Assembly: GCA_963698075.1 (NCBI GenBank) | Contig: OY969116.1 | Span: forward strand, 606,131 to 670,130 | Length of the DNA: 64,000 nucleotides | Direction of reading: 5' to 3' | From: an uncultured Candidatus Berkelbacteria bacterium | GTDB lineage: Bacteria > Patescibacteriota > UBA1384 > UBA12157 > JAENIV01 | Shown: in pieces, positions 1 to 64,000 of the stretch | Numbering within the stretch: position 1 is the stretch's first letter | Layout of the letters: the number at the start of each line of letters is the position of its first letter | Notes under the pieces: generated by a model | What the model saw: the letters and a program-made list of their open reading frames with translations, nothing else | What the model was told of the DNA's origin: nothing | Database searches by the model: none | Program-made: the position numbers and the translations under genes

Positions 1-603
1 TTTAATATTGAAGGAAAACGGATGTCCAAATCGCTTGGCACCGGCATTGATCCTTTAGATTTAATCGCCAAATATGGCGCTGATGCCGTCCGTTTTGGTT
101 TAACTTATATCAATACCGGCACACAAGATATTAAGTTTGATGAAAATGCCATTTTGGCGGGTCAAAAATTTGCCAATAAACTTTGGAATATCAGCCGATT
201 TGTAATGATGCAAGTTTCAAATTCCAAATTTCAAATTCCAAACAGAACGCCAAATCCCAAATCAGAAATAGACAAAAAAATCCTAAGTAAACTCGATTCT
301 CTAGTTATCTCAGTTAACTCTGATCTCGATGAATTTAAATTCGGCCAGGCCGCGCATGATTTATATGATTTCCTTTGGCATGATTTTGCCGATCAGTATC
401 TCGAACAAGCCAAAACTCAGATGGAAAATGTTGAATATCGCATCAATACCACGGAAATTTTGCTTTATGTTTTAGCCACCTCTTTAAAACTTCTTCATCC
501 GATGATGCCCTTTATCACCGAAGAAATTTGGCAAATTTTGGCCGCAAATAATTTAGTTAAAGAAAAAAATCTCATCAGTGCTGCTTGGCCGGAGGGAAAA
601 TGA
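1..603 (+). CDS. valS: Valyl-tRNA synthetase, C-terminal part (5' end lies outside the window)
   Basis: Frame 1 is open from nt 1. It contains the class I KMSKS motif (GKRMSKSLGTGIDP), then GADAVRFGL and KLWNISRFVMM, which resemble ValRS (E. coli GTDALRFTL...KLWNASRFVLMN). Confidence 0.7.
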   Translation, partial: FNIEGKRMSKSLGTGIDPLDLIAKYGADAVRFGLTYINTGTQDIKFDENAILAGQKFANKLWNISRFVMMQVSNSKFQIPNRTPNPKSEIDKKILSKLDSLVISVNSDLDEFKFGQAAHDLYDFLWHDFADQYLEQAKTQMENVEYRINTTEILLYVLATSLKLLHPMMPFITEEIWQILAANNLVKEKNLISAAWPEGK

Positions 604-1097
604 AAAATGATTCAGAATACTACCTTGTCCGAGCCATAATTATTATCGCCGCTTTAGTGATCGGTTTTTTGGGTTCGCGTTTGATCGGTGCGCTTTATTA
701 CAACAAACTCATGAGTGAATCCTCGGCTTTAGGCAATTTCCAAAAACAATATCAAGAAAAAATCAATTTGGAAACCGACCCTTATGAGTTGGCCAAAATG
801 GGCATGGTTTTTCTCAGAATCAATGACAATGAAACTGCTTTTTTGTGTTTTGACAAAGCCAGCAAAATGGATCCCAACTGGCGTGATGCTTTTGTTTGGA
901 AAGGATACACCGAACTAAAATTTAACAAACCAAAGGATGCCCTCATCTCGCTCAAGGCCGCCGAAAAAATTGATCCAATTTACCCCTTAACTTATCAACT
1001 TTTGGTTATTGCCTATCAGCAAACCGGAGATTCTCAAAGCGCCCAATTCGCCCAAGAAAAGCTGGTGTATTTGAGTAAAAGTTATCAAAAACAGTAA
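600..1097 (+). CDS. TPR-repeat protein with N-terminal transmembrane helix
   Basis: ATG at 600 follows GGAGGG and overlaps the valS stop (ATGA). There is a hydrophobic N-terminal helix and TPR-like helical repeats (AFLCFDKASKMDPNW..AFVWKGYTELKFNKPKDA..). Confidence 0.55.
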   Translation: MKNDSEYYLVRAIIIIAALVIGFLGSRLIGALYYNKLMSESSALGNFQKQYQEKINLETDPYELAKMGMVFLRINDNETAFLCFDKASKMDPNWRDAFVWKGYTELKFNKPKDALISLKAAEKIDPIYPLTYQLLVIAYQQTGDSQSAQFAQEKLVYLSKSYQKQ

Positions 1098-1159
1098 CTT
1101 TATACGAATTACGATTTTGTGATACAATTAATTCAGATTCCTGCATTGAAGGAGGGTTT

Positions 1160-2428
1160 TTGTTGCGTATTTATCAAAGATTCAAAGAGCTAATTATTTG
1201 GGCTCTTATATTTGTTCTAATTTTTTTGAATTTCAGCCTTTCTTTCCCAATAAAAGCAAACGCGGCAGATTTTAATTTCACCGATAGTCATTTTACCGCC
1301 AAAAGCGACGGAACACTTACTCACACCTACACTGTTAACGGCACTCAAAAAACGCAAACATATAGTGGTCAGGTGGCCGATGATGGACATTCTGTTTATA
1401 AAAATGGCACTAGCTTTTTTGGACATGGTCTTTACATTTATCAAATGGGTGGTTCTCAAACTCATAAGAACTGGGGTAAGAATTGCCGAGAAAACGCCGA
1501 TATAAAACCAAAAACAAGTCCATATTTCATGGTGGTAGAAAAAGTAGACGACAATACTTATCAAACCGTCGGCATCTATTTCAAACAACAATGCACTAAT
1601 GCCGAAGCTTGTGGCGCGGCCGTCACCAACCTGCTAACAGAAGAATATTATTTTCAAAGCCAAAATTTCGGTGGCAACGGAGATGACTGTCAAAATGTCT
1701 ACGACACCAACAGCGAATTTTACAAATATTTAGAATATGTTAATTCAAGAAATTTTTCCGTCGATGGTTTAACTAGCGGAGAAAAATCTAATCCATGTTC
1801 TATCTCGGGTAAAATCAATATTGATTTTACCAAGCAAAATCTCACCGGCGGCGAAACCGGGGTTCAACAATGGTCAGATCTTAAGAAAAAACAATATTTA
1901 GGTAACTTAGAATTTCGCGCTCAACTTTGGTATAAAGGACCAGGCGCCTCAACCTTTATTTCCGCCGATGAAAGCGCGGTCATTCAAGATGACGGGACCT
2001 ATACTTTTGAAGCCAAGCAACGCCCAACGGGTCAATATATTGTCACCGCAACCATTAAAAGAACCAAAAACAGCCCCAGTTTTGAACCCGGTTCTATTGA
2101 TCCGAGTTTTGAAAATCAAAAGTTGAATTTAATCGATCCCTCTTTTTATCCGGCCTTTTCCGATCAGGGCGATATGGAATATTTCTTCGGAAAATCTCCC
2201 TTAATTGAGCTAAAGAAAGACTGCAGCAATTTCACAGGACAAAACATTACCCTTGCTTCAATCGGGATTAAAGAACAGAAAGCCAGCTCCGCCGATACTT
2301 GTGGAGTAAGTTCTATCAATCCAATCACTGTCGCTATTGCCATGGTTTTGTGCTCCTTTATTAATGGCTTGGCTGATCTTGCCGGCTGGCTTACTAATAA
2401 TATTTTTCAAGGGGTTTTTAATGCTTAA
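1160..2428 (+). CDS. Secreted/surface hypothetical protein with signal peptide and hydrophobic C-terminus
   Basis: N-terminal signal-like segment ends in KANA, the body is Cys-containing and Asn/Thr-rich, and the C-terminal hydrophobic stretch is PITVAIAMVLCSFINGLADLAGWL. It lies directly upstream of the VirB6-like gene. Confidence 0.45.
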   Translation: MLRIYQRFKELIIWALIFVLIFLNFSLSFPIKANAADFNFTDSHFTAKSDGTLTHTYTVNGTQKTQTYSGQVADDGHSVYKNGTSFFGHGLYIYQMGGSQTHKNWGKNCRENADIKPKTSPYFMVVEKVDDNTYQTVGIYFKQQCTNAEACGAAVTNLLTEEYYFQSQNFGGNGDDCQNVYDTNSEFYKYLEYVNSRNFSVDGLTSGEKSNPCSISGKINIDFTKQNLTGGETGVQQWSDLKKKQYLGNLEFRAQLWYKGPGASTFISADESAVIQDDGTYTFEAKQRPTGQYIVTATIKRTKNSPSFEPGSIDPSFENQKLNLIDPSFYPAFSDQGDMEYFFGKSPLIELKKDCSNFTGQNITLASIGIKEQKASSADTCGVSSINPITVAIAMVLCSFINGLADLAGWLTNNIFQGVFNA

Positions 2429-5255
2429 AATTTGCAAAAAATTAATTATTTGGACGATATTGGCCGGCCTTACTATCAGTCTGGGTATATTACTTTTCCC
2501 TCAAAAAACCTTCGCCGACGACAAGGGCGCCTACATTACCCTGACAGCCGATACACCAGCTTATTTTTATATTGACGGAAAGGACGTCAGTAAAACCGCT
2601 AATGGCAAGCCCGTGGCTACCGAACAATGGTATGCCTGTATTTATGATTCCACCAAACCAACCCGGGTCATCAAAGCTGTGCCCGTTGATACCGATAAAT
2701 ATGAAGCGCGCGAACAAACTATTACGGTCGGAAAATGGGGCAATGAATTGTCCTGTCTGGAAAATCCGGAAACGGTCGTCAATTTTACTCTTGATAAAAG
2801 CACCCCACCCACGCCTACGCCTACGCCCACTACCTCTATCTCTCCGGCGGCCGGAACTGGCTCCAGCATTCGAGATGCTTTAACTACCACTGGTCAAAAT
2901 CCCTGGGTCATTACGGCTTGGAAGGGGGTGCTGGCCTTAGCCAATATCGGTTTAGTCGTGGTGCTTATTTTTATTGCAGTCGTTAATATTTTACGGATTC
3001 AATACGACACTTATGCAATCAAAAAGGCTCTGCCATATTTGATTATCGGAATAATCTTAGCGAACTTTTCTCTTTTAATAATCAGGATGTTTGTGGATTT
3101 CTCCAACATTCTCACCAGTCTTTTTTTGCATGGCTATAGCACCCCGGGCGATTTTGCTAAAGCTTTAATTGGCGACACCAATGTTCTTACCAATACGAAT
3201 CAAAATCCCATGGGTGGTTCCGTCGGTATTGGCACTCTTCTTCTCTGGTTCATCTTTGCTCTGGGGGTCATGCTTGCTTTTGTAATTTTGGGTTTTCTTT
3301 TCTACATCCGTTTTGCTGTGGTTTTAATTTTAGCCATTGTGGCCCCTTTGGCTTTTATCGCCATGGCCTTTCCGCCTACACAGGGTGTCTTTAAACAATG
3401 GTGGGGCTGGTTGATGAAATTTATCTTTATGAAACCAATTTCTTTCTTCCTTCTTTGGTTAGCGATGGATATTAAAGATGCTGGTACCGCCAATGGCTTA
3501 AATCATCTCACTCTTTGGGCCATCATCGCTTTTTTGGTTTATGCTGCCATTATTATCCCCTTCAAACTGGGCGGTTTTGTCATGGCGGCGTGGGGTGGTG
3601 CCGGCAAAAAAGCCGCCGGTTGGCTGGGGAACAAAGCCGATTATGGTTTGGCCAAATATGCCAAATGGTCGCCAAAATCCGCCTATCAGGCCTACAAAAT
3701 GGGGGCGGAGGAGCAAAGAGAAAGAGCTTATGCCTTAGCCACCGGCAAACAAAGGGATATTTGGACTAAAGGATTAAGTTTAGGCAGAAAGAAAAGCGAC
3801 TATTATAAACAAGCCGAACGCGCTTTGGGTATGAAAACCATCAAGCAAGAAGTTGGTGATTTAGATCTTAAAAGTCGGGAGGGTTTAGCCGAAGCTTTTT
3901 CAAAATTACATAGCCGCGGTGACAAGGCCGCCTTACAAATATTGCTTGAGGAAGCTGCCAACGAATATATGGTGGCAGATATTATGGAAGAATTATCGCC
4001 CGAACTGAAGGTTAAATTAGGCTTTAACAAAGGTGAAGATTTAGCCACCGATTATGATAGCCAGCTCGATTTCATCGGTCGGGTTCTTGGCAAAAACAAT
4101 TTTGAAGGCATGAATCGCATTGAAGAAGCCTATATCAAATCTGGGCTTGCCACCGGAAAAAGACATCCATTAAATGAAGCCAAAACTGGATATGAGGAAG
4201 CCGGTCTTGAAAAACAAACTACAATGGCTGTCAAACGTTTCCAATCACCCGATCCGATTAAAGCGATCCGCAGTTTCCGCATTGATTCTTTAATTGGCAA
4301 AAACGGCGAATTAACCGCTTTGGGCCGGAGATTTTTAGAAAGTGATGGGTTGACCGCCGGCCATATAGATTTAATTCGACAAAAACGTGCCCGCCAAAGC
4401 ACTTATCAAAAGGCAATTGATCCTAAAAATGAGCGGTTCTGGCGAGACCTTGAGAGTTTCGACCAAGGCAAGAAACTTAAGGAGGCCATAACGGCAGCTG
4501 GATTTACCCCCAGACCCCAACTAAATACAGTGACCGCGCCCCGGGTTGAAAATAACCAAGTCGTTCCCGGTCAAACCACCCCTGTTGAGATCAGTCAACT
4601 GACTCCCGAGCAAATTACCCCCGAAATTAAAGGCGAACTGGCGAGCAAGTTGGCCAGTCCTACGCTGACCCTTGACCAATTAAATGTTTTGAGTGCCAAC
4701 ATCAATGCGAACGCAAATTTGGGTGACCTAACCCCATTGGTGACGAGCATCACCAAGCTTCGACAAGCCACGGAAAAAGCCGGCCAGCTTAGTTCATTGA
4801 GCCGCCAAGTAGCAGATTCGAAAATGCAAGAAATTGGTCAGGATATTGCTGATGAATTGGGAACGGCCGTGAAATACAAAATAGACCCTGGAATGTTAGT
4901 AGCGGAAGCTATTAAAAAAGCAAATCTCCTTGATCCTAGCAAACTAAAAAAAATCATCCAAGACAAAATTTCTCAAAGCAATGCCACCATTATTAGCCCC
5001 GGCGGACGTGATGTTCCTGCCAGCCAACTAGTTAATATATTCCGAGATATTACCACCAGGACCGGGAGGGATGAAGTAAAATCTAAAGTAGAATTTAGCG
5101 CCAATTTAGATCGTCTTGGGGCTTCTGAAAAAGAAAAACACGATGCCTGGGGAATAATTAATGCTTATGAAGGAAAAACTCCAACTAAGGAAGAAAAAAC
5201 TCAACGAGATAGCGAGCTCGATTTTGAACAACTCTTTTACGAAGAAGAAACATAG
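2421..5255 (+). CDS. TrbL/VirB6-like polytopic membrane protein (putative T4SS/conjugation channel component)
   Basis: Likely start is ATG 2421 (MLKICKK.., signal peptide) overlapping the upstream gene. There is a secreted N-terminal domain, a PTPTPTPT linker, a block of at least 6 transmembrane helices (aa ~190-430) and a long charged C-terminal domain. This is the usual architecture of VirB6/TrbL proteins in Gram-positive or CPR T4SS loci. Confidence 0.45.
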   Translation: MLKICKKLIIWTILAGLTISLGILLFPQKTFADDKGAYITLTADTPAYFYIDGKDVSKTANGKPVATEQWYACIYDSTKPTRVIKAVPVDTDKYEAREQTITVGKWGNELSCLENPETVVNFTLDKSTPPTPTPTPTTSISPAAGTGSSIRDALTTTGQNPWVITAWKGVLALANIGLVVVLIFIAVVNILRIQYDTYAIKKALPYLIIGIILANFSLLIIRMFVDFSNILTSLFLHGYSTPGDFAKALIGDTNVLTNTNQNPMGGSVGIGTLLLWFIFALGVMLAFVILGFLFYIRFAVVLILAIVAPLAFIAMAFPPTQGVFKQWWGWLMKFIFMKPISFFLLWLAMDIKDAGTANGLNHLTLWAIIAFLVYAAIIIPFKLGGFVMAAWGGAGKKAAGWLGNKADYGLAKYAKWSPKSAYQAYKMGAEEQRERAYALATGKQRDIWTKGLSLGRKKSDYYKQAERALGMKTIKQEVGDLDLKSREGLAEAFSKLHSRGDKAALQILLEEAANEYMVADIMEELSPELKVKLGFNKGEDLATDYDSQLDFIGRVLGKNNFEGMNRIEEAYIKSGLATGKRHPLNEAKTGYEEAGLEKQTTMAVKRFQSPDPIKAIRSFRIDSLIGKNGELTALGRRFLESDGLTAGHIDLIRQKRARQSTYQKAIDPKNERFWRDLESFDQGKKLKEAITAAGFTPRPQLNTVTAPRVENNQVVPGQTTPVEISQLTPEQITPEIKGELASKLASPTLTLDQLNVLSANINANANLGDLTPLVTSITKLRQATEKAGQLSSLSRQVADSKMQEIGQDIADELGTAVKYKIDPGMLVAEAIKKANLLDPSKLKKIIQDKISQSNATIISPGGRDVPASQLVNIFRDITTRTGRDEVKSKVEFSANLDRLGASEKEKHDAWGIINAYEGKTPTKEEKTQRDSELDFEQLFYEEET

Positions 5256-5326
5256 AATCTAACCCGTAAATCATATCGAAAACCCTTAACGAATGTGTTA
5301 TATTATATTGCGCGACAACTTCGGCG

Positions 5327-5354
5327 TTGACATTTAGAATTATTGTGATATGAT
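5327..5354 (+). promoter_or_regulatory. Sigma70-like promoter (TTGACA-16-TATGAT) for GC-rich cassette A
   Basis: TTGACAtttagaattattgtgaTATGAT lies about 30 nt upstream of the GAGGAG RBS of the 5387 ORF. Confidence 0.5.
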
Positions 5355-5386
5355 CTGGTTATCTTGAACACTGAGGAGCGAGAACA

Positions 5387-5641
5387 ATGAGAAAAGTTAG
5401 ACCCAGTTATCGAGGATGGGCAGAAGTCTGGTGGGATGGCCGTGACGCAGGCGTTTGGGCGCTAAGTTATGACTGGAATGGCCACAAGCCATTACTAGGT
5501 TATGTTTGGCTCGAAGCGGAGACCCTCAAGGAAGCGTTGGCCGAGGCATCCGAATATCTGGGCTGCAGTACCGATGAGATATCAGTGAGACCTGGAAGCG
5601 AAGACACAGAGACAGATGCCATTGAATTAGGACTATTGTAA
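5387..5641 (+). CDS. Hypothetical small protein (GC-rich cassette A)
   Basis: GAGGAG RBS 8 nt upstream, codon usage biased to GC at third positions, 84 aa, no recognisable motif. Confidence 0.45.
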   Translation: MRKVRPSYRGWAEVWWDGRDAGVWALSYDWNGHKPLLGYVWLEAETLKEALAEASEYLGCSTDEISVRPGSEDTETDAIELGLL

Positions 5642-5796
5642 AAGCTCGCGAGATTCAGGGATTAGTGATAGATGCTTCCGTGGTGATCTGTCAAGACTTA
5701 CAGGATCGCAAGAACGAAGAACTCAACAGAAGTGCGCCGGATATATATAACGGCTACTAAAGACAAGAGAGAACAAAAACGAACCCGTAAAGGCCC

Positions 5797-5825
5797 TTGA
5801 CATATAGGGCCTTTTGTGGTATACT
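5797..5825 (+). promoter_or_regulatory. Sigma70-like promoter (TTGACA-17-TATACT, TGn-extended) overlapping an inverted repeat
   Basis: AAAGGCCC[TTGACATATA]GGGCCTTTtgtggTATACT: the -35 box sits in the loop of an 8-bp inverted repeat. The roughly 130-nt leader contains the hairpins ACCC-GCAA-GGGT and CAGGTGGC-cta-GCCACCTG (5906-5927). Confidence 0.5.
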
Positions 5826-5961
5826 ACAATGTTTCACGGATAGTATGAAAAGTCCTTTGACAAGTCGCTCAAGGAAATAACCCGCAAGGGTATAGATAAC
5901 CAACCTTTCCCTCAGGTGGCCTAGCCACCTGTTCACTCTAACCTGTATAGGAGGCCCAACA

Positions 5962-6936
5962 GTGGCCACAAGGCTCTTGGTAGTTCTGGTCGTTGCAGTG
6001 ATGTTGTTTTCTGGTCTGGCTTACGGCCAGACCGCCGACCAGCCGAACCAGGGGGTTCCGGCTGGCACGGTCGTGGGACCCGCAAGTCAGGACATGGGAA
6101 GTGCGCCGGAAACGGCACCGCCCCAACCTGGCCAGGTGCAGCCCCAATCGGGGCCGCTGGAGATGCGGATCGCTGGCGGTCTGGATGTCCGGCTCATCGG
6201 ACAGCAGCCACAAGTGGTCTACAGGGATCGCTGGCGGACACGGACCCGCACGGTCACCAAGACCATACGGGTCGCGACCAAGTCGGAACCGAATCCGAAC
6301 ATCCGGGTCGACAAGCTGAACCTTAATGTCTACCCGTCGACCCAGCCGTCTGCCGTAACCCCTCCGCGTAGCGGAGGGCAAACGCTAAGCCCACCGGCAA
6401 CGCCGGTGCAGGGAGGTAGCAGAGTGTCGCTGATCAACGTTCCGTTCGACAATCTTCTCGTCGTCATCGGCGGCGCCATCGCGATCATCGCGATAATCTA
6501 CGCGATGATTCGCAACATGCATCGCGAGGAGCAACAGACGGCCCGCGCCCGGGAGACAACGGCCCAGGCCCAGGCCACCCAGTTCGGAACGGCTCTAGCC
6601 AATCAGGCACCGTTCCAGCCAGCCGCGGGAAGAGATGTGGATATGTCTGTCACTGTCTTCCCCGGTGGTGGTGGCGTGGTCCGCGCTCGCTCGAACGAGC
6701 GGCCGCAGGGAACCGTGGTGCAGCCCATTGCGCCACCACTGGCGGCAATGGTGGTGACGGCCCCCGGCCAACCCGTCAATGTCATCACTTTCGGCAACGC
6801 GCCCGTTGCCCTGCCCGGCCAACTGGTGGCTCTGCCGCCCGTTCCTCCGGCACCGCCCGTTCCTCCGGTACCTCCGGCTCCGCCCGCCCCGCGCCTCAAC
6901 CCCAACCAGCAGCCGCCCGCAGCCGCCGCTGCGTAA
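5962..6936 (+). CDS. Proline-rich membrane-anchored protein (GC-rich cassette A)
   Basis: GTG start 8 nt after TAGGAGG. Signal peptide MATRLLVVLVVAVMLFSGLAYGQ, central transmembrane helix LLVVIGGAIAIIAIIYAMI, C-terminal PPVPPAPPVPPVPPAPPAP repeats. By eye the region is about 65% GC. Confidence 0.55.
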   Translation: MATRLLVVLVVAVMLFSGLAYGQTADQPNQGVPAGTVVGPASQDMGSAPETAPPQPGQVQPQSGPLEMRIAGGLDVRLIGQQPQVVYRDRWRTRTRTVTKTIRVATKSEPNPNIRVDKLNLNVYPSTQPSAVTPPRSGGQTLSPPATPVQGGSRVSLINVPFDNLLVVIGGAIAIIAIIYAMIRNMHREEQQTARARETTAQAQATQFGTALANQAPFQPAAGRDVDMSVTVFPGGGGVVRARSNERPQGTVVQPIAPPLAAMVVTAPGQPVNVITFGNAPVALPGQLVALPPVPPAPPVPPVPPAPPAPRLNPNQQPPAAAAA

Positions 6937-6962
6937 CCCGCTTCAATTCGACCCATCAATCA

Positions 6963-6998
6963 GAAGGCTCGGACATCCGTCCGAGCCTTCTTCATATC
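6963..6998 (+). terminator. Intrinsic terminator of cassette A
   Basis: GAAGGCTCGGAC-atcc-GTCCGAGCCTTC followed by TTCATAT. Confidence 0.5.
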
Positions 6999-7022
6999 TC
7001 AAAAATTTTTATCTCAATTTAT

Positions 7023-8000
7023 TTAAGGATTTCGTCTCTGTTGTCTTTGTCCTTGTGGTCCTCCGCCCCTGCGGCCAATTTTTCGAAAAGCATTTACAAA
7101 TTGATTAATGTCCTCGATCGTTGTCTCAATTGGCTGATTATTGGTAGCGTCTAAAAGATAAATAATATTATCTTCAACATCGGCAATAATCACTCGAGCG
7201 GTCAAACCTTGGAGTTCAGCTGGAAGTTGTACGCCCGGCTTTAAAGCCCAAATTTCATTTTGTTTGGGAGTTTTTGACGGCTTCTTCTCTTTTTCCTTCT
7301 CGATTGGCCTTATCCCAGCAATCGCCAAATCAAAAATATCAACAATTGGCCGGCGCTTGCCTTCGCGAGCCAATTCCGCCTGACCGGGTTTTTTCTCCAC
7401 TCGCTTAAATTTATAATTTCCCGCGTCAATTGGCCGTGCTCTCGGATCCGAGCGGTCAGCAATTGTCTGCTCTGGACCAATTATTAATTCGTCACCGTCC
7501 TTAACGCCAATCAGCCAATCTTCCACCAACTCTCTGCCTTTACTAAGCAGGTTTTCAATCGACATTTGAAATCTGCCAGGCTGTTGCTCGGTTACGGGCT
7601 GGGGTTGAAAAGTTTGATCAAGTTTGTCATACAATACCCGTCCGTTCTGCCAATCTATCTCGATGATCCGCAAATACCCTCTGCCGCCGACATCTTCGTA
7701 AATCCAAATTTGACCAACTGCTGGCAATCCTTTTTCTAACTGACGACCAAGTTCCTGATATCTTTCCTGATTAGTGGCGAATGTCTCCTCGGGCGTCGGT
7801 GTCGGCGCCGGCGCTTCCGGCACTTCGGGAACCCGACCGAGCATTTCTTGTCGTTTAGCTTCTTGCTCCTCAGACAAAATCTCTTCCATTTCACCTCCTT
7901 CTTTCCCCTTCCAAGCCGCCCCTAAAGCCAAACCGCCAAAAACCGCCGCGATTTGAGCGGCCGTTCGACCGATAATTGTTTCTGCGCCTGGGCCAATCAC
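7023..8000 (-). CDS. Hypothetical protein
   Basis: 325-aa ORF. Its GTG start overlaps the stop of the upstream gene (GTGA), which indicates translational coupling. No recognisable motif. Confidence 0.45.
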   Translation of the reverse strand: MIGPGAETIIGRTAAQIAAVFGGLALGAAWKGKEGGEMEEILSEEQEAKRQEMLGRVPEVPEAPAPTPTPEETFATNQERYQELGRQLEKGLPAVGQIWIYEDVGGRGYLRIIEIDWQNGRVLYDKLDQTFQPQPVTEQQPGRFQMSIENLLSKGRELVEDWLIGVKDGDELIIGPEQTIADRSDPRARPIDAGNYKFKRVEKKPGQAELAREGKRRPIVDIFDLAIAGIRPIEKEKEKKPSKTPKQNEIWALKPGVQLPAELQGLTARVIIADVEDNIIYLLDATNNQPIETTIEDINQFVNAFRKIGRRGGGPQGQRQQRRNP

Positions 8001-9055
8001 GTGGTACCCAGTTTCGCCGCCGTGGTGGTCATGGTTTCACCCTGGTTGTAGATAAAATTCCAAACATGATTAATATTTCGTACCGCATGGAAAAAGCCAT
8101 TGCGGTCCAAATCAAAAATTCCCATGCTCGTCAGGCCTTTGAGACCAAGCCAAAGCCCACCAGCGGCGCCGACACCGGCACCAATGGCGGACAAAATTTC
8201 CCGCCGGCGATTCCACATTGCTTTGGTCTGACCCAAACGTTCTTCTGCCGCCAAAACTTGCTCGGATTGAGTATGGAAACTATTAATAATTTCCGTATAA
8301 AGGCGGGTTTTTTCGGCTGGGTCAACGCCTTCCCCCGTGGCCTGAAGGGCCATTTCTCGCATTCGGCACCAATCAGCCACTTGGGCCTCAACGATTTTTT
8401 GTCTTCGGCCGCGTTCGTGACCATAAAGATGTTCTAAGCCCTCAGCAAAGCCCCGGCCAGCCATCGAGCCAAATAAAGCCGCGGCAGCAGGGTAAGCTAG
8501 ACCACCAGTTAGAACGCCAACTACTCCTAATGTGCCGGCCATCAAAAGGGTCTTTTTATTAAAAATAGTGGTTAAAGCCTTTCGGCCGAATTCGTGCCAG
8601 GCAACTCGCCGGGCTTGGCCGTCCGGATTCGCCTCAAAATCGCGTTCTTCCGCCAGCATTCTTCCTAGCCGGCCGAGCCGGCGGCCCCCGTGCTTTTCTT
8701 CTAATTTCAGTTCCCGAAACTGCTCGGCCGATATAATCGTCATCAAATGAACCAAATCTTCGGGATTTGTTGACGCAGAAAGTTCTCTGACTCTTTCAAT
8801 TCCACCCATGGGCTGTCCGGCTTGGCGTTCGGCCTGGCGCCTCTGCGCTTCCATCGCCGCCTGCTCTTGAGCCAGTTCTTCTTGACCTCCTGCTGACGGT
8901 GGCGGTTGGGGTTGTTCTCGCCGACCCCAAGGCCACCAGCGGCGGCGGCGCGGTTCTTCGGCTGGTGTCGGGGCCGGCACTTCGTTCAAACGCGGGGGTG
9001 GTTCCTCGGCACCGGCTTCTTCTGGCCCTGGACCACCAGGGGCTCCTTCTGGCAT
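7997..9055 (-). CDS. Hypothetical membrane protein with Pro/Glu/Arg-rich N-terminus
   Basis: AGGAG RBS upstream of ATG. Low-complexity N-terminus (PEGAPGGPGPEEAGAEEPPP), a coiled-coil and C-terminal hydrophobic helices. Confidence 0.45.
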   Translation of the reverse strand: MPEGAPGGPGPEEAGAEEPPPRLNEVPAPTPAEEPRRRRWWPWGRREQPQPPPSAGGQEELAQEQAAMEAQRRQAERQAGQPMGGIERVRELSASTNPEDLVHLMTIISAEQFRELKLEEKHGGRRLGRLGRMLAEERDFEANPDGQARRVAWHEFGRKALTTIFNKKTLLMAGTLGVVGVLTGGLAYPAAAALFGSMAGRGFAEGLEHLYGHERGRRQKIVEAQVADWCRMREMALQATGEGVDPAEKTRLYTEIINSFHTQSEQVLAAEERLGQTKAMWNRRREILSAIGAGVGAAGGLWLGLKGLTSMGIFDLDRNGFFHAVRNINHVWNFIYNQGETMTTTAAKLGTT

Positions 9056-9066
9056 AATTACTCCTG

Positions 9067-9414
9067 TTATTGGCCGCTTTTAGCGGCGGTATTCGTCTTA
9101 AATAATTCTACCATTTCCGTTTTATAAATTATGGCTTCCTGCGCTAATAAACTGGTAATATCAAGATTTTTACTTTTGAGGAATTCATCAACTTTGCCTT
9201 TATCATCGGCGTCAATTAGCTGATCAATCTCTTTGCCTTCTTCTTCGGAAAGTTGATCATAAATGCGGGCAATAGTCCGATTTTGGACGGTCTCGGCCAT
9301 TTTAGTGTAGAGCTCCTGTTTTTTTTCTGGCGGCAAATCCGCACCACCAATGAGTTCTAAGAGATCTTTTTCTAATAAATCTTTAAGTTCTTCATCACTA
9401 ATCAATTTAGCCAT
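9067..9414 (-). CDS. Hypothetical acidic protein
   Basis: Start taken as MAKLISDEEL (ATG preceded by AAGGAGG). It is the first gene of a three-gene minus-strand operon. Confidence 0.45.
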   Translation of the reverse strand: MAKLISDEELKDLLEKDLLELIGGADLPPEKKQELYTKMAETVQNRTIARIYDQLSEEEGKEIDQLIDADDKGKVDEFLKSKNLDITSLLAQEAIIYKTEMVELFKTNTAAKSGQ

Positions 9415-9441
9415 TTTAGGCCTCCTTGCTTTTATCATAAA

Positions 9442-9472
9442 ATATTCTTGACAAAAGTCAATTTTTATGCTA
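9442..9472 (+). promoter_or_regulatory. Sigma70-like promoter (TTGACA-17-TATATT, TGn-extended) plus roughly 180-nt leader of cassette B
   Basis: cTTGACAaaagtcaatttttatgcTATATT. The leader up to ATG 9656 contains CCCCG-ccaaaga-CGGGG followed by TTGCTGTTTTAG, which looks like an attenuator or terminator. Confidence 0.45.
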
Positions 9473-9655
9473 TATTATTTCAGTTATGATTGGAAGGTAA
9501 CTTTTCTGGACACTTCCTACCTTTCATCGGCAGTTTGACAACTGAATATTGCCAAAAAAGCCGCACCCAACCGATATACCCCCGCCAAAGACGGGGTTGC
9601 TGTTTTAGTCGGGAATCCACCATCGGCCTGCAGAGGCCAAGGAGAGCGAGGTATC

Positions 9656-10411
9656 ATGTCGACGATGTTGAAGCCCCCGCAGTTCACCGAAGAAGAGGAG
9701 GAGCAGCTTGGCCGTGCCTTTGGCACGTCGACACTGCTCGAGAAGTTCATCGTCTCTGTCGCGATCCGGGTGATCGGTCTGTTGGCCGACGCATCCGACT
9801 GGCTCAAGGACCAGATCCGGACCGTGGTCGCCGAGATGTTCGGCGTAGCGGATCCGGCGCAAGCCCGCGGTGCTATCCAGTCTCTCGTCAACGAGGCCGT
9901 GGACAAGGCCATCGAGCCGCTGACCGAGCGCCTCAGGCGCCTTGAGGAAGCGGGACGACTGTCTGACGCCCCCGCCGGGCCACAGCGTGACCCCGAGATG
10001 GTACGCACCGAGATCATTCCCGGGATCGTCGTGGCCGTCATGAACGACCGTGCGTTCTTGGAGTCGCTCAGCTACGAAGAGGTCCAGGCGCTCACGATCA
10101 ACAGGGACTATGTCTCCTCTGAGTTTGTCCAGAGAATCTGGGATCACGAGATCCTCAGAGACCTCTGGGGCTCGGAGGAAGGCATGAGGGAGCGCCGGAT
10201 GGAGGCCGTGGCCAAGTTCATCGACGCCGAGATGGAGGCCATGGTGAGCGCCATGAAGAAGATTCTCAAGCGCTCCAAGGCGGCGCAGGAGAAGGCCAAC
10301 ATCGGCTGGGCGCAGTACCTCCTGGTCCACTTGGGGGTTGACCCCGCGGACACCAAGGCGGTTCGCACCGCCATGGGCAGGCAGCCCGAGTTGAAGGCCT
10401 ACCTCAAGTAG
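9656..10411 (+). CDS. Hypothetical protein (GC-rich cassette B)
   Basis: AAGGAGAG RBS. Acidic N-terminus and helical body; no motif recognised. High GC. Confidence 0.5.
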   Translation: MSTMLKPPQFTEEEEEQLGRAFGTSTLLEKFIVSVAIRVIGLLADASDWLKDQIRTVVAEMFGVADPAQARGAIQSLVNEAVDKAIEPLTERLRRLEEAGRLSDAPAGPQRDPEMVRTEIIPGIVVAVMNDRAFLESLSYEEVQALTINRDYVSSEFVQRIWDHEILRDLWGSEEGMRERRMEAVAKFIDAEMEAMVSAMKKILKRSKAAQEKANIGWAQYLLVHLGVDPADTKAVRTAMGRQPELKAYLK

Positions 10412-10505
10412 GCGCACGCACGGACATTCGGGGGCCCCGCCGCGCATGGCGGGGCCCGATTGTATCGTCTGACACGCTGAACCACACTCTACAACGGAGG
10501 TCATT

Positions 10506-11867
10506 ATGAGCGCAACCGCTGTCGAAAAACCGAATACGACACCGGAGCGTCGGGAGCGCAAGGACTTCACCACGCTCCTGACCACGGAGTTTGGTGGGCC
10601 AGTTAGGCTCACCTACAGGGAGTTCGACACCAGCGAGAGGGGCGTCAAGATGCGCCGCCTCGCTGGCAACCGCAGCCAGATCGCCAAGGCCCTGGACATT
10701 TCCGAGGACGACGTTCCTTGGATCTTCCCGGTGGCTTGCTGGATCCCGGAGTTGGGCGACACGGTCACGTGTTACGTCCGGCTCTCGTGGTCGGGCAAGA
10801 CGATCAATGCGGTCCCAACGCGCTGGTATGAACTTCAGCGCGTGGGTAAGTGGCAACCACAAAACGAGTTCAACGCCAACGAACTCGTCTTCGAGCAGCG
10901 CGGTAGGGGCTGGGCGACAACGACCAGGCCCTACGTCAAGATCTGGCGGGACTTCCAAGTCACGCCAGACGCTGACGGCAAGGTGCGCTTCGCACCCCGC
11001 ACTGTTGCAGTCCGGCGGGCCATGACTGCCACCTTCTGGATTGCTGGGGCACCGGAGCAGATCCGGAACCTCGGAGTCCGCGAGATCGATGTGTTCCTGG
11101 AACGGCCGGAGGAGCAGTACTCCTACGCCATCCAGGTTCCGATCCTCGGAAGATGGTACACCGCTATCGAACTCGTCGGGCTCACCCGGCTCGAGGCGGT
11201 GCTGGTGGACCTCGACAGCATCCAGAGCAATCTGGAGTCCATGATTTCCAGCGCCGAAGGCTGGGTCATGGACATCCTGCTGCCGACCATCCACCCGGCC
11301 AACATCAACAAGATGGGCCTACCTTCTGGTGCTCTGACTCTGGCCGACGAGGCTAGAAGCAACACCAACCGGCTGGTGGACTGGCTCCGGGGCTGGGCGA
11401 CTTGGGCCGTGGAAGACTTCCGCGCCAAGCGCCGCTCAGGTATCCGGGAAGCTGTCATTGCCATCCCTGAGCCCACCGGTCGCACCTCACGCCAGGACGC
11501 CCTCATGGAATGGAAAGCCGAGCAGATCATTACCCGGCTTGAAAGCCTGGCGGCGGGGACCAAGAAGCAGGAGAGGCCGGACGGCAAGACCAAGCGGCGG
11601 GGCAAGAAGGTTCCTGATGGGCCTAAGGATCGACGCGCTCAGCGCGGTAGGTCGGTGGCCGGCGCCGGGGACGACGTCGACAACTCGATCGGCAGCCGCG
11701 TGAACGGCGCTGATCGCGAGAGGCTCGCTAGGATGGCCAAGAAACCGTCCTTCCGCTACGTCGCCTGCGATGGATGCGGGAGCAAGCACAGGATGCCCCT
11801 GTCCTTCAAGGGCAATTCCGTCCCCCTGGCCAACTGCCCCAGACAGAAGAAAAAGGGCCGGAAGTAA
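10506..11867 (+). CDS. Hypothetical protein with C-terminal Cys cluster (GC-rich cassette B)
   Basis: ACGGAGGT RBS. 453 aa. The C-terminus has YVACDGCGSKHRMP...ANCPRQKKKGRK, which looks like a zinc ribbon plus a basic tail. Confidence 0.5.
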   Translation: MSATAVEKPNTTPERRERKDFTTLLTTEFGGPVRLTYREFDTSERGVKMRRLAGNRSQIAKALDISEDDVPWIFPVACWIPELGDTVTCYVRLSWSGKTINAVPTRWYELQRVGKWQPQNEFNANELVFEQRGRGWATTTRPYVKIWRDFQVTPDADGKVRFAPRTVAVRRAMTATFWIAGAPEQIRNLGVREIDVFLERPEEQYSYAIQVPILGRWYTAIELVGLTRLEAVLVDLDSIQSNLESMISSAEGWVMDILLPTIHPANINKMGLPSGALTLADEARSNTNRLVDWLRGWATWAVEDFRAKRRSGIREAVIAIPEPTGRTSRQDALMEWKAEQIITRLESLAAGTKKQERPDGKTKRRGKKVPDGPKDRRAQRGRSVAGAGDDVDNSIGSRVNGADRERLARMAKKPSFRYVACDGCGSKHRMPLSFKGNSVPLANCPRQKKKGRK

Positions 11868-11964
11868 TCCGGCCAAGTGCCGATCCCCAGCGGGCGGCTC
11901 GAAAGCCGCCCGCTGGATTCTGATTCACACGACACTCTGACGTCACAAGGAGAGAGTTACAACC

Positions 11965-13743
11965 ATGTCTAAGGTGATCGGAATTGATCTCGGTACCACC
12001 AACACGGTGGCTGCCGGAATCCAAGACGGAGAACCGGTGATTGTGCCCTCCGCAGCGGGCACATCAACGACACCTTCGATCGTCGCCTACGCTGACGGCA
12101 AGGTGCTTACGGGCTACACCGCCAAGCGCCAAGCCGTCATCAACCCGACTGGCACGGTGACCGGCATCAAGCGAATCATTGGTCGCCGATTCGATGAGGT
12201 GACGAGCGAACGCGAGACCGCGGCCTACCAGATCGTGGAAGGGCCGGACGGATTCGCGGCGGTCAAGATCGGCGAGACCGTCTTCATGCCAGAGGCGGTG
12301 ACCGCGCAGATCCTGACGACTGTCAAGCGTGCCGCCGAAAAGCACTTCGGCCAGGAAGTGAGCGAGGCGGTCATCACCATCCCCGCTTACTTCAACGACA
12401 CCCAGCGCACAGCTACCCGCAACGCGGGCGCGGTCGCCGGGTTGGATGTCAACATGACCTTTCACGAACCCACCGCCGCATGCATCGCCTACGGGTTCGG
12501 TAAGAAGGCCGTGCCCGAGACAATCCTCGTCTGGGATCTGGGTGGCGGAACATTCGACGTCTCCATCCTCGCCACCGGTGCCACCAACCAGGTGCTCGGT
12601 ACTTCCGGTGACTCGCACCTCGGGGGCAACGATTGGGATGATATCCTCGTTGCCTGGCTCATCAGCCAGATCAAAGAGGCCGGCGTCGACCCGACCGAGA
12701 ACCTCCAGTCACTCACGGCCATCCGCGAGCAGGCAGAGGCCGCCAAAATCGCCCTGTCGAGCGCGGAGACGGTCAAGATCAAACTGCCGTTCATCGGCAG
12801 CAGGAAGTCCGGCCGCCGAAGCGTTCCGGTCCACTTTACCGGGACGCTCACCCGAGAGCAACTCGAGGCCATGAGCGCCGAGCTGCTTGTGCGACTTCGG
12901 TCGCCGTTTAAGCAGGCGCTCAAGAACGCTTCCCTCAAGGTTGACGGCCTCGACGCCGTCATTCTGGTGGGAGGCGCCACCAACATGCCCATGGTCCAGC
13001 GCCTGGCGCGGGAACTCTGCGGCAAGGAACCGCGCACCGTTTCGCGCCTCGAAGAGATCGTGGCGCGGGGTGCGGCGATTCAGGCCGGGGCGTCGGCTCG
13101 AGAATTGGTGGCGCCCGCGCTCTTGGACATCACGCCTCTGTCACTGGGAGTACGCCGGGGCAAAGAGGGAATGGATGTTATCATCCCTCTGGGGACGCGC
13201 ATCCCAGCGACTTTCACCAAGCCCTACACCACGACGGCTAACGGCCAGACGGCCGTGGACATCGAGGTGTGGCAGGGCGAAAGCCCGATCGCCGGCAACA
13301 ACCACTTCCTGGGAAAGTTCACCCTCCCTGGCATTCCGCCGGCGCCCAAGGGCCGCACCAAGATTGATGTGACTTTCAGCATCGACTCCTCGGGCATCCT
13401 GTCGGTATCGGCGATCGACGCCGAATCCGGCAGGAAACGGGCGATCACGGTGACAGGCACGAGCCTGCCGCCGGAGACCATCCGCCGGATGCTCGCCGAG
13501 GCCGAGGCCAACGCCGAAGCCGACCGTCAGCGCCTCGAGGCCGAAGAGGCCAAAGAGGCACTCCGGCCCTTAGTGGCCGAGGCTGAGGAAGCTGCTACCA
13601 AGCTCGAGGGCAAAGAGCGCCAGGACTTCGAACTGGTGCTCGAGAATGGTCGCAAGGCCCTCGAGAGTTCCAACTCCGAGCAGGTCAAGTCTGCGACTGG
13701 CCTGCTCAAGACCGCTCTGGAAGGGACAAAGGCAACTGCCTGA
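11965..13743 (+). CDS. Hsp70/DnaK-family chaperone (divergent)
   Basis: IGIDLGTTNTVAA, ITIPAYFNDTQRTATRNAG and DLGGGTFDVSIL are the phosphate-1, connect-1 and phosphate-2 motifs of Hsp70. AAGGAGAG RBS. High GC. Confidence 0.8.
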   Translation: MSKVIGIDLGTTNTVAAGIQDGEPVIVPSAAGTSTTPSIVAYADGKVLTGYTAKRQAVINPTGTVTGIKRIIGRRFDEVTSERETAAYQIVEGPDGFAAVKIGETVFMPEAVTAQILTTVKRAAEKHFGQEVSEAVITIPAYFNDTQRTATRNAGAVAGLDVNMTFHEPTAACIAYGFGKKAVPETILVWDLGGGTFDVSILATGATNQVLGTSGDSHLGGNDWDDILVAWLISQIKEAGVDPTENLQSLTAIREQAEAAKIALSSAETVKIKLPFIGSRKSGRRSVPVHFTGTLTREQLEAMSAELLVRLRSPFKQALKNASLKVDGLDAVILVGGATNMPMVQRLARELCGKEPRTVSRLEEIVARGAAIQAGASARELVAPALLDITPLSLGVRRGKEGMDVIIPLGTRIPATFTKPYTTTANGQTAVDIEVWQGESPIAGNNHFLGKFTLPGIPPAPKGRTKIDVTFSIDSSGILSVSAIDAESGRKRAITVTGTSLPPETIRRMLAEAEANAEADRQRLEAEEAKEALRPLVAEAEEAATKLEGKERQDFELVLENGRKALESSNSEQVKSATGLLKTALEGTKATA

Positions 13744-13913
13744 GTCCCTCATGAGCACGCCTATCAGAACCCCCGGTCACCCGACCGGGGGTTCTTCATA
13801 TCCAAGGCATTGACATTTATCTTGCCTTCTGGTATACTATTTGAGACGCAATTGAGTAACAGCCCGAGCCAAAGAACAAATTGCGCGCACATTCACAAGG
13901 AGCGCCAGTGACC

Positions 13914-15590
13914 ATGTATCGTGATAATCAGCCCCCTGAACTTGTTGCCACTCTTACCTTCAAGCCCGGCGATCCGTCAAAGGATTCACGACTGGTCACG
14001 TATTATGACAGCAAGACCGTCATCCCCTGCACTCGTTGCCGACATTGCGGCTTTGGTGAGTGGGAAGCCACTCTCGAGCCCGGCAAGGAATACCCGGTGA
14101 TTCTGGAGGAACGTCAGAGGCGCCAAGGAACAGCAATCATCGTCTCCTACGTCGCCCATGCCTGGATCCCCAAGCAGGTATCACCATTCTGGCAACAAAT
14201 CGTCGCCCCGATTGAGACGATTGAGATCGGCTCCACTGGTCTTGAGATTGTCTTTTTGGGCGGCATGGCCGAGGCTGGCTCGCGGGCCTGTGCCCTCATT
14301 ATCTACAAGGGTCATGCCCTCCTGGTCGACTGTGGGATTAACGTTGCCTCTCTTTCTAGAGGGGAGACGCTTGCCTCCCACGAGATTGACCTCGAGGACT
14401 ATGAATCCTTGGCCAGGATGAAGGAACTCCCGGATTTTCCCATTCTCACCCACTTCCTGGAGTCAAGAGAGATCCAGCTGGTCGGGATTCTGGTGACCCA
14501 TAGCCACTTAGACCATTACGGTGGACTGGTGGCCCTCAAGTCCATTCTGGGTGAGCTGATGCCTCAGATCTACGGTACCCAGTTTACCCGCTCGATGATC
14601 AGCCATTACTGCTCTGACCGCGGTTTCCCTTATCCAAGGCTTGAACCGATTACTCCGGGAACCGAAACCGCCATCGGACCGTTTCGCATCCTGCCGTTTG
14701 GGGTTCCTCATGCGGTGATGGATGCTCTTGGCTACTCCATTGGGGTTGAAGGCGAACCTTCCCGCGTGGTGTTCTCGGGCGATCTCAAGGCCCACTACCG
14801 AACGCCCCGTGATATCTTTACCTTCACCGAGGCCCTCAAAGGCCTCCCGCCAACCAAAGCCCTGGTACTTGACTCAACCAACGCCAGCGTGCCTGGTCTT
14901 TCCGGGCTCGAGGATGAGGTTGAACAGGGGATGATCGAAATCCTCAGCCGCGCACCGGGCCGAGTGATTGTCACCTTCTTTTCAACCCGCTTCGATCGGC
15001 TCCAGATGCTCGTGGAACTGGGCGCCCTTTTCGGCAAGGAAGTCGGTGTCTGGGGTGCGAGTTTCAAGCCCACGCTTGAAGCCGCCAGAAATCGCGGTCT
15101 GTACTTTTCCAACCTTGCCGAGGATAAGGTATTCGAATGCGACATCATCGCGGTTACCGGCTGTCAGGCCAATGATACTTCTGTCGCCTGGCGCCTGGCC
15201 CTAGGCGAGCGGTGCGGTGGCATCAGCCTTCGGCCTGACGATACCTTCGTCCTTTCGGCGGTGCCAATCCCGGGCCGGATTACTCCGGTCCGGATGATGC
15301 TCGAAAACTGCCTGAACATCACTGGATCCGAGGTCTGGGTAGACCACTACACCAAGAGGGCGCCCGTGGGTTGCCGCAAAACCCGCACTCACGTGTCTGG
15401 TCACGGCTTCCAGGAGGACATCCGGATTATCTTCGAAAGTCTCCAGCCAGAGTACGTCATCCCGTACCACGCCTCTCTGCCGGCGATGGTTGACCTCGCT
15501 GATCTCGTCACTTCCCCCAACACTCGCCACTGTCTTGATCCGAGCCGAGTTATCCTCTTTGAGGACAACGGCGGCACTATCGTTCTCTAG
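13914..15590 (+). CDS. Metallo-beta-lactamase / beta-CASP RNase J-like hydrolase
   Basis: HSHLDH (the HxHxDH motif of MBL enzymes) and THVSGHGFQEDI (an RNase J-like H-x-SGH motif). Start taken at ATG 13914 after CAAGGAGCG. High GC. Confidence 0.65.
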   Translation: MYRDNQPPELVATLTFKPGDPSKDSRLVTYYDSKTVIPCTRCRHCGFGEWEATLEPGKEYPVILEERQRRQGTAIIVSYVAHAWIPKQVSPFWQQIVAPIETIEIGSTGLEIVFLGGMAEAGSRACALIIYKGHALLVDCGINVASLSRGETLASHEIDLEDYESLARMKELPDFPILTHFLESREIQLVGILVTHSHLDHYGGLVALKSILGELMPQIYGTQFTRSMISHYCSDRGFPYPRLEPITPGTETAIGPFRILPFGVPHAVMDALGYSIGVEGEPSRVVFSGDLKAHYRTPRDIFTFTEALKGLPPTKALVLDSTNASVPGLSGLEDEVEQGMIEILSRAPGRVIVTFFSTRFDRLQMLVELGALFGKEVGVWGASFKPTLEAARNRGLYFSNLAEDKVFECDIIAVTGCQANDTSVAWRLALGERCGGISLRPDDTFVLSAVPIPGRITPVRMMLENCLNITGSEVWVDHYTKRAPVGCRKTRTHVSGHGFQEDIRIIFESLQPEYVIPYHASLPAMVDLADLVTSPNTRHCLDPSRVILFEDNGGTIVL

Positions 15591-15613
15591 AGCGATCCCA
15601 AGAACCCTTCCCA

Positions 15614-15646
15614 CCCCCGCGTCCCACGCGGGGGTGTTTCGTATTT
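15614..15646 (+). terminator. Intrinsic terminator of cassette B
   Basis: CCCCCGCG-tccca-CGCGGGGG followed by TGTTTCGTATTT. Confidence 0.55.
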
Positions 15647-15662
15647 ACAAATCTTTCTCGTT

Positions 15663-16631
15663 ATGCTATGCTTTGGTGTCATGACCATTCGTCAAACCTA
15701 TAATTTAGCCATCGCGATGGGCATTGCCGCTGATCCAAGGGGAAAGCGGGGGATTGAAAAGTGGCTCCAGCGCCAGCGCGCCAAATATAATAAACTTTCC
15801 CGCGATGAGCGCGCCTTATATGACCGCGAGCGCTTAACCAATCCTTATGCCGATACTCGCATTTTATTTGGCGATCCCAATGCCCGCGTCAAAACTATTT
15901 TAGCCGGCATTGATATTAATTCTGGCGATATAGCGCTTTCTAAAACCTTAAACCTGAAACCTGATCTCATCATCAACCACCATCCTCAAGGCAAAGCCCT
16001 GGCCGCTTTAGACGAGGTCATGAATTTACAAGCTGATTTGATGGCGGCCCAAGGCGTGCCCATCAATGTTGCCGAGGGCGTCATGAAAGCCCGCATCGAA
16101 CAAGTTTCCCGCACACTTGCCGGCGCCAATCACTACGAAACCGTTGACGCCGCCAAACTCGCTAAAATCCCATTTATGTGCACTCACACCGTTTGCGATA
16201 ATAATGTTTATAATTTTTTGACAAACTGGCTCGCCCACAAGCATTTTGAAACCGTTGGCGAATTAGTTGAGGCCCTCAAAAAGATTCCTGAATACAAAAT
16301 CGCCGCTCAAAACAATGCTGGTCCGCGCATCTTTGCCGGCTCACCCGAAAATCGAACTGGTAAAATTGTCGCTTTAGAAATCACTGGCGGCACCGAAGGG
16401 TCAAAAGAAGTTTATGAAAAATTAGCCCAAGCTGGAGTGGGCACGATTATCGGCATGCATATGAAAGATGAAAACCGCGAAGAAGCCCTCAAATATCACA
16501 TCAATGTCGTCATTGCCGGCCACATCTCTTCCGACTCCATCGGCATGAATTTGTTCTTAGATAAACTCGCTCAAAAAGGAATTAAAATCATCCCAGTTTC
16601 TGGTTTAATAAGAGTTAAGAGAACTAAATAA
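15663..16631 (+). CDS. Nif3-family dinuclear metal centre protein
   Basis: DLIINHHP (Nif3 D-L-I-x-HHP motif) and C-terminal VVIAGHISSDS. An alternative start is ATG 15681 (MTIRQ). Confidence 0.6.
   Translation: MLCFGVMTIRQTYNLAIAMGIAADPRGKRGIEKWLQRQRAKYNKLSRDERALYDRERLTNPYADTRILFGDPNARVKTILAGIDINSGDIALSKTLNLKPDLIINHHPQGKALAALDEVMNLQADLMAAQGVPINVAEGVMKARIEQVSRTLAGANHYETVDAAKLAKIPFMCTHTVCDNNVYNFLTNWLAHKHFETVGELVEALKKIPEYKIAAQNNAGPRIFAGSPENRTGKIVALEITGGTEGSKEVYEKLAQAGVGTIIGMHMKDENREEALKYHINVVIAGHISSDSIGMNLFLDKLAQKGIKIIPVSGLIRVKRTK
16559..16631 (+). repeat. Direct repeat copy 1 (Nif3 3' end); copy 2 is at 17393-17460
   Basis: The roughly 70 nt from ataaactcgctcaaaaagg... to ...ataa recur after the cofE stop at about 85% identity. 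Both copies keep the reading frame KLAQKGIKIIPVSGLIRV(K/R)R. Confidence 0.7.
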
Positions 16632-16730
16632 TTTCCCAAATGAAAGGCGGGCATCTTCAAAGTCAAAGCCCTCAAAACGTGTAAAATCGTCGCCCACGAG
16701 TTAAGCCTCGAACAAATTCTCGATCGCTAT

Positions 16731-17396
16731 TTGCCCAAAATGAAGGAAAATAGCATTTTAGCCGTCACTTCCAAAATTATCGCCATTGCCGAAAATCGGG
16801 TGGTACCCATCGGCAAAATTGATAAAAAAGCCCTCGTCGAAAAAGAAGCTGATTTATTTATTCCTCAAGATAAAAACAAATACGGCTTCACGATTACCAT
16901 AAAAGGTAGTCTGCTCATTCCTTCGGCTGGCATCGATGAATCCAATGGCAACGGTTATTATATTCTCTGGCCGAGTGACCCGCAAAAATGGGCCAATAAA
17001 ATTAGAAATTATCTTAAAAAACGTTTTGGTCTCCAAAATATCGGCGTCATCATCACTGACAGCAAAACTACCCCACTCAGATGGGGCACCACCGGCGTCA
17101 TGCTGGCCCACGCCGGCTTTAAAGCCTTAAAGAATTACATCAATGAGCCGGACATTTTCGGCCGGCCCTTGCAAGTCACCAAGGCCAACGTTGCCGATGC
17201 TTTAGCGGCTGCGGCGGTGCTCTCCATGGGCGAAGGCAATGAACAAACTCCTCTGGCGATTATAAGCGAGGTGCCTTTTGTAAATTTTCAAAAAAACAAT
17301 CCTTCTAAAAGAGAACTTTCAGGCTTAGCCATCTCGCTTGAAGACGACATCTACGGTAGCATTCTCGGCGCCGTAAAATGGAAAAGATCTAAATAA
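16731..17396 (+). CDS. CofE-like F420-0:gamma-glutamyl ligase family protein
   Basis: N-terminal AVTSKIIAIAENRV resembles the CofE SSKVVSKAEGR region. 221 aa. The gene is flanked by duplicated Nif3 3' ends. Confidence 0.5.
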   Translation: MPKMKENSILAVTSKIIAIAENRVVPIGKIDKKALVEKEADLFIPQDKNKYGFTITIKGSLLIPSAGIDESNGNGYYILWPSDPQKWANKIRNYLKKRFGLQNIGVIITDSKTTPLRWGTTGVMLAHAGFKALKNYINEPDIFGRPLQVTKANVADALAAAAVLSMGEGNEQTPLAIISEVPFVNFQKNNPSKRELSGLAISLEDDIYGSILGAVKWKRSK

Positions 17397-17460
17397 ACTC
17401 GCTCAAAAAGGCATCAAAATCATCCCCGTTTCAGGTCTCATTAGAGTTCGCAGAAAATAA
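17393..17460 (+). repeat. Direct repeat copy 2 of the Nif3 3' end
   Basis: See copy 1. The differences are mostly synonymous or conservative. Confidence 0.7.
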
Positions 17461-18219
17461 TTATTTCTTTCGCCATAAAGTCCAAAAATCGAAACGTTCG
17501 ATTTCAGCGAGTTCTTTTGATTCAATCACAATCATATTAGTGGCGTTCTCTCTTATCGTCAAATAACAAATTTGATCTCTCCAAACCCATTTTTCCGCGT
17601 TCGCCCTCCAGGCATTTTTGTATGGTTTATACAAAATATGAGGGCGGCCAACTATTTCTCGATGTTTTTGGGCGGCTTTAGTATCAGGTAAAATCAAATA
17701 AGTTTTAACTCCCGTTTTATCGTTGAATGCCAAATATTTATCGTAGAACTCTTTATCCATCCCGTACCAATATTCCACATTCCCCGTGGACCAAATCAAA
17801 ATCTCATCACCTTTTTTAGCTCCTTTCATATATTGCCTGTACCACTCGCGCATCGCCAGAGGATTCTCATAAACAGTGATTAGAGGAATGGCTCGTTCGG
17901 CGGAGGCTTGAGATTTTAAAACTGGCATAATTTTGAGGACTTTTTCTTTATTTTTTTGGGCAATATCGGCCAAAATGTCTGGTTCAACGGCTTTGTAATA
18001 ATCCTTGTTGCCAAGGGCAATTTTCTTAATCAGACCCTTTCCCATCATCCCAGGCAATAAAAGATAAACCATCTGGCGGGTGTCGTCCATTTTTTGACCT
18101 AATTGGATGGCCGAAGCCGGACCGAGTTTTAGCGCTGTCAAATATAATCGCGCTTCATTTTTATGAAGGCCAATTGCTTCTAATAGATTATAGATTGCGT
18201 CATTGTTCATAGCTTGCAC
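17461..18219 (-). CDS. TrmB-family transcriptional regulator (paralog 1)
   Basis: The N-terminal wHTH contains EARLYLTALKLGPASAIQLGQ (TrmB signature is YLALLELG). The C-terminus ..IIESKELAEIERFDFWTLW is shared with three paralogs in this window. Confidence 0.7.
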   Translation of the reverse strand: MQAMNNDAIYNLLEAIGLHKNEARLYLTALKLGPASAIQLGQKMDDTRQMVYLLLPGMMGKGLIKKIALGNKDYYKAVEPDILADIAQKNKEKVLKIMPVLKSQASAERAIPLITVYENPLAMREWYRQYMKGAKKGDEILIWSTGNVEYWYGMDKEFYDKYLAFNDKTGVKTYLILPDTKAAQKHREIVGRPHILYKPYKNAWRANAEKWVWRDQICYLTIRENATNMIVIESKELAEIERFDFWTLWRKK

Positions 18220-18256
18220 CGAGCTTGTCGAGGTGTAAAATATTTTCTTTACATTA

Positions 18257-18331
18257 TTATATCATATTCTATTTTCAAGGTCAATACTCGTCGTATATAT
18301 ACTTGACATTCGAGCGATAATGTGATATAAT
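18257..18331. promoter_or_regulatory. Divergent consensus promoters between TrmB-1 and cassette C
   Basis: Minus strand: TTGACC-17-TATAAT. Plus strand: TTGACA (18303-18308)-17-TATAAT (18326-18331) with a TG extension. The plus leader contains the hairpin GATGGG..CCTGT-t-ACAGG..CCCATC. Confidence 0.55.
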
Positions 18332-18402
18332 CAGTTGTTCACGATGGGAGATGGCCTGTTACAGGTTAGCCCATCGGAACGAACCTTACAAGGAGCAAAT
18401 CA

Positions 18403-18669
18403 ATGAAACTGGGCTGGATTCTGATGACGCCGGCATTGGTATACATAGCAACGGGGATAATCTATGCCTTCACCCAGAAAAACCCTTTGCTAAATAGCCG
18501 ATTCTACTTCGGTTCCCTCTGGTTCCGCGATCTTCTGGAGAGATTGTTTCCAGGAAAGATCGATCCCAACAAAGATTGGAGGGCTGCTGTCTCTGTTCTG
18601 CTACTGCTAGCCATCTTTATGATGGCCTTTATCGGACTTCGACTACTACTCGATATGCAGGAAGGATAA
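18403..18669 (+). CDS. Small 2-TM membrane protein (GC-rich cassette C)
   Basis: AAGGAG RBS, two hydrophobic helices, 88 aa. Confidence 0.5.
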   Translation: MKLGWILMTPALVYIATGIIYAFTQKNPLLNSRFYFGSLWFRDLLERLFPGKIDPNKDWRAAVSVLLLLAIFMMAFIGLRLLLDMQEG

Positions 18670-18764
18670 TCATCCGCCCCTCGGTTCCCGAGGGGCGCAA
18701 CCTCGAGTTCCATTAGATACAGGGGTATCTAAAGGGATTGGAGAGTTAACAAAGGAGAAGACAC

Positions 18765-19292
18765 ATGTGGACCACAGGAGAACTGGTCGTTCTAGCCGTT
18801 GTAATATGGTTTCTCATCGGCGGCGTGATCATGTTCCGGATTGGCAATGGAACAGCCGCGCCATTCGCTGTATTTCCGTTCCTCTGCCTACTCTGGCCGC
18901 TGGTCCTGATCCTCCGCCGTTACAACAAGAGGTTCCGGAGGCTGTTGGAAGAGAGTACCTGGTTCAGGTGGCCACCTTTGTCTTGCGAATCTTGCCAACT
19001 CATGGGCGACACCGGCCCGAACGATAGGTGTGGAGAGAAGATGAGAAAAGATGAAGCGAAACTGGATCCTCGCAACAGGTGGAATCGCTGGCATCATGAT
19101 CGCCATCCTCGTGCCTCACATCCACAAGGTGGAGATCGCGCGAGCGTTGGCAGATGCCAAGGCGACCATGGCCCCTGTCTGGACGGTCGCCTCTGTAAGC
19201 CGGTTCACCTTCGAAGGCGACAGAAAGTACGAAACTGGCCTAGTCGTTCCGCATGGCTATGTTCGCCTCTGGATCAAGCCGGCCAACGGTGA
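18765..19292 (+). CDS. Small membrane protein; true 3' end uncertain (probably near 19050)
   Basis: AAAGGAG RBS. The first ~95 aa form two transmembrane helices. The rest of the ORF is Arg-rich low-complexity sequence that overlaps the next gene, which is likely a read-through of an open frame in GC-rich DNA. Confidence 0.35.
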   Translation: MWTTGELVVLAVVIWFLIGGVIMFRIGNGTAAPFAVFPFLCLLWPLVLILRRYNKRFRRLLEESTWFRWPPLSCESCQLMGDTGPNDRCGEKMRKDEAKLDPRNRWNRWHHDRHPRASHPQGGDRASVGRCQGDHGPCLDGRLCKPVHLRRRQKVRNWPSRSAWLCSPLDQAGQR

Positions 19293-19539
19293 GAAGTTTG
19301 AGGGGAAGGAAGCGTATCTGATCGTCGCGACCGGGGAAAGCCCCCAGCTCGAACAGTATCTCAAGGTCAAGCCTGGTGACCAGCTGTACTTCGTGCTCGA
19401 CCAAGAGAATCCCGATCATCTGTCAGGATGGGATTCCTTCGAGAAACTACGGCTCTGGATGGTCGTCCCCGAAGAGAAGCAGAAGGACTATCCAGGCGAC
19501 TTTCGCCAGCACCCGGAATACAGATTTCAGCGCTGGTAA
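19051..19539 (+). CDS. Membrane-anchored hypothetical protein (GC-rich cassette C)
   Basis: N-terminal transmembrane helix, then a soluble domain. 162 aa. Confidence 0.5.
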   Translation: MKRNWILATGGIAGIMIAILVPHIHKVEIARALADAKATMAPVWTVASVSRFTFEGDRKYETGLVVPHGYVRLWIKPANGEKFEGKEAYLIVATGESPQLEQYLKVKPGDQLYFVLDQENPDHLSGWDSFEKLRLWMVVPEEKQKDYPGDFRQHPEYRFQRW

Positions 19540-19574
19540 GAACCATGAGCCGACGGGCACACCGCACGAGTTCT

Positions 19575-19612
19575 GGCGGGGGCCAAAAGCCCCCGCCTTT
19601 TTGTTATTTTTT
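19575..19612 (+). terminator. Intrinsic terminator of cassette C
   Basis: GGCGGGGGC-caaaa-GCCCCCGCC followed by TTTTTGTTATTTTTT. Confidence 0.65.
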
Positions 19613-19638
19613 CTTTCCCCGGCGCTCTCTTTACCCCC

Positions 19639-20082
19639 TTATGGCCGCCAGAGTTTTTGCTGAGGGTTGTCTTGAACAATTTTATCCTCGACGACTTTAA
19701 AATACTCTTCAGCCGCATCAACTGCGTTCTTGGCTTCAGTCTTAACAACAGAAATCGGCTCGTAATAAACCTTATTTCTTTTGGTCGACATTCTGTTATA
19801 AATTGCCGTTAATGTATTAAATTTTACCCCTAAAACTGATTTGGCAAACTTTACCATTATTTTGTGGTGTCCTTTTCTAGACCCGGTACGATAACCCTTG
19901 GATAGCATTAAAGCTAAAGTGGTCGTGACTAATGAATCATAAGCTAATTTAAAAGCCGAGTCAGCGTCGCCGTCAATGAGTTTTTTAGCAGTTTGGTAAG
20001 TTTTTGCTGCTTTCTTTAAATAGTCGTTAATTTGTCTGAAGTTAACTGGCTGTCTTCTTAGTTTCGAAAAGTCGAAGCTCAT
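19639..20082 (-). CDS. HEPN-domain protein (toxin partner of MNT)
   Basis: 147 aa, helical, candidate Rx4-6H motif in RTGSRKGHH. It overlaps the upstream MNT gene by 41 nt. Confidence 0.55.
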   Translation of the reverse strand: MSFDFSKLRRQPVNFRQINDYLKKAAKTYQTAKKLIDGDADSAFKLAYDSLVTTTLALMLSKGYRTGSRKGHHKIMVKFAKSVLGVKFNTLTAIYNRMSTKRNKVYYEPISVVKTEAKNAVDAAEEYFKVVEDKIVQDNPQQKLWRP

Positions 20083-20689
20083 TTTCCCCTCCCTTGATAA
20101 AAATTAGTTTTCCATTAATCAGGTCATGAATATAAGTGTCTTCGTTTTTTAATTTTTCTTGAAACTCTTTCTCAAGCAATATATCAACATTAATTTCTCG
20201 CCCAAAGCGTTCGCTGAGTCTATCGATTCGATCGCTAATTTCCTCAAAAACTCTGTTATTCTTCTTGGCAATTACAAAGAGATCAATGTCACTCTCATTA
20301 TCAAGATTCCCCTTTGCGTAAGAGCCATAAATAAATGAAATGAGAATATTTTGATTAGGAATTATACAAGATCCCAGCAATTTAGGTATTCCGACAGTTT
20401 TGACAACAATATCTCGTAAAGAATTGTATATCGGGCTGTCTTTATCTAAAGAATAAAACTTGATATTTCCGACTTTCTCTGATTTGAGTACCCCAGCTTT
20501 TTCAAGATTAATGAGTTCTCGCCTAATATTTCCGATCGACACCTTGAGGATTCTTTCAAGCTCTCGCATATAAAAACGTTCCTTTGAACTAAGCATAAAC
20601 TGGACTAATAATTTAACTCGAGTTCGCGAGCGGAAAAAATTTAGTGGATTGGCTTTTTGTTCGTCTTGTTCCATAGCGTTGTAGTCCAT
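20042..20689 (-). CDS. wHTH-fused minimal nucleotidyltransferase (MNT, antitoxin-like)
   Basis: N-terminal ArsR-like wHTH (FYMRELERILKVSIGNIRRELINLEKAGVL). C-terminal nucleotidyltransferase fold GSYAKGNLDNESDIDLFVI (GS..D.D). Confidence 0.65.
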   Translation of the reverse strand: MDYNAMEQDEQKANPLNFFRSRTRVKLLVQFMLSSKERFYMRELERILKVSIGNIRRELINLEKAGVLKSEKVGNIKFYSLDKDSPIYNSLRDIVVKTVGIPKLLGSCIIPNQNILISFIYGSYAKGNLDNESDIDLFVIAKKNNRVFEEISDRIDRLSERFGREINVDILLEKEFQEKLKNEDTYIHDLINGKLIFIKGGENELRLFETKKTAS

Positions 20690-20727
20690 TCTGACTACAA
20701 TTGTAGTCCATTTTGACTACAAAATGC
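20684..20727. promoter_or_regulatory. Tandem 22-bp palindromic operator overlapping the MNT start codon
   Basis: Minus strand: TTGTAGTCAAAATGGACTACAA | TTGTAGTCAGAATGGACTACAA. Each unit is an inverted repeat TTGTAGTC-N6-GACTACAA, and the second unit contains ATG-GAC-TAC-AAC, the start of the MNT gene. Confidence 0.55.
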
Positions 20728-20789
20728 AATATTTCATTTAACCGCTTTCTTCAACTCCTCCACTTTATCCGTCTTCTCCCACGGCAAGT

Positions 20790-21530
20790 CTAAAAATTAC
20801 TCCATAGCGCCTCAAAAACTCTTCTTTCCGTTTCTGCGATATCTTGGGATTCGATAATGACGGTTGAAAGTTCTCTTTCGGAGGTAAAATAAGCCACTTT
20901 GTCGTGATAAATCAATTTATTTGCACTTACTTTAAAATCTGGGGGGAGAAATTTGATCTCTCTTAGTTCTTCTTTAGCGGTCTCCTTTAGGGTTTCGGAA
21001 AACTCATCTTTTAATACTAACTGGCGAAATTTAATCTTGCGCCTGATTCTGATAGGAATATATTTCTTTAAGATATATTTTTCGGAAATAACCTGATTTA
21101 AGATACTAACATCGCCAAAGTACAATACCTCGTGATTTGTACCCTCCAAACTCTCTTCAACGGCTTTCAGATAGCCCTCTTGACCCTTATAAAATCGCGT
21201 TGATGGCTCAAAAACTGCTTTTTTCTCAATGGCCTTGAGCTCTGGCAAAATATCTTTAATTTTGACGCTGATGTTCTCTAGTCTCGACAATAATTCCTCA
21301 GGTTTCCCGAGAGTATAGTGGGTGCCATATTTGGCCTTATATTGGCCCAAAATGCCCCGAAAAACGAGTTTTTCGGCAATAAGATAGATTGTTGTTCTTT
21401 TAATCCCTGTAGATAAGGAGATTTCCCTAACGGTGGCGCTTTTTGACCTCAAAAGAGCCAAATAGATTTTAATCTCATCATCTGTCAGTCCATAATCCGA
21501 CAGGGCTTTTTTGATGCTTATTTCCGCCAT
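20790..21530 (-). CDS. TrmB-family transcriptional regulator (paralog 2)
   Basis: DEIKIYLALLRSKSATVREISLSTGIKRTTIY wHTH. C-terminus IIESQDIAETERRVFEALW is paralogous to TrmB-1, -3 and -4. Confidence 0.7.
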   Translation of the reverse strand: MAEISIKKALSDYGLTDDEIKIYLALLRSKSATVREISLSTGIKRTTIYLIAEKLVFRGILGQYKAKYGTHYTLGKPEELLSRLENISVKIKDILPELKAIEKKAVFEPSTRFYKGQEGYLKAVEESLEGTNHEVLYFGDVSILNQVISEKYILKKYIPIRIRRKIKFRQLVLKDEFSETLKETAKEELREIKFLPPDFKVSANKLIYHDKVAYFTSERELSTVIIESQDIAETERRVFEALWSNF

Positions 21531-21571
21531 TTTTGGTCCCTTATTTTAGACGATATTTCTGACATCTATTT

Positions 21572-21652
21572 GATTATAAACCAGATTCTTACTTTTGTCA
21601 AGCATAAATTATTGTCATATATATTGACATTATATTCACATTGTGCTATAAT
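21572..21652. promoter_or_regulatory. Divergent consensus promoters between TrmB-2 and cassette D
   Basis: Plus strand: TTGACA (21624-21629)-17-TATAAT (21647-21652) with a TG extension. Minus strand: TTGACA-17-TATAAT upstream of TrmB-2. Confidence 0.55.
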
Positions 21653-21694
21653 CATGAGTTATGCGAAGAGAACCTTGACAAGGAGAAAAAGGCA

Positions 21695-22132
21695 ATGAAA
21701 CTCGTTCGGCTCGTTCGTTCGAAGCAGACTTTTCCGCTTCGGAAGAGCCCCTACTCAATTAGTGATTGGGTAGGGAGAATAGCGTCGCCGTACATGTCTT
21801 GCCCCGATGGTACCAGTATCGACAAGCTTGTGTTGTGTCCAGAGACTGGTCAGGCCGCGATTCTCGTGTCGTACGATGGTGAAAAATGTGAGTTGACCTA
21901 TGCCGGGAATACGCCAGAGAGAGCCGACCCCGGCCTAATAGCTTCGGCAAGAATGCCAGACGGTACACCTGTAAAAGGAGCGGGATTCTGTTTGCGGGCA
22001 CCTTGTATCATCTGTAGCCGGCCCAAATCCCGAAGTTGGACTTGGGTTTACCTCTGCGTCGAAGACAAAGAAAGGCGCAAGATACCTCTTCCTGTCCTAT
22101 CGTTTCTCGACGCGATCGGTCCTGGCGTGTGA
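21695..22132 (+). CDS. Cys-rich small protein, member 1 of a tandem paralog pair (GC-rich cassette D)
   Basis: ATG 21695 after AAGGAG. Shared motifs with its neighbour: CPDG..., TYAGNTPER, C..C SRPKSRSWTWVYLCVEDKERRK. Confidence 0.5.
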   Translation: MKLVRLVRSKQTFPLRKSPYSISDWVGRIASPYMSCPDGTSIDKLVLCPETGQAAILVSYDGEKCELTYAGNTPERADPGLIASARMPDGTPVKGAGFCLRAPCIICSRPKSRSWTWVYLCVEDKERRKIPLPVLSFLDAIGPGV

Positions 22133-22158
22133 AACCACAGGAGAAAAGGAGAAAGACG

Positions 22159-22584
22159 ATGAGAAACGGTACTGTGGTGAAGAAGGATAAGTACACTCTG
22201 AAGAGATGGCTGGACACCATCTACAAGAAAAGCACTTGCCCAGATGGGTCACCAATCACTCAATTTCGTCCCTGTGGTGACCATGGACAGGGATCGCTGG
22301 CCACCATCCTGATCAACGCCTGGTGCACAATCAAAGGGGCGATGGACGACCTTCGAGTAGATGTGACCTACGCCGGTAAGGCGCCTGAAAGAATCACGGA
22401 CGAGACAAGCGAGAGCCTCATCGCTGATTCCGTAATGGGTGTCTTCACGGAATTCAGGATGGACGGTAATAGCATAGTCTGTTCCCGGCAAAGGTTTGGT
22501 AACAACAAACCCATTGCTCATCATGTCTATATGTGTTTGACAAGAGATGAGTGGGAAAGACGCCGGGCGGGCATGAAGAGTTAG
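22159..22584 (+). CDS. Cys-rich small protein, member 2 of the tandem paralog pair
   Basis: ATG 22159 after AAAGGAG. CPDGSPI.., TYAGKAPER, CSRQRFGNNKPIAHHVYMCLTRDEWERRR align with member 1. Confidence 0.5.
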   Translation: MRNGTVVKKDKYTLKRWLDTIYKKSTCPDGSPITQFRPCGDHGQGSLATILINAWCTIKGAMDDLRVDVTYAGKAPERITDETSESLIADSVMGVFTEFRMDGNSIVCSRQRFGNNKPIAHHVYMCLTRDEWERRRAGMKS

Positions 22585-22606
22585 CAACCTTCCGAACGCC
22601 TACCGT

Positions 22607-22636
22607 GGGGCGCGCGAAAGCGCGCCCTTTTGTTTT
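22607..22636 (+). terminator. Intrinsic terminator of cassette D
   Basis: GGGGCGCGC-gaaa-GCGCGCCC followed by TTTTGTTTT. Confidence 0.65.
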
Positions 22637-22727
22637 AGCTTATTTCCCAACCGCCTTTTTGAGTTCTCTAATCTATAAATATAATAAAATTCTTGCGGTC
22701 GAAAAGAAATTATTATATCCTTCCTTA

Positions 22728-23915
22728 TTATTTAACAGCGGACTGAAGCTCTTTGACCTTATTATTTTTTTCCCATGGAAGATTAAGGTCCGGTCTCCCA
22801 AAATGTCCGTATGCCGCCACTTGGCGATATAAAGGACGGCGGAGATTGAGTTCTTTGATGATAATCCCCGGTCTTAAATCAAACACCTTTAATATCGCCT
22901 CTTCGATTTTGGATTCATCAACTTTGCCGGTGCCGAAAGTATCCACGCGGACCGACATCGGTTCCGGCCGGCCGATGGCGTAAGCAATCTGAATTTCAAC
23001 GCGGTCGGCAAGTCCGGCGGCAACAACATTCTTCGCCACCCAACGGGCGGCGTAAGAACCCGAGCGGTCAACTTTTGTCGGATCTTTGCCGGAAAAACAG
23101 CCGCCGCCGTGCCGCGCCGTGCCGCCGTAAGTATCAACAATTATTTTTCGTCCCGTTAAACCGGTATCGCCTTGCGGTCCGCCAATCACAAATCGGCCGG
23201 TGGTATTAACAAAATATTTGGTTTTTGCATCTAGATACTTAGCCGGAATCACTTTTTTAATCACCTGCTCAATAATATCTTTTTTCAGTTTTGCCAATTT
23301 GACTTCTGGCTCATGTTGGGCGGCAATGAGAACATTTTCGATCCTCGCTGGCTTATCATCGATATACTCTACCGTCACTTGCGATTTGCCGTCTGGCCGC
23401 AAGCCCTTGATAATTTTTTTCTTCCGGACTTCGGCTAATCGTTGACACAAGCGATGGGCTAAGACAATTGGCATTGGCATTAATTCTGGCGTTTCGCGGC
23501 AGGCAAAGCCAAACATCAAGCCTTGGTCGCCAGCGCCCAAATTTTCCAAATCTTCAGCCACAATTTCACCGGTTTTACCTTTTTCTTTAAATGAATCCAC
23601 CCCGCGGGCAATATCGGACGACTGTTCTTTAATCGCCACCGTCACGCCCGAGGTTTCCCAAGAAAAACCGCAATCACCATCCAAATATCCGATATCCTTG
23701 ATAACACCACGGGCAATTTTGGGAATATCAACATAAGTTTTGGTGGTAATTTCACCAGCAACAAAACAAATGCCGTTGGTGAGCAATGTTTCGCAAGCCA
23801 CCCGGCCGCGCGGATCGTCTTTTAAAATGGCGTCTAAAATGGCATCGGAAATTTGATCCGCCATTTTGTCCGGATGCCCTTCGGTCACTGACTCGGAAGT
23901 AAAAAGTTTTTTCAT
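22728..23915 (-). CDS. metK: S-adenosylmethionine synthetase
   Basis: [29 protein letters not shown]... is the canonical MetK N-terminus. The conserved glycine-rich loops are present. 395 aa. Confidence 0.9.
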
Positions 23916-24105
23916 AACCTTAGCTTAAATCATTTTTTACATTTTAATTTAACTTGCCCGAAAGTTCGTTGTCAAGGCCGCTTTTTTGCTCCATAGATTT
24001 GGTGCCTAAACTCGCCAACTATGATATAATAAAAATGTGAATTCTTAGGCGCATTACAATCTGAGATTTGCGTTGAATTTTTGAATATGAAGGAGGGTTT
24101 TTTAA

Positions 24106-24142
24106 ATGCAATTTAAAGTTCCCCAAAACATTGATTTGGAAG
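24106..24142 (+). pseudogene. Duplicated 5' fragment of the PrgI-like gene (first 12 codons)
   Basis: atgcaatttaaagttccccaaaacattgatttggaag differs at 6 of 37 nt from the true gene start at 24251. It has its own GAAGGAGG RBS and is out of frame with the real gene. Confidence 0.55.
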
Positions 24143-24250
24143 GCCCCGCAAAATTCCTTTCTGTTTACAGAATTACATTCTGTCACACAGAAGCGTCATC
24201 TGCGGGGCGAGACTCATTAGCATCGAAAACTATTATCAAGGAGGTAGGCG

Positions 24251-24658
24251 ATGCAGTTTAAGGTGCCCCAGAATATAGATTTGGAAGACAAAATTGTTGG
24301 ACCGCTGACTTTAATCCAGTTTTTGTATGTCCTTGGCGGCGGGGTGATTATCTATTTGCTCTATCTTTCTTTAAATATGCGCTTTCTTTTCTGGGTCCTC
24401 GCCATTCCTATTGGCATTATTGCGGCGTCCTTGGCATTTTTAAAAATCCAAGATCAACCTTTGTCGCATTTTATCAAGGCCGGCTTGATTTATTTAAGCC
24501 AGCCCAAGAAACGCCTCTGGCAACGGGCCGGTCTAGTCAAACCCGTGGTTTTTGCTGTCGCCAAAAAAGAAAAGAAAATCATTGCCCCGCCCAAAAGAAA
24601 AATTGAAAAAAGCGAATTAGAACAATTAGCCCAAATGCTGGACACCCGACGGGTGTAA
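24251..24658 (+). CDS. PrgI/VirB3-like small membrane protein of a T4SS
   Basis: 135 aa, two transmembrane helices, basic C-terminus. It lies immediately upstream of the VirB4-like genes, as in Gram-positive and CPR T4SS loci. Confidence 0.5.
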   Translation: MQFKVPQNIDLEDKIVGPLTLIQFLYVLGGGVIIYLLYLSLNMRFLFWVLAIPIGIIAASLAFLKIQDQPLSHFIKAGLIYLSQPKKRLWQRAGLVKPVVFAVAKKEKKIIAPPKRKIEKSELEQLAQMLDTRRV

Positions 24659-24689
24659 TTATTAGAAATTTCCTCCACAGGAGGTATAG

Positions 24690-25430
24690 TTGGCTTTATT
24701 TAGTAAAAATAAAGAAATTGGCTCCACCCAGGATGCTTTACGCTTTGCCGAAATCCGCGATGGCACCGTGGTCTTAAAAGATGGCAATTTGCGCAAAATC
24801 CTGCTTTGTTCTTCGATTAATTTTTCACTCAAAAGCGAACAGGAACAAAATGCCATTATTTTTCAATATCAGAATTTTCTTAATTCCTTAGACTTTCCGA
24901 TTCAGATCCTGATGCAGTCCAAAAAATTGGATCTTTCCAATTATTTAGCCAAACTTGAAGGCCGGGCCGACGAACAAACCAATGAACTCTTAAGATTACA
25001 AACCAACGATTACGTTGAATTTATTAAGCGCCTGATCAATCTGGCCAATATTATGGACAAGCGTTTTTATGTTGTCGTGCCTTACTTGGTGCCGCCAAAA
25101 ATGGCCTCACCCAAGATTTCAATGCCAGGTAGTAATGAAGCGCCACCGCCAATTTTAAGTGAGGAGGAATTTAATCAATATTCTAAGGAAATTGACCAGC
25201 GGATCCAAGTAATCCAATCGGGTCTGGGTTCGATTGGCATCCGTTCGGCCCTTCTTTCGACCCAACAAATTATCGAATTGCTTTACGGTGTTTATAATCC
25301 CGAAGAGGCCAACAAACAAAAAATTGCCTCCGCCGAAGAGCTTCAAGGAGAAGTCGTTGAGTCCGAGGTTTTCCGACCAAAAGAAGCGCCAACTACGAGA
25401 AAGGAGGAAGATGCCAGCGCCCCAGCCTAA
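24690..25430 (+). CDS. VirB4/TraC-like N-terminal domain protein
   Basis: IRDGTVVLKDGNLRKILLCSSINFSLKSEQEQNAII matches the N-terminal motif of Gram-positive VirB4 (PrgJ/TcpF-type). It overlaps the next ORF by 20 nt. Confidence 0.5.
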   Translation: MALFSKNKEIGSTQDALRFAEIRDGTVVLKDGNLRKILLCSSINFSLKSEQEQNAIIFQYQNFLNSLDFPIQILMQSKKLDLSNYLAKLEGRADEQTNELLRLQTNDYVEFIKRLINLANIMDKRFYVVVPYLVPPKMASPKISMPGSNEAPPPILSEEEFNQYSKEIDQRIQVIQSGLGSIGIRSALLSTQQIIELLYGVYNPEEANKQKIASAEELQGEVVESEVFRPKEAPTTRKEEDASAPA

Positions 25431-27303
25431 TCCGGCGCCGCCAGTCAACCAACAACCAGGCAATTTTTGGCAACAACCAGCCAACACCGGCGCTTCAATC
25501 GCCAGTGGGCCGCAAATTCCTGAGTTTTTCCAGGCCGGCATGGCTTCGGTTTTGGACTTAATTGCCCCGGCCGCTTTTAAAATTGAACCCAGTTTTCTCC
25601 AGCTCGGTAACACTTTTGTCCGGAATCTGTTTGTCTTTACCTACCCCCGCTATGTCCAAACCAATTGGCTTTCGCCAATTATCAATTATGATATTACCTT
25701 GGATATTTCGATGTTCATTTATCCCATCGGCACCAAACAGATGATGGGACAGCTCAAGAAAAAGGCCGGACAGTTGGAATCATCTTTAGCTATTGAAAAA
25801 GAAAAGGGCATGGTTCGCAATCCCGAGCTCGAAACCGCGGTCGAAGATATTGAGGGTTTACGTGATGTCTTGCAACGCGGAGAAATGCGCCTTTTCCAAT
25901 ATGCCCTTTATTTTACCATTTATGCCAAATCAATTGACGAGCTTAATACCATCACCGAACAACTCGAATCCACTTTAGGCGGGATGCTCATTTACACCAA
26001 ACAGTCGCTGTTGCAAATGGAGCAGGGATTTAATTCAACTTTGCCTTTGGGCCTTGATGAGTTAAACGTCCGGCGCAATCTCGACACGGCTTCACTTTCG
26101 ACCACCTTTCCCTTCACTTCGGCGACCTTATCTTCCAATGATGGCATTCTTTATGGCCTAAATCGCCACAATAATTCTTTAATTCTTTTCGATCGCTTTG
26201 AGCTGGAAAATGCCAATTCCGTCGTCTTTGCCAAGGCCGGCGCCGGCAAGTCTTACGCCGTCAAACTTGAAGCCTTGCGCTCGCTCATGCTCGGCACTGA
26301 CGTGGTGGTAATTGACCCCGAAAATGAATACCAAGCTCTTTGCGAGGCCGTCGGCGGTTCCTATTTGCGCATGGCTCTGGATTCTGATAAAAGAATCAAT
26401 CCTTTTGATCTGCCGCGACCCGGCCAGCAAGCCACGGCCGGCGCGGCCGGTGAAGATATTTTGCGCTCCAATATCACCATGCTTCATGGTCTTATTTCGC
26501 TGATGCTTAGCGGTCTTTCGCCCGAAGAGGATGCCATTTTAGAAAAGGGTCTTTTTGAAACCTATGCCTTAAAGGATATCACTGCTGACATTGAATCCCA
26601 AAAAAATCAGCCACCGTTACTTAAAGATCTCCAATCTGTCCTACAAAATATGACCGGCGCTGAAACCATGGTTTCCAAACTTTCTAAATATACTGAAGGC
26701 ACTTTTAAGGGGCTTTTTGACCAACCAACGAACTTTGATCTTGGCTCTGGCTTTGTCGTTTTTAGCGTTCGTGATCTTGAGGACCAACTGCGACCAATTG
26801 CGATGTATATGATTTTAAACTATATCTGGCAACGAGTTCGCTTTAACCTCAAGCGCCGAATCATGATCATTGACGAGGCCTGGTGGATGATGCAGCATGA
26901 GGATTCGGCGAAATTTTTATTTTCCCTGGCCAAAAGGGCCCGCAAATACTATTTGGGATTAACAATTATTTCCCAAGACGTCGAGGATTTCCTCGATTCC
27001 AAATATGGCCGGACCGTCGTCAATAACTCTTCCTTGCAGATTCTTTTGAAACAATCAACCTCTTCGATTGATAAAATCGCCCAAACCTTCAATTTGACTG
27101 AGGGTGAAAAATTCTTGCTTTTGGAATGTGAGGTCGGCGAGGGGCTCTTTTTCGCGGGGCTCAATCACGTGGCGATTAAAGTCATTGCTTCCTATACCGA
27201 AGACCAATTAATTACCACTGACCCGCGCGAGCTTCTGGCCAGACAAACTGGTGGCACCACTGAGGCGCCGGGTGCGGAAAATCAACCCGCCGAAGGATTG
27301 TAA
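25411..27303 (+). CDS. VirB4-like T4SS ATPase
   Basis: ATG 25411 after AAAGGAGGAAG. FVRNLFVFTYPRYV motif, Walker A KAGAGKSY, Walker B IMIIDEAWWMM, and a VIDPENEY hexamer-interface-like motif. Confidence 0.75.
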   Translation: MPAPQPNPAPPVNQQPGNFWQQPANTGASIASGPQIPEFFQAGMASVLDLIAPAAFKIEPSFLQLGNTFVRNLFVFTYPRYVQTNWLSPIINYDITLDISMFIYPIGTKQMMGQLKKKAGQLESSLAIEKEKGMVRNPELETAVEDIEGLRDVLQRGEMRLFQYALYFTIYAKSIDELNTITEQLESTLGGMLIYTKQSLLQMEQGFNSTLPLGLDELNVRRNLDTASLSTTFPFTSATLSSNDGILYGLNRHNNSLILFDRFELENANSVVFAKAGAGKSYAVKLEALRSLMLGTDVVVIDPENEYQALCEAVGGSYLRMALDSDKRINPFDLPRPGQQATAGAAGEDILRSNITMLHGLISLMLSGLSPEEDAILEKGLFETYALKDITADIESQKNQPPLLKDLQSVLQNMTGAETMVSKLSKYTEGTFKGLFDQPTNFDLGSGFVVFSVRDLEDQLRPIAMYMILNYIWQRVRFNLKRRIMIIDEAWWMMQHEDSAKFLFSLAKRARKYYLGLTIISQDVEDFLDSKYGRTVVNNSSLQILLKQSTSSIDKIAQTFNLTEGEKFLLLECEVGEGLFFAGLNHVAIKVIASYTEDQLITTDPRELLARQTGGTTEAPGAENQPAEGL

Positions 27304-27314
27304 TTGAGGACTAA

Positions 27315-28559
27315 ATGGCCGAAGAAGAAGATAATGAAGGTTCAACTTTTACCATACCCACCAAAAGCTCGATTTTGAGATTGGGGGCTTTGGTAATTTT
27401 GGCAGTTATCGCCCTTTTTATTATCATCGGTGGCTTCGGAGTAATCGCCTATTTGACTGGTAATATGTTTGGGGGCCAGGGCGGAGGCCAGCTTTCAGGT
27501 TGTACTTCCAGTCAACTATCACAGTCAAGCCTTGATCAAATCCAGGCCAATAAATCTGTTTATCAGGCGGCGGCTGACCGCGCCGATATTCCCTGGGATT
27601 TTTTGGCCGCCATTCACTACCGCGAAACCTCTTTAAGCAGTTCTGATTCTAACCCATTCCAGATTCAAAACAATAAAAATACTGGTTTTTCGGTTGAATC
27701 GGCCACCGAAGCAGCCAATAAAGCTAAGGCTTTAGTTTCCGGCACTTATGATAAGAATCTGACCAAAAATGCTGATGAAGAAACTCTCAAACTGGCTTTC
27801 CTAAGTTACAATCGTGGAGCGATGTATAAACAAAATGGTTGTACCTGGAACCAATCCCCCTACGTCATGAATAATTTTGATGCCTCCCATAAAGACATGA
27901 AGCGGCCCGACAGTGAGTGTGAGCCGCCTGCGACTCGGGGCAAAACTGACGACAAGCTGGGTGCATTTACGGTTTTATCGATTTTGCGCGGCTGTGCCGC
28001 TGGTGGTATCGCTGGTGGTGAGGGCGCTTGCACCTGGTCAAACATTCAAAACGACCCCAAGGGAGCCAATATCGGTTCAGTCGAGGTACCAATTTGGAAA
28101 TACGAAGGCCCCAATCAAAAAACCTCAAGCCAGATGACCCTCAAGGTCAATAACAAATGCGCGACCTCGATCAAGGCGATTTTTACCGACATCTATAACA
28201 GTGCCGATAAACCGCCAATTGACACGGCTAATACCAGTTGTTACCAGCAACGCGACAGCGATTCCCGTCACAATTGGGGAGTTGCCTGTGATATCAGCTT
28301 TAAACAAAACTGGTGTTGGAATTGTTATGCCAAAAAAACTTCTTCGGGCAGCTGCACCGGCGGTAGCCCCATTGGCGACTATTGGAAACCCGGCAATATT
28401 GAGCCTGACCGGACCTATCAAGGTTGGAGCGCGGGCTTAGATAATCGTTCGGCGGCAATCAATGGCTCAATTGCCAATGCCTTCAAAAACCATGGTTGGG
28501 GTCGGGGTATTTACAATTGCTTTAATGACTTTATGCATTTTAGCGTTGATGGTCATTGA
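27315..28559 (+). CDS. Membrane-anchored cell-wall hydrolase with C-terminal M15/LAS-type zinc peptidase motifs
   Basis: N-terminal transmembrane helix. IPWDFLAAIHYRETS (lysozyme/transglycosylase-like). SRHNWGVACDIS (SxHxxGxAxD) and DFMHFSV (DxxH), the zinc ligands of M15 peptidases. Confidence 0.5.
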   Translation: MAEEEDNEGSTFTIPTKSSILRLGALVILAVIALFIIIGGFGVIAYLTGNMFGGQGGGQLSGCTSSQLSQSSLDQIQANKSVYQAAADRADIPWDFLAAIHYRETSLSSSDSNPFQIQNNKNTGFSVESATEAANKAKALVSGTYDKNLTKNADEETLKLAFLSYNRGAMYKQNGCTWNQSPYVMNNFDASHKDMKRPDSECEPPATRGKTDDKLGAFTVLSILRGCAAGGIAGGEGACTWSNIQNDPKGANIGSVEVPIWKYEGPNQKTSSQMTLKVNNKCATSIKAIFTDIYNSADKPPIDTANTSCYQQRDSDSRHNWGVACDISFKQNWCWNCYAKKTSSGSCTGGSPIGDYWKPGNIEPDRTYQGWSAGLDNRSAAINGSIANAFKNHGWGRGIYNCFNDFMHFSVDGH

Positions 28560-28571
28560 GGAAGGAGCGAG

Positions 28572-29162
28572 ATGTTAAATTTCCGCAAAATAGCCTTAAT
28601 TCTAGGGGGGTCACTTTTAGTTGGTGTGGTAATTCTAATCTTAATTAATTATTTTATTTCCGGTACTCTCGAAGTCACCTCCAATCCATCTGGTGCTGCT
28701 ATCACGATCGGCAAGGCAAAATTTAAAGCGCCCGGGAACGCCAAGCTTAAACGCGGCGAATACCAAGTCAGCGCCTTTCTGGAAAACTATCCCCCTCAAA
28801 CAAAAACCGCGACCATCGAAGCCAGGAAAAAAAGTTCCTTATTTTTTGATCTGATTCAGACGGGTTCAACCACGGAAAAGCCCCTAGAATTTTCCGCCGA
28901 TGACCCAGTTTTTGTGACCAAAGAGCATTTTTCAGTCCATTTACCGGCGGCCAGCGACGCGGAAAATTATGACCTCGTGGTCACTCTTTTTGCCACCTTT
29001 AATGCAGGCGTCAATGGCCCACCAATAGAAGAACAGCTCCAGACATACAATGAAGAACTCAAGGCCTACAAAAAAGAAGCCCTGGATTGGCTTAAACAAA
29101 ACAGTGTTGACCCGGCAACTTATCAAGTCAAGTGGATTCCTGAAGAAGCGGCCAGTATTTAA
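28572..29162 (+). CDS. Membrane-anchored PEGA-like domain protein
   Basis: N-terminal transmembrane helix. NPSGAAITIGKAKFKAPG...GEYQV resembles a PEGA beta-sandwich. Confidence 0.4.
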   Translation: MLNFRKIALILGGSLLVGVVILILINYFISGTLEVTSNPSGAAITIGKAKFKAPGNAKLKRGEYQVSAFLENYPPQTKTATIEARKKSSLFFDLIQTGSTTEKPLEFSADDPVFVTKEHFSVHLPAASDAENYDLVVTLFATFNAGVNGPPIEEQLQTYNEELKAYKKEALDWLKQNSVDPATYQVKWIPEEAASI

Positions 29163-29206
29163 TCACAGTAAAATTTTGTATAATATAATTAGCATCAAGG
29201 AGGGGT

Positions 29207-32200
29207 ATGGACGCGCCTGGTGATGTTGGCGTGGAATATGGCGAGAACCCGGAACCTCGACCCGATATCGCCAAACCACGCCAACCCAAAAAGAAAAGCC
29301 CGGCTAAAAAAATAGCTGGAAAACCGGCTAAGGGACTTTTAAATAAAGCCGGTAACTGGGCTAAAAAACAAGCGGCCGCAATGGCAGTTAAAGCCGCTGC
29401 TTTGGCTGGCGGCTGGTGGGCTTGGATTATTGTTGGCATCCTTATCATTATCGCCTTTATCATCGCTTTACTCGCCGCCTATTATATCCGCGGCGGCGCC
29501 GGTAAAACCATCCCTCAACCCGCCGGTAAAAACGATCCCAACATTGCCAAAATTGTTGCCTTTACCAAACAGGAAACTGGCGAAAAGGGCTCCGGCAACA
29601 TGAAACTCAATTTTTTAAACCAGCGCGACCTCGAATATCTCCAATCCGGCCAAATCGACAAGAGACTACTGGCCGCCCTCGTTTATTTGGCTGAGCGCCA
29701 TGACCATATCCGCGTCAGCCATATTGTTTCGGGTTACGAGGACATAAAAACCAATGTCGAGTCGGGCAGTTTTCACGATAAACAATTTTCTAATAATATC
29801 TCCGCCCACAAAGACGGTCTCGCCGCCGACCTCGATGAGATAGATTATGTCAAAGATAAATGCGATTGCGGTTCAAAAATTCCCGTTAAAGTCGAATGGC
29901 AAATAATTGGCCAAAATCCCTTTTCGCAAACCCCAGATGCTTTAAACCAAATTAAAAGTCCTGACGATTTTGCCAAACCGGCGGTCAAAGACGCTCTCGC
30001 GAAAATGGGCGTCACTGGGCTTGATCAAAAAGATCTCATTGAGAAGATGAAAGCGTCTGTGACGCTTGCAAAAATTGATAGCGTTTATGATTTAATTGAT
30101 CCTCGGGTGATTGCCGCTTTTACGGAAATCGGTGTTAATGGTATCGATAACTCCGATTTACAGTCCGGCCTGAAACGCCTCCAAGCTCTCCAACAACTCT
30201 ACGAACTTAACCCCCATGACATTAATGCTTTAAAAAATCCTCAAGTCCAAAGTTTGATGGCCACTATTGGCGTCCCTGTTTCTGATGAATTAATTGCCAA
30301 CATCGATAAATACCAAGCAATCAAAGTAATTGAGTCAATGACTTCTTTGCAAGACCTCCAAAGGCCCGACGTCCAAAGCGCTCTTCAAAAATTAGGCGTC
30401 AATACGGCTGACCCGCTTTTCCAAGATGCAGTCAAAAAAATGGGTGCTGCCACCGCCATCTCCAAATGGCAGGGCAATTTCAATGATCCAACCCTTTTGG
30501 CCGGCCTTTCTGAGTTTGGACTGAACGCTGATGCCGACACTAAATTTGCCCTGCAAATTATAGGTTCTGCCCAGGCAACCTTTGCTGGTCCCAGCGGTCA
30601 ACTCAATACCGATGTCTTTGTTATCCAAACCCTAGAAAAATTGGCCATTTACACCAATAATCCCGATATGCAAGATGCGGTTAAAAAGTACCGGGCCGCT
30701 TATAAGTTGAGCAATAGTCAAGTCAATTTTGCCAGTCCTGATTTTGTCAACGCCTTGACGGATTTAGGTCTCAATCTTTCTCAAGATGAAAAAGAGGCCA
30801 TCGCCAAATATAATCAAGCGCAGTACATTTTAAATTATCACGGCGACTATACTGATCCTCAATTTATTGGCCTCTTGGGACAATTCGGCATCCCGCTCAC
30901 TGACGACACTAAAGAGGGAATTAGCATCTACAAGGCCAGCCAAACCCTTGCCAAGGCGGCTCATGGTGAAATTTCCCTTGATAGTCAAGTCGTCAAGGAC
31001 GCCTTAAACACAATCAAGGCGGCCACTATTGATGATGACAAGGCCAAGTCGGCGATTAAAGTTGGGGAGGCCAAAGATATTAATGATCCATCAATTGCCG
31101 CTGACAAAGATAAAATTGGCCTCAACAAAGCCACTTATAAAGACGCGGTTGAAAAACTACACGCCGTCAAAACCTTAACCTCAATTCATGAATTCTCAGA
31201 TCTTAGTGATCCAACCTTGCAAGCCAACTTAGCCGCCATCGGCTTAAAAGATCCCAAGTATGCGGCCACTTTACAAAAAATCGGCGGCGCTTCGGCGCTT
31301 TTGAGTGTCCACAGCTTGACCGATCTCCAGAAACCTAATGTTCAAGCCGCTTTAAAACAAATTGGACTCAAAAACCCCGCAATTTATGAGAATCTTGGAA
31401 AATTGGGCAGTCTCCAAACACTTTTGCAGGTGCATGATCTCAAGGATCTTCAGTCACCGGCAGTGCAAACGGCGCTAAAAAATCTCGGACTCAAAAATCC
31501 CGCTGTTTATCAAAATATCGCCAAATTAGGTAGCATTAATACTCTTTTAACCATTAATAGTGCTTGGGATTTGGCTCGACCAGATGTCATTGATGCATTG
31601 GGAAATCTTAAATTAGCGGATGCGAACATGCAGTCCCAGCTAAAACAGATCGGTTCGATTCAAACCTTAATGAATATTAAGCAACCCAGCGATCTTTTAA
31701 AATATCAAACTATCAAGGCTCTGGACAATCTTGGGATTATTAAAATGAATGATCAACTCTTCGGCCAAATCGGCGCCATCCAAACTTTGCTGGCGGTTGA
31801 TTCTCTGCAAGATCTGATGAATCCAAGCTCTATTTTGGCCTTAAATACTCTGGGGATAATCAGTCTTTCCAATCCTGTCACTGTCGCCTTAATGGCGGTT
31901 GCGTTTATTGATAACCTTACTGGCGGCAAACTTCTGGGCGGGCTTTTGGGTGATGATTGCAAGGCCAATACCGCTTGCTACAAGCCGGCTGCCCAAGAAA
32001 ATGTTTATAAGGTAACTGAAGAGCTCCTCCAAATGCCTTACGATTTGGGCAACAAGGAAAAATATCGAGTCACTCAACTAATTATCTATTCACTCGATTA
32101 TATTCGTTCAAAAGATCCCAGTCTGGAAACTAAATTAGACAAACTCTATTGGTCGGGGAGGCCGAAAAATGTTGGTCTTTTTACCATGCCCGAGGCCTGG

Positions 32201-32224
32201 CAGAATGTTCATATTGGCTATTGA
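29207..32224 (+). CDS. Large membrane-anchored protein: M15-like peptidase module plus a long array of ~35-aa helical repeats
   Basis: Transmembrane helix (WWAWIIVGILIIIAFIIALLAAYYI). SAHKDGLAADLD (SxHxxGxAxD). Repeats recur more than 15 times: ..DLQ(R/K)P(D/N)VQ(S/A)ALK(Q/N)(L/I)GLKNPA(V/I)Y.N..KLGS(L/I)QTLL... Confidence 0.5.
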   Translation: MDAPGDVGVEYGENPEPRPDIAKPRQPKKKSPAKKIAGKPAKGLLNKAGNWAKKQAAAMAVKAAALAGGWWAWIIVGILIIIAFIIALLAAYYIRGGAGKTIPQPAGKNDPNIAKIVAFTKQETGEKGSGNMKLNFLNQRDLEYLQSGQIDKRLLAALVYLAERHDHIRVSHIVSGYEDIKTNVESGSFHDKQFSNNISAHKDGLAADLDEIDYVKDKCDCGSKIPVKVEWQIIGQNPFSQTPDALNQIKSPDDFAKPAVKDALAKMGVTGLDQKDLIEKMKASVTLAKIDSVYDLIDPRVIAAFTEIGVNGIDNSDLQSGLKRLQALQQLYELNPHDINALKNPQVQSLMATIGVPVSDELIANIDKYQAIKVIESMTSLQDLQRPDVQSALQKLGVNTADPLFQDAVKKMGAATAISKWQGNFNDPTLLAGLSEFGLNADADTKFALQIIGSAQATFAGPSGQLNTDVFVIQTLEKLAIYTNNPDMQDAVKKYRAAYKLSNSQVNFASPDFVNALTDLGLNLSQDEKEAIAKYNQAQYILNYHGDYTDPQFIGLLGQFGIPLTDDTKEGISIYKASQTLAKAAHGEISLDSQVVKDALNTIKAATIDDDKAKSAIKVGEAKDINDPSIAADKDKIGLNKATYKDAVEKLHAVKTLTSIHEFSDLSDPTLQANLAAIGLKDPKYAATLQKIGGASALLSVHSLTDLQKPNVQAALKQIGLKNPAIYENLGKLGSLQTLLQVHDLKDLQSPAVQTALKNLGLKNPAVYQNIAKLGSINTLLTINSAWDLARPDVIDALGNLKLADANMQSQLKQIGSIQTLMNIKQPSDLLKYQTIKALDNLGIIKMNDQLFGQIGAIQTLLAVDSLQDLMNPSSILALNTLGIISLSNPVTVALMAVAFIDNLTGGKLLGGLLGDDCKANTACYKPAAQENVYKVTEELLQMPYDLGNKEKYRVTQLIIYSLDYIRSKDPSLETKLDKLYWSGRPKNVGLFTMPEAWQNVHIGY

Positions 32225-32493
32225 TGGCCAATTTTAAACCGAATTCTTTTGACTTTGTTCTCACCCATCTTTTGATTGATTTTTTCAATGATTTGACCGC
32301 TTTCGGCCTGTAAATTAGCGGCTTGAGCACTGGTTGAGCATGAGACGGTTAACAAACCGCCGGAAAAGGAAACGATGATATATTGCTGTTGGGCTACTCG
32401 GCGGGCGCATTCACAAATTTCCGCCGCCTCCAGGGGTTTTTGAAAGCGTTTAAATCGCGGATCGCTGGTCAATATTTTGTTTATTTTTTTCAT
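32218..32493 (-). CDS. DUF721-type small protein downstream of recF
   Basis: MKKINKILTSDPRFKRFQKPLEAAEICECARRVA in the conserved dnaA-dnaN-recF-DUF721 order. An alternative TTG start is at 32532. Confidence 0.5.
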   Translation of the reverse strand: MKKINKILTSDPRFKRFQKPLEAAEICECARRVAQQQYIIVSFSGGLLTVSCSTSAQAANLQAESGQIIEKINQKMGENKVKRIRFKIGHQ

Positions 32494-32568
32494 AATATCT
32501 AATACAAATCGCCGAGGGGAGCCCCTGAGCAAGGCCGGATGCGAACGGGGCGACCCGAGGCGTTGCTG

Positions 32569-33657
32569 CTATTTTAACTCCACGATCCTCGCCTTTTCTC
32601 TTAAATTCTTTTCAATATGATCCAAGTCAGTCGTCGTAATAATCGTCTGTTGGCCCTCGACGATTTTGGCCAGATGCAGGCGCCGATTTTTATCCAACTC
32701 CGAAAAAATATCATCGAGCATGAACAATGGTCTTTCCTCTTTTTCGAGCGTTAAATATTCCAATTCCGCCATTTTTAACGCCAGCACCGCGCTTCTATAT
32801 TCGCCCCGCGAGCCAAAGGTGGTAATATCTTTTCCCTCCAGCAAAAACACCAAATCATCTCGATGCGGGCCGAACAAGGTGGCGGTGTAATCAATTTCTC
32901 TTTGGCGATGCGCGACGAGGGTCTCGGCAAATTTTTCCGGCACCACAGTGGGGTTATATTTTAACTCAAGGGTTTCCCCTGTCCCTGATATTTCTTGGTA
33001 TTTCTTGGTTAAACCCTGCCTGCCGGCAGGCAGGTCTTCATTAATTTTTGCCACTGTTTTTTGGCGTTTTTTGATAATAAAGCTTCCCAACGCCACCAGT
33101 TTTTCATCCCAAAAGGTGAGTTCCTCAATTTTGGAACGGCCGATCTTCAGAAAATAAAGAAGCTTATTACGGCCCCGAATAATTTTGGCCAAATCCAGAA
33201 GAGCCAGGGTATATTTTTTATCAATTTGGCAAAGAAGAATATCTAAAAAACGGCGCCTAAGCATTGGCGCCCCATCAATTAAATGAATCTCTTCGGGCGA
33301 AAATAGTACCTGCGGCAGTTTACCTAAAATTTCGGTCAATTTTTTCCGAACGCCGTTAATTTTAACTATTTTTGTCATGGGATATTTGGGATTGGGAATT
33401 TTCTGAATTAACATCGCCAGGCTTTCCTCTCTCTCGTTCCTCCTTTGCGCGGCAATCGAAGCCACTTCCGCTCCCCATTTTACTACTTCGTTATCATGAT
33501 TAGTGCGCCAAGAACGGCCGGTAGAAATTAAATAGATGGCCTCAATGATATTAGTTTTGCCAATGCCGTTGGGACCCACAAAAATCGTCGTTTTGCCAAA
33601 ATCAATTGAGTATTTTGAATAGTTACGGAAGTTGGTTAATTCAAGACGCTTTAACAT
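32569..33657 (-). CDS. recF: DNA replication and repair protein RecF
   Basis: MLKRLELTNFRNYSKYSIDFGKTTIFVGPNGIGKTNIIEAIYL (Walker A). Walker B LFMLDDIFSELD. Confidence 0.85.
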   Translation of the reverse strand: MLKRLELTNFRNYSKYSIDFGKTTIFVGPNGIGKTNIIEAIYLISTGRSWRTNHDNEVVKWGAEVASIAAQRRNEREESLAMLIQKIPNPKYPMTKIVKINGVRKKLTEILGKLPQVLFSPEEIHLIDGAPMLRRRFLDILLCQIDKKYTLALLDLAKIIRGRNKLLYFLKIGRSKIEELTFWDEKLVALGSFIIKKRQKTVAKINEDLPAGRQGLTKKYQEISGTGETLELKYNPTVVPEKFAETLVAHRQREIDYTATLFGPHRDDLVFLLEGKDITTFGSRGEYRSAVLALKMAELEYLTLEKEERPLFMLDDIFSELDKNRRLHLAKIVEGQQTIITTTDLDHIEKNLREKARIVELK

Positions 33658-33765
33658 AATTATCAATTTCCAAGCACCAATAACCATTCAATTTTTCAAA
33701 TGCCAAATATCAAATTGTAACATTGGAGCTTGGTTATTGATTGGTCATTGAGATTTGATCATTGG

Positions 33766-34872
33766 TTATTCCTCCATTCGGAGGGGCATGATAATATAGA
33801 GATAATTTTTATCTTTAGCAGGCCGAATCACGCCCGGGGAAAGCGGCCCCGCCAGTTCTAAATCGATTTTTTCCGAACTGATGACTTGAAGCGCGTCAAG
33901 AATAAATTTGGCGTTAAAAGCAATTTCAGTTTCATCGCCGGTAAAATTGCCTTCAAGATCAGAGGTGTTATCGCCGATTTGCGGCGAGACTGCCAAAACC
34001 TGGACCAGTTTGGGTTTTTTAATCACAATTTTTACATTATTAGCTGATTCTCTGGCAAAAAAACTGGCCATTTTAATCGCGTTGGCGAAATTAGCGGTCG
34101 AAATTTCGAGTTTTGTTTTAACGCTTGTGGGAATAATTTGTTCATAATCAGGGAAGCTGCCCTCGATTAATCGTGACATCACTTCTGTTGGTCCCAATTT
34201 AAATTGAACTTGATTTTCGCCGATTTTAATCAATACTTTTTCAATTGACTCGTCTATCAACCGGCCAATTTCCGCCAAAGGCCGGGCCGGAACAATAAAG
34301 TTTGCCGAAGAAGAATCCTTACTAATTAAATTGACTGTCTTTTCCGCTAAGCGGTAACTGTCAGTGGCCACTAATTTTAATTTATTGCCGGCTAAAACGT
34401 GATATATCCCTGCCAAAACCGGCCGGGTCTCATCAAGGGCACAAGCAAAAACCGTTTTTAAAATAGCATCGCGAAATTCCAAGGCCCCAATCTCAATTTC
34501 TTTACCTGCTTTAACCTCAGGAATCAGTGGAAACTCGCTCGCCTCAATTCCTTTGATATTGGCTTTAAAATGCTCGCTTGATAAATGCAAAGTCGCGTCT
34601 TTGAGTTCTAAATTAATCGTTTTATCGGTATTGGTGGTTGTAAACTCGGAAATTAATCTTGCCGGGCAGGTAACAGCACCGTCTTTATCAACTTTGGCGC
34701 CAATCCAGGTTGAAATACCAATTTCTAAATCGGTTGCCGCTAATTTCAACCGACCTTTTTCCGTTTTAATCAGGATATTATTAAGCACTGGTAAAGTCGT
34801 CCGCGTCCCTACCATATGAGAAACAATTCCCAACCCCCTAGCTAAATTCTCCTGGGTACATGAAACCTTCAT
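33766..34872 (-). CDS. dnaN: DNA polymerase III beta sliding clamp
   Basis: MKVSCTQENLARGLGIVSHMVGTRTTLPVLNNILIK..., 368 aa, three-domain clamp architecture. Confidence 0.85.
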   Translation of the reverse strand: MKVSCTQENLARGLGIVSHMVGTRTTLPVLNNILIKTEKGRLKLAATDLEIGISTWIGAKVDKDGAVTCPARLISEFTTTNTDKTINLELKDATLHLSSEHFKANIKGIEASEFPLIPEVKAGKEIEIGALEFRDAILKTVFACALDETRPVLAGIYHVLAGNKLKLVATDSYRLAEKTVNLISKDSSSANFIVPARPLAEIGRLIDESIEKVLIKIGENQVQFKLGPTEVMSRLIEGSFPDYEQIIPTSVKTKLEISTANFANAIKMASFFARESANNVKIVIKKPKLVQVLAVSPQIGDNTSDLEGNFTGDETEIAFNAKFILDALQVISSEKIDLELAGPLSPGVIRPAKDKNYLYIIMPLRMEE

Positions 34873-34896
34873 TTAAATTCCTTTCTCCCTCCACAA

Positions 34897-35146
34897 ATTA
34901 TCCACAGTTAGTCTCTTATTAAATCTTTGTTGATTAGATTTTAGTAATAATAATGTTTGTGGATCATGGGTATTAATAGATTGTTTGGGTTGTGGAAAGA
35001 CTGGGGATTTTCTTGTGGAAAACAGAAGTATTTTCAGTGGTAAAAATTAATAAACTTAATTTTGTCATATTATCTACTATATATATTAATACTCACAATT
35101 TAAGCAATAAATTAAATCCTCAAGTTATCCACAGCTTATCCACATG
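34897..35146. promoter_or_regulatory. oriC-type DnaA-box cluster (dnaA-dnaN intergenic region)
   Basis: TTATCCACA at 34908-34916, 35125-35133 and 35136-35144, plus variants TGTGGATCA and TTGTGGAAA. The region is AT-rich. Confidence 0.7.
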
Positions 35147-36475
35147 TTAGGCAACGTAGAGCTTTTCTTTGATCATTGTCAGTTCTTTTTTTAAATCATC
35201 ATTGATAGCAATTTCCTTTTCAATTTTCCCCACCCCGTGCATGATGGTGGTATGGTCTTTTTTGTTAAGTTCGCGGCCAATCTTGGGATAAGACAAATTC
35301 ATCTCGTGACGCAAAAGATACATCACGATTTGTCTTGGCCAGACCATGGCCTGGCCTCTTTTTGCCGACAAAATATCAGTGGCCTGGATTTGAAAATATT
35401 CACCCACAATTTTAATGATTTTTCCAACCGACAAATTTTTACCGCGTGACTCGACAATATCTTCCAATACTTTACTGACAACGTCCAAAGAGGCGGTCAA
35501 GCGATTTAATTGACAATGAGCCAAAATGCGATTAATCGAGCCCTCAAGTTCGCGAATATTGGATTCAATATTTTCGGCAATATAATGGACACAATCATCA
35601 TCTAATGGCAAGTTCTTTTCAGCTGATTTAGCCCGCAGGATTGCCTCCCGCATCTCTAAATTCGGCGGTTGAATATCAGCCACCATACCGGCGCCGAAAC
35701 GCGAAGAAAGCCGGTCTTGAATTTGAGGAATGGCTCTGGGTACTCGGTCAGACGTGATCACAATTTGACGGTTGCCTTGATGTAGGGCATTAAAGGTGTG
35801 AAAAAATTCCTCCTGCGTACCTTCTTTTCCGGCCAAAAATTGGATATCATCAACCAAAAAAACATCAACCCCGCGATATTTCTTCTTAAATTCATCCGCC
35901 TTGCCGTTGGAGATTGAAGAGACATAATCGTTGGTAAAACTTTCGCAGGAAACGTAAACAATCTTCTTTTTGGGTGATTTGGCTAAGATTTCGTTACCGA
36001 TTGCCTGGACGAGATGAGTTTTGCCCAAACCCACGCCACCATATAAAAACAGGGGATTGTAAACAACCCCGGGCTTGGAGGCAACCGCTTGGGCCGTGGC
36101 AGCGGCCAAACGGTTGGAATTGCCGATGACAAAATTCTCAAAGCGATATTTGTGATTAAGTTGGGGATGAATTATAGCATCAATTTCTTTCGTCGCGCTA
36201 TCAGCTATTTTTGGCGGCCTAGGAAGTCCTTGAGTCGAAATTTTATAATTGATTTTGGTAATTTGGGGTTCGATTTTTTTGATGGCCTCCAAGATCTGGG
36301 GATGAAATTTGTTTTCCAGCCATTCCTTGGCAAAGCCATTGGGTACGGCAATAGTTGTTTCTGGAGGAACGAAGTCCAAAATAAAAGTATCCTTAAACCA
36401 AGTGGTAAAATTGGCCTTGGACAAGGTAACTTCAAGCTCACCTAAGGCGGTCTGCCAGATTTCTTTGGGATCCAT
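35147..36475 (-). CDS. dnaA: Chromosomal replication initiator DnaA
   Basis: Walker A LFLYGGVGLGKTHL, sensor motifs and a C-terminal DNA-binding helix. Start taken at ATG 36475 (MDPKEIWQTALGEL). Confidence 0.9.
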   Translation of the reverse strand: MDPKEIWQTALGELEVTLSKANFTTWFKDTFILDFVPPETTIAVPNGFAKEWLENKFHPQILEAIKKIEPQITKINYKISTQGLPRPPKIADSATKEIDAIIHPQLNHKYRFENFVIGNSNRLAAATAQAVASKPGVVYNPLFLYGGVGLGKTHLVQAIGNEILAKSPKKKIVYVSCESFTNDYVSSISNGKADEFKKKYRGVDVFLVDDIQFLAGKEGTQEEFFHTFNALHQGNRQIVITSDRVPRAIPQIQDRLSSRFGAGMVADIQPPNLEMREAILRAKSAEKNLPLDDDCVHYIAENIESNIRELEGSINRILAHCQLNRLTASLDVVSKVLEDIVESRGKNLSVGKIIKIVGEYFQIQATDILSAKRGQAMVWPRQIVMYLLRHEMNLSYPKIGRELNKKDHTTIMHGVGKIEKEIAINDDLKKELTMIKEKLYVA

Positions 36476-36630
36476 AACCAAACCTTTGGTTTGGAAATTC
36501 GAAATTCTCACTGCGGAAGCAAGGCATTTAATTCGAAATCCCAAACAAATTCTAAATCCTAATATTTAAATTCTTAATAATTCCTTAATTTTCGGATTTC
36601 GACATTCGTGCTTCGGATTTCCACGCAATC

Positions 36631-36758
36631 TTATCCTATAACCCGATTGCGTGGTTGTCCACAGCGAGTTATCCACAATTGAGCCAATCTCATAATATGT
36701 AAGTTATCCACAGCCTGTCAACACCCGCTTAGTGATTGTGGATTGGGTTGTGGAAAAA
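36631..36758. promoter_or_regulatory. Second DnaA-box cluster upstream of dnaA
   Basis: TTGTCCACA 36655-36663, TTATCCACA 36669-36677 and 36704-36712, TGTGGATTG 36738-36746, TGTGGAAAA 36750-36758. Confidence 0.7.
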
Positions 36759-36835
36759 TTTTATAAGAAAAAAGAGCGGTTTTCGTACGCTCTATCCGTC
36801 CCTAAAGGGACAAGACTTACGGTAGGGGTTTCCCC

Positions 36836-37027
36836 CTACATGCACTCAACGATGTACGCGATCTTCTCGTACGCGCTTCCTTGTTCATCTCGCGCCGAGG
36901 TCCATGTGAAGACCCACTTTGTGCTTGTTCGGGGCAGGCGTCGGAGCTCGTCTTTTATGGGCTTCATTCTCTCCTCGGTCTGCCTGACGATCTCTTCGAT
37001 CCGGCGATACTTCTCCTCAATGTCCAT
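36836..37027 (-). CDS. Hypothetical small protein (GC-rich cassette E)
   Basis: AAGGGAGAAGAAG RBS, 63 aa, charged helical. A terminator-like GAGCG-n-CGCTC plus T6 lies downstream at about 36770-36795 on the minus strand. Confidence 0.4.
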   Translation of the reverse strand: MDIEEKYRRIEEIVRQTEERMKPIKDELRRLPRTSTKWVFTWTSARDEQGSAYEKIAYIVECM

Positions 37028-37146
37028 CTTCTTCTCCCTTGCTTAGTTAAAATCCTACTTCTGTTTCCATGAACTCTTTTCAGAGCTGATGGAGACAGAA
37101 GGGGATGCCGCCGATCGTATTGACCCGGCGGCTCGGTTGGATGTCC

Positions 37147-37515
37147 TTATCTTGTTTTGATGTCGTCAGGGGTGATCCCGCTCTCGGGCAGCAGGTTCAA
37201 CACCCTACCGACGTGGTTACCTTCGGGGTCGAGCACATCGATCACGAAGGCCCGCATCCTTGTTACTTCCCCGGCCGTGAGTTGATTAAGCCCACGGACC
37301 AGGCCTTCCAACAGGGGTCCGATGAGCTGTTGGTCCTCCATCGCATCACCGAGGGGGTTCTGGTTGGGGCGAGGATCATGCTGGAGGACATGGCGCGCGA
37401 CTGAGTTCGTCCACCAGACGCTGCCCGCCCCGCCCGGTCCCACATTGGCTGTTTCCTCACTTTCAAGACGTATCTTGTCCGTGCGGAGAGTGATGAAGGC
37501 GACCAGGTTCTTCAT
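37147..37515 (-). CDS. Hypothetical protein (GC-rich cassette E)
   Basis: Start taken at MKNLVAF (ATG 37515 after GGGAGGTGAG). The longer ORF reaching 37593 would include the promoter -10 box. Confidence 0.5.
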   Translation of the reverse strand: MKNLVAFITLRTDKIRLESEETANVGPGGAGSVWWTNSVARHVLQHDPRPNQNPLGDAMEDQQLIGPLLEGLVRGLNQLTAGEVTRMRAFVIDVLDPEGNHVGRVLNLLPESGITPDDIKTR

Positions 37516-37564
37516 TTTCTCACCTCCCTTCATAACGGGTTGTACCTGATTTTCAGAACTTATG

Positions 37565-37638
37565 ATTATAACACAATCTGCCGAATTTGTCAAGTATTTT
37601 CGACTATATTTGACATCTTAGGTAATACCTGATATACT
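37565..37638. promoter_or_regulatory. Divergent consensus promoters between cassette E and TrmB-3
   Basis: Minus strand: TTGACA (37588-37593 rc)-17-TATAAT (37565-37570 rc) with TG extension. Plus strand: TTGACA 37610-37615, 17 nt, TATACT 37633-37638. Confidence 0.55.
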
Positions 37639-37696
37639 ATTATTAGTCGGTCTTTCCCGACTACTATCCGTCCTATGCTAAAGCTACGGAGGACAA

Positions 37697-38461
37697 GTGG
37701 AATATCTAAAATCTTTACAAAAACTTGGCTTTAATCAAAAAGAGCAAGATGTTTATTTTGCTCTCCTACAGTTGGAGAAAGCCACGGCCAATGAGATCGC
37801 TTATAAATCAAAGGTTAAGCGGCCGACAACTTATGATATTCTCTACCGTCTCGTCTCTGAGGGCTTTGCCGCCAAGGTGTTGGAAAACGATAAGATGAAA
37901 TTTGTTGCTCGGCCGCCGGAAAATTTGTTGGAAATCATCGAAAATCGAAAAAGAGAACTTAAGGCAGATTTACCGGAATTATTGAGCATTTATAATACTA
38001 AAGCCAATAAACCGAAAGTCGCCTATTTCGAAGGCTTAGATGGAGTCATTCAGCTTTACGAGGATACCTTGCTGACCTTAAAATCCGGCGATGAGATCGT
38101 CGCTTATTTTTGTGATTACGAAATCCCTGAACATAACAAATATATGCATGACTATGTTTTGCGCCGGGCTGCGAAAGGGATTAGGGCCCGAGGAATCGGT
38201 CAAGATAAACCTAAGATAAGAGAATTCATCAAAGAGAACAAAAAGCAGTTGCGAACATCTAAACTAGTCAGCGAGAAAGAATACCATCTCAAAAACGAGA
38301 TCAACATTTATGCCAACAAAGTCATTATTATCACCTTCAAACCCGAACTTTTCGGGATCCTCATCGAATCCAAAGAAGTCGCTGACACCCAGCGCGCCAT
38401 CTTCGAAATGGCGTGGAGGGGACTCCCGTCCAGTCTGCGTTCTCCAGGGATTTATAGATAA
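37697..38461 (+). CDS. TrmB-family transcriptional regulator (paralog 3)
   Basis: GTG start after GGAGGA. EQDVYFALLQLEKATANEIAYKSKVKRPTTYDILYRL wHTH. C-terminus LIESKEVADTQRAIFEMAW. Confidence 0.7.
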   Translation: MEYLKSLQKLGFNQKEQDVYFALLQLEKATANEIAYKSKVKRPTTYDILYRLVSEGFAAKVLENDKMKFVARPPENLLEIIENRKRELKADLPELLSIYNTKANKPKVAYFEGLDGVIQLYEDTLLTLKSGDEIVAYFCDYEIPEHNKYMHDYVLRRAAKGIRARGIGQDKPKIREFIKENKKQLRTSKLVSEKEYHLKNEINIYANKVIIITFKPELFGILIESKEVADTQRAIFEMAWRGLPSSLRSPGIYR

Positions 38462-38462
38462 G

Positions 38463-38496
38463 AAAAGGGCGCCGGCCGGTTGGCAAGCGCCCCTCG
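38463..38496. terminator. Bidirectional GC-rich hairpin terminator between convergent TrmB-3 and cassette F
   Basis: GGGCGC-cggccggttggca-GCGCCC, with AAAAG on the plus side and TTTTCTTATC on the minus side. Confidence 0.5.
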
Positions 38497-38535
38497 TCGA
38501 GTGGTTACTGATTCGATCTTCTCTCAGGGCCCCTG

Positions 38536-38736
38536 TCAGGCAGCCCACTTGTGGCTGTATTTGGGATTGGTACAGACCTCCCACCACCCAGGGTCGTCGG
38601 GACCGCTGACAGCCACCTTCGAGCCGCACTTGGGGCAAGGTCGGCGGCTGTAGTACGTCTTCGGCTGGCAAGCCTCTTTCTTCTCCTCTTTCTTCGCCCG
38701 GCGGAAAATCTTCTTGAGCAGTTCTCGGACGTTCAT
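38536..38736 (-). CDS. Small zinc-ribbon protein (GC-rich cassette F)
   Basis: 66 aa. CPKCGSKVAV...C, basic N-terminus. GGAGAAAAG RBS. Confidence 0.5.
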   Translation of the reverse strand: MNVRELLKKIFRRAKKEEKKEACQPKTYYSRRPCPKCGSKVAVSGPDDPGWWEVCTNPKYSHKWAA

Positions 38737-38782
38737 TTCTTTTCTCCGTCATCAGGTTAGTCGCTCGGCCACCGGCCGGTTT

Positions 38783-39466
38783 TCAGTGCGCCCTGTCCCA
38801 GTAGCCCTGTGTGTGGCTCCAGTTCTGCCAGTAGTAGTAGGTTTCCATGGGGAAGACGACTTCGGTGTAGGTGTGAGAAAGACAGGCAAAGATGGACCTC
38901 ACCAGACCTGTTACGGCCTCGAACTCATCCCTTTTCGTTGAAATACAGAGGGCGAAGTTGAGTATGGGTGAGATTCCAGTGGTGACCGGTGGTCTCCCGG
39001 ATTGCCACTTCATGGGCATCAGAGAGAAGGCGCAATAGTTACGGTTGATGCTACCTTCCAACTGGCCCAAGTACCACTCCTCAAACGGCTGAGGATTGGT
39101 CTGCCATTCGGGGAAGTCCTCGCTCACGCTCATTTCCCGGATAAAGCCCGAGAAGTAGAACCAGAGGTAGGGGTTCGGATCCCCTTCCTCGCCCTGATTG
39201 GGATAGACCAACCGCGCCTGGAATGGGCCACTAATAGCCGAGACGAGCCATTCGAGCACAGTCACCAAGCCGGGCGCAGGGGCACAGGAATGATGAGCGG
39301 AACCCATGGTAACTACCGGGTCCTCTAGTCGGTAGAGTACCTTTGAGTGGCTCCCCAGCATGGGGCAGGGTTGAGCTACCATGGTTGGCTGGGCCGGACA
39401 CTTGTTCGACCTCAGCAGAGCCACAAGCTGAACGACCAGAACAGCAACAACAAGCACGATTAGCAT
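38783..39466 (-). CDS. Secreted hypothetical protein (GC-rich cassette F)
   Basis: AAAGGAG RBS. Signal peptide MLIVLVVAVLVVQLVALL. Trp/Tyr-rich mature domain. Confidence 0.5.
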   Translation of the reverse strand: MLIVLVVAVLVVQLVALLRSNKCPAQPTMVAQPCPMLGSHSKVLYRLEDPVVTMGSAHHSCAPAPGLVTVLEWLVSAISGPFQARLVYPNQGEEGDPNPYLWFYFSGFIREMSVSEDFPEWQTNPQPFEEWYLGQLEGSINRNYCAFSLMPMKWQSGRPPVTTGISPILNFALCISTKRDEFEAVTGLVRSIFACLSHTYTEVVFPMETYYYWQNWSHTQGYWDRAH

Positions 39467-39481
39467 TTCCTTTCTCCTTTT

Positions 39482-39943
39482 TCAGGGTGACTTCATTACC
39501 CTTGTTAGCGCTCGAACGATCTTCGGGGCCATTCGGCTGCGAAATCTGGCGTAGGCTGAGATTGCGCCTGGCCCAGGTCGAAGGCCCAACAGCTCTGCCT
39601 CATAGGACCCTAACCGCTGCCCACAAGAATCATAGAAACAGACATATATCCTCCAGTTGGCTCGATAGGTTCCATTGACCGGCCGCTCTGACATGGATTG
39701 GTTAACGTCCCCGAGGATCCTATAGTCAGCTTGGACTTCCAGGCACATCTGTCGTGCTTGTTCCCAGTCTTGGTCCGGGAAATGAGACACCACGGCGGCC
39801 CCGCGCTTATTTAATTCTTCGCAGACTAAGTAATGAAGCACGCCGAAGCCGTCTCCTTTGAACGGATATCCTTGAAGGTCCTGCCAGAGACATACAGCGA
39901 CTCTCAGCGATATTTGGGAACATCTAACGAATGGGTTTGCCAT
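39482..39943 (-). CDS. Hypothetical protein (GC-rich cassette F)
   Basis: Start taken at MANPFVRCSQ (ATG at 39943 after AAAGGAGAAG). Several Cys residues. The longer ORF reaching 40054 runs into the promoter. Confidence 0.5.
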   Translation of the reverse strand: MANPFVRCSQISLRVAVCLWQDLQGYPFKGDGFGVLHYLVCEELNKRGAAVVSHFPDQDWEQARQMCLEVQADYRILGDVNQSMSERPVNGTYRANWRIYVCFYDSCGQRLGSYEAELLGLRPGPGAISAYARFRSRMAPKIVRALTRVMKSP

Positions 39944-39971
39944 CCGGTCTTCTCCTTTGTTCAGGTACAAC

Positions 39972-40106
39972 CGATAGAATTGGCTTCTGGCCGATTTTCT
40001 ATCGTTCAAGAGATTATAGTATAAATGGTATAAAATGTCAATAGGTAGAGACATTAATTGTTAAAATAAGGTTAATATTGACTACTATTGATAAATTGTG
40101 TATAAT
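39972..40106. promoter_or_regulatory. Divergent consensus promoters between cassette F and TrmB-4, plus an operator-like palindrome
   Basis: Minus strand: TTGACA (40037-40042 rc)-18-TATAAT (40013-40018 rc). The leader holds the inverted repeat CGATAGAA (39972-39979)-N17-TTCTATCG (39997-40004). Plus strand: TTGACT 40078-40083, 17 nt, TATAAT 40101-40106. Confidence 0.5.
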
Positions 40107-40118
40107 AAATATACAAAT

Positions 40119-40856
40119 ATGGAAAATATTGATTTATCCCCTTTCGGCTTAAATCCAAATCAGGCCAAAATATACCTGGCCTTGCTTGAATTGGGCCAGG
40201 CCAATATTTTAGAGATTGCCAACAAAGCCGGTTTGAGCCGGATCACAGTTTATAACGAGCTCGACGATCTCTTGGCCTTTGGCTATGCCAGTTTTGTTAT
40301 TCAGGGTAAAAGAAAGCTATATTTGCCAGAGCCGCCCCGAAAACTGGAGAAAAGACGGCTTTTCAGGGAGAAAATCGCCCAAGAGACCCTTCCTCAACTG
40401 GAGAAGATGTACGCCTCTGTCACCCACCGGCCATCAGTTAAATTTTATGAGGGGAGAGAAGGTTTAATTACTATGGTTGAAGATGTCCATGCCACGGTTC
40501 CTGATGGCAGTCGTTACGATGTGATGTATAATTCTGAAGCCGAAATCGCCTTGGTGGGTCGTGAAAATTGGAACCGATGGCTTGAGGCGAGGAAAAAGCG
40601 GGGGATTTGGGTCAGGTTAATCTGTGAGAAAACCAGGGAAAGCAAAAAATGGGATAAAGAAGGCGAAAAAACTAACCGAATTGTCAGATTCTTACCCAGG
40701 GGCCAAAAGGTATTTGTCAGCTATCATATTTACGAGAATAAAGTTTCCATTTTTTCTTTAACCGAACCAGTGGTCGGCGTGATTATCGAGAACAAAGAAA
40801 TCGCCGATATGCAAAGAATGCAGTTTGAATATATGTGGCAGGCCTTGAAGGGTTGA
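40119..40856 (+). CDS. TrmB-family transcriptional regulator (paralog 4)
   Basis: NQAKIYLALLELGQANILEIANKAGLSRITVY is a near-consensus TrmB wHTH. ATG 40119 lies about 13 nt after the -10 box, so the mRNA would be leaderless or nearly so. C-terminus IIENKEIADMQRMQFEYMW. Confidence 0.7.
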   Translation: MENIDLSPFGLNPNQAKIYLALLELGQANILEIANKAGLSRITVYNELDDLLAFGYASFVIQGKRKLYLPEPPRKLEKRRLFREKIAQETLPQLEKMYASVTHRPSVKFYEGREGLITMVEDVHATVPDGSRYDVMYNSEAEIALVGRENWNRWLEARKKRGIWVRLICEKTRESKKWDKEGEKTNRIVRFLPRGQKVFVSYHIYENKVSIFSLTEPVVGVIIENKEIADMQRMQFEYMWQALKG

Positions 40857-40903
40857 AAAATTCTTAAGATAAGGTATAATGGAAGAGATCCGAAAGGAGC
40901 TAA

Positions 40904-41038
40904 ATGAAAAGAACATATCAACCCCACAACAAACGAAGAAAAAGAGTCCATGGATTCCGCTCAAAGATGAAGACTATCGGCGGCCGGCGGGTTTTGCAAA
41001 GCCGCCGCGCCAAGGGTAGAAAAAGACTGGCGGTATAA
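40904..41038 (+). CDS. rpmH: 50S ribosomal protein L34
   Basis: [44 protein letters not shown], 44 aa, with AAAGGAG RBS and a TTGAAA-17-TATAAT promoter at 40852-40880. It is absent from the ORF track because it is under 60 aa. Confidence 0.85.
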
Positions 41039-41349
41039 TGTTGGCCAAAAAATTCCGCTTATCCAGAAAACAAATCGGTTTGATTCACAAAAGGGGGAGA
41101 CGGCTGAACGCCGAAGGGATCGGCCTCAAATGCTTACCCAACCATTTAGGATATTCCCGATTTGCCGTCAATGTGCCGATAAGCGTTTCCAAAAAAGCTA
41201 CAGAGCGTAACCGCATCAGACGAATCATCTACGACGAAATCGGCAAAGCCAGCTCCAAAGGCAGCGTTGACTGTCTGATCGGCATCTATCGGAAAGATGA
41301 TGAAGCGGCTATCCGCCAAAAAATCAAAAAAATATGTGTAAGTTTATAG
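41038..41349 (+). CDS. rnpA: RNase P protein component
   Basis: Overlaps the rpmH stop (TAATG). [12 protein letters not shown] and [11 protein letters not shown] match the RnpA RNR motif. Conserved rpmH-rnpA order. Confidence 0.75.
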
Positions 41350-41570
41350 TCAAAAAAGTCATTCGTCTTTATCAGAAAACTTTATCTTTCGACCACGGCC
41401 CCTTATCCGTCTTTTACAGCGAGGGCTTCTGTCGCTTCCAACCCACCTGCAGCCAGTATACTTATGAGGCGATTGACAAATACGGAGTTATAAAGGGCGG
41501 TTGGTTGGGATTCGTGCGGATTTGCCGCTGCACGCCATGGAGCAAAGGAGGATGGGACCCGGTGAAATAA
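41334..41570 (+). CDS. yidD: Membrane protein insertion efficiency factor YidD
   Basis: [43 protein letters not shown] is the YidD signature. Confidence 0.8.
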
Positions 41571-41672
41571 GCTAAAAGCTAAAAACGCAAATGTTAAAAC
41601 TGCAGCAGAAAGCATAAAAGATTAAAATCCTTTAAGTTTTTTCTTGAAGTTTTACGCTTTGCCATTTAAACT

Positions 41673-42506
41673 TTGACATTTATGACCACCATAAAACTTA
41701 TCTTAAAAACAATTTTATACCGGCCGTTGTATAACGCCCTGATCTTTTTGGTTTGGTTAATTCCTGGTCACAATGTTGCCTGGGCGATTATTATTTTGAC
41801 AATTATCATTCGCCTGATTTTATTGCCCTCCTCGCTTAAGGCCGCGCGCGCTCAAATCAAACTCCGCGACCTCCAGCCGGAACTGACTAAAATCCAGGCC
41901 GAATACAAAGATGACAAAACCAAACAATCCCAGGCGGTAATGGCATTTTATAAAAAACACAAAGTCAGCCCCTGGGGTTCCTGTTTACCGCTCTTGATCC
42001 AATTCCCAATTTTAATCGTTCTTTATTATGTTTTTATCAATGGTTTAGGCACCCAGCGTTTTGATCTTTTATATTCATTTATGCCCAGACCCGAATTTAT
42101 CAATACGATTTGGCTGGGGATTGATTTAGCCAAACCCGACCGTTGGGTTTTACCGATTATTACGGGAATCTTGCAGTTTATCCAAGGCCGCCAAATGCAG
42201 CCCAAACCCCAGCCAGGAAAAAGTCAAGACATGCAGACAGCGATGTCGCGGCAAATGCTTTATTTGATGCCGATTTTTACCGTCATTATTGCCATGAGAT
42301 TGCCGGCAGCGCTGCCTTTGTATTGGGGGATTACGACGCTCTTTGGCATTGGCCAGCAATGGTGGGCGGGAAGAAGCATGAAGCATGAAGTACCAAGTAC
42401 GACGGACGAAGAAAAGAAAGAAGAATATCGCTCGCCGGAAAAACACGAAACCGTTGACAAGCAGGTTAAACATGGAGTGGAAGTGACAGTGAGGAGGAAA
42501 AAATGA
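41673..42506 (+). CDS. yidC: YidC/Oxa1-family membrane insertase (short form)
   Basis: Multi-TM, LQPELTKIQAEYKDDKTKQSQAVMAFYKKHKVSPWGSCLPLLIQFPI, C-terminal basic tail. Confidence 0.8.
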   Translation: MTFMTTIKLILKTILYRPLYNALIFLVWLIPGHNVAWAIIILTIIIRLILLPSSLKAARAQIKLRDLQPELTKIQAEYKDDKTKQSQAVMAFYKKHKVSPWGSCLPLLIQFPILIVLYYVFINGLGTQRFDLLYSFMPRPEFINTIWLGIDLAKPDRWVLPIITGILQFIQGRQMQPKPQPGKSQDMQTAMSRQMLYLMPIFTVIIAMRLPAALPLYWGITTLFGIGQQWWAGRSMKHEVPSTTDEEKKEEYRSPEKHETVDKQVKHGVEVTVRRKK

Positions 42507-42958
42507 GTCTAGATAAAATCAAGATTGAAAAAACCGCCCAAAACCTTATTGGTCATTTTGATCCCCAGGCGAGATTAGCGGTCGAGATGGCGGAAGGAGG
42601 CTGTAATATCAATATTGATACCGAGATTTCCGGGCTTTTAATTGGTCGCCACGGCGAAACTTTAGAAGCGCTCCAGCACCTTTTAAGATTATTGATTGCT
42701 AAAGAACAAGAGGAATTCGTGCCTTTGATTTTGGATATTGCCGGCTATCGCGCCGCAAGGCAACAGGAACTGGAAACCCTGGCTCGTGATTTAGCCCAAA
42801 AAGTTAAAAACTTTGGTGGCTCGGAAACTATGCCCTCGATGAGCGCCTACGAAAGGCGATTGGTTCATGTCTTGCTCCAGGATATCGAAGGCATCGAAAG
42901 CGCCTCCGAAGGCGAAGAACCGTACCGGCGGATTGTGATAAGACCGGGAAAGAAATAG
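42503..42958 (+). CDS. jag: Jag/KhpB-like RNA-binding protein (KH + R3H)
   Basis: GLLIGRHGETLEALQHL (KH-like GxxG) and C-terminal R3H-like ERRLVHVLL. Conserved position after yidC. Confidence 0.7.
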   Translation: MSLDKIKIEKTAQNLIGHFDPQARLAVEMAEGGCNINIDTEISGLLIGRHGETLEALQHLLRLLIAKEQEEFVPLILDIAGYRAARQQELETLARDLAQKVKNFGGSETMPSMSAYERRLVHVLLQDIEGIESASEGEEPYRRIVIRPGKK

Positions 42959-43048
42959 GGAGAGGTGCTGGAGTGGTTGATCAGGCCGCTCTCGAAAAGC
43001 GGTAAGTCCGCAAGGGCTTCGTGAGTTCGAATCTCACCCTCTCCGCCA
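42959..43048 (+). tRNA. tRNA-Ser (anticodon CGA), type II with long variable arm
   Basis: Acceptor GGAGAGG/CCTCTCC. D-arm with GG. 5-bp anticodon stem CCGCT/AGCGG with loop CT-CGA-AA. 18-nt variable arm. T-arm GTGAG-TTCGAAT-CTCAC. Discriminator G plus CCA. Confidence 0.85.
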
Positions 43049-43109
43049 GAATTACTTTGGAACTTTTTAAGACAGTGGAAAAGGACATAAGGTTGAGAAG
43101 AAAGCAAGA

Positions 43110-43131
43110 AAGACCGTTTTGGGTCTTTTTT
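43110..43131 (+). terminator. Intrinsic terminator after the tRNA
   Basis: AAGACC-gtttt-GGTCTT followed by TTTTT. Confidence 0.55.
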
Positions 43132-43160
43132 GGTGCCAAATAGGGCTATTTTTAAATGAT

Positions 43161-43184
43161 AGAGGAAGGGATTCGAACCTTTGC
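43161..43184 (-). other. tRNA 3'-half-like fragment (T-arm GGTTCGAATCC + acceptor-like CCTCT) on the opposite strand; possible att-site remnant
   Basis: Minus strand reads caaaGGTTCGAATCCcttcctct. It lies between tRNA-Ser and the 3' end of the serine recombinase gene. Confidence 0.35.
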
Positions 43185-43231
43185 TTTAACCATAAAAGGC
43201 TCCGTAGTTTGGAACCTTTCGCTAATATTGC

Positions 43232-44593
43232 CTATTGTTTGATGATAACTTGCTTATCTTGTAGGTAAATTGTTGTATTCAGGCAGCCGATTAGCTCTCT
43301 TTTTTGTTCCTTGGTGCCTTCTTGAAAGATGTATTTGATAAAATCAGGCGGAATGAGCTCATTTTCTGATTGATCGATGTTTTGTCCTTCTAAAGTACGC
43401 TTAATCAGCATAATTTTATCTAATTCCGGTTTTAAGATTGGTTTAACTTCGACTTCTTGGATTGGTGCCTGTTTTAGGTGTTCGGTTAGCTGTTCTACGA
43501 GCTTTTCTTCTCTGATATACGGTTCGGAACAGTCAAAATCATTAAATTGAGTGCAGTGATAGTAAATATATCTTCTTTTGGTCCCACTACTGAAGTTTCG
43601 AGTAATCTCCTGGGCTGTGATCCCCGAGTTGCACGAGCCACATTTGAATAATCTAGTGAAATCAAATTGTTTGGTACCAGGTTTTGATTTCGGCGGGACA
43701 ACCATTTTCTTCTGTACCGCATCAAATAACTCCTTGGAGATAATTGGTTCGTACGAACCTTTGTACCATTTGCCATCGTATGTAAAAAAGCCGGAATAAT
43801 ATGGATTATTAAGCATTTTATAGATAACACTCAGCGTTAATACCTTACCGTTTCGAGATCTAAAATTAGTTTCGTCTTTTAACCAGTCATATATATCACG
43901 GCCCGAACAACCTTCATATGCAACTTTTTCAAATATCTGTTTAATAATCGGAGCTCTTTCTTTGTCAACAAATACCTTTTTTAACCCTTTACCCGAATAA
44001 TAATCATTTAGATAGCCTAAAGGTGCAAAATTCGGTCTAAATCCCATCTCACACTTGGTTTTCTGACCTCTTTTAACATTAATGCCCCTGTTATCGTTTT
44101 CAAGTTTGGCTTGAGAGCAAAGAATCATTAAAAGGAACTTGTCATTTGGTGAATTGGTGAAAATTTGACCATGAGTTCTGATTTCCTTCAAATAGCCATT
44201 ATCCATCAAATCGATTATCGAGCCCAAATCTCCGGCATTTCGGCTTAATCTGTCCGGTGCCCAGCTCAATATCCCTTGAAACAAACCATTTTTGATATCG
44301 ACTATTAATTGATTCAAGACTGGTCTCATGCCGGTCGCTTTAGCCGAATGACTTTCTCTTCTAATATCAGTTACCAAAAGACCCTCATTTTGTGCCTGAA
44401 CGGCCATTTCTCTTATCTGGGAATCAATTGAAAGGGCCTGCCGTTCATCGTCTTCGCTGCTTTTTCGAGCGTAAAGACAGTAACGAACAGCCGCTTTTTG
44501 GGCTTCTGGGGCTTGAATTGGCTTGCCGTTTTGCTCCTTAGGTAGTAGAAGCGGCGAAGTATTGGTTAAATTTACTCCTTGGGGACTCATCAT
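43232..44593 (-). CDS. Large serine recombinase (integrase)
   Basis: N-terminal resolvase domain with catalytic-Ser region AVRYCLYARKSSEDDERQALSIDSQ. A recombinase domain and a C-terminal zinc ribbon (CGSCNSG...C). 453 aa. Adjacent to tRNA-Ser. Confidence 0.75.
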   Translation of the reverse strand: MMSPQGVNLTNTSPLLLPKEQNGKPIQAPEAQKAAVRYCLYARKSSEDDERQALSIDSQIREMAVQAQNEGLLVTDIRRESHSAKATGMRPVLNQLIVDIKNGLFQGILSWAPDRLSRNAGDLGSIIDLMDNGYLKEIRTHGQIFTNSPNDKFLLMILCSQAKLENDNRGINVKRGQKTKCEMGFRPNFAPLGYLNDYYSGKGLKKVFVDKERAPIIKQIFEKVAYEGCSGRDIYDWLKDETNFRSRNGKVLTLSVIYKMLNNPYYSGFFTYDGKWYKGSYEPIISKELFDAVQKKMVVPPKSKPGTKQFDFTRLFKCGSCNSGITAQEITRNFSSGTKRRYIYYHCTQFNDFDCSEPYIREEKLVEQLTEHLKQAPIQEVEVKPILKPELDKIMLIKRTLEGQNIDQSENELIPPDFIKYIFQEGTKEQKRELIGCLNTTIYLQDKQVIIKQ

Positions 44594-44793
44594 TACTCCT
44601 TAAACCTCTAGGTCAAGGGAGATGATACCGCCCATGTTGGGGAAGTCAAGGCCTAATTTTTAAAATCAACCAAAATGTCCACAAACCAGTAAAAAGCTTC
44701 CCAAATGACTTTAGCTATGCTAAAATCAGAGTAGTTTCAGAAATACCTTAAAAATCGCCTAAATCTCGCTTTTGCGGGACATGGCTCACAAAT

Positions 44794-44900
44794 CACACGC
44801 AAATAAAGACGGTCTTCCGACCGCACCATTTGCGTGTGTCTGTGCCCGAAAGGGTACAGGGTAGTCCCGAAAGGGGCTGCCGCGGTTCGGGAGACCATTT
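44794..44900. ncRNA. Candidate structured RNA or recombination-site region upstream of the recombinase
   Basis: 11-bp stem CACACGCAAAT (44794-44804) / ATTTGCGTGTG (44828-44838) enclosing GACGGTC-ttcc-GACCG. Then two GNRA-type hairpins CCC-GAAA-GGG (44845-44854 and 44866-44876). No ORF is supported there. Confidence 0.25.
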
Positions 44901-44960
44901 TTGTATTTAAAAAGGTTTTTGGTCGATAACCAATAATTAAAAGTTAGAAAGGAAAAAACA

Positions 44961-45416
44961 ATGGAAAACAAGAAAAAAGGGATGTCAACTTTGGCTAAAT
45001 TAGGCATTGGTTGTGGCGGTTTTATCATCCTTATTATCATTATCGCTGTAGCTGTCGGATCAGGTAGTAAGGGTTCCAACACCCAAAAGGTAACCAATCC
45101 CGAAAAATCTTCCGGAGAGACGACTACCAATCAGTCTAAACCTGCAACTGAAAAAATGACCATTACCAACTCAAACGCCAAAGATAAGGGTTATGGCATG
45201 TGGGAAGTGGTCGGCGAAGTCAAAAACAATGACTCGATTAAACATTCAGCTTTTTTAAAAGCCACCTTCTATGGTGATAGTGGTCAAATTTTAGGGACAG
45301 CATCTGGAGCGGTAAATGATGTCACGCCAGGTGAGACAAAAACCTTCAATCTGATCAGCACTGATTCTGTCACTGGCTACAAGGAAATGAAAGTCCAAGT
45401 CGACACCCTAATATAA
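44961..45416 (+). CDS. Membrane-anchored hypothetical protein
   Basis: GGAAAAAACA-ATG. One transmembrane helix (LAKLGIGCGGFIILIIIIAVAV), a Ser/Thr/Asn-rich linker and a beta-rich C-terminal domain. Confidence 0.5.
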   Translation: MENKKKGMSTLAKLGIGCGGFIILIIIIAVAVGSGSKGSNTQKVTNPEKSSGETTTNQSKPATEKMTITNSNAKDKGYGMWEVVGEVKNNDSIKHSAFLKATFYGDSGQILGTASGAVNDVTPGETKTFNLISTDSVTGYKEMKVQVDTLI

Positions 45417-45448
45417 GAGCAGGAGTTAAATTAGCAAAGGAGTTTTTT

Positions 45449-46114
45449 ATGAAAAAGCTGATTTTGGTTTTCTTTCTTTTGATGTTTATAACCATTCCAC
45501 TTACAAATGTCAAAGCGTCAGCACCCTTCGATGGTAAAATGATTGCTTTAGACGCTGGACATGGTGGAAGCGATACTGGGGCAGTCAACGGCGCGTATGG
45601 GCTGCAGGAAAAAGATGTTAATTTAGCGGTTGTTTATGCTTTAAGAGACAAGTTAAAATCGGCAGGTGCGACTGTTGTTTTAACGCGTGAAGAGGATGAG
45701 ACGATTGTTTCGCGCAAAGAACGGATTGATATTGCTAAACAAAAATGCGCCAGTTATGGCCGAGAGTGCGATATTTTAGTTTCCATGCACCACAACGGCT
45801 CATATGACCCTAGAACAGACGGAACAATGGTTATTTATAATGAAAAACAAGACAAACCTTTAGCTTTCGCTTTGCACGATAGTTTAATAAATAGCTTGGG
45901 ATTGCCTGACTTAGGATATGAAAATGGCGGTTATGGCATTACCGTTCATGGTCATTTGGTATCGGTTTTAACGGAGGCCTATTTTATCACAAATGACTAT
46001 GAAGCCCAGCAATATCTTTCCGGTAATCGCAAAGATCAAGAAGTCCAAGCTCTTTATGATGGCATAGGTATATATTTCATAAATAAGCCAGTGAAAAAGG
46101 GCCGAACAAACTAA
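45449..46114 (+). CDS. N-acetylmuramoyl-L-alanine amidase (Amidase_3 family; probable endolysin or cell-wall amidase)
   Basis: Signal peptide. IALDAGHGGSDTGAV...E..NL.....L...L...GA.VVLTRE is the Amidase_3 (CwlC/AmiC-type) motif. Confidence 0.7.
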   Translation: MKKLILVFFLLMFITIPLTNVKASAPFDGKMIALDAGHGGSDTGAVNGAYGLQEKDVNLAVVYALRDKLKSAGATVVLTREEDETIVSRKERIDIAKQKCASYGRECDILVSMHHNGSYDPRTDGTMVIYNEKQDKPLAFALHDSLINSLGLPDLGYENGGYGITVHGHLVSVLTEAYFITNDYEAQQYLSGNRKDQEVQALYDGIGIYFINKPVKKGRTN

Positions 46115-46143
46115 TTATTCAATAGTGAAATTTAATTAAGAAA

Positions 46144-47214
46144 TCAGTCCTTGATAATTTTTTCAATTTCTTTTCTGATGCCGTTACCTCGACAATGTTT
46201 TAGAATGCCAAGATAAGATTGGATACTCATCTCCAATAATTCTGCATCCAGCGAGCCGTCAAGAAACAATTGATAATTATATCGAATATTTTTTAATATC
46301 CGTCGTTTAGTTGTAGCCCGTAAGACTATATGGTGAGGAAATAGAACATATCCCAAGAAATCAATTCCCTGGGTCCATTTCTTTATATGAATTTTATGTG
46401 GATGAAGTTGCAGTAAAAGATGATTTTTTAAAAATCCTTCAAGAATAGGAATTAAACTTTCTAAATGTATTTTATCTCTACTGATAATGATGAAATCGTC
46501 TGCATATCTGACAAAACACTTAACACTTAATCCTCTTTTTACAAATTGGTCCATAGGATTCAAATAGATATTAGAGAAAAGCTGAGAAGTAAGATTGCCA
46601 AGCGGTATTCCCCGAGTCTTAAATGCAGAATTGACGCTTTCATAGCTCGTAATAATTTCTTTAAGGAGCCATAATAATTTTTTCTCCTCAATTTTTTCAG
46701 ATAATAGATCCATTAAAGCTTGATGGTCGACTGAATCAAAGAATTTTGAGATATCACATTTCAAGAACCAAACGGGTTTAGTGTTATTTTTAGATAATCT
46801 CCAAGCAAGCTTTTGGCATTTCCTAATAGCTTTATGAGTGCCTTTGTTTTTCCGGCTGGAGTAAGAATCAAAGATAAAACCTTTATCAAATAATGGTTCG
46901 ATAACCCTCATTATCGCGTGATGGAGGACCCTGTCTTTGACTTGGGCTTTGTGAATATGTCTTAGCTTCGGATCACAAATATAAAAAGAGGCATAACTTG
47001 AATGCCGATAAGACAGATTTAGGAGGTCATAATGTAAAGCAAAGATATTGTTCTCAAGGTTTATTCCGAACTCTCTTACATCTGCTTTTTTCTCTTTTCC
47101 CACCTTAAACTCTTTCCAAGCAGCAAATAAATTATTAAGTGAGATTATTTGGAGGTATAAATTATGAATAACACTTTCGCTATCAACAAATTCTTCGATA
47201 TTTCTATTATCCAT
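46144..47214 (-). CDS. Diversity-generating retroelement reverse transcriptase
   Basis: RT motifs: KPVWFLKCDISKFFDSVDH, IPLGNLTSQLFSNIYL (the DGR-diagnostic [ILV]GxxxSQ in place of QGxxxSP), RYADDFII (YADD), QGIDFLGY. 356 aa with a short thumb. It lies adjacent to Avd, TR and VRs. Confidence 0.85.
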   Translation of the reverse strand: MDNRNIEEFVDSESVIHNLYLQIISLNNLFAAWKEFKVGKEKKADVREFGINLENNIFALHYDLLNLSYRHSSYASFYICDPKLRHIHKAQVKDRVLHHAIMRVIEPLFDKGFIFDSYSSRKNKGTHKAIRKCQKLAWRLSKNNTKPVWFLKCDISKFFDSVDHQALMDLLSEKIEEKKLLWLLKEIITSYESVNSAFKTRGIPLGNLTSQLFSNIYLNPMDQFVKRGLSVKCFVRYADDFIIISRDKIHLESLIPILEGFLKNHLLLQLHPHKIHIKKWTQGIDFLGYVLFPHHIVLRATTKRRILKNIRYNYQLFLDGSLDAELLEMSIQSYLGILKHCRGNGIRKEIEKIIKD

Positions 47215-47532
47215 AAGACCTATAAATTCTATTTACATTTATATTCGGTTAATCAAACCTTGCCCAAAAAAGATCGTTATGGTTTAGGTCTGAAAACGGA
47301 AAATTTAGCGATGCAAATGCTCGAAATGCTTTTTGAAGCCAATGCTAAATCCGGAAGCCAAAGGGTTGAGATGCTAAACAAAATAGATTTGAAACTTAAA
47401 GTTTTACAGACCGTTATCCGACTTTGCTGGGAAGCAAAAGCGCTTGATGAAAATAAGTACATAAAACTACAAGAGCTTTTACAGGAAATCGGAAAAATGC
47501 TCGGTGGTTGGATCAAAGCAACCAAAATGTAA
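47164..47532 (+). CDS. avd: DGR accessory variability determinant (Avd, four-helix-bundle protein)
   Basis: YSVNQTLPKKDRYGLGLKTENLAMQMLEMLFEAN...LQELLQEIGKMLGGWIKA aligns with Bordetella phage bAvd (YPIAQSIPRKHGVAREMFL...IAEVGRILGSWIAR). GGAGG RBS. It is on the opposite strand to the RT and overlaps its 5' end by about 50 nt. Confidence 0.75.
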   Translation: MNNTFAINKFFDISIIHKTYKFYLHLYSVNQTLPKKDRYGLGLKTENLAMQMLEMLFEANAKSGSQRVEMLNKIDLKLKVLQTVIRLCWEAKALDENKYIKLQELLQEIGKMLGGWIKATKM

Positions 47533-47557
47533 TTGACTTGTGGATAAGAACTTTTAA

Positions 47558-47681
47558 GACTTCGGGAGAAGGAAACGCCGAGATTGTCATTCCGATTGTC
47601 AGGTTCATTCGCATTGACATTGACACCATCAGACTTGAAGTTGCCGACATTGACGAGCTTGCCCTCAGAGTTCCGACGTTT
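47558..47681 (-). repeat. DGR template repeat (TR), template sense on the minus strand
   Basis: 124 bp, homologous to VR1 and VR2. In template sense it encodes Asn-rich KRRNSEGKLVNVGNFKSDGVNVNANEPDNRNDNLGVSFSRS (AAY codons). It is not within a gene. Confidence 0.85.
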
Positions 47682-47968
47682 CCTACACTTTTCCATCCAA
47701 GGCAGCAGTAATATGTGGTTTTTACCCAGACATTACTTGTATTAATATGTGGCAGCATCCGCTTAATGAGCGAAACCTGCACCAGAAAAGTGTAGAGCAG
47801 TCTTAATTTAGTAGGCGAAGCGCATCCGTAAACACGCTTTCATTGCCTAATAACATTTTACCAGCAATTTAGTAATTCTAAAAGAAGAGATCTATATAAA
47901 AAATTTTGGATCGGCTGCCAACCCAGAGGGTTGGCAGATCAAAGTTTCAAATATCAACGCTCAAAGTG

Positions 47969-48937
47969 TCAACGACTGCGGGAGAAGGAAACGCCGAGAG
48001 CGCCACCCCGATCGCCAGGTCCATCCGCATCGACACAGACACCATCAGACCCGAAGCCGCCGACACCGACGAGCCCGCCCCCAGAGTTCCGACGACCAGT
48101 CCAAGAATAAATATTTTCTAGTAATCTTTGCTCATTATTTTCACGGTACATTATAAGGTCATAGAGAGCCTCTACCGGTTTTTGTCGTGTTAATTCAGTA
48201 ATTTTAAGCGCCTCTAGTCGTGCAGCTGCCTCTTTCCAATCAGAATCGATTAAACGCTCAATTTCCGAACGTTTGCCATTAAATTCTTCAACGGCTTCCT
48301 GAAATTCTTTTGGCAATGCACCACCCGGAAACGCCTGATTAAGATAGCCTATAATAGTATCTGTCTGTTCGAGATAGTTTTTACTTGTAGAATCGGGAAT
48401 AACTTCTTTGGAAGTAAGCGCCCATTCCATTTGTGGTGTTTCTTCGGTAAAAAATTTCTCGCCTTTATACCAATCAGTATCGTAGAGAACTTTTTCGTCC
48501 CTTCCTTCAAAACGAGCCGAAAGAAGACCCTCCATGCGTTCCATAGTCAGCGGGCTACCGTCAAGGTCACAATTTGCTCTTAAAACTAAGAATTGACCCA
48601 ACCCCTTCGCTTTTTCGAGTTCAGTTGCACTAAAAGGAATACTGGGGACTTCGGCGGAATTTATTTTTATCCCGAATGCCTTTTCGACTTCTTCTGGGCC
48701 CAGGCAATCACTACCTAAAATTTCTTTAGCTTTTTCAACCTGTTTGGCAATCTCACCACCCAATTCCGGTTCGGAAGTTATCCCAAATAGCCCTTTCAAT
48801 TCAAGAGCTTTTTGCAGAATCGCTTCATAGTCGGCGTCGGTCCTAGCACGACTTCGAAGTACAGTGATTTCTTTAGCAATTGTTATGCCTTGTGTCTCTT
48901 TTTCAGCGTCTTCTGGAGTTGGACCAAATTCGCTCAT
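47969..48937 (-). CDS. DGR target protein 1 (C-type-lectin/FGE-like C-terminal domain carrying VR1)
   Basis: C-terminus ..NIYSWTGRRNSGGGLVGVGGFGSDGVCVDADGPGDRGGALGVSFSRSR* matches the CLec VR pattern (..RGGSW...PDNRN..GFR). The body is paralogous to the C-terminal 250 aa of target 2. Confidence 0.75.
   Translation of the reverse strand: MSEFGPTPEDAEKETQGITIAKEITVLRSRARTDADYEAILQKALELKGLFGITSEPELGGEIAKQVEKAKEILGSDCLGPEEVEKAFGIKINSAEVPSIPFSATELEKAKGLGQFLVLRANCDLDGSPLTMERMEGLLSARFEGRDEKVLYDTDWYKGEKFFTEETPQMEWALTSKEVIPDSTSKNYLEQTDTIIGYLNQAFPGGALPKEFQEAVEEFNGKRSEIERLIDSDWKEAAARLEALKITELTRQKPVEALYDLIMYRENNEQRLLENIYSWTGRRNSGGGLVGVGGFGSDGVCVDADGPGDRGGALGVSFSRSR
47974..48097 (-). repeat. DGR variable repeat VR1
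   Basis: 21 mismatches against the TR, all at TR template-sense A positions (plus-strand T in TR becomes C, G or A). The flanking 25 nt including the stop are identical or nearly identical (IMH-like GGGAGAAGGAAACGCCGAG). Confidence 0.85.
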
Positions 48938-49023
48938 ATTTTTATTCCTTTACCTATTAAATAAAATTTGTATCGACCGCCTCCGGCGGATCAAAGCCAC
49001 AAATATCAAATAACAAAGTTACA

Positions 49024-49148
49024 GACTGCGGGAGAAGGAAACGCCGAGATCGCCACCCCGATCGCCAGGCTCAGGCGCACCGACATCGACACCATCAGAC
49101 CCGAAGCCGCCGACACCTGACGAGCCTGCCCCCAGAGCGCCGACGTTT
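49024..49148 (-). repeat. DGR variable repeat VR2 (contains a 1-nt insertion relative to TR and VR1)
   Basis: About 22 mismatches against the TR, all at template-sense A positions. There is one extra nucleotide at about 49116-49118 (plus strand caCCTga against TR caTTga). Confidence 0.8.
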
Positions 49149-51113
49149 TGTCCAGGTATAAACATTGGGAAGCAATCGCTCGCCTGTGGTTTGAAAGTAC
49201 GCCGCAAGATCATAGAGCGCTTCAGCGGGTGTTTGTCGAGTAAGCTCGGTGATTTGTAACCCTTCAAGCATTTCAGCCGCCTTTCGCCAGTCAGAAGAAA
49301 GAGTCTCAGCAATACCACCTCTTGCCTTTTGAAATTCATCAATGGCAGTCCGGTAAGCTTCAGGCAATGGACGATCTTTAAAGACTTGATTTTGTAGATA
49401 ATCGACGACCCTATCAGTTTGATCAAGATAATTTTTGCTTGTTGTCTCGGGGACTACGTCTTTTGAGACTAAAGCCCACTTCACTTCCATTTTTTCTTCG
49501 CGCAAGAATTTCTCGTCTTTATACCAGCAATCGTCTTTAAGTTTACCGGTTTTTTCGTCAAAAGCGTAAAGGAGCTTTTTTCCGTCTTTTACTTTACCGC
49601 TTAACTTTTCGTTAATTTCAGCCATAGTCATCGGCAAGCGCAAAACTAACATTTGCCCGAGCTCTTTTGCCCTCTCTAATTCTTCTTTAGAGAACGGAAT
49701 AGCCGGTGCTTCAACACTACCTTCAATACCAAAAGCATTTTTGGCTTCTTCTGGTCCAACAAAGTCTGCTCCCATGATCGTCTTAGCTTCTAAGATATCC
49801 GGCGAAAGCACCGTTTCACTGCTTCTTAAAGCTTCCTTGACAGAATCTGGAACTTCTGGTCTTGTCAATAAATCCGCAAGTTCCTTTTCGGTACGGGTTT
49901 TAGTAGTGCTTTCTGGACGGCTCGCTTGCTCGTCGAGCGTTCTTCTTCTTGTTTCGGCGGTCGGTACATAACCGACATGACGGATCAATTCCTCTAGTTT
50001 TTGTCTTTCAGTCGGAGATTCTAATTTATTAAGATAGTAATATCTTAAGGCGGTTTGGACGGTATCATTAATATCACCACTATAGAAACGCAGGACGAAA
50101 TCTCTGACCCGTCGGGGTTCCATGCGGTCATCGAAGGTAAAAGGTTGAGGTTGATCAGCACCTACTTTTCGTTCTTTGACCATTTCTTTGGCTGCACGAT
50201 GGAATTCTTGATACTTTTGCAGAACCTCCTGCATTCCTGGTATTTCGGCCAATGCTTCTGGTGAAAGTTTATTCTCTCTTGAAACAAGAAAGGATTTTTC
50301 CGATACTTCTTCGGTGGTTTGAACCAAACCAAAAAGAGCTTCAGTTGAATAATTAAAAGTGTCGGGTGGTAAATCAGTGACTTCTTTTTGATAAACCCAA
50401 CGACGAAGTTGAGCTGGATCGAGTGGCTCTCGACCGAAATAACCCTTGCCAGGCGGGTTCATAAAAGCGACAATTTTAGTTTTTTGTTTGCTGACCTCAA
50501 CTGATTCCGAGGCGTCTTCAGAAAGAACGACCTCGCCGTTTCTTTCTATCGCGTCTAAAACCTCATGCAAACGAATTAAAATGTTAGGGGCAGCGGCATT
50601 GATTTCGTCTAAAACAACTACTTTGGTTTTACCTTCCTCTTGTCTTAAACCGGCGGTGACTCGGCCATCGGCAAAAACATATTCTGGATCGTCTGGTTTG
50701 GTTCGGTGAGGATTAGGAATATAACGACCCATCAGGTCCTCAACATCGGTCGCGCCGTTCAAGTTGGCATAATGGACCTCCCAACCAAGCTCTGAACACA
50801 TTTTCCTGGCGGTGGTTGTTTTACCGACACTTGTGCCGGCCTCTACTAAGATCGGGTCTCCCTCTAACCAACTAACAGCTATCTTTTGTTGCAGTTCTAA
50901 GGCGAAACGATCACTAATATAATCTTGGTATTGCTCACGCTTGGGTGTAAATTCAGAAGTAGTTTTGGCTTTTTCTAAACGCACACCCAAATAAGAGACG
51001 GCAGTTTCGTCTTCTTGGACAGGCCGGCGAGTTTCGGGGTTGACCCGGGTCTGACTAACGGTCTCTTCCGATTCCGAAGCCGGATTAAAGTTAGATTCTG
51101 GTGAATTTGGCAT
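49095..51113 (-). CDS. DGR target protein 2: MoxR-like AAA+ (AAA_5) ATPase fused to a CLec-like domain; C-terminus frameshifted inside VR2
   Basis: Walker A ILVEAGTSVGKTTTARKM, Walker B KVVVLDEINAA, NPPGKGYFGREPLDPAQLRRW (MoxR/AAA_5 signature). The C-terminal 250 aa are paralogous to target 1. The reading frame ends TWTKRRRSGGRLVRCRRLRV*, whereas the alternative frame (ORF 49019-49426) continues ..GVGGFGSDGVDVGAPEPGDRGGDLGVSFSRSL* as in target 1. Confidence 0.7.
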   Translation of the reverse strand: MPNSPESNFNPASESEETVSQTRVNPETRRPVQEDETAVSYLGVRLEKAKTTSEFTPKREQYQDYISDRFALELQQKIAVSWLEGDPILVEAGTSVGKTTTARKMCSELGWEVHYANLNGATDVEDLMGRYIPNPHRTKPDDPEYVFADGRVTAGLRQEEGKTKVVVLDEINAAAPNILIRLHEVLDAIERNGEVVLSEDASESVEVSKQKTKIVAFMNPPGKGYFGREPLDPAQLRRWVYQKEVTDLPPDTFNYSTEALFGLVQTTEEVSEKSFLVSRENKLSPEALAEIPGMQEVLQKYQEFHRAAKEMVKERKVGADQPQPFTFDDRMEPRRVRDFVLRFYSGDINDTVQTALRYYYLNKLESPTERQKLEELIRHVGYVPTAETRRRTLDEQASRPESTTKTRTEKELADLLTRPEVPDSVKEALRSSETVLSPDILEAKTIMGADFVGPEEAKNAFGIEGSVEAPAIPFSKEELERAKELGQMLVLRLPMTMAEINEKLSGKVKDGKKLLYAFDEKTGKLKDDCWYKDEKFLREEKMEVKWALVSKDVVPETTSKNYLDQTDRVVDYLQNQVFKDRPLPEAYRTAIDEFQKARGGIAETLSSDWRKAAEMLEGLQITELTRQTPAEALYDLAAYFQTTGERLLPNVYTWTKRRRSGGRLVRCRRLRV

Positions 51114-51120
51114 CGTAATT

Positions 51121-51525
51121 TTAAATTCGATAAGTTAAACCAACTCGTTCCAAAATATTATAATTGATACTAATGTTTTTAAGTATTTCATCGGTAGTCA
51201 AAAAGATAATACCTGTGTCTTGGTATTCTACTGAGTAAACCGTTGGTTGCATCGTATCGTGGTCAAAAAACTCAATTTGCCCCGTGGGATACTGAACTAT
51301 AAAATCATACTCTGGTTTAATGTCGCTACCCAACACTAAGAAATTTCTCTTATTATTTTTAATATTTTGCGCTAACTGGATAGCAGATTTAGATTCTATA
51401 AAATTTTCTTTTTTAAAGATTTCTTGGAATTCTTTTAATTCAGATTCATTACGAGCAATTGCCAAAGAAATCTCTTTTTGGCCTATTGTTAAATTTAAAA
51501 ATTGCTGAAACTTTTTTGTATCCAT
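51121..51525 (-). CDS. Hypothetical protein co-operonic with the AAA+/vWA genes
   Basis: 134-aa ORF between the vWA gene and the AAA+ target, with an 8-nt gap to the downstream gene. Confidence 0.45.
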   Translation of the reverse strand: MDTKKFQQFLNLTIGQKEISLAIARNESELKEFQEIFKKENFIESKSAIQLAQNIKNNKRNFLVLGSDIKPEYDFIVQYPTGQIEFFDHDTMQPTVYSVEYQDTGIIFLTTDEILKNISINYNILERVGLTYRI

Positions 51526-51538
51526 TGATTATAACTTA

Positions 51539-53605
51539 TCAAAATTTATCATAGTTAGCAATTACTTCGCGAATCAGATCGGCTAACTTTTCAGCCATTT
51601 CTTTAATGTTGACATCGGCTAAGCTATTAGGATAATATCTTTCAACATGTTTAGTACCGGGACCGATTCCTAAACCAATCAATTTTTGATTGGTTTCACT
51701 TAATATCCTTTGGACCATTTTTCCTAAATCGTACGTTGCTCGTGGGTGCATGAGTGACTCTTCGGGTCTGCCGTCTGATAAAACGATTAGGAATTTTTCG
51801 GCAGCCTTTTGTCTATTCAGTCTTTCCGAAGCCCGCTCTAGTGCCCAACCGTCGTCGTTCCATCGAGCCTTGCCCGTATCGCTCGTGTCGCTAACTTCCT
51901 GAAGCATGCCGCCCATATTCTCTCTGATGGAACTGGCCATTGGCTCCCCGAAGCTTTGATATTCATAAATACGATCATTAAAACCGAGTATCTCAGTTTG
52001 TATGGATAGACGGTTTAGAACTTCAGCAAGCACAATCACCGCCTTAAATGTCTCGTCGATTTTTTCACCCTGCATTGAGCCAGAAAGATCAGCTAGAAGT
52101 GTAATCGCATAATCTTTTTCTGCAGGCAACTCACGTCGTTCCCAGGCCTTACTTTCCATTGCTGGTATGCCTTTAGCTTTTTCTTGGATTCTCTTTTTAA
52201 TATCAATTCTTTTACCAGTGCGAAAACCGCCATCCCATTGATGGGCACGCCTGGCAACGAACAACTCTCTTAAATCTTGCTCCAGCTGGTCAATAATCGG
52301 CAAAACTTCTCGGCGATATCGCTCGTAGATATTAGCGTCTTTTTTAAGTTCTTTGGCTACCAATTCTCGATATTTTCTGATTTCTTCAGATTCTTCTGGT
52401 CTCGTAGGAGGAGGTCCTTCAGAGACTTTTGGACGTTCGGAAATTTCTTCGGTTGCTCTATCGGCCTTCTTTTCGGGATCATCCGATAACTTGCCTCCTA
52501 TTTCTTCATTCAGTTCTTTTTCAAAATCTTTAAGTGCCGCTTCGGCTTTTTCCTGCAGTTCTTTTTTCTTTTCTTCTGGCAAAGAATCGATATAATCTTG
52601 TATTTTTTGCTTTAGCTCTTCGGAGAATGAGTCCATATCTATCGGCATAGGTTGACCTTCTGCCTGTTGCTTTTGCGCTTCCTCCAAAGCTTTTTTGATT
52701 GCCTCTTCAAGAGTTTTTTGTTCTTCAGGCGTTAATTTATCCGTTAGCTCTTGTGGTTGACCTTGACCTTCACTCGTGGCTTGTTCCATCTCTTTTAATA
52801 ACTCTTGGGTTTGCTGGTCTTCCATATCTTTTTCAACCAGTTTTTTGAATTCTGGCCAAACCCGATCTCTATTAATTTCATACGATCTTTCTGCATACCG
52901 ACTGATTAATTCTTCGCTTTTATCAGCTTCGGCTCTTGAAGGATACCGCCACCAAGAATCTCTGGCTGATTCCAAAGTAGTCGAGACAACGACTTTGACG
53001 TCTTCTGGCAAATCTTCAGAGATTTTTATTTCTTCACCTCTGATTTCTCCAAACCATTGTCTAATATATTCATATCCCGCCTGCATAAACTTGGGTTTGC
53101 GTCCAAGTTTATCTTGAGCTTCTTCGCTCATTTTACTCTGCGATTCAAAAAATTTTCCCCATGCAATATCAACATTTTCTTGATATTTTGGATAACTTTC
53201 AGCCACAAAATTATCACTCCTTGGATCTTCAATAAAGTTTGACATCGCCGAAAATCCAGGCTGTTGCCATACTTCCAAAGGAATAAATTCCGTTCTACTT
53301 ACCCTGCGATGGCCGCCTTCATGGCAGATTAGATAACGAAGTTCGTCAATCGGTTTTTCCAAAAGATCTTTGGGATCTATCCGGATTTTGTTTTCCTTAA
53401 AATCCCAATGCCAACCCTTTCCTGGTTCGTTCAATTCGACTGGAATTCTAAAATCTTTGCCGATAAAAAAGGCAAGTGATGATAGAATTTGTCTTTTCCT
53501 TTCAATCTCCGCAAGATCAGATTCAGTGAATTCAGGGTTAGATTCTGGCTGTTCAGTTCCTCCTAGATAATCCTCTGTTGAATTGTATGTTTCCGGATTA
53601 GCCAT
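51539..53605 (-). CDS. vWA-domain protein with N-terminal HExxH metallopeptidase-like motif
   Basis: LICHEGGHRRVS (HExxH). Acidic coiled-coil middle. C-terminal vWA with MIDAS DLSGSM (DxSxS) and ..VLSDGRPEE. The usual partner of a MoxR AAA+ ATPase. Confidence 0.65.
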   Translation of the reverse strand: MANPETYNSTEDYLGGTEQPESNPEFTESDLAEIERKRQILSSLAFFIGKDFRIPVELNEPGKGWHWDFKENKIRIDPKDLLEKPIDELRYLICHEGGHRRVSRTEFIPLEVWQQPGFSAMSNFIEDPRSDNFVAESYPKYQENVDIAWGKFFESQSKMSEEAQDKLGRKPKFMQAGYEYIRQWFGEIRGEEIKISEDLPEDVKVVVSTTLESARDSWWRYPSRAEADKSEELISRYAERSYEINRDRVWPEFKKLVEKDMEDQQTQELLKEMEQATSEGQGQPQELTDKLTPEEQKTLEEAIKKALEEAQKQQAEGQPMPIDMDSFSEELKQKIQDYIDSLPEEKKKELQEKAEAALKDFEKELNEEIGGKLSDDPEKKADRATEEISERPKVSEGPPPTRPEESEEIRKYRELVAKELKKDANIYERYRREVLPIIDQLEQDLRELFVARRAHQWDGGFRTGKRIDIKKRIQEKAKGIPAMESKAWERRELPAEKDYAITLLADLSGSMQGEKIDETFKAVIVLAEVLNRLSIQTEILGFNDRIYEYQSFGEPMASSIRENMGGMLQEVSDTSDTGKARWNDDGWALERASERLNRQKAAEKFLIVLSDGRPEESLMHPRATYDLGKMVQRILSETNQKLIGLGIGPGTKHVERYYPNSLADVNIKEMAEKLADLIREVIANYDKF

Positions 53606-53697
53606 ATTTGACTCTAATCTAATATTAACTAATAATCCCTAACTTTTCAATCTGAATTTTAGAGATTATTAAGACGAAAGGAGCCAAATCCTAATTT

Positions 53698-54591
53698 CTA
53701 AAATTCATTGTTAAAACCCAATCCTCGGCCATGATTAGCAAATAATTCTTTGGTTTCCTTGTCAATAAAATCTGCTAAATCCTTGCGAGTTTTCCTACGA
53801 GGAATCATACCTGTGATGCCCCTGTTATTAATGCCTATTCTTTTTACAACCATAAAGGATGTCTGCTGATCATTTTTTTCTATTATCTTTAAGATTAGCA
53901 CCGTAAACGCATCGACCAAATCATTGTGTTTGGTTACGCCAAAATTAAGTAGCTGATCGATAAGTTGGTCAGCGCCCTTTTCCGGAAACAATATCCATTT
54001 ATTGAATATCCAAGTTGCAGCCATCTCAAGTCGCGCTCGCTTATCCATGCCATGAATTTGCAAACCCTCAGCCCGAAAACAGCTTTCGCGGAGAAGCTGG
54101 GTCAAATATCCTTGAAGCATCACCTCCTCGACATAAATCGAGGTTGAATACCGACCGAAACTCTTGGCGATTATTTTAATCTTTTCGATAGTCTGGGGAA
54201 TTTGCATCCGCTCGTTAATCGGATTCGGCAAAATATATATTCTTTTTTCATCGCCTGAGCCGATAATCATACAGGAAACGATGGCAGTGTAATCGGCGCT
54301 GTCTTTTTCGCTTATTGCCAGGTCAACTCCCAAGGCATATTCGTAATGCTGTCCTCTAAGAGGTTGGGGCAAGTCTCGGTAATACCCAATCCAATCTCTT
54401 GAAATAATTGGCTCGCGATTGTCAATGATTTTTAGGAGGTATTCGCGGCTCCAAGTAAACTTATTGCCGATCTTTTTTCTTTTCTTTTTCAACCGCTTCA
54501 AGATTAGGGAATTTTCCGGGCCACATGACGGTCCCGTTATCGGTAACGATCGGATATTCCTTGTATACTCCGCTTCGAATGCCTTCGGCAA
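53698..54591 (-). pseudogene. Large terminase subunit, C-terminal nuclease domain, separated from the ATPase domain by a frameshift
   Basis: RNase-H-like terminase nuclease motifs (..GDEKRIYILPNP.., KHNDLVDAF). It overlaps the ATPase ORF by 131 nt in another frame within an A/T homopolymer-rich stretch (ttttttcttttctttttc, 54470-54490). Confidence 0.5.
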
Positions 54592-55282
54592 TTTCGTTTT
54601 TTAGTCGCATAAGGAGACAATCGCTATGCAAAATATTTCCGGTTATAACAACCTTCGTGTTTTTATCTCCGAGCGGCAGAATTTCGCTCGTAAACCAATC
54701 GTAAGTGGCGTCTCTACCCTCTTGTGTTTTCACGCTCGAAAGGTCGTCTGGATCGTCTACGACCACCAAATCCGGACGGTATGCTCCGTGTTTAATGCCG
54801 CGAATAGCCTGCTCTTTAGAGGCAACGATTATACGGGCCTTGTAATTTTTAATGAAGATTGTTTGAGCATTCCATTCATCACTTTCGTCTCTAAATGGCC
54901 CCAAGTCTTCTTTAAGAAGATCGTTGGTTGCCAATTCGTTTTTGAGATTTTTAAAATGCAAGGCAGCCTGTTCTTTAACCTGGCTAACAATCAAGATGAA
55001 TTTTTTGGATTGAACACCTAAGATTCCCCATATCGGGTAACTCAGTGTATTGATCACGCTCTTGCCTGAATTTCTGAAGGCGCACAAGACGACAAGGGGA
55101 ATTGACTGGTCTTCGGTTAAAGCAAATATCACTTTTTGAAACATTGCAGTTTTGTACTTTAAATAGCGGCTAAAATATACGCTGAAGAATACCTCATGAT
55201 TTTCTCTTGTCAGTGCAATTCTTGTGGCTTTGTCTTTTTTAATGTAATCAAACAAGTTATTTTTTCTTTTTTTGCGTTTCAT
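54461..55282 (-). CDS. Large terminase subunit, N-terminal ATPase domain
   Basis: Walker A CAFRNSGKS, Walker B/coupling LVVVDDPDD and VVITGN. Confidence 0.55.
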   Translation of the reverse strand: MKRKKRKNNLFDYIKKDKATRIALTRENHEVFFSVYFSRYLKYKTAMFQKVIFALTEDQSIPLVVLCAFRNSGKSVINTLSYPIWGILGVQSKKFILIVSQVKEQAALHFKNLKNELATNDLLKEDLGPFRDESDEWNAQTIFIKNYKARIIVASKEQAIRGIKHGAYRPDLVVVDDPDDLSSVKTQEGRDATYDWFTSEILPLGDKNTKVVITGNILHSDCLLMRLKNEIAEGIRSGVYKEYPIVTDNGTVMWPGKFPNLEAVEKEKKKDRQ

Positions 55283-55706
55283 TTTTGCTCCTTTTAGTTT
55301 TAATTAAAGAAGCCAGTTCAAGAGCTTTCTTGATACTTGCTTCTTGTTCTGGTGTTAATTTTTCGTTTTGGGTCGTGATGTTACCACTAACCTCAAGTTT
55401 ATTGGCATAGGCTTTATGCCTATGATTTAACCAATAAAATATTGCACTTATATTCTGATCTTTTATTGCTTGAAGTAGTTGACTTTCGGTTAGGTCGTTT
55501 ACTAAAGCGATGCCTTCTTGAAGTGCAAGATCGGCAGCTCTAGCGAACTTTTTATCGTGGTTGTACCAGCGATAATAAGTTTGGCGAGAAATACTAGATT
55601 TTTCGCAAGAGGCTTGGATAATTGGGATTCTCTTGAGATTTTCAATAAAGATTTCTTTTTGTTTTACTTTTCTAATTTCAATTTTTCTGGATTCACCTTT
55701 AAACAT
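55257..55706 (-). CDS. Small terminase subunit-like HTH protein
   Basis: 149 aa. HTH SISRQTYYRWYNHDKKFARAADLAL. Immediately upstream of the large terminase. Confidence 0.45.
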   Translation of the reverse strand: MFKGESRKIEIRKVKQKEIFIENLKRIPIIQASCEKSSISRQTYYRWYNHDKKFARAADLALQEGIALVNDLTESQLLQAIKDQNISAIFYWLNHRHKAYANKLEVSGNITTQNEKLTPEQEASIKKALELASLIKTKRSKNETQKKKK

Positions 55707-55714
55707 TGATACTC

Positions 55715-56488
55715 CTAACTAATCTTCGTCGCTTTAAGACCGGTCACTTTAGCAACTCGATCAATTGCGGTTCTAACATATTCGGGGTCAAGCTCGATCC
55801 CGTAGCACTTCCTTTTAACTTGTTCGGCAGCCAGAATGCTACTCCCTGATCCCAAAAATCCATCGTAAATGACATCTCCAATCCTAGAACTATTAAGTAT
55901 AAGGTTCCTTAAAAGTCCGATCGGCTTCATTGTTGGATGAAGTTTGGATTTGTTTGGTTTGGGGTAGAAGAGCAGACTCTTATCTTTTGATTTACGAAAC
56001 TCATGCGTTCCAAGCCATCCGAAGGCGACTAATTCATGCTGTGGCAAGTAATTGAGTCTACCAATTACTGGATGGCTTTTTACCCATATAAGCAATTGTG
56101 CGAACTTAAACCCTGCCTGAAGCATTCCTTCTCTTAGCGCAAAAATCATTTTGTCACTATTGAAAATGTACGCACTATTTTTTTGAGCAAGATAAGGCTT
56201 TATTGCCTCTAACCATTCTGTTGTGAATTGTCGATATTCATCGTCAGTCTGTTCTTGATCATTAAGAATCGCCTTATGTTTGTATGACTTTTGGAAGATT
56301 TGCTTGCTTTCGCTTAGAGAAACTCCGTAAGGAGGATCTATAAGCAAGATCTTAACTTTTTCATTTTCGATTAATTTTTTAATTATTTCTGGGTCTCGAG
56401 CATCCCCATTAATAATTTTATGATCACCGATTTTGAACATATCCCTATAATTAATATTATCTTTTTCCATTTGGAACTCCTTTCGCAA
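55715..56488 (-). CDS. DNA N6-adenine/N4-cytosine methyltransferase (beta class)
   Basis: Motif IV LLIDPPYGV (DPPY) precedes motif I VIYDGFLGSGSSILAAEQ. pfam01555-like. Confidence 0.7.
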   Translation of the reverse strand: MRKEFQMEKDNINYRDMFKIGDHKIINGDARDPEIIKKLIENEKVKILLIDPPYGVSLSESKQIFQKSYKHKAILNDQEQTDDEYRQFTTEWLEAIKPYLAQKNSAYIFNSDKMIFALREGMLQAGFKFAQLLIWVKSHPVIGRLNYLPQHELVAFGWLGTHEFRKSKDKSLLFYPKPNKSKLHPTMKPIGLLRNLILNSSRIGDVIYDGFLGSGSSILAAEQVKRKCYGIELDPEYVRTAIDRVAKVTGLKATKIS

Positions 56489-57767
56489 TTAATTTTGGTT
56501 TTTCACCAGTCAAGGTCTCAAAACGTTTCAATATCAGATCAACGAAGATCGGCTCTTTTTCAACCATCGCTACCTTTCTTTTTAGCTGGACCGCTGCGGA
56601 CATCACAGGGCCAGATCCAGCAAACATATCCAGAATTAAATCGCCGGGCCGCGTGCAACGCCTTAAGGGTTTTTCAAAAAGCGTAGCTGGTTTTTCTGTC
56701 GGATGCTCATAGTTTTGCCCTGCAATCCTTTTGACCATCCAGATGTCCAGTTGGTCAAGGATGTCGTCAATCTGCCGATTCCCGGTTGCAATTTGCTTGT
56801 TTAAGATTTCTGTAAGATTTGGACACTTTGGGGAGGTGTATGGCTTGCCACGTGTGCCATACGTAACTGGTTCATATGACTTATTGAATGCCACTTGAGG
56901 CGTAGGGTTAAAAGCTCCCTTTATCCAGAGACAGGTACGGACAGGCTTGATGTTCAATTTTTTATATAGCGTTTGAATCAGCCAGACATAGCTTTGGTCG
57001 GAAAAGTAAAAATAATGTGAATCTTTTTTACTGAACTTAATTGCATTTGTTATGCTCTGTTTTAAAAATTCTTTATATTCTTCGTCGCTTTTGCTATCAT
57101 CAACATGACCGCCATATGAGGATTTACCGCCAATTCCTGAATTGTAATCGAGAGAAATATTAAAAGGTGGATCGCAACACACCATGTCTGCATGCTTACC
57201 AGACATAAGTATTTCAATTGCTTTTTCATTGAGGGAATCCGCACATAAAAGTCTGTTTTCGCCTAACGAATAAAGATCACCTTCTTTTGAGGCAGGACTC
57301 TTAATTCGTTCAAGCTCTTTGTGGGCGTCAAATTCATCTTCTGAAACCTCTAAAGCATCATCAAAAATGTTCGAAATCTCAAAATCTTTAAATCCTGCTT
57401 CCAAAACTACATCGATATCAAAGCTTCTTAATAAATCATAATCCCATGAGCCATTCGAAATGTTCATTTTCAGTAAAATATCTTTTTCTTTTTTTGGATC
57501 GCTAACACAGATTCTAACCACCGGAACTTTCTGAAGTTTAAGTCTTTGTGCAGCCACAAGTCTCAAGTTACCCGAAAGCACTATATTCTCTCGATCTGGA
57601 GCAGAATTGACTATCAGAGGGTTTATAATCCCGTGGTCTTTGAAACTTCCCATTACTTTCTGGATTTCCTGCTCGCCGAATGTTCGGGGATTTCCAGGGT
57701 AGAATTTAAGTGATTTTACATCGACATATTCGATGGAAATTTTCTCTTTCAATTTTTCTTTGTTCAT
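56457..57767 (-). CDS. ParB-like nuclease domain fused to a DNA methyltransferase
   Basis: N-terminal ParB/Srx YPGNPRTFGEQEIQKVMGSFKDHGIINPLIV. MTase motif IV CCDPPFNI and motif I ILDMFAGSGPVMSAAVQ. Confidence 0.7.
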   Translation of the reverse strand: MNKEKLKEKISIEYVDVKSLKFYPGNPRTFGEQEIQKVMGSFKDHGIINPLIVNSAPDRENIVLSGNLRLVAAQRLKLQKVPVVRICVSDPKKEKDILLKMNISNGSWDYDLLRSFDIDVVLEAGFKDFEISNIFDDALEVSEDEFDAHKELERIKSPASKEGDLYSLGENRLLCADSLNEKAIEILMSGKHADMVCCDPPFNISLDYNSGIGGKSSYGGHVDDSKSDEEYKEFLKQSITNAIKFSKKDSHYFYFSDQSYVWLIQTLYKKLNIKPVRTCLWIKGAFNPTPQVAFNKSYEPVTYGTRGKPYTSPKCPNLTEILNKQIATGNRQIDDILDQLDIWMVKRIAGQNYEHPTEKPATLFEKPLRRCTRPGDLILDMFAGSGPVMSAAVQLKRKVAMVEKEPIFVDLILKRFETLTGEKPKLIAKGVPNGKR

Positions 57768-58079
57768 TTTTACTCCTTTCGTTACTTGTCGCGTCTTTTA
57801 ACAAAAAAGGCGCGATTTGCAAACAAAAAATTACCTTTCGGTAAATTTTCATTTGAAACTCGCGCCTTAAAAGCGTCGATCTCAAACGTAGATTATTAAA
57901 TTTTTTAACTGTTTGTTGCTTTACGCAACTACAATCTTATTATAAAGTATCCATCTAATTTGTCAAGCTCCAGTAATCAACCATTCCCTGTTTACCAATG
58001 GCTCTTCAGGTGATATATTTATGATGATAGATTATAAACAACACAGATTTAACTTTTACCACAAATAAAAAAGATCAAT

Positions 58080-58625
58080 ATGAGATTATTTAAGAAAAAA
58101 ATTACAGAGCAAAATGCCGTTGAGGAATTTATTCATTGGACAATGGAGGCAGTTTTGGATTGCTGGCCTGACGTCTATAAGGATTTTCGCAGTTTTACTA
58201 AAGACATTTGCAAAGAAGATATTGTTATAAAAGACGAGAAGATGGCTTCTCATAATTTTTATTTATCCATTATCGCCATAAATCTTATAGTGATTAAGAA
58301 TTTACACCATAAAGATCAAGGGGATAGATTAATAAGTTTGATCACAAAATCGGTTAGCCCTGAAAAAAATGAATATACCCTTAAACTGCTTGAGACTTAT
58401 CAAAATGATTGGAGTAAAGCTATTGATAAAAAAGAGATGCCCTTGCACTCTATTATAGTTCGCCTATTTAGAGAATGGCTGGATGATGAAAATTTTAATA
58501 AAATTTGCGTGGGGGAATTCGTTGATCCATTATTGATAACTGCGATGAATCAAAGGTTGATGCATTTTTATGGAGGATGGAAAAAAATAGTTGATAATTA
58601 TAAGTTAATCCCGAGTAATCATTAA
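58080..58625 (+). CDS. Hypothetical protein flanked by ~50-bp direct repeats
   Basis: 181-aa ORF with no motif. Repeats at 57988-58040 and 58668-58720. Confidence 0.45.
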   Translation: MRLFKKKITEQNAVEEFIHWTMEAVLDCWPDVYKDFRSFTKDICKEDIVIKDEKMASHNFYLSIIAINLIVIKNLHHKDQGDRLISLITKSVSPEKNEYTLKLLETYQNDWSKAIDKKEMPLHSIIVRLFREWLDDENFNKICVGEFVDPLLITAMNQRLMHFYGGWKKIVDNYKLIPSNH

Positions 58626-58659
58626 CTTTTAAAGAAAATAGTCCATCAAAAATAATCAA

Positions 58660-58798
58660 TGTTCTCCTGTTTACCAATCGCTCTTCAGGTGATATATTTA
58701 TGATGATAAATTACGAACACCAAATTGATCAAATGGTCCATAAACTTTATGGCTTAACTCATGAAGAAATCGAAACAATCGAACAAAAATCGCAGTAA
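58660..58798 (+). pseudogene. Remnant C-terminal tail of an N6-adenine MTase or Type IIG/BREX-PglX-like enzyme
   Basis: Encodes ..SSGDIFMMINYEHQIDQMVHKLYGLTHEEIETIEQKSQ*, the typical ..VDKLVYELYGLTEEEIKIVE tail. There are stops upstream. A second decayed copy lies at 57988-58078 and a third, different one at about 59700-59797 (..IDRPVHKLYGYARGNKSL*). Confidence 0.5.
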
Positions 58799-59675
58799 AA
58801 AACATCACTATCTCCCTAAGTATTATTTAAAAGGATTTACAAATAGTAAAAACGGTTTTTTTGTTTATGACAAACAGGCGGACAAAATCTTTAGGACTAG
58901 CCCCGATACTACCTTCTTTGAAAATAATTTAAATACAATAACCTTGTCCGATGGCAATTCTAGTGATTCTTTAGAGAATCTTTACACTGGCATTGAAAAT
59001 AGTTCATGGGATTCATTTGATAGGATTAGAAATTCAGATAGTTTGACTGTCATTGACCTCTTAGACAAGATGAATCTTTACCTTTTTTTACTTGTTCTAC
59101 ATTGGAGATTACCGAGTAATTTCAAGTATGTAGAAAACTTATCGGGGAAGATGTTTACAAATGACAAAAACCTCAATTTTATGTCTTTAAAAAACAAAAA
59201 TGGGGTTGATGCTTCTAAGGAATTTACGGAAATGCTGAAGGATTCTTCTGCTTTCAAAAAATCTTCAAGGTTAATTGTTCCTTTTGCGCCATTTTATGAA
59301 AAGAACTGGAGCGACAGTTTATACGATTGGAGATTTTTATATACTGGTGACATAAAAAATTGGTATGTTGTAGGAGATAATCCTATTATTACTAAAGGAG
59401 ATAATGACCACGATCCAGTAGATTGTCTTAAGGAATTCATTTTTTCTGTTTCTGGAAAGATACTTTTAGTCAACACTAACAAACCCATAAATAAAGGGCT
59501 TCCTTCTGAATTCGTAATACAATATAACATCTCCATGGTTGAAAGAGCCCAAAGGTTTATAGCATGCCCTAATAAAGACTTTTTAGAAGCGTTGATAAAA
59601 CACTATAAGATATATGTTCAATTTGGGAAAACAGACACTATAATTATGGAAATGTTTAAAATGTTAGAAAAGTAG
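58761..59675 (+). CDS. DUF4238-family protein (defence-island associated)
   Basis: N-terminal HHYLPKYYLKGF matches the DUF4238 signature HYVPQFYLKNF. 304 aa. The start codon lies inside the MTase-tail remnant. Confidence 0.6.
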   Translation: MKKSKQSNKNRSKKHHYLPKYYLKGFTNSKNGFFVYDKQADKIFRTSPDTTFFENNLNTITLSDGNSSDSLENLYTGIENSSWDSFDRIRNSDSLTVIDLLDKMNLYLFLLVLHWRLPSNFKYVENLSGKMFTNDKNLNFMSLKNKNGVDASKEFTEMLKDSSAFKKSSRLIVPFAPFYEKNWSDSLYDWRFLYTGDIKNWYVVGDNPIITKGDNDHDPVDCLKEFIFSVSGKILLVNTNKPINKGLPSEFVIQYNISMVERAQRFIACPNKDFLEALIKHYKIYVQFGKTDTIIMEMFKMLEK

Positions 59676-59814
59676 GGTATTCAGGCGGCGTTTCAGATCC
59701 ATTGGCACGCAATCTTGCGGCGGCTTGTCCGCAAATATGAAAAAATCGACCGGCCTGTCCATAAACTTTATGGTTACGCTAGAGGAAATAAAAGCTTGTG
59801 AAAAATTTTGTTAA

Positions 59815-62199
59815 ATGCAAAAAGTAAAAACAACAGATTTAGCTTTAGTATTCTTAAAGCGTTTTTCAAAGCTAATGATTTTATATTTCAATAAAATCGA
59901 AGTTAGGTGGATAATAAGTCTAAAGAAAGCCAACTTCTATATTAATCTTCGCTATTTTAGGTTTAAAAGTCTTACTTATTACTTTTCGAAACTTTTATTA
60001 ACAACGTTTTCTAACTACTTAGCAACTTTTATTTATTTTGTAATTTTAGGTTTTACTATATTTGCGTTGTCAAAAATACCTAACGTCGGCTTAGAGGGTA
60101 GTAATGCGGTCAGTTATTATACTGCAGCCGCAGCGATGTCTGGTGGTATTTTGGCTATTGTCTTTTCCCTAAGTATGCTCCTTATGGGTAATGCTGCCGA
60201 AAGGATTCCGGTTGGATTTTATCGGATTGCTGCAAAAGATTTTTTATGTGATTTTATTTTTTTCCTAATCAGTTTTTGCTCAATTGTGTTGTTCGGATTT
60301 GCCCTTTCCTTTGGAAAAATTCATTTAGGATTGTCCAGGGAATCATTTCTTGTTTCAATTTTTATCATCGGTTTAGTTTTTTATTTATGTTTTGCGCTTT
60401 ATGTTAGAGTTAGAGATCGCCTAAATCCCGAAAAGGTTTTGCAAATTGCCTCTAATCAAGCTTTGAAGTTTCTTTCGCAAATAAACAAAAGAGCTCATGA
60501 AATAGCAAAAATATTGGAGGAAATACCCGACTTAGATAAGGAAGTAAAAAAGGAAACTATTTTAGCTACTGCTTTTCAATATCTTCAGACGGATACGGAG
60601 TATCTTAATCAAAGGATCAATTTTTTATTTGATTATCACGACAAGTTGGTAGCAGAAAACGAAAGAGGTTCGGCTGCCAAAGTTTTAACAAATATAACCT
60701 TTATTTATATTCAGTACTTTCGAATGAGGCAAAACTCATCTTTGCTGCTTCCATCGGGAGGTTTATTTGTAAATATAAGCGATTCCCATTCTTTTATGGC
60801 TTCTGGTCTAGAAAGAGCAATGGCTATCGGAGAAACCTATCTGAGGAATAAAGATGACAGGGGCATAACCAATATTATTAATTTTTATGTTAACCTGTGT
60901 GTTGCTTCTTCTGGTATTAATTACAACACAGTCATTCCAGTAGAAAATCCCATTTTCGCTCAATGCCGGGGCTATTTAGATCAAGTAGTAAAAAGTATAC
61001 TAAAAGAAAAATCATTCGAAGGCTCTTTCCAAAGCGCATCTGCTTATGGAAAAATCGGTATTACGGCAATAGACAAAGGACTGATTTACGAGTATGAACC
61101 AGTTTTAAAAAAGTTAGAAGAAATTTGTGTTAGTGCCTTAGTTAATAGTGAGGATATAGTAGTTCAAACAGCGCTCAATTCTTATAATGATATTTTGACT
61201 AAAACGGTTTTAGCGAAACATAACCAAAACTTTAGAATTAAATCACTTTTTGAGCATTTAAAAAAGGTGATTCTCTTATCTTTCATAGCTGCTAAAGCCG
61301 GCTCCTTAGAAGATAATTATTTTACCCTCGAAACGTTATCATCGCCATTTAATACTACGGCAAATTTATGTACTAAATTGGTGGAAATAATTCAAGAATC
61401 GACTGACCCAAGAGATATTAGTAGCAAAAAAAGTTGTTTTTTTGAACTGGTAGAAACTCTATGGTGGAGTTTGAGGTTTCTATCAGAGAGGATGAAGAAC
61501 GCGGATCATTTATTAATCAATACTTTCGGTGACACAATCGCATCTATTGGTTACCTACTTCTTAAATTAACACAAAATGAAAAATGGGTCGACAAAAAAG
61601 ATGAACTTATTAAATGGGCAGGATTTTTAGTTTTTCAAACAACTTGGTTTGCCAGCGAAGCGGAAAAAATTGAAGCTAATTCGAATTTCGATTCTCTTGT
61701 TGAAGCTGGAGCAAAAATTGGCATAGAATCTTTGCAAGTGGGCGTAGATAAAACAGCTAAGGACTCAATTAAAGTAATCTCTGAGCTTGCAAACGAAATG
61801 CTCAAAAAACAAACTGGTAGTAATTTTGGTTTTACAGAACCCAGAATAATGGTAAGACTTTGCATCGTCGGATTGTTTGCTCTTAAGTTGGACGAGCAGG
61901 AGATAGTCAATGAAGCTGTTCGTCAAATAGGTACCTTTGAAACGGCTTATTATAAAAAATATTTTTCTAATTTACCAAAAGATGCACAATTAACCTCACC
62001 GACACCCGATCAATTACTTCAGGAAATGATAAGCTTAGCGCAAAAAAAATTTAGATATACTCCAGACCAGTTGTTGTCAGCTATCGGTGATACAGAAGAT
62101 AAAATCTTAGAGCTTGTAGATCAAAAAGATATCGAGAATTTTATTACTAAGGTGTGGGGTGTTAAAGAATTCGATTATTCTTATTCTGTTGGTATTTAG
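59815..62199 (+). CDS. Large membrane protein (4-5 N-terminal transmembrane helices + ~600-aa helical cytoplasmic domain), function unknown
   Basis: 794-aa ORF with hydrophobic segments aa ~60-200. No catalytic motif recognised. Confidence 0.5.
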   Translation: MQKVKTTDLALVFLKRFSKLMILYFNKIEVRWIISLKKANFYINLRYFRFKSLTYYFSKLLLTTFSNYLATFIYFVILGFTIFALSKIPNVGLEGSNAVSYYTAAAAMSGGILAIVFSLSMLLMGNAAERIPVGFYRIAAKDFLCDFIFFLISFCSIVLFGFALSFGKIHLGLSRESFLVSIFIIGLVFYLCFALYVRVRDRLNPEKVLQIASNQALKFLSQINKRAHEIAKILEEIPDLDKEVKKETILATAFQYLQTDTEYLNQRINFLFDYHDKLVAENERGSAAKVLTNITFIYIQYFRMRQNSSLLLPSGGLFVNISDSHSFMASGLERAMAIGETYLRNKDDRGITNIINFYVNLCVASSGINYNTVIPVENPIFAQCRGYLDQVVKSILKEKSFEGSFQSASAYGKIGITAIDKGLIYEYEPVLKKLEEICVSALVNSEDIVVQTALNSYNDILTKTVLAKHNQNFRIKSLFEHLKKVILLSFIAAKAGSLEDNYFTLETLSSPFNTTANLCTKLVEIIQESTDPRDISSKKSCFFELVETLWWSLRFLSERMKNADHLLINTFGDTIASIGYLLLKLTQNEKWVDKKDELIKWAGFLVFQTTWFASEAEKIEANSNFDSLVEAGAKIGIESLQVGVDKTAKDSIKVISELANEMLKKQTGSNFGFTEPRIMVRLCIVGLFALKLDEQEIVNEAVRQIGTFETAYYKKYFSNLPKDAQLTSPTPDQLLQEMISLAQKKFRYTPDQLLSAIGDTEDKILELVDQKDIENFITKVWGVKEFDYSYSVGI

Positions 62200-62266
62200 T
62201 TTTTCTAATCCAAACAAAAAGTCTTCGAAATCTTTTAGATAAAGCCAAAAGAGAGGGAACGATAAA

Positions 62267-62650
62267 ATGAAAGATAGAAAAATAATTCTTGAACTTACGC
62301 CCGAAGAAGTTAGACTATTAGCATACGGTGCTATGCCAAATGATTTGAAAGCAAGGTTAAGAGAAATTGCTCATCATATTGATGGGCAGATTAAAGTTGA
62401 AGAAGACTTAGAAAAGGTAGTGCCAAAATTACCAGATCCCAATAATTATATCGATATAGTCCGGAAAAAATATCCCAGGGCTTACCACAAATGGGCTAAG
62501 GAAGAGAGTATCAGATTAAAAATGCTTTTTTCTGAAGGTAGTTCAATTAAGGAAATATCAAGTTTACTGCAAAGGCAACCAGGAGGAGTTCGTTCAAAAT
62601 TAATAAAAATGGGATTATTGGAGGAAATTAAAAATGATTCAAACCGCTGA
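62267..62650 (+). CDS. Hypothetical protein with possible C-terminal HTH
   Basis: 127 aa, SIKEISSLLQRQPGGVRSKL. First of four tightly packed or overlapping genes. Confidence 0.45.
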   Translation: MKDRKIILELTPEEVRLLAYGAMPNDLKARLREIAHHIDGQIKVEEDLEKVVPKLPDPNNYIDIVRKKYPRAYHKWAKEESIRLKMLFSEGSSIKEISSLLQRQPGGVRSKLIKMGLLEEIKNDSNR

Positions 62651-62996
62651 AGAATTCATTCAATACAAGATAGAACAGTTTAAAAGAGGATTGCTGATAA
62701 AAGTCAAGGATATCAGTCGTAATGGTTTCCATTATTGGAAAAGAGAAGCTTGGACTTTTATGCCACAAAGCAATTATGATGGTAAAGTTTTTATTATTGA
62801 AAGGTTGGAGAGGGTTAAATCTGACATAGAATCTGCTAAAATCGGTGATATCGAATATAGAATCGGTTATTATATTGTTGGTAAAATAGGAAGAGCAAAT
62901 GGAAAATGGACTTGGGGACAATTTTGTCCATTAATACCACAGGAAGATTTTGCTAAATTATTTGATAAAGCGAAAAGAGAAGGAACTATAAAATAA
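62634..62996 (+). CDS. Hypothetical protein
   Basis: 120 aa. It overlaps the upstream gene by 17 nt. Its last 11 codons are duplicated upstream at 62238-62270. Confidence 0.45.
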   Translation: MIQTAEEFIQYKIEQFKRGLLIKVKDISRNGFHYWKREAWTFMPQSNYDGKVFIIERLERVKSDIESAKIGDIEYRIGYYIVGKIGRANGKWTWGQFCPLIPQEDFAKLFDKAKREGTIK

Positions 62997-63017
62997 AAGT
63001 TATCGAGGAACCAGTGA

Positions 63018-63428
63018 ATGAAAACCATTCGAATTTTAATTTTAGAAGATGATTTGAAAACTTTAGCTGTGATAATGGATGAGCTTTTTAGATTGGAAGA
63101 AAGCTTGATTGACAAGCAAATTGATTTTGCCGTAACTACCTTTTCTGAATATAACCAAGTCCAAGATTATCTCAATCAAATTCAAGAACCGAATTTTGAT
63201 ATTATTTTACTTGATCGTGATTGCAAACTCGGCGGGTCTTTTCACGTCATCAACATTAAAAAGTTTGGTGCTGATAAATTTATCGCTATCTCTACCCAGC
63301 CGGAATATAACGAAACAGCTATCAAAATGGGTGTTAAGAGAATTATTCGTAAGGACTATAAACGCTTAGAAGAATTTGCTGCCAATCTTTCTGAAGAAAT
63401 AAAAAGTATATTAGATGGAACCAACTAA
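63018..63428 (+). CDS. Stand-alone receiver (REC/CheY-like) domain protein
   Basis: IRILILEDD...FDIILLDRDC..GG...I has the acidic pocket and phospho-acceptor Asp pattern of response-regulator receivers. No output domain. Confidence 0.5.
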   Translation: MKTIRILILEDDLKTLAVIMDELFRLEESLIDKQIDFAVTTFSEYNQVQDYLNQIQEPNFDIILLDRDCKLGGSFHVINIKKFGADKFIAISTQPEYNETAIKMGVKRIIRKDYKRLEEFAANLSEEIKSILDGTN

Positions 63429-64000
63429 ATATCTCAGAGACAAATCATATTACGAAGAACTCTATGATCACGGCACGGTTTTTCAGTGTCGACGGACCGA
63501 AGAAGTATTTCGAAGAATTAGGGATGATAAGCTAAAAGAAAATCCTAAATTTTTTGATGATCCGGAAGCAGCAAAAGCTTATTTGATGATGAAGCATATG
63601 GCCTTCTATTTCCAGACTGGCGAAAGATATTGTGGCAAAGAAGAAGTAGTCCAAAAATGGATGGATAAAGATCGAAAGAAAGACCTGTTTTTGCAGACCG
63701 AGCCTCCGTTAGTTTTTTGTTCGAAATGTAACGACCAAATGAAATTGATTATCAAAGATTTAAAGACGAATTTGGATGATACTGAATTCCGGGTTTTATT
63801 TCTTTTTAGATGCGAAAAATGCAAGGAAAAACGCGGCATTTATGATAATGGTGAAGAATATGTCTTTGAAAGTGATTTCTGCCCTAAGTGTAGAACAAAA
63901 TGGGACTCTTCAAGTAAAAAAGAAAAAGATAAGATTACAACCAAACATCATTGTAAAAACTGTGGTCACAAAGAGGTCGAAGTTTTTGATTTAACTAAGC
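63415..64000 (+). CDS. Zinc-ribbon-rich protein, partial (runs off the window end)
   Basis: Open frame from ATG 63415 to the window end with no stop. It has four CxxC pairs (CSKCND, CEKCKEK, CPKCRTK, CKNCGHK). It overlaps the REC gene by 14 nt. It is absent from the ORF track because no stop is present. Confidence 0.5.
   Translation, partial: MEPTKYLRDKSYYEELYDHGTVFQCRRTEEVFRRIRDDKLKENPKFFDDPEAAKAYLMMKHMAFYFQTGERYCGKEEVVQKWMDKDRKKDLFLQTEPPLVFCSKCNDQMKLIIKDLKTNLDDTEFRVLFLFRCEKCKEKRGIYDNGEEYVFESDFCPKCRTKWDSSSKKEKDKITTKHHCKNCGHKEVEVFDLTK

Follow-up and report, generated by a model that had tools for sequence, protein, structure and literature searches.

The window, a stretch of 64,000 nucleotides, covers the dnaA region of the chromosome of a Berkelbacteria-related bacterium of the Candidate Phyla Radiation (CPR) with a tiny genome, and the GC-rich gene cassettes embedded in it form a real, lineage-wide second compositional compartment, being neither an assembly error nor the outcome of a one-off gene transfer. 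In each slot, a sigma-70 promoter close to the consensus, in many cases TG-extended, and a short leader, both resident, are followed by one to four cargo genes, each with a strong Shine-Dalgarno (SD) site, and a GC-rich hairpin terminator. The comparison with relatives shows that the promoter, leader and flanking genes are inherited with the backbone and the cargo is not: unrelated genes take its place in slots E and F, and deeply diverged alleles in A2 and B. That the segments constitute the hypervariable, replacement-type flexible genome of one such clade is a reading held with roughly even confidence.

Composition and Boundaries of the GC-Rich Islands

An initial annotation of the window had delimited six cassettes (A to F) and given them 60-67% GC against 35-40% elsewhere. 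Over the same intervals, the GC content is 58.7% in A, 60.7% in B, 53.5% in C, 52.1% in D, 55.6% in E and 55.7% in F, and outside them 41.1% across the window and 43.6% within 5375-39950. The contrast therefore holds for A2 (5962-6936, 66%) and B1-B3 (63%, with a GC3 of 0.79-0.86), the only parts that reach 63-66%, and was overstated for four of the six cassettes, with B4 at 57%, A1 at 51% and the genes of C to F at 50-56%. Both interval GC and maximum-likelihood change points (6942, 9560, 15635, 18340, 19654, 21701, 22628, 36774, 37508, 38378 and 39994) place step changes where the annotation had put them, close to its coordinates; the claim that composition switches within a few nucleotides is too strong, as the support intervals are 20-130 nt wide (about 160 nt at the right edge of B) and, in additional tests, 135 nt at the left edge of A2 and about 270 nt between B3 and B4. 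Spurious antisense open reading frames in the GC-rich genes, also described there, were confirmed, and a seventh island of intermediate GC (7023-9055, 48-55%) had been overlooked.

The cassettes are one compositional class: their dinucleotide distance (delta*) is 0.17-0.19 to the backbone, against a null 95th percentile of 0.10, 0.06 among themselves and 0.05-0.12 to the cargo of relatives. Their amino-acid usage is atypical, as are GC and the dinucleotide signature, and the latter is bland and indicates no donor. GC-rich islands make up 11.4% of the window and 9.5% of the sequence of nine relatives; the share is 0.5% across 40 loci from other CPR bacteria and 0.1% across 68 dnaA loci from other taxa. 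The islands are specific to one clade (about 10% of bases versus 0.1-0.5% elsewhere).

As the sequence comes from a metagenome, an assembly or binning chimera, in which reads of a GC-rich organism are interleaved with those of another, has to be considered, and it is hardly credible. A Logan contig from a second, independent assembly matches positions 1966-20743 (18.8 kb) at 99.99% identity and crosses six junctions, reproducing those of A, B and C; the same arrangement is seen in ten or more contigs obtained from other samples and with other assemblers, GC-rich slots recur in the relatives, and the junction positions match promoters, SD sites and terminators. The annotation had likewise judged the pattern not to be a chimera; it had missed frameshift differences between the two assemblies within two genes.

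Promoters, Shine-Dalgarno Sites and Terminators

Near-consensus sigma-70 promoters had been proposed ahead of each cassette, and the count agrees: TTGACA-N17-TATAAT with at most one mismatch occurs at 12 sites in the window versus 0.41 expected, seven of them driving cassettes and four driving paired TrmB genes, so that 11 of the 12 lie in modules. Of 25 such sites in the relatives, 14 are directed towards DNA with a GC content of 53% or more. The further description of these promoters as host-type is well founded: the cassette promoters are resident DNA, with promoter and leader 78-88% identical to those of relatives bearing different cargo. An SD-like site precedes 15 of 15 cassette genes, as had been stated, compared with 11 of the 25 genes of the backbone (p = 3e-4, Fisher test). 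The hairpin terminator said to close each cassette was found as well, with a GC-rich hairpin and T tract at the 3' ends of B2, B4, C and D and hairpins ending A2, B3, E and F that were read directly off the sequence.

Organization and Contents of the Slots

In slot A, a promoter recognized as a motif in the sequence (TTGACA-16-TGnTATGAT, 5327-5354, plus strand) precedes A1 (5387-5641, plus), an 84-aa ORFan with the SD site GAGGAG, and this whole module (about 5271-5793) is missing in relative L171. The A2 promoter (5797-5825, plus) is TG-extended and fits 11 of 12 consensus positions; this promoter, the leader and the initial 90 nt of the A2 gene are 75% identical to L171. A2 (5962-6936, plus) encodes a Pro-rich protein of 324 aa with a signal peptide and one transmembrane segment, and its terminator hairpin (6959-6998, plus) shares its flanks with the B3 terminator (repeat family D4). 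The proteins in the A2 slot of L171 and L174 are encoded at 65-67% GC and are only 25-40% identical. The adjacent intermediate island holds u677 (7023-9055, minus), a membrane protein gene that is a 677-aa reading frame in L001 and is broken in the window by a 1-nt deletion; between L171 and L172, its central part is 70-95% identical and the parts on either side 40-50%.

Slot B is flanked by a DUF5663 gene (9067-9414, minus, 38% GC), with whose promoter the cassette promoter (9448-9476, plus) stands back-to-back. The latter is conserved in L171, L172 and L174 and is kept in four relatives overall. In the leader (9483-9655, plus), GC climbs at about 9560, roughly 95 nt 5' of the B1 start, and the non-coding spacers inside B have 61-65% GC. 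A terminator-like hairpin with a T tract lies at 9580-9606 of the leader, the fold of which is no more stable than shuffled sequence. B1 (9656-10411, plus) is an all-helical ORFan of 251 aa with a GC3 of 0.86; between the window and L176, its first 60 aa are 72-83% identical and the remainder less than 40%.

B2 (10506-11867, plus; 453 aa) belongs to a small family, which accounts for just 28 clusters in a set of 1.84 billion representatives and whose members share a near-invariant LHPD motif and, at the C-terminus, a Cys4 ribbon. LHPD is present in 17 of the 21 remote members retrieved, and B2 of the window and its 78%-identical homologue P0122 read HPA. Searches of B2 against Pfam and the PDB gave no match, an hhalign comparison with the J-domain HPD region aligned the two at a probability of 1% (P = 0.053), and the AlphaFold2 model is unusable (pLDDT 35). 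The dN/dS of B2 against its 78%-identical homologue is 0.26, a value that points to the cassette genes being functional. The hairpin 3' of B2 (11887-11916, plus) is conserved in L082.

The divergent Hsp70 and the RNase J-like metallo-beta-lactamase protein that had been reported in this cassette are both borne out by profile matches. B3 (11965-13743, plus; 592 aa) matches PF00012 over the full Hsp70 length (E = 6e-162, profile positions 1-587 of 599), shares no more than 49% identity with any DnaK and has no C-terminal tail. B4 (13914-15590, plus), driven by an internal promoter (13810-13838, plus) within a lower-GC patch and closed by a terminator (15612-15636, plus), is an RNase J-family MBL/beta-CASP protein with a cysteine-containing N-terminal extension of about 100 aa; it matches PF22505, PF12706, PF00753 and PF07521 (metallo-beta-lactamase, beta-CASP, RMMBL) and, over residues 107-534, the PDB RNase J entry 7wnt (E = 1.8e-29).

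Slots C, D, E and F each stand back-to-back with a TrmB-family regulator gene, a pairing that the initial annotation had missed. The four TrmB genes match the N-terminal winged-helix family PF01978 (E = 3e-10 to 1.6e-16), and the paralogues are about 20% identical among themselves. At slot C, the regulator gene (17461-18210, minus; promoter 18256-18284, minus) points away from a TG-extended 12/12 promoter (18303-18331, plus), behind which lie C1 (18403-18669, plus), encoding an 88-aa membrane protein, C2 (18765-19539, plus), a membrane protein gene encoding 258 aa in L001 and broken in the window by an extra A at 19049, and the terminator (19575-19597, plus). Slot D repeats this arrangement, with the regulator gene at 20790-21530 (minus; promoter 21573-21601, minus), a TG-extended 12/12 promoter (21624-21652, plus), the Cys-rich paralogues D1 (21695-22132, plus; 145 aa) and D2 (22159-22584, plus; 141 aa), and the terminator (22607-22628, plus).

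The cargo of slot E (36755-37539, minus), bounded by the ends of homology to L083, L084 and L086, comprises E1 (37147-37515), E2 (36836-37027) and a terminator (about 36773-36795). Its resident 12/12 promoter (37565-37593, minus) and its leader share 78-84% identity with L083 and L084, where the slot holds a 236-aa RNA_pol_A_CTD protein; L086 has a radical-SAM protein there. Between slots E and F lies the TrmB1 gene (37697-38461, plus; promoter 37610-37638), whose C-terminal extension derives from the end of the F cargo. The slot F cargo (38422-39952, minus) consists of F1 (39482-39943), F2 (38783-39466), which has an N-terminal transmembrane segment, F3 (38536-38736), a zinc ribbon, and a terminator (about 38464-38491). 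Its resident 12/12 promoter (40013-40041, minus) is followed by a conserved leader hairpin up to the SD site, and the TrmB2 gene (40119-40856, plus; promoter 40078-40106) lies beside it. Homology to L086 (87.6%) covers promoter, leader hairpin and SD site, breaks there and returns past the terminator of the cargo; L086 carries an unrelated 253-aa gene of 56-60% GC instead, and the slot F module is missing in some relatives. Inspection by eye places signal peptides or transmembrane segments in A2, C1, C2, F2 and u677, and none in B1-B4, D, E, F1 and F3.

Comparison with Relatives

The comparison set comprised ten loci from related genomes, the backbone of every relative being at most 90% identical to the window at the nucleotide level. 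Slots A2 and B adjoin DUF5663 and NIF3 in L171, L172, L174 and L176, and slots E and F sit among dnaA, TrmB1, TrmB2 and rnpA in L083-L086. Relatives differ in whether they carry A1, C and D, and the cargo of a further slot, located between T2SSE ATPase and pilin genes in L084 and L086, is non-homologous.

In all relatives examined, the genes in A2 and B are syntenic, homologous and GC-rich, and slot B is homologous from end to end in the window, L171 and L172. Their cargo is 22-54% identical, versus 86-90% for NIF3, CofE and MetK, and dN is 0.5-0.65 for the cargo versus 0.08-0.10 for the backbone. In L171, L172, L174 and L176, GC amounts to 65-67% in A2, 60-66% in B1-B3 and 38-49% in the flanks. 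Each gene holds its own level across relatives (B4 57-61%, B1-B3 63-66%, u677 50-54%). The cargo GC3 is 0.79-0.86 in the window, L171 and L172 and 0.69-0.74 in the more distant L174; that such values are kept although the backbone dS has already reached 0.8-1.3 upholds the earlier view that this is not ordinary amelioration. The mosaic identity of B1 and u677 suggests recombination.

Searches for Donors and Mobile Elements

Searches of 5.8 billion proteins, including assemblies of the same run and site, yielded no donor of the cargo; the cargo proteins are singletons at 90% identity, most have no homologue there, and the best Hsp70 match is 49% identical. Viral, phage and plasmid collections gave no match, and a comparison with PADLOC gave no significant one, the single weak match being to the candidate model PDC-M61B (E = 8e-4).

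A domain search found no recombinase in or beside any cassette, and no repeats or repeated sites were found flanking the cassette borders. The lone recombinase of the window (43232-44593) adjoins tRNA-Ser in a separate block, an integrase-bearing element from 43.1 to about 57.8 kb with backbone-like GC. An integrase-mediated mobile island was accordingly rejected for the cassettes, which have no recombinase, tRNA site or flanking repeats. A diversity-generating retroelement is located at 46.1-49.5 kb; in a self-comparison of the window, its template repeat matched only 47974-48094 and 49010-49148 and no cassette, and the cassettes were rejected as its targets.

Evaluation of the Explanations

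Under the replacement reading, cargo would be exchanged through homologous recombination in the conserved flanks, between relatives whose backbones are all at most 90% identical. Since neutral amelioration in place would have eroded the composition of the cargo (50-66% GC with a common dinucleotide signature), we infer that it is kept by circulation in a clade-specific gene pool, against which stands that no cargo reservoir was found in the protein, viral, phage and plasmid collections. The lack of a recombinase and of repeated sites at the cassette borders likewise counts against the replacement reading. The resident promoter would drive the cargo and the adjacent TrmB-like protein, by its position, would presumably gate it. 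The cargo functions are probably accessory, with membrane or secreted proteins (A2, C1, C2, F2) and, in slot B, a predicted module in which a dedicated Hsp70 is joined by a partner with the HPD motif and by a nuclease resembling RNase J. A rather unlikely alternative is that the cargo is native and vertically inherited and that a local force, for which GC-biased gene conversion at hot spots of recombination and selection acting on codon or mRNA content are candidates, holds GC high and speeds change towards Gly, Ala, Arg and Pro. The synteny and homology of A2 and B in all relatives, the GC level proper to each gene and the full-length homology of slot B would be predicted by such an equilibrium as well or better; by a rough calculation, a GC3 of 0.79-0.86 at this backbone dS cannot arise from a single import and neutral decay. 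The GC-rich spacers of B, the rise upstream of B1 and the mosaic profiles, which show that these loci recombine, fit it too, and a role for GC-biased gene conversion in bacteria has been put forward (PMC4450053). The eukaryotic hot-spot process and this bacterial hypothesis resemble the present case in high GC3, the same amino-acid shift, fast protein change and confinement to a locus, and differ in that boundaries here are abrupt, with AT-rich promoters within the islands, and some cargo is non-homologous between relatives. In E, F and the pilus-gene slot, replacement certainly occurs. Fast change alone does not lift GC, since a rapidly evolving gene of the backbone (1160-2428), whose product shares only 28% identity with its positional counterpart in L171, has just 39% GC; reported bacterial effects amount to a few GC3 points, not 40. 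We know of no demonstration of GC-biased gene conversion of such a size in bacteria.

The initial annotation had taken the cargo as foreign, and recent horizontal transfer from GC-rich donors, such as the host of the episymbiont, into this genome would account for the atypical GC, amino-acid usage and dinucleotide signature and for the absence of A1, C, D and the slot F module from some relatives; in Patescibacteria, both horizontal transfer and genomic islands are frequent (PMC12455944). It is nevertheless improbable. For A2 and B it is already refuted by their synteny and GC-richness in all relatives, and it is opposed by the fruitless donor search, with nothing above 49% identity for the Hsp70, and by a signature pointing to no source. 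If the ancestor of the clade had acquired all cassettes at once, and these had since ameliorated slowly under relaxed constraint, it would be explained why slots and signature are common to the relatives. This scenario is similarly improbable: by a rough estimate, a GC3 of at least 0.8 in three lineages at a dS of about 1 would require an ancestral GC3 above 1, and neither the non-homologous cargo of some slots nor the mosaic profiles agree with it.

Relation to Known Systems

In systems governed by the winged-helix-WYL regulators BrxR and CapW, a conserved regulator is combined with variable defence cargo. The slots share a conserved winged-helix regulator gene beside highly variable cargo, and differ in that the regulator is of the TrmB family and the cargo is without a significant PADLOC match. 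Integron cassettes are similar in placing short variable cargo with hairpin-forming ends directly behind a resident promoter. An integron was rejected here, as the 64 kb contain no tyrosine recombinase, hence no IntI-type integrase, and no attC-like repeat family, and each cassette has its own promoter in slots that are dispersed, not arrayed. Classical horizontally acquired islands exhibit the same atypical GC, codon usage and dinucleotide signature and accessory ORFans; unlike them, the cassettes lack an integrase, a tRNA site and flanking direct repeats and stay GC-rich across genus-level divergence.

The closest parallels in location and content, on which the likeness rests, given that border SNP peaks need near-identical strains, are with replacement flexible genomic islands (Lopez-Perez, Martin-Cuadrado and Rodriguez-Valera 2014, PMC4033161). 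These occupy the same chromosomal position with conserved flanks in related genomes, hold unrelated or deeply diverged content of atypical composition, often encode exposed envelope proteins, and are proposed to be exchanged by homologous recombination. The slots described here differ from them in being very small (0.8-6 kb, one operon each) and numerous per genome and in carrying cargo that is GC-richer than the core, not poorer. Each cargo is, moreover, precisely wired to a near-consensus promoter and a leader that are both resident, in many cases paired with a regulator of the TrmB type, and one is a cytosolic Hsp70/RNase J module.

GC-Rich Cassettes in the Origin Region

The six GC-rich intervals, designated cassettes A to F, stand above the rest of the window when GC content is computed (58.7, 60.7, 53.5, 52.1, 55.6, and 55.7%, in that order, compared with 41.1% for the remainder), and the compositional steps perceived by eye are real. 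The initial annotation had placed the cassettes at 60−67% GC and their surroundings at 35−40%, which is appropriate for gene A2 (66%) and genes B1−B3 (63%) and too strong for B4 (57%), A1 (51%), and cassettes C−F (50−56%). Examined gene by gene, backbone genes have a GC content of 38−47%, the GC content at third codon positions (GC3) reaches 0.79−0.86 in B1−B3, and the amino acid usage of the cassettes has moved towards Gly, Ala, Arg, and Pro. Change points are located within tens of nucleotides of the borders first proposed, with support intervals of mostly 20−130 nt and about 270 nt at most. A seventh island of intermediate GC content (48−55%), which had been overlooked, occupies 7023−9055 on the minus strand and encodes a membrane protein, here called u677.

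Based on GC-normalized dinucleotide signatures, all six cassettes lie at a distance (delta*) of 0.17−0.19 from the backbone, the 95th percentile of the null being 0.10 with pieces of 6 kb and 0.14 with pieces of 1 kb, whereas the distance is 0.06 between cassettes and 0.05−0.12 between the cassettes and the cargo genes of relatives. The cassettes are a single compositional class that is specific to this clade. When islands are counted as segments of at least 600 bp with a GC content at least 13 points over the local median, they account for 11.4% of the bases of the window and 9.5% in nine genus-level relatives, with islands in seven of the nine loci, compared with 0.5% in 40 other CPR loci and 0.1% in 68 dnaA loci of other taxa. 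At the opposite extreme, a domain of 31−35% GC at 57,800−64,000, including a DUF4238 gene at 58,761−59,675, is compositionally distinct yet probably native, because its 32%-GC stretch at 58−64 kb retains the backbone dinucleotide signature (delta* 0.068).

According to Pfam annotation, the window contains recF, dnaN, and dnaA at 32.6−36.5 kb and rnpA, yidC, and jag at 41.0−43.0 kb, together with metK, a DUF5663 gene in the backbone, four TrmB-family regulator genes, and a type IV secretion-like cluster of PrgI, a VirB4/TraG-like ATPase, and a TrbL_3-like protein. The source contig measures about 929 kb, and among species representatives its DnaA is nearest to that of a Candidatus Berkelbacteria MAG (61% identity), followed by those of Doudnabacteria and Saccharibacteria. 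The genes of the dnaA region and the nearest relatives of DnaA thus identify the window as the origin region of a CPR/Patescibacteria chromosome.

The explanation of the steps as an assembly chimera is poorly supported, as had been expected from their regularity: a Logan contig (run ERR10755944), a second assembly of the same population, matches window positions 1966−20,743 with 99.99% identity and spans all junctions of A, B, and C, and the same architecture occurs in contigs from other samples and assemblers. Two 1-nt indels separate the two assemblies, one being a missing G at about 8009, which splits the 677-aa u677 gene of the window into 7023−8000 and 7997−9055, and the other an extra A in the A-run at 19,049, which splits the 258-aa C2 gene. 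Both are either assembly errors or phase-variable frameshifts within island genes.

Exchangeable Cargo at Fixed Slots

Each cassette occupies a slot, that is, a fixed chromosomal position in which a resident promoter and leader are followed by the cargo genes. Related loci were collected through cluster-mates of TrmB1 and TrmB2, the regulators paired with the minus-strand slots E and F (L083−L090), and through DUF5663 orthologues (L171−L177), and their backbone exhibits 70−88% DNA identity and 86−90% protein identity to the window. In slot E, conservation covers the divergent promoter region and approximately the first 22 nt of the transcript, and the cargo downstream consists of two ORFans in the window, a 236-aa RNA_pol_A_CTD protein in L083−L085, and a radical-SAM/SPASM protein in L086. 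In slot F, homology between the window and L086 (87.6%) runs through TrmB2, both promoters, the leader hairpin, and the SD, ends there, and restarts immediately past the terminator of the cargo, which in L086 is a single unrelated 253-aa gene of 56−60% GC; both slot F and TrmB2 are missing from L083−L085. Furthermore, L171 is devoid of A1, of the block from TrmB-C to cassette C, and of the block from TrmB-D to cassette D. In slots E, F, A1, C, and D, resident promoters thus drive exchangeable cargo. The proposal that cargo is wired to host promoters holds in this form for these five slots; A2 and B differ, being homologous and GC-rich in relatives.

Several further observations were made around these slots. 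The last residues of TrmB1 (38,417−38,461) are encoded in the end of the F cargo, and the protein has 254 aa in the window vs 243−248 aa in the longer-contig relatives L083−L086; the insertion has therefore reshaped the C-terminus of the regulator. Other GC-rich genes (57−65%) of the relatives are found at 12,252−13,928 in L084, 16,088−16,999 in L086, 10,761−11,528 in L131, and 1969−2799 in L085, and the GC-rich cargo of a slot between the T2SSE ATPase and pilin genes differs between L084, where it is an M48 peptidase, and L086, where it is a 303-aa ORFan. The 12-nt sequence GGTTGTACCTGA is present at the leader-cargo junctions of slot E (37,538−37,549) and, inverted, slot F (39,961−39,972). 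It was rejected as a site-specific recombination site, as chance alone would give about 0.7 such matches in the region and one match is at chance level, and a search for a repeat family at the cassette borders found none.

Homologous but Highly Diverged Cargo in Slots A2 and B

Collinearity between L171 and the window extends from the TPR gene to metK. In L171, TrbL_3, an A2-like gene, u677, and DUF5663 are followed, in divergent orientation, by B1, B2, Hsp70, and RNase J, and finally by NIF3 and CofE. B1, B2, and RNase J are present in L172, B1, B2, and Hsp70 in L176, and two shorter genes in L174. In every such locus, slots A2 and B are GC-rich between flanks of 38−49% GC, and the GC content across relatives is 65−67% for A2, 60−66% for B1−B3 (GC3 0.69−0.86), and 57−61% for B4. 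Protein identity is 22−29% for B2, 48% for Hsp70, 40−54% for RNase J, and 25−40% for A2, compared with 86−90% for NIF3 and 87% for CofE and MetK in the flanks. Between the window and L171, the backbone has a dS of 0.8−1.3 and a dN of 0.08−0.10, whereas the dN of the cargo is 0.51−0.65. Identity within genes is mosaic: the first 60 residues of B1 are 72−83% identical between the window and L176 and the remainder below 40%, and the center of u677 is 70−95% identical between L171 and L172 with flanks at 40−50%. Beside slot B, a 78-nt direct repeat with 81% identity (16,558−16,635 and 17,390−17,467) brackets the CofE-like gene; the first copy forms the 3′ end of the NIF3-like gene, and the second, directly past the CofE-like gene, also matches the NIF3 3′ end of L172 (87%).

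Expression Signals and Regulator Pairing

The regular expression signals that had been noted on the cassettes were borne out by counts of SD sites, hairpins, and promoters. An SD-like site precedes all 15 cassette genes vs 11 of 25 backbone genes (p = 3e-4), and a hairpin followed by a T tract terminates every cassette. With at most one mismatch, TTGACA-N17-TATAAT occurs at 12 sites in the 64 kb, where 0.41 are expected; seven of these are promoters of cassette genes and four of TrmB genes, and the remaining site is located elsewhere. The density of near-consensus promoters in relatives is about 4.5 times that in other CPR loci, and of the 25 sites in relatives, 14 are oriented towards DNA with a GC content of 53% or more. 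A TrmB-family gene, read in the opposite direction from a back-to-back promoter, accompanies each of cassettes C, D, E, and F, a pairing overlooked in the initial annotation, and the four regulators are old paralogues, because their mutual identity is only about 20%. We infer, from position only, that the TrmB proteins control the cargo and that the leader of B attenuates. The fold of the B leader is no more stable than that of shuffled sequence (z-score 0.17), and no Rfam family matched any leader.

The terminators of A2 (6959−6998) and B3 (13,763−13,802) have identical flanks (ATCAGAA...TTCTTCATATC) and stems differing by compensatory changes. The backbone genes without an SD-like site include the NIF3-like gene (start 15,681), TrmB2 (start 40,119), metK, recF, and others, some of which begin a few nucleotides past a −10 box; these SD-less genes may have leaderless mRNAs, unlike the cassette genes.

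Cargo Proteins and Their Source

B3 is a full-length yet divergent Hsp70, and B4 is an RNase J-family enzyme with an additional N-terminal region. B2 belongs to a family in which an LHPD motif, near-invariant and flanked by predicted helices, resembles that of a J-domain; the window protein and its closest homologue have HPA at this site, and the profile comparison to the J-domain is not significant. This single homologue of B2 with 78% identity, encoded on a 1.6-kb contig of 64% GC, keeps the gene order, and the dN/dS of 0.26 against this homologue indicates that the cassette genes are real. In an exhaustive profile search, the B2 family comprised only 28 clusters among 1.84 billion representatives, nearly all with GC-type amino acid composition. 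AlphaFold2 models of B2 and B1 (pLDDT 35 and 49) were too poor for structure search. A2, C1, C2, and F2 resemble membrane or secreted proteins, and D1 and D2 are Cys-rich and paralogous to each other.

Abundant horizontal transfer, as well as genomic islands, has been reported for Patescibacteria (PMC12455944). The search for a donor lineage of the cassette cargo by protein and profile comparison found none. Among 5.8 billion proteins, nothing exceeded 49% identity to the B3 Hsp70, and the cargo proteins are singletons at 90% identity. The cargo had no match among IMG/VR viral contigs, GenBank phages, and PLSDB, the sole PHROGs match was a generic metal-dependent hydrolase (MBL) for B4, and the sole PADLOC match was a weak one of Hsp70 to PDC-M61B (E = 8e-4). 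Naming a donor by dinucleotide signature was also abandoned, as the bland cassette signature is near many unrelated genomes. Recent transfer from host to symbiont is poorly supported.

Exchange or In-Place Evolution

The slots resemble replacement-type flexible genomic islands (PMC4033161) in their fixed positions, conserved flanks, and unrelated or deeply diverged content, but they are miniature, GC-richer than the core, and precisely wired to strong resident promoters, often with a TrmB partner. Cargo exchange would proceed through homologous recombination in the conserved flanks, with cargo drawn from a clade-specific pool having its own composition. A search of the literature found no description of this slot architecture.

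The main rival is evolution of the cargo in place under a local force towards GC, as suggested by the GC level that each gene keeps across relatives and by the GC-rich non-coding spacers inside B. A rough amelioration estimate points the same way: with GC3 of at least 0.8 in three lineages at a backbone dS near 1, the cargo is ruled out as the neutral residue of one ancestral import, and a single ancient import is poorly supported. Conversely, non-homologous replacement clearly happens in E and F, the borders are abrupt, and a fast-evolving gene at 1160−2428 has only 39% GC, which led to the rejection of a simple link between rate and GC. That GC is actively maintained in place by a local, strongly GC-biased process (e.g., gene conversion at recombination hot spots) acting on defined promoter-wired loci is conceivable and, in our estimation, rather unlikely. 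Under such a process, GC3 would stay near 0.8 within a genome that has a GC content of about 42%, and protein evolution would be driven five- to seven-fold faster, a bacterial analogue of what is seen in vertebrate hot-spot genes, which are GC-rich and evolve rapidly; to our knowledge, a local GC bias of such magnitude has never been reported in prokaryotes. Even more speculatively, the cassettes could be built for expression inside a GC-rich host cell, considering their universal expression signals (consensus promoters, consensus SD sites, and intrinsic terminators), their GC-rich codons, and their position near type IV secretion genes.

Little is known about how CPR/Patescibacteria, which rely on host cells and possess tiny genomes, diversify. 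In this one clade, about 10% of the DNA belongs to a second compositional compartment at fixed positions, hard-wired to the strongest promoters of the region, often with a TrmB-type regulator, and turning over or diverging several-fold faster than the core genome. It offers a testable system for how variation in envelope or conflict genes arises in streamlined symbionts and for whether a strong local GC-biased force can act in bacteria, and it warns that composition-based binning and horizontal-transfer tests will mishandle such genomes.

Neighboring Elements

To the right of tRNA-Ser(cga), an integrated-element-like block (42,959−57,767) has a backbone-like GC content (39−45%), unlike the cassettes, and holds a large serine recombinase (43,232−44,593), an AAA_5 ATPase, a VWA protein, a ParB_N-N6/N4 methylase fusion, and a complete diversity-generating retroelement (46,144−49,526). 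The latter comprises a reverse transcriptase (46,144−47,214, minus strand), a template repeat (about 47,550−47,680), and two variable repeats (47,974−48,094 and 49,010−49,148), each forming the 3′ end of one of two paralogous target genes, with repeat mismatches located at template-repeat adenines. A link to the cassettes was rejected, as the two targets of the retroelement are the only matches of its template repeat. A LOOT RNA (Rfam RF03000; 44,756−44,881, plus strand; 74 bits vs a gathering score of 46.4) is located between the recombinase gene and the retroelement. Elsewhere, a 22-nt palindromic unit (TTGTAGTCCATTCTGACTACAA) is present in two tandem copies at 20,679−20,722, across the annotated start of a nucleotidyltransferase-HEPN gene pair, and is probably the operator of this pair.

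What the first reader, a model, noticed from the sequence alone, without database searches (positions are those of the whole stretch)
16559..62996. Recurrent signature: inserted genes flanked by short duplications of a neighbouring gene end
At least four independent cases occur: the Nif3 tail around cofE (16559/17393); the PrgI start (24106/24251); the MTase-tail remnant around 58080-58625 (57988/58668); and the DKAKREGTIK tail around 62267-62996 (62238/62964). In each case a 33-70-bp piece of a gene end is duplicated on both sides of an inserted segment and keeps coding potential. This points to a common insertion or recombination mechanism acting at gene termini, for example target-primed or microhomology-mediated cassette insertion. 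It could be related to how the GC-rich cassettes were acquired.
Basis: inference. Interest (0 to 1): 0.55.

Follow-up and report, generated by a model that had tools for sequence, protein, structure and literature searches.

The report
Duplicated gene ends flanking acquired genes
In this small-genome candidate-phyla-radiation (Patescibacteria) bacterium, several acquired DNA segments lie between two diverged copies of the end or start of a neighbouring gene; these look like scars of recombination with DNA from related lineages, a known route of gene gain called 'insertion with long target duplication', and not a new insertion machine.

Summary
All four repeat pairs exist and are far beyond chance. 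A protein-level scan added a fifth case, the metK tail. Relatives show the conserved order RNase J - Nif3 - [variable] - metK(-) - PrgI - VirB4, and one relative has Nif3 and metK 16 nt apart. The extra Nif3 and metK tails in the window are intact natural alleles: the Nif3 remnant differs from the working tails of two relatives by 8 substitutions, all synonymous. The working copies are a different allele that arrived with the insert. The same scars recur independently in relatives: three Nif3 tails in series in L019, two metK tails in L026, and the same PrgI-start duplication in L010. The inserts carry no integrase, transposase, terminal inverted repeats or common junction motif. Junctions sit at short microhomologies and at different codons in different lineages. 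Best reading: homology-anchored recombination on one side and an illegitimate join on the other, with DNA from diverged relatives, survivors being seen only at gene boundaries. This is the known 'insertion with long target duplication' class. Case 3 is a duplicated promoter-like segment of a methylase-gene remnant and is not coding-conserved. Case 4 is a remnant upstream of the gene pair and its history is unresolved. The only mechanistically defined gene-end repeat is a classical DGR at 46.1-49.1 kb, which is unrelated to the four cases.

The parts
16558..16635 (+). Working 3' end of the Nif3-family gene (15663/15681-16631), tail allele ...GLIRVKRTK*. This is the incoming-type copy of case 1.
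   Evidence: The tail is nucleotide-closest to L003, the other genome with cofE (about 90% against 73% for L010). The gene body is closest to L010. The last ~15 informative sites switch to L003 type.
16636..17389 (+). Insert of case 1: a cofE-like gene (F420-0:gamma-glutamyl ligase family). The listed ORF is 16731-17396; the likely start is upstream, near 16653.
   Evidence: Pfam PF01996, E = 5e-37. The gene is absent between Nif3 and metK in L005, L004, L009, L010, L002 and L026, and present in L003 (87% aa).
17390..17460 (+). Orphan Nif3 tail (resident-type allele ...KLAQKGIKIIPVSGLIRVRRK*). It starts at the cofE stop codon and ends directly against the stop of the convergent TrmB-like gene 17461-18219(-).
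   Evidence: tblastn E = 1e-9. It is identical in protein to the working tails of L004 and L009. All 8 nucleotide differences are third-position and synonymous.
20734..20793 (-). Orphan metK tail LDLPWEKTDKVEELKKAVK* (new fifth case). It starts at the stop codon of TrmB-like gene 20790-21530(-).
   Evidence: tblastn E = 4e-6. It is an L003/L002/L013-type allele (77-81% nt; 8 synonymous and 2 non-synonymous codon differences against L003). It is only 66% identical to the window's own working tail.
20794..22727 (.). Insert between the two metK tails: TrmB-like gene 20790-21530(-) and two paralogous unknown genes, 21641-22132(+) and 22036-22584(+).
   Evidence: It has no counterpart in L005, L003 or L010.
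22728..22826 (-). Working 3' end of metK (22728-23915). The tail and about 80 nt downstream are L010-type.
   Evidence: 85% nt identity to L010 11469-11599.
24106..24142 (+). First copy of the PrgI start (12 codons, MQFKVPQNIDLE) behind the native promoter, leader and RBS. It opens a 51-codon ORF (24106-24261).
   Evidence: The same structure is present in the independent contig L001 and in L010.
24143..24250 (+). 108-nt insert of case 2: a nested hairpin (24143-24208) followed by its own RBS.
   Evidence: Inverted repeat. RNA fold z = -2.9. The 56-nt core is 100% identical in L010. No Rfam family matches. The insert is absent from L003, L005 and L002.
24251..24287 (+). Second copy: the true start of the PrgI-family gene (24251-24658).
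   Evidence: Pfam PF12666. All 6 differences from copy 1 are synonymous. Identity to L010 drops from 92-96% to 56-83% at about 24200-24233.
57957..58043 (+). Case 3, copy 1: a degenerate fragment reading ...LFTNGSSGDIFMMIDYKQH, with a promoter-like site at 57991-58019.
58044..58635 (+). Insert of case 3: unknown gene 58080-58625 (181 aa).
   Evidence: No Pfam or PADLOC family matched, and no viral relative was found.
58636..58798 (+). Case 3, copy 2 (58636-58722). It continues into a methylase-type C-terminal tail, QIDQMVHKLYGLTHEEIETIEQKSQ*, which overlaps the start of the DUF4238 gene (58761-59675).
   Evidence: In the plasmid collection the tail peptide falls mainly in genes annotated N-6 DNA methylase, TaqI_C or Eco57I, but each E-value is weak.
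62205..62270 (+). Case 4: orphan tail ...LLDKAKREGTIK* of a homologue of gene B. Its TGA stop overlaps the ATG of gene A (62267-62650).
   Evidence: (E = 1e-4). The tail is conserved in the B family. L024 has A-B but a different gene upstream, and homology starts at 62262.
62931..62999 (+). Working tail of gene B (62634-62996), the partner copy of case 4.

Best explanation
The repeats are scars of recombinational gene gain from diverged relatives, not the product of a dedicated insertion machine.

Proposed steps:
1. A piece of foreign DNA enters. It overlaps the end or start of a conserved resident gene (Nif3, metK, PrgI) and also carries extra DNA.
2. It pairs homologously in the conserved gene on one side.
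3. On the other side it is joined illegitimately at a few bases of microhomology, a little inside the resident gene end.
4. The gene is now completed by the incoming allele of its end. The extra DNA follows, and the displaced resident end remains as an orphan copy.
5. Repeated events at the same boundary stack orphan tails in series.
6. Later homologous exchange can replace one side of a duplication and create or increase the divergence between the copies.

Only joins that leave one intact gene copy survive in this compact genome, so the scars are seen only at gene termini.

Shown: the insertions relative to empty sites; the allelic nature of the copies; mosaic breakpoints; recurrence in other lineages; the absence of mobile-element genes.

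Inferred: the order of steps; the one-sided-homology-plus-microhomology chemistry (homology-facilitated illegitimate recombination, HFIR); DNA entry by natural transformation or by the chromosomal conjugation-type T4SS.
For: 1. Empty sites and hot spot. The backbone RNase J - Nif3 - [variable] - metK(-) - PrgI - TraC-like - VirB4 is conserved. L005 has Nif3 and metK 16 nt apart. Other relatives carry different cargo at that position.

2. The copies are different natural alleles.
- The Nif3 orphan is protein-identical to the L004/L009 working tails, and all 8 nucleotide differences are synonymous.
- The metK orphan has 8 synonymous and 2 non-synonymous codon differences against L003.
- The working tails are of another type (L003-like for Nif3, L010-like for metK).

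3. Mosaicism. The Nif3 body is L010-like and the last ~15 informative sites are L003-like. Window against L010 is 92-96% identical through the intergenic region, copy 1 and the hairpin, then 56-83% from about 24233 onward. L026 and L027 are 99.2% identical for 2020 nt and diverge inside the metK tail.

4. Independent recurrence with different break positions.
- L019 has three Nif3 tails: one intact, a ~17-codon remnant with a frameshift, and a 41-codon remnant.
- L026 has a 26-codon second metK tail 90 nt after the working one.
- L010 has the PrgI-start duplication.

5. Microhomology at junctions: ATAAA (cofE stop / Nif3 remnant), AAATAATTTCT flanking cofE in L003, GGCGCTCTCTT flanking a GC-rich insert in L010, and ATAAAATGA at the start of gene A.

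6. No integrase, transposase or RT in the inserts, and no terminal inverted repeats.

7. Isolated duplicates occur only at gene termini.

8. Literature.
- Furuta et al. 2010 (PMC2853133) describe 'insertion with long target duplication'. It has no mobility genes, its repeats often span start or stop sites, and it occurs mostly in naturally competent species.
- Natural competence has been shown in cultured Saccharibacteria, which belong to Patescibacteria (PMC10633639).
Against: - No donor genome with exactly the incoming arrangement was found, so the one-sided-homology model is inferred from mosaic patterns in short regions.
- The ...KRTK tail allele is not exclusive to cofE carriers. L026 has it without cofE.
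- In two junctions the inserted gene's stop codon abuts the orphan tail exactly (cofE, TrmB-like). That is tidier than random illegitimate joins would predict, although later deletion in a streamlined genome could explain it.
- In L010 the two PrgI-start copies are identical over the coding part. This fits a true target duplication, or gene conversion, better than two alleles.
- Case 3 shows no coding conservation and has no comparator. Case 4 has the orphan on the 'wrong' side for the simple model, and its history is unresolved.
- In laboratory HFIR the usual by-product is deletion of recipient DNA, not duplication (own knowledge).
Confidence: 0.6

Rival explanations
1. True target-site duplication at the moment of insertion: widely staggered breaks, fill-in, and identical copies. 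This is the literal model of 'insertion with long target duplication'. The present divergence would then arise later through allelic replacement of one side or gene conversion.
For: In L010 the two PrgI-start copies are identical over the 12-codon coding part apart from the start-codon base. In the window the difference between copies coincides with a haplotype breakpoint inside the insert. The repeat lengths (37-87 nt) are in the range reported by Furuta et al..
Against: For Nif3, the working tail type is shared with the only other cofE carrier found (L003), and the orphan equals the allele of cofE-less genomes. Replacing only the orphan later by homologous exchange would need homology on both sides, and cofE-less donors lack that. 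The two metK copies are only 66% identical.
Confidence: 0.15
2. Site-specific integration of small mobile cassettes that carry a mimic of the target gene's end, as phage 21 and e14 do at icd, or as islands do at tRNA genes. The recombinase would be supplied in trans, for example by the large serine recombinase at 43232-44593.
For: The architecture fits: an intact gene completed by element-borne sequence, with the displaced native end at the far side. Tandem accumulation of remnants in L019 resembles tandem islands at tRNA genes. A serine recombinase lies next to tRNA-Ser in the window.
Against: There is no recombinase in any insert. Remnants begin at different codons in different events: 22 codons in the window, about 17 and 41 in L019, and 19 versus 26 for metK. 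This argues against a fixed crossover core. There is no common motif at the junctions. Some 'inserts' are only 90-140 nt of non-coding DNA (L019, L026). The targets are unrelated (Nif3 end, metK end, PrgI start).
Confidence: 0.1
3. The second copies are kept because they now have a function. In case 2 this would be a translated 51-codon leader ORF with a hairpin, coupled to PrgI. In case 3 it would be duplicated promoters driving the inserted gene and DUF4238. In case 4 it would be the RBS and coupling region for gene A. On this view the pattern reflects selection on regulatory duplications rather than insertion history.
For: Copy 1 of the PrgI start differs from the L010 copy only by synonymous or start-codon changes, and the ORF is preserved in both genomes. 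The 56-nt hairpin core is 100% conserved. Each case 3 copy has a TTTACC-17-TATATT site with TG before the second hexamer. The orphan B tail supplies GAGGGA and an ATGA overlap for gene A.
Against: This does not explain the origin of the duplications. It also does not explain the Nif3 and metK orphans, which have no start codon and lie against convergent gene ends. The synonymous-only pattern of case 2 is equally explained by the recent exchange shown.
Confidence: 0.08
4. Chance similarity, or assembly chimeras between co-assembled strains.
For: The genome comes from a metagenome, and the copies resemble alleles of different strains.
Against: The scores are far above an empirical null. The junctions share only 4-11 nt, too little for k-mer graph chimeras. 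The same or analogous structures appear in independent assemblies from other samples (L001, L010, L019, L026).
Confidence: 0.02

Closest known systems
Insertion with long target duplication (Nobusato et al. 2000, cited in Furuta et al. 2010, PMC2853133)
   Same: Inserts without mobility genes are flanked by direct repeats longer than 30 bp that correspond to a single-copy target in related genomes. The repeats often span a translation start or stop, so the target gene stays intact. The phenomenon is found mostly in naturally competent bacteria.
   Different: The published cases are R-M genes with nearly identical repeats (for example 44/46 or 417/423). Here the cargo is not R-M (cofE, TrmB-like regulators, unknown genes, a 108-nt hairpin). 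The copies are 66-86% identical and are different natural alleles. The host is a Patescibacteria genome, and the scars are stacked at one hot spot.
Homology-facilitated illegitimate recombination during natural transformation (de Vries & Wackernagel 2002 and Prudhomme et al. 2002, recalled from own knowledge; discussed in PMC6382021)
   Same: There is a homologous anchor on one side and a microhomology join on the other. It needs no element-encoded enzymes and allows foreign genes to enter next to conserved genes.
   Different: Laboratory events usually delete recipient DNA at the illegitimate end. Here the recipient gene end is retained as a duplicate. Dependence on transformation or RecA was not tested.
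Integrative elements that carry a replacement gene end (phage 21 and e14 at icd; islands at tRNA/tmRNA 3' ends) (own knowledge)
   Same: The target gene is completed by incoming sequence that differs mainly at synonymous sites, and the native end is left as a pseudo-copy on the far side. Tandem remnants can accumulate.
   Different: There is no integrase in the inserts, no fixed crossover core and variable remnant lengths. Some inserts are tiny and non-coding.
Diversity-generating retroelement (template repeat and variable repeats at gene 3' ends)
   Same: A nearby direct repeat of a gene's 3' end. A real DGR is present in this window (RT 46144-47214(-), TR 47558-47678, VRs 47974-48094 and 49024-49144).
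   Different: DGR mismatches fall at template adenines: 22 of 22 and 24 of 27 here. The four cases show synonymous or mixed substitutions and have no adjacent RT.

Membership tests
Insertion with long target duplication | The insert is flanked by direct repeats longer than 30 bp that align to one copy at an empty site in a related genome. | tested here: met
   - Case 1: single Nif3 tail in L005, L004, L009 and L010.
- metK: single tail in L003, L005 and L010.
- Case 2: single PrgI start in L003, L005 and L002.
- Cases 3 and 4: no empty-site comparator. L024 only shows a different left flank.
Insertion with long target duplication | No transposase, integrase or other mobility gene, and no terminal inverted repeats in the inserted segment. 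| tested here: met
   Pfam and PADLOC scans of the insert genes. The inverted-repeat scan found no pair bracketing an insert.
Insertion with long target duplication | The two repeats are near-identical to each other and to the target, that is, a true duplication of resident sequence. | tested here: not met
   Window copies are 66-86% identical and are different alleles. The feature is met only in L010 for the PrgI start.
Homology-facilitated illegitimate recombination | Donor-type sequence extends from the insert into the adjacent conserved gene (the homologous anchor). | tested here: met
   Informative sites switch from L010 type to L003 type near the Nif3 tail. The metK tail and 80 nt downstream are L010-type. 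A haplotype break lies inside the case 2 insert.
Homology-facilitated illegitimate recombination | The other junction lies at 3-12 bp of microhomology between donor and recipient. | tested here: inconclusive
   ATAAA at the cofE/orphan junction, and 11-nt repeats in L003 and L010. The actual donor sequences are unknown.
Homology-facilitated illegitimate recombination | Depends on DNA uptake and RecA. | not testable with these tools
   Only literature is available: competence shown in cultured Saccharibacteria (PMC10633639).
Site-specific integrative element targeting a gene end (phage 21/icd type, tRNA islands) | An integrase or recombinase is encoded in the inserted element. | tested here: not met
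   None is present in 16636-17389, 17461-22727, 24143-24250, 58044-58635 or 62267-62996.
Site-specific integrative element targeting a gene end (phage 21/icd type, tRNA islands) | The same crossover core is used in independent events. | tested here: not met
   Nif3 remnants start 22, about 17 and 41 codons before the stop. metK remnants start 19 and 26 codons before the stop.
Diversity-generating retroelement | An RT gene is nearby and template/variable repeat mismatches are confined to template adenines. | tested here: not met
   The four cases have no adjacent RT, and their substitutions are not adenine-specific. The feature is met for the separate repeats at 47558-49144.
Transposon or MITE insertion | Terminal inverted repeats with a short (2-14 bp) target duplication, and multiple copies. 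| tested here: not met
   No bracketing inverted repeats. The hairpin insert is found only at this one site, in the window, its near-identical contig L001 and L010. Its peptide occurs only in this genome among 5.8 billion proteins.
Integron cassette array | An IntI integrase and attC sites at cassette ends. | tested here: inconclusive
   No tyrosine recombinase was found among the proteins scanned. No dedicated attC search was run. The repeats are coding-derived direct repeats, not imperfect palindromes.

The most novel reading that the evidence does not exclude
Patescibacteria may build integrase-free cassette arrays by using short, highly conserved gene-end sequences as portable recombination linkers. 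The clearest hint is the methylase-type tail (D/N)Y(E/K)xQIDQMVYKLYxLTxEEIKIIE. It precedes the DUF4238 gene in the window. In an unrelated Patescibacteria contig (L022) it recurs three times in full, with two further partial matches, each just upstream of the next small unknown gene, and no methylase gene was called in the 2.8 kb of the contig upstream of the array. The tail contains the Shine-Dalgarno sequence and a stop/start overlap for the downstream gene. It could therefore act both as a homology patch for cassette exchange and as an expression adaptor.
Probability: 0.1. Interest if true: 0.65.

Novelty: new member of a known kind. Interest (0 to 1): 0.35.

Why it matters
- It shows, at base-pair resolution, how an ultra-small, streamlined CPR genome gains genes without transposons or integrases. 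Conserved genes act as recombination handles, and the old gene ends remain as datable scars.
- The scars allow one to order successive acquisitions, recognise donor lineages and find recombination hot spots. Here the hot spot is the convergent Nif3/metK junction beside the chromosomal T4SS genes.
- That junction tolerates very different cargo in every relative examined. It is therefore a plausible neutral landing site for genetic engineering of Patescibacteria.
- The finding extends 'insertion with long target duplication' beyond R-M genes and beyond the phyla where it was described.
- It suggests that at least some such events involve two alleles of the target rather than a copy of one.

Tried and rejected
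- DGR as the cause. A real DGR exists at 46.1-49.1 kb, but the four cases lack adenine-specific changes.
- A mobile hairpin element. The 56-nt core occurs only at the PrgI site in the window, L001 and L010. Its encoded peptide is found only in this genome. No Rfam family matches.
- Viral origin of cases 3 and 4. Two scans of viral contigs found no relatives.
- Family assignment of the case 3 tail by Pfam, PDB or a 1.84-billion-protein phmmer search. Pfam gave no match for the window peptide, PDB gave nothing, and the phmmer search gave only short orphan ORFs with the same motif plus one unrelated 1010-aa repeat protein at a weak E-value. A tblastn search of the plasmid collection placed the tail mostly in methylase, TaqI_C or Eco57I genes, but with weak E-values.
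- Prediction that the ...KRTK Nif3 tail always travels with cofE. This was falsified by L026.
- Remnants of native HSP70 or RNase J next to the GC-rich versions. None were found; these are in-place, highly diverged positional orthologues.
- PADLOC annotation of the genes around cases 3 and 4. Only the two methyltransferases matched.
- Exact-match look-up of the Nif3 ORF failed because the called start differs.
- Terminal inverted repeats at insert ends. None were found.


Full report
**Observation**

The four repeat pairs are real.

| Case | Copy 1 | Copy 2 | Length and identity |
|---|---|---|---|
| 1 | 16558-16635 | 17390-17467 | 78 nt, 81% |
| 2 | 24106-24142 | 24251-24287 | 37 nt, 84% |
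| 3 | 57957-58043 | 58636-58722 | 87 nt, 79% (core 86%) |
| 4 | 62228-62273 | 62955-62999 | 46 nt; 21 codons at protein level |

- Self-BLAST gives E = 3e-13, 2e-3 and 6e-16 for cases 1-3.
- In 20,000 random nearby segment pairs from the same window, no local score exceeded 36. The four cases score 82, 44, 93 and 56.
- I tiled the proteins of 66 selected ORFs into 25-residue pieces and searched the six-frame translation. Isolated duplicated fragments exist only for terminal tiles: Nif3 C-terminus, metK C-terminus, gene B C-terminus and PrgI N-terminus. That is 4 of 130 terminal tiles against 0 of 584 internal tiles.
- All internal hits belong to full paralogues, internal repeats of one large protein, or the DGR (Fisher p = 0.001).
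- This scan uncovered a fifth case. A second metK tail lies at 20734-20793(-), about 2 kb from the working end of metK.

**Context**

- The window comes from a Patescibacteria (CPR) genome. The nearly full-length copy of the Nif3 protein (P0001, 100% identity over 98% of the query) is on a 929-kb contig, and homologues are named Berkelbacteria or Patescibacteria.
- The window includes dnaA, dnaN and recF and chromosomal T4SS genes (PrgI, TraC-like, VirB4).
- From tRNA-Ser (42959-43048) onward there is a large serine recombinase gene directly beside the tRNA, then a DGR, two methyltransferases and genes of unknown function. Cases 3 and 4 lie in this part. It may be an integrated element, but its limits were not tested.

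**Case 1 and the metK case**

- Related contigs share the order HSP70 - RNase J - Nif3 - [variable] - metK(-) - PrgI - TraC-like - VirB4.
- In L005, Nif3 and metK are 16 nt apart. L003 has cofE plus one ORF between them. L004, L006 and L009 have an 830-aa ORF and more. L010 has about 530 nt. L026 has an HTH gene and small ORFs. The convergent Nif3/metK junction is therefore an insertion hot spot.
- The window's orphan Nif3 tail (17390-17460) encodes KLAQKGIKIIPVSGLIRVRRK*. This is identical to the working tails of L004 and L009, and all 8 nucleotide differences are third-position and synonymous.
- It is thus an intact natural allele, recently displaced. It ends directly against the stop codon of the convergent TrmB-like gene, which looks like a former native arrangement.
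- The working tail (...RVKRTK*) is nucleotide-closest to L003, the other genome with cofE. The Nif3 body is closest to L010. Informative sites switch from L010 type to L003 type near the 3' end.
- The cofE stop codon meets the orphan at the microhomology ATAAA. In L003, cofE is flanked by an 11-nt repeat, AAATAATTTCT.
- On the other side of the hot spot, the working metK tail and about 80 nt downstream are L010-type. The orphan (LDLPWEKTDKVEELKKAVK*) is an L003/L002/L013-type allele. It begins at the stop codon of a TrmB-like gene that forms the insert together with two unknown paralogues.

**Recurrence in other lineages**

- L019 has three Nif3 tails in series. The first is intact. The second is a ~17-codon remnant with a frameshift, followed by its own native downstream terminator. 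The third is a 41-codon remnant.
- L026 has a 26-codon second metK tail 90 nt after the working one. L027 is 99.2% identical to L026 for 2020 nt and diverges inside that tail.
- A landmark motif of the spacer (TTTCYCYGGCGCTCTCTTTAC) is present once in the window, L003 and L019. In L010 it is present twice, where an 11-nt repeat brackets a 410-nt GC-rich insert.
- The remnants begin at different codons in each event, and some 'inserts' are only 90-140 nt of non-coding DNA.
- In the relatives the tile test again found isolated duplicates only at termini. Combined with the window this gives 6 of 336 terminal against 0 of 1726 internal, p = 2e-5.

**Case 2**

- The native promoter, leader and RBS are followed by 12 codons of PrgI. 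Then comes a 108-nt insert (nested hairpin 24143-24208 plus its own RBS), and then the real PrgI gene.
- L003, L005 and L002 lack the insert. L010 has it, with the two coding copies identical apart from the start codon. An independent Logan contig reproduces the window structure.
- Window and L010 are 92-96% identical from the intergenic region through copy 1 and the hairpin. They are only 56-83% identical from about 24233 onward.
- The six synonymous differences between the window copies therefore reflect a later allelic replacement with a breakpoint inside the insert.
- The 56-nt hairpin core is 100% identical between the two genomes. It matches no Rfam family and occurs nowhere else in the data searched.
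- A 51-codon ORF starting at copy 1 and ending inside the PrgI start is preserved in both genomes. A regulatory role is possible but untested.

**Case 3**

- The repeated core reads ...LFTNxSSGDIFMMI(D/N)Y... and is not coding-conserved (2 synonymous and 9 non-synonymous codon differences).
- Only copy 2 continues into QIDQMVHKLYGLTHEEIETIEQKSQ*, which overlaps the start of the DUF4238 gene.
- In the plasmid collection this tail peptide falls mainly in genes annotated N-6 DNA methylase, TaqI_C or Eco57I. The E-values are weak. Pfam, PDB and a 1.84-billion-protein search gave nothing decisive.
- Each copy carries a promoter-like site (TTTACC-17-TATATT, with TG before the second hexamer) facing the downstream gene.
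- No comparator genome was found. In an unrelated Patescibacteria contig (L022) the same tail motif recurs three times in full, with two further partial matches, each just upstream of the next small unknown gene.

**Case 4**

- The orphan ...LLDKAKREGTIK* (62205-62270) is the tail of a homologue of gene B. The tail is conserved in that family.
- It lies upstream of gene A, with its TGA stop overlapping A's ATG.
- L024 (about 90% nt identity) has A-B-next gene, but a different gene ends at the same ATAAAATGA. Homology begins at 62262. The history is unresolved.

**Mechanism**

- No integrase, transposase or RT is present in any insert, and there are no bracketing inverted repeats or shared junction motif.
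- A classical DGR explains the repeats at 47558-49144: 22 of 22 and 24 of 27 mismatches fall at template adenines. It is irrelevant to the four cases.
- The evidence fits homology-anchored recombination with DNA from diverged relatives plus an illegitimate microhomology join that leaves the resident gene end in place.
- This belongs to the class published as 'insertion with long target duplication'. In that class the repeats often span start or stop sites, and most hosts are naturally competent (PMC2853133).
- Natural competence has been demonstrated in cultured Patescibacteria (PMC10633639).
- The restriction to gene termini is most simply explained by selection and detectability.
- What differs from the published class: the cargo is not R-M, the scars are stacked, and the two copies are distinct alleles.

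**Verdict**

Noticed in passing
window 46144-49144 (minus strand): Complete diversity-generating retroelement. The RT gene is 46144-47214. The template repeat is 47558-47678, and two variable repeats lie at the 3' ends of paralogous target regions (47974-48094 and 49024-49144). Mismatches fall at template adenines in 22 of 22 and 24 of 27 positions. The second target region follows an AAA_5 ATPase ORF (49095-51113) in a way that suggests a frameshift or a fused target.
   Followed up: yes
window 24143-24208; L010 13021-13076: A nested hairpin whose 56-nt core is 100% identical between two genomes that are otherwise about 75-85% identical in this region's genes. It is embedded in a conserved 51-codon ORF that ends inside the PrgI start codon region. 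No Rfam family matches. It may be a cis-regulatory leader for the T4SS operon.
   Followed up: partly
L022 2784-7226: An array in another Patescibacteria genome. Three full copies, plus two partial matches, of a methylase-type C-terminal tail (IDQMVYKLY(N/G)LTxEEIKIIE...) each sit just upstream of the next small unknown gene, often with a stop/start overlap. The array follows ribosomal protein genes and ends at a homologue of window gene B.
   Followed up: partly
window 9600-15600: GC-rich (55-63%) HSP70 and RNase J genes, and a neighbouring gene, sit at the same positions as their AT-richer counterparts in relatives. They are only 37-53% identical in protein, while the adjacent Nif3 is 84-90% identical. 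This looks like in-place replacement by distant alleles. No orphan fragments were found.
   Followed up: partly
window 42959-44593: tRNA-Ser(CGA) is directly followed by a large serine recombinase gene (43232-44593, minus strand). Low-GC genes of accessory type follow to the end of the window. This may be an integrated element, but its far end is not in the window.
   Followed up: no
window 44756-44881 (+): Match to Rfam LOOT RNA (RF03000), 74 bits against a gathering score of 46.4.
   Followed up: no
window 19611-19640; L003 11711-11735; L010 11025-11045 and 11446-11466; L019 1594-1618: Conserved spacer motif TTTCYCYGGCGCTCTCTTTAC in the Nif3-metK variable region of several relatives. In L010 two copies bracket a 410-nt GC-rich insert that contains a small ORF.
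   Followed up: partly
window 16640-16735: The cofE-like reading frame and its conserved N-terminus (IFKVKALKT...) extend upstream of the first ATG/GTG/TTG. In both the window (ATC at 16653) and L003 (ATT) the only candidate start after the in-frame stop is an ATY codon behind AAAGGCGG. This suggests a non-canonical start codon.
   Followed up: no
L009 5276-5412 and 8578-8709: Two copies (93% identical, 138 nt) of a GC-rich, apparently structured sequence lie 3.3 kb apart in the variable region of a relative.
   Followed up: no
window 19639-20689 (minus strand): A pair of adjacent genes, one with a HEPN domain and one with nucleotidyltransferase (Polbeta/NTP_transf_2) domains, typical of toxin-antitoxin modules. 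It lies in the middle of the Nif3-metK variable region, directly downstream of the orphan metK tail.
   Followed up: no
window 30300-31850 (within ORF 29207-32224): Tandem internal repeats with a period of about 123 nt (roughly 41 residues) in a 1005-aa protein encoded downstream of the T4SS genes.
   Followed up: no

Follow-up and report, generated by a model that had tools for sequence, protein, structure and literature searches.

The closest described relative of the regulators considered here is TrmBL2 of Thermococcales (TK0471 / PF0496), a single abundant protein of about 250–265 aa with a TrmB-type winged helix-turn-helix (wHTH), a long helix and a PLD-like α/β C-terminal domain, but lacking a sugar-binding subdomain; it acts as a chromatin protein and global repressor, and as an SMC roadblock at AT-rich sites (PMC3031468, PMC11840125). 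The sugar sensors TrmB and TrmBL1 (P. furiosus, T. litoralis), which have the same DNA-binding domain family (PF01978), are dimeric proteins of ~340 aa that bind palindromes near promoters and exert local control beside their target operons, which encode sugar transporters. Three further systems offer partial parallels. Classical divergons (TetR/tetA, or a LysR-type regulator and its target) set an autoregulated repressor divergently from its target, with back-to-back promoters in a shared control region; in integrons (intI–Pc–attI–cassettes) a conserved gene lies divergent from a promoter expressing variable, often orphan, cassettes; and the ompA and aprE mRNAs carry a stable 5′-terminal stem-loop near the transcription start, before the ribosome-binding site, that serves as stabiliser. 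Here we examine a 64,000-nucleotide stretch of a Candidatus Berkelbacteria contig (henceforth the window) in which four TrmB genes probably constitute divergons that keep regulator and leader, exchange their cargo between relatives and control that cargo locally.

Four ancient TrmB paralogues with a TrmBL2-like build

Pfam TrmB (PF01978) is matched above its gathering score (40–60 bits; cut-off 25.6) by all four ORFs: TrmB-1 (T1; 17461–18210, minus strand, 249 aa, E 3e-10), TrmB-2 (T2; 20790–21530, minus strand, 246 aa, E 1.8e-12), TrmB-3 (T3; 37697–38461, plus strand, 254 aa, E 1.6e-16) and TrmB-4 (T4; 40119–40856, plus strand, 245 aa, E 1.3e-11). T1, with its start codon corrected from 18219 to 18210, and T4, followed downstream by rpmH (40904–41038) and then rnpA, are identical to database proteins P0001 and P0121 respectively. 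Pairwise, the four align end to end with 19–21% identity and 20 invariant columns, which include I-E..A..R..F..W from a common C-terminal block (IIESKE..A..R..F..W), so that the first-pass annotation was right to regard them as mutually homologous TrmB-family regulators. Since T1, T3 and T4 each have their own orthologue set in related genomes, sequence comparison identifies T1–T4 as ancient paralogues in a bacterial (Berkelbacteria/Patescibacteria) branch of the family.

An AF2 model of T1 (pLDDT 90.7) found TrmBL2 chains as its best PDB matches in Foldseek, over 264–276 columns (full length) and with E 1e-12, TrmB 3qph ranking after them, and its C-terminal domain resembles PLD3/F13 folds. 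The predicted build is that of TrmBL2, namely a wHTH, a long helix for dimerisation and a PLD-like C-terminal domain without catalytic function. The sugar-binding C-terminal subdomain of TrmB/TrmBL1 is lacking from these ~250-aa proteins, whose candidate targets are orphan or accessory genes rather than sugar transporters. Sequence similarity to TrmBL2 is confined to the HTH, the only region matched by the NCBIfam TrmBL2 equivalog (24 bits against a cut-off of 530), and the TrmB/TrmBL1 equivalogs score 15–30 bits against cut-offs of 600–650.

Shared control regions and paralogue-specific palindromes

Longer ORFs for cassettes D, E and F were dropped because they run into the promoters. With the corrected starts (cassette D 21695, E 37515, F 39943), start-to-start gaps between TrmB and cargo genes are 164–192 bp in the four pairs, so that the shared region proposed earlier stands but its size, given as 110–190 bp, does not. 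A scan placed back-to-back sigma-70 promoters, with 11–12 of 12 consensus positions, in all four gaps. These comprise the cassette C (plus strand, 18303–18331, 12/12) and T1 (minus strand, 18284–18256, 11/12) promoters within 18256–18331; those of T2 (minus strand, 21601–21573, 12/12) and cassette D (plus strand, 21624–21652, 12/12) within 21573–21652; those of cassette E (minus strand, 37593–37565, 12/12) and T3 (plus strand, 37610–37638, 11/12) within 37565–37638; and those of cassette F (minus strand, 40041–40013, 12/12) and T4 (plus strand, 40078–40106, 11/12) within 40013–40106. The cargo promoter lies 16–36 bp behind the TrmB −35 box and faces the opposite direction. GC content is 0.38–0.43 in the TrmB genes and 0.47–0.56 in the partner ORFs, and this contrast, together with the promoter scan, upholds the view that each TrmB gene diverges from a GC-rich cassette across back-to-back consensus promoters.

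Three candidate operators were found on the TrmB side, at equivalent positions in orthologues. The candidate autoregulatory operator of T1, TGTAAA-N8-TTTACA (18234–18253), lies between the T1 −10 box and start codon, is the single perfect copy in the window and is kept in T1 orthologue leaders. That of T3, TAGTCGG-N6-CCGACTA (37644–37663), is likewise the single perfect copy in the window and is retained ahead of the T3 orthologues in L003, L033, L037 and L017; a conserved CGACTA half-site is also present between the T3 and cassette E −35 boxes. For T4, TGTATA-N5-TATACA (40099–40115) overlaps the −10 box, occurs once in the window and is conserved in W, L002 and L031. Palindromes specific to each paralogue and lying over its −10 box or start site suggest autoregulation; being clearest on the TrmB side, they argue for this and not necessarily for control of the cargo. 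In each pair the cargo promoter drives a small accessory unit that is closed by an intrinsic terminator. We infer a mechanism in which a TrmB dimer would bind its own palindrome and repress its own gene, and bound TrmB would also gate the cargo promoter from the shared control region, until a signal sensed by the C-terminal domain released it.

Alternatively, TrmBs could coat or bound DNA, perhaps insulating or silencing compositionally foreign segments or organising the origin region, rather than act as ligand-responsive local repressors. TrmBL2, their best structural match over the full length, has such chromatin, global-repressor and SMC-roadblock roles (PMC3031468, PMC11840125), and in several genomes the stretch from oriC/dnaA to rpmH holds two modules. 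We consider this quite unlikely: there are at least four divergent paralogues, every one with a conserved palindrome of its own, which points to sequence-specific local action, and the TrmBL2 equivalog score is far under its cut-off. TrmBL2 is a single abundant protein, as against many diverged paralogues per genome here, each with a specific palindrome conserved at its promoter and a cargo unit transcribed away from it.

Cargo cassettes encode orphan proteins

Cassette C (18403–19597, plus strand), delineated by the ORF list, 3-periodic GC and TM segments, comprises an 88-aa 2-TM protein (18403–18669), a TM ORF of uncertain frame and end that starts at 18765, a 162-aa orphan with an N-terminal anchor (19051–19539) for which a homologue search found none, and a terminator (19575–19597). 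Cassette D (21695–22628, plus strand) holds two tandem Cys-rich orphans, D1 (21695–22132) and D2 (22159–22584), and a terminator (22607–22628). D1 and D2 are paralogous (E 2e-8; conserved Cys/TYAG..PER), and an exhaustive profile search with them retrieved only D1 and D2 themselves. Cassette E (36836–37515, minus strand), adjoining a DnaA-box cluster (36655–36757) upstream of dnaA, contains E122 (37515–37147) and E63 (37027–36836), which have the codon-position GC pattern of coding sequence and no match in family searches. Cassette F (38536–39943, minus strand, 3-periodic GC) encodes F153 (39943–39482), F227 (39466–38783; N-terminal TM) and F66 (38736–38536; CPxC zinc-ribbon-like); F227 has zero homologues among 5.8 billion proteins, and a search of the cassette for phage DNA found no match. 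Its terminator is a GC-rich hairpin (38467–38492, minus strand) that had been described as bidirectional, serving T3 as well; the hairpin exists but has a T-run for the minus-strand transcript only, so that it is not clearly bidirectional. The last ~10 residues of T3 are unlike those of every orthologue and so mark a junction with GC-rich DNA at about 38424.

RNA genes often form GC-rich islands in AT-rich genomes, and no cargo ORF has a protein family, so that the cassettes might be read as structured non-coding RNAs rather than genes. We rejected this as extremely improbable: GC is clearly 3-periodic in the called frames (GC3 high, GC2 low), D1 and D2 are related at the protein level with conserved cysteines, signal or TM segments and SD–ATG starts are present, and Rfam gave no match even at E<=1. 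The 3-periodic GC and the D1/D2 paralogy indicate that the cargo is protein-coding; being GC-richer, orphan and often membrane or secreted, it probably consists of foreign or very fast-evolving surface/accessory genes.

Near-consensus promoters and GC-rich islands are also found in the window without a TrmB gene (5962–6936, 9656–15590). Neither feature is thus exclusive to TrmB/cargo pairs, and part of the pattern may be general genome mosaicism.

A conserved hairpin in the cargo leaders

The leaders of cassettes C and F, two of the four in the window, share a hairpin, those of cassettes D and E being shorter and different. In cassette C (18337–18396, plus strand; CM R1 71 bits; fold −24.3 kcal/mol, z −3.2) it is formed by GTTC-A-CGATGGG / CCCATCG-GAAC with an inner stem CCTGT/ACAGG, followed by ACCTTACAAGGAG (the Shine-Dalgarno region). 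In cassette F (39953–40009, minus strand; CM R1 49.7 bits) it contains the inverted repeat CGATAGAA-N17-TTCTATCG (40003–39971, minus strand). This repeat had been put forward as the cassette F operator; it exists, but is probably not a paralogue-specific operator, since the hairpin recurs ahead of the cargo in T1-, T3- and T4-type modules, the regulators of which share only about 20% identity, and the TrmB-side palindromes are the better candidates. The covariance model recovered 12 instances in at least eight genomes, every one on the cargo side of a TrmB gene, and no further significant matches in 278 kb nor, with filters off, in the whole window.

In the alignment, which was fitted to the covariance model and drawn from phylogenetically non-independent loci, 82% of cells are paired (31–48% in slid controls) and 17 cells show double changes (5.9±1.9 in shuffles). 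The stem has compensatory and G.U changes, and pairs on the cargo-sense strand only. A DNA palindrome could by itself account for compensatory changes; it is only the G.U pairs and the asymmetry between strands that speak for a structured RNA. Absent from Rfam, this TrmB-linked hairpin is a newly recognised element. It begins a few nucleotides from the predicted transcription start and precedes the ribosome-binding site, and by analogy with the ompA/aprE leaders might act as a stabiliser at the very 5′ end of the cargo mRNA. Unlike those leaders, its flanks, GTTCAC...GGAACNACCTTA, are conserved in sequence, suggesting an additional binding partner. Cassettes C and F are among many modules whose cargo mRNA opens with this two-tier hairpin; the ACCUU...AAGGAG element that comes after it could modulate access to the ribosome-binding site. 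In L038 the leader carries an additional inserted stem and folds with z −5.0.

Relatives retain TrmB, the two promoters and the leader as far as about ACCTTA, and the coding cargo beyond the leader is replaced: the T4 leader is followed by an orphan in the window, by a radical SAM gene in L031 and by further non-homologous cargo in L002. Such exact replacement of cargo behind a conserved leader, and the junction inside the T3 3′ end, would also fit an integron-like docking and expression site, made up of TrmB, a bidirectional promoter and the hairpin as recombination site for foreign GC-rich genes. With its bulged base and two tiers, the hairpin bears a loose resemblance to folded integron attC sites. 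We give this reading a slim chance. No tyrosine or serine recombinase adjoins any module, the sole recombinase in the window (43232–44593) being part of a distinct island at tRNA-Ser; the hairpin is not repeated between cargo ORFs or behind them, and there is no attC-like repeat between these ORFs and no promoterless-cassette array; the motif GTTC...GAAC is unlike the integron core-site pattern; and the G.U pairs indicate RNA, not DNA folded on both strands. With the covariance model matching transcribed 5′ leaders only, the dedicated integration system of the first-pass annotation finds no support.

TrmB/cargo modules in related genomes

Of about 36 TrmB genes, most are arranged divergently. 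For 36 pairs of a TrmB gene and its upstream neighbour, taken from about 20 related contigs with loci that are phylogenetically non-independent, the upstream neighbour exceeded its TrmB gene by 8.7 GC points (positive in 31 of 36 pairs, p=2e-6). Relative to other genes, upstream neighbours were 5.8 points higher (p 8e-7) and TrmB genes 2.7 points lower (p 4e-4); downstream neighbours had no such excess. The pairing of TrmB with a high-GC ORF thus extends to related genomes, exceptions being L012, L013 and L014, whose upstream neighbours are not GC-rich; the arrangement is not divergent in L007 and L014. Synteny is conserved as dnaA–[cargo][TrmB]...rpmH–rnpA, with cargo that is non-homologous between genomes. 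The architecture is therefore kept across the lineage with variable cargo, as expected of the repeated regulator-plus-accessory-cargo module first envisaged. The modules differ from classical divergons in that their neighbours are swapped between relatives and compositionally deviant, and in that a common structured leader spans modules whose regulators share ~20% identity.

Adjacency could nevertheless arise without regulation, TrmB being autoregulatory or acting elsewhere and GC-rich genes piling up in permissive intergenic spots of a mosaic genome; most palindromes were found on the TrmB side, strongly promoted GC-rich islands occur where there is no TrmB gene, and TrmB orthologues occupy differing neighbourhoods. 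We regard this as unlikely, given that divergence prevails among the TrmB genes, that the GC excess concerns the upstream neighbour and not the downstream one, that the leader motif is confined to the cargo side, and that promoter spacing is conserved, as is the T3 half-site lying between the −35 boxes. Local control of exchangeable cargo by each TrmB is the reading we favour with reasonable confidence.

TM-like segments are found in 14 of 26 cargo proteins, compared with 91 of 300 ORFs overall, and the first cargo gene encodes a small membrane protein in all five T1-type modules. By analogy with regulator–toxin pairs or type I toxin leaders, such small hydrophobic products might be toxic effectors restrained by the TrmB repressor and a translation-limiting leader, and it would accord with this that modules shift genomic neighbourhood and often adjoin MNT/HEPN pairs. 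Addiction is nonetheless very improbable: the cargo extends to radical SAM enzymes, methyltransferases and soluble orphans, PADLOC, PHROG and NCBIfam searches with the cargo ORFs gave no match, and TrmB paralogues show vertical conservation, keeping fixed positions such as dnaA–rpmH. The MNT/HEPN toxin–antitoxin pair of the window (19639–20689, minus strand; MNT 20042–20689, HEPN 19639–20082, both by Pfam) lies downstream of T2 and co-directional with it, and the TrmB–MNT–HepT order is repeated in L018.

Four TrmB-family paralogues of TrmBL2 build in the origin region

Patescibacteria have tiny genomes with few recognisable regulators and, to our knowledge, how their accessory and surface genes are controlled and renewed is largely unknown. 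The window covers the replication-origin region of such a genome, with dnaA (35147–36544), dnaN, recF and dciA on the minus strand, and rpmH (40904–41038), rnpA, yidD, yidC and jag on the plus strand. dnaA is flanked on either side by clusters of DnaA boxes (TTATCCACA and variants with one mismatch; 34898–35144 and 36655–36757), suggesting a bipartite oriC, and the start of cassette E lies ~80 bp from the upstream cluster. The region also encodes four regulators of 245–254 aa, T1 (17461–18210, minus strand), T2 (20790–21530, minus), T3 (37697–38461, plus) and T4 (40119–40856, plus), divergent from the GC-richer cassettes C, D, E and F respectively. The first-pass annotation had taken them for homologous TrmB-family proteins with a common C-terminal block, and all three points held. 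Their N-terminal winged helix-turn-helix (wHTH) domains match Pfam TrmB (PF01978) at 40.2, 47.4, 60.3 and 44.6 bits for T1 to T4 (gathering score, 25.6 bits), and a full-length alignment of the four proteins gives ~20% identity and 20 invariant positions, among them the C-terminal I-E..A..R..F..W.

A profile built on T1–T4 recovered 388 proteins (E ≤ 1e-5). Among the best 120 of these, 78 were nearest T1 (45–76% identity), 20 nearest T3, 22 nearest T4 and one nearest T2. Because the homologues split into separate orthologue sets, T1–T4 are old paralogues and not recent duplicates. T1 orthologue loci occur in Candidatus Berkelbacteria, the Patescibacteria group and Candidatus Saccharibacteria. 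A database protein identical to T1 exists (P0001), and an exact-sequence look-up gave no identical record for T2 or T3.

An AlphaFold (AF2) model of T1, derived from 42 orthologues (pLDDT 90.7), predicts a wHTH followed by a long amphipathic helix (residues 78–104) and an alpha/beta, PLD-like domain. In a Foldseek search of the PDB its best matches were eight TrmBL2 chains (including those of 5bqt, 5bpd and 5bpi; E 1e-12, 264–276 aligned columns), followed by TrmB (3qph), with TM-scores to TrmBL2 of just 0.37–0.41 owing to a different domain orientation. The modelled C-terminal domain alone resembles PLD-fold proteins (PLD3, F13), and no HKD-type catalytic residue is invariant among the aligned TrmB proteins. 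Sequence comparison recognises the HTH only: a PDB profile search returned just the HTH of 3qph, and PADLOC and PHROGs gave only weak HTH-level matches, to Csa3/CasR models. The sugar-sensing TrmB and TrmBL1 sensu stricto, of ~340 aa, carry a second C-terminal sugar-binding subdomain that the shorter T1–T4 lack, and matches to their NCBIfam equivalogs (NF040851, NF047390) reached only 15–30 bits, in the HTH, against cut-offs of 600–650. With TrmBL2, an archaeal chromatin protein, the T1 model shares the full-length domain build but T1–T4 do not share sequence membership, the TrmBL2 equivalog (NF041141) matching T3 at 24 bits over residues 10–92 only (cut-off, 530). T1–T4 are therefore TrmB-family proteins of TrmBL2 build outside the TrmB, TrmBL1 and TrmBL2 equivalog families, and the locus shows a TrmBL2-like regulator family expanded in a bacterial lineage.

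Control regions and paralogue-specific palindromes

Back-to-back consensus promoters between regulator and cassette, as originally described, were found in all four control regions, each promoter agreeing with the consensus TTGACA-N17-TATAAT in 11 or all 12 of its positions, with the −35 boxes of each pair 16–36 bp apart. Near-consensus promoters are common across the genome and thus not specific to these regions. Re-placing cargo start codons from a reading of the sequence (D, 21695; E, 37515; F, 39943) left the divergent arrangement intact but not the proposed size of 110–190 bp, since start-to-start gaps are then 164–192 bp. Strong intrinsic terminators close cassettes C and D (19575–19597 and 22607–22628, respectively). 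Cassette F ends in a GC hairpin (38467–38492), which is the terminator proposed between T3 and this cassette, but its T-run lies on the minus strand only, so that it is not clearly bidirectional.

T1, T3 and T4 each have a palindrome between their own −10 box and start codon: TGTAAA-N8-TTTACA at T1 (18234–18253), TAGTCGG-N6-CCGACTA at T3 (37644–37663) and TGTATA-N5-TATACA at T4 (40099–40115), the last overlapping the −10 box. These are kept among orthologues and differ between paralogues, those of T1 and T3 occur as one exact copy each within the 64-kb window, and T3 loci additionally keep the half-site CGACTA between their −35 boxes. A palindrome at the promoter of the regulator's own gene is typical of dimeric repressors that regulate themselves. 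Judged from sequence, these candidate palindromes fit autoregulation and would also be a plausible handle on the adjoining cargo promoter; being paralogue-specific, they are directly testable operator predictions for organisms still beyond culture.

A conserved hairpin in cargo leaders, probably an RNA element

The inverted repeat CGATAGAA-N17-TTCTATCG in the leader of cassette F, previously put forward as an operator, is better explained as one copy of a conserved RNA leader, a two-tier hairpin at the predicted 5' end of the cargo mRNA that begins, in most copies, 5 nt past the cargo −10 box. In cassette C (18337–18396) it reads GTTC-A-CGATGGG ... CCTGT-N-ACAGG ... CCCATCG-GAAC, followed by G-N-ACCTTA and a Shine-Dalgarno sequence; the cassette F copy lies at 40009–39953, and cassettes D and E are without it. 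A covariance model with nine copies as input found 12 instances, spread over at least eight genomes and each sitting in a cargo leader that diverges from a TrmB gene, with no other significant match in 278 kb; across the whole window with filters off it matched just the two 5' leaders of C and F. A pattern scan of metagenomes returned ten loci, of which three proved genuine, having a TrmB gene divergent from the leader; the other seven were rejected as chance matches within coding regions.

Several observations bear on pairing of the stem. Substitutions are compensatory (GATGGG/CCCATC, GATGAA/TTCATC, GATAGAA/TTCTATC, CAATCGGATA/TATCCGGTTG), 82% of alignment cells are paired against 31–48% in slid controls, and double-change cells number 17 against 5.9 ± 1.9 in shuffles. 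The stem includes G.U pairs, workable on the cargo-sense strand only, and the leader of one relative (L038) carries an additional stem inside the same outer helix (fold z −5.0). The same leader is common to modules of T1 and T3, regulators that are just ~20% identical, and that of T4 precedes an orphan gene in the window and in the related locus L002, and in L031 a gene for a radical SAM protein. We infer that the hairpin is an RNA element serving as a 5'-terminal stabiliser and possibly also as a protein-binding site, and that the ACCUU..AAGGAG element may pair with, and partly mask, the ribosome-binding site. Rfam 15 gave no match at leaders or cassettes, at the gathering score or at E ≤ 1; absent from Rfam and tied specifically to TrmB modules, the motif appears to be undescribed.

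Cassettes encode orphan proteins that are replaced between genomes

GC content in the called cassette frames is three-periodic, with high GC3 and low GC2, and on this ground a non-coding RNA reading of the cassettes was rejected. Their proteins matched nothing in Pfam, NCBIfam, PADLOC or PHROGs, and multi-billion-protein searches with the cassette F orphan (F227, 227 aa), the cassette C orphan (C162, 162 aa) and the tandem orphans of cassette D (D1, D2) returned only the queries themselves and low-complexity noise, without a real homologue. D1 and D2 are paralogues with a cysteine pattern and TYAG..PER in common; the AF2 model of D1 was unusable (pLDDT 33). No match was found by blastn between cassette F and phages or between cassette C and plasmids. 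Several cassette products have signal-anchor or transmembrane segments and, with related loci included, a hydrophobic segment occurs in 14 of 26 cargo proteins, compared with 91 of 300 for all ORFs.

We fetched ~25 related loci for comparison. One or two modules of divergent cargo and TrmB gene lie between dnaA and rpmH/rnpA in five other genomes (L002, L003, L017, L033 and L037), as in the window, with cargo proteins that are mutually unrelated. Elsewhere the cargo includes radical SAM enzymes and SAM methyltransferases, along with small membrane proteins, one secreted protein and numerous orphans. When all cargo proteins were compared with one another, almost no relationships emerged except D1/D2 and a weak pair (c115 of L033 and c133 of L037), the similarity of C162 to c182 of L034 not being significant. 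Between-genome similarity ends ~10 nt past the hairpin. The window T3 ends in ...WRGLPSSLRSPGIYR, against ...WRG(I/V)(K/G)G in all orthologues, and GC-rich DNA starts at this altered end (~38424), which is one junction of cassette F, the other lying just past the leader. Cargo is thus replaced between genomes, beyond mere divergence.

The further proposal of a dedicated integration system gained no support, as neither a recombinase beside the modules nor cassette-flanking repeats were found. Pfam scans of all module neighbours gave no IntI tyrosine recombinase, the sole recombinase in the window being a serine recombinase in a separate island, and attC-type repeats flanking the cassettes were also missing, the two 5' leaders being the only matches to the hairpin model. 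An integron reading of the modules was rejected.

GC contrast across related loci

The pairing of regulator with GC-rich cargo, which was expected to recur in relatives, generalises across 36 pairs from related loci. The upstream neighbour exceeds the TrmB gene by a mean of 8.7 GC points (positive in 31 of 36 pairs; Wilcoxon p 2e-6) and other genes at the same locus by 5.8 points (p 8e-7), while TrmB genes fall 2.7 points below other genes (p 4e-4); these p-values overstate independence, as the loci are mutually related, though cargo genes differ from locus to locus. Downstream neighbours of TrmB genes do not differ in GC. In a relative, genes for ribosomal proteins are of ordinary GC, which rules out expression-linked codon bias as the cause of the cargo excess. 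The cargo may be foreign or under unusual selection, and the excess, consistent across genomes of different base composition, may reveal a route by which genes arrive or are born in these symbionts. Gene GC across the window itself is very uneven (0.30 to 0.66).

Other genes accompany the modules. In several genomes, toxin-antitoxin pairs of the MNT/HEPN (HepT) type are repeatedly found beside them or immediately downstream (window, 19639–20689, minus strand; L018, 2752–3367; L031, 2486–3200), and L005 has three tandem repeats of a divergent ~150-aa ORF and TrmB gene followed by ORFs of ~84 and ~140 aa. In L002 a GIY-YIG endonuclease gene (9654–9950, plus strand), which looks like a module-splitting insertion, separates the T3 orthologue from the promoter and leader (9387–9450) of a radical SAM-SPASM cargo gene. 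The same locus has 23S_rRNA_IVP-family (four-helix-bundle) genes directly 3' of two of its three TrmB genes (3373–3924 and 12593–13123, plus strand), a counterpart of which is absent from the window.

An interpretation of the modules

Of the family of regulated accessory cassettes first envisaged, the repeated module was confirmed and extended; that the modules are regulated is a reasonable hypothesis. The modules, in which regulator, promoters and RNA leader persist while cargo is exchanged, are probably the TrmB-family form of a regulator–target divergon. This arrangement of conserved platform and variable GC-rich cargo appears to be undescribed, and no paper naming both 'TrmB' and 'Patescibacteria' was found in the literature searched. 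A bolder reading, which we consider improbable, is that the TrmBL2-like gene, bidirectional consensus promoter and structured leader would form a lineage-specific 'expression dock' where GC-rich genes of foreign or recent origin, chiefly for surface proteins, are admitted, gated and tested by Patescibacteria, with cargo exchanged at a defined junction just past the leader and the TrmB paralogues acting as gatekeepers. As gatekeepers of compositionally foreign DNA in an AT-rich host, the paralogues would mirror AT-targeting xenogeneic silencers.

Other elements in the window

GC-rich islands without a TrmB gene lie at 5962–6936 and 9656–15590. The first (plus strand) encodes a 324-aa proline-rich protein with a signal peptide and one transmembrane segment, has its own near-consensus promoter (5797–5825) and no family match, and is the GC-richest gene of the window (0.66). 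In the 9067–15590 region an AT-rich DUF5663 gene (9067–9438, minus strand; GC 0.38) is transcribed divergently from an operon of very high GC (0.57–0.63, GC3 up to 0.86) for two unknown proteins, an Hsp70-family protein and a beta-CASP protein, a compositional contrast as in the TrmB modules with another small gene. That core genes, 'RNase J' and Hsp70, had undergone regional GC drift was rejected as an explanation: the beta-CASP protein shares just 28% identity with a relative's RNase J and so is a divergent paralogue, in an island of foreign appearance. The operon has the look of a foreign accessory system.

A type IV secretion-like cluster (24251–32224, plus strand) separates one pair of TrmB modules from the other and encodes a PrgI-family protein, a VirB4/TraG-like ATPase, an M15 peptidase, a PEGA-domain protein and a 1005-aa unknown protein. 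An AT-rich island beginning at tRNA-Ser (42959–43048) holds the large serine recombinase (43232–44593) and a full-length Rfam LOOT RNA (RF03000; 44756–44881, plus strand; 74 bits, gathering score 46.4), which lies between the recombinase and a complete diversity-generating retroelement (46144–51113, minus strand). The latter comprises a reverse transcriptase (46144–47214), a 121-nt template repeat (47558–47678) and two variable repeats, each at a target gene's 3' end (47974–48094 and 49024–49144), all on the minus strand. The first variable repeat differs from the template at 22 positions, every one of them a template adenine.
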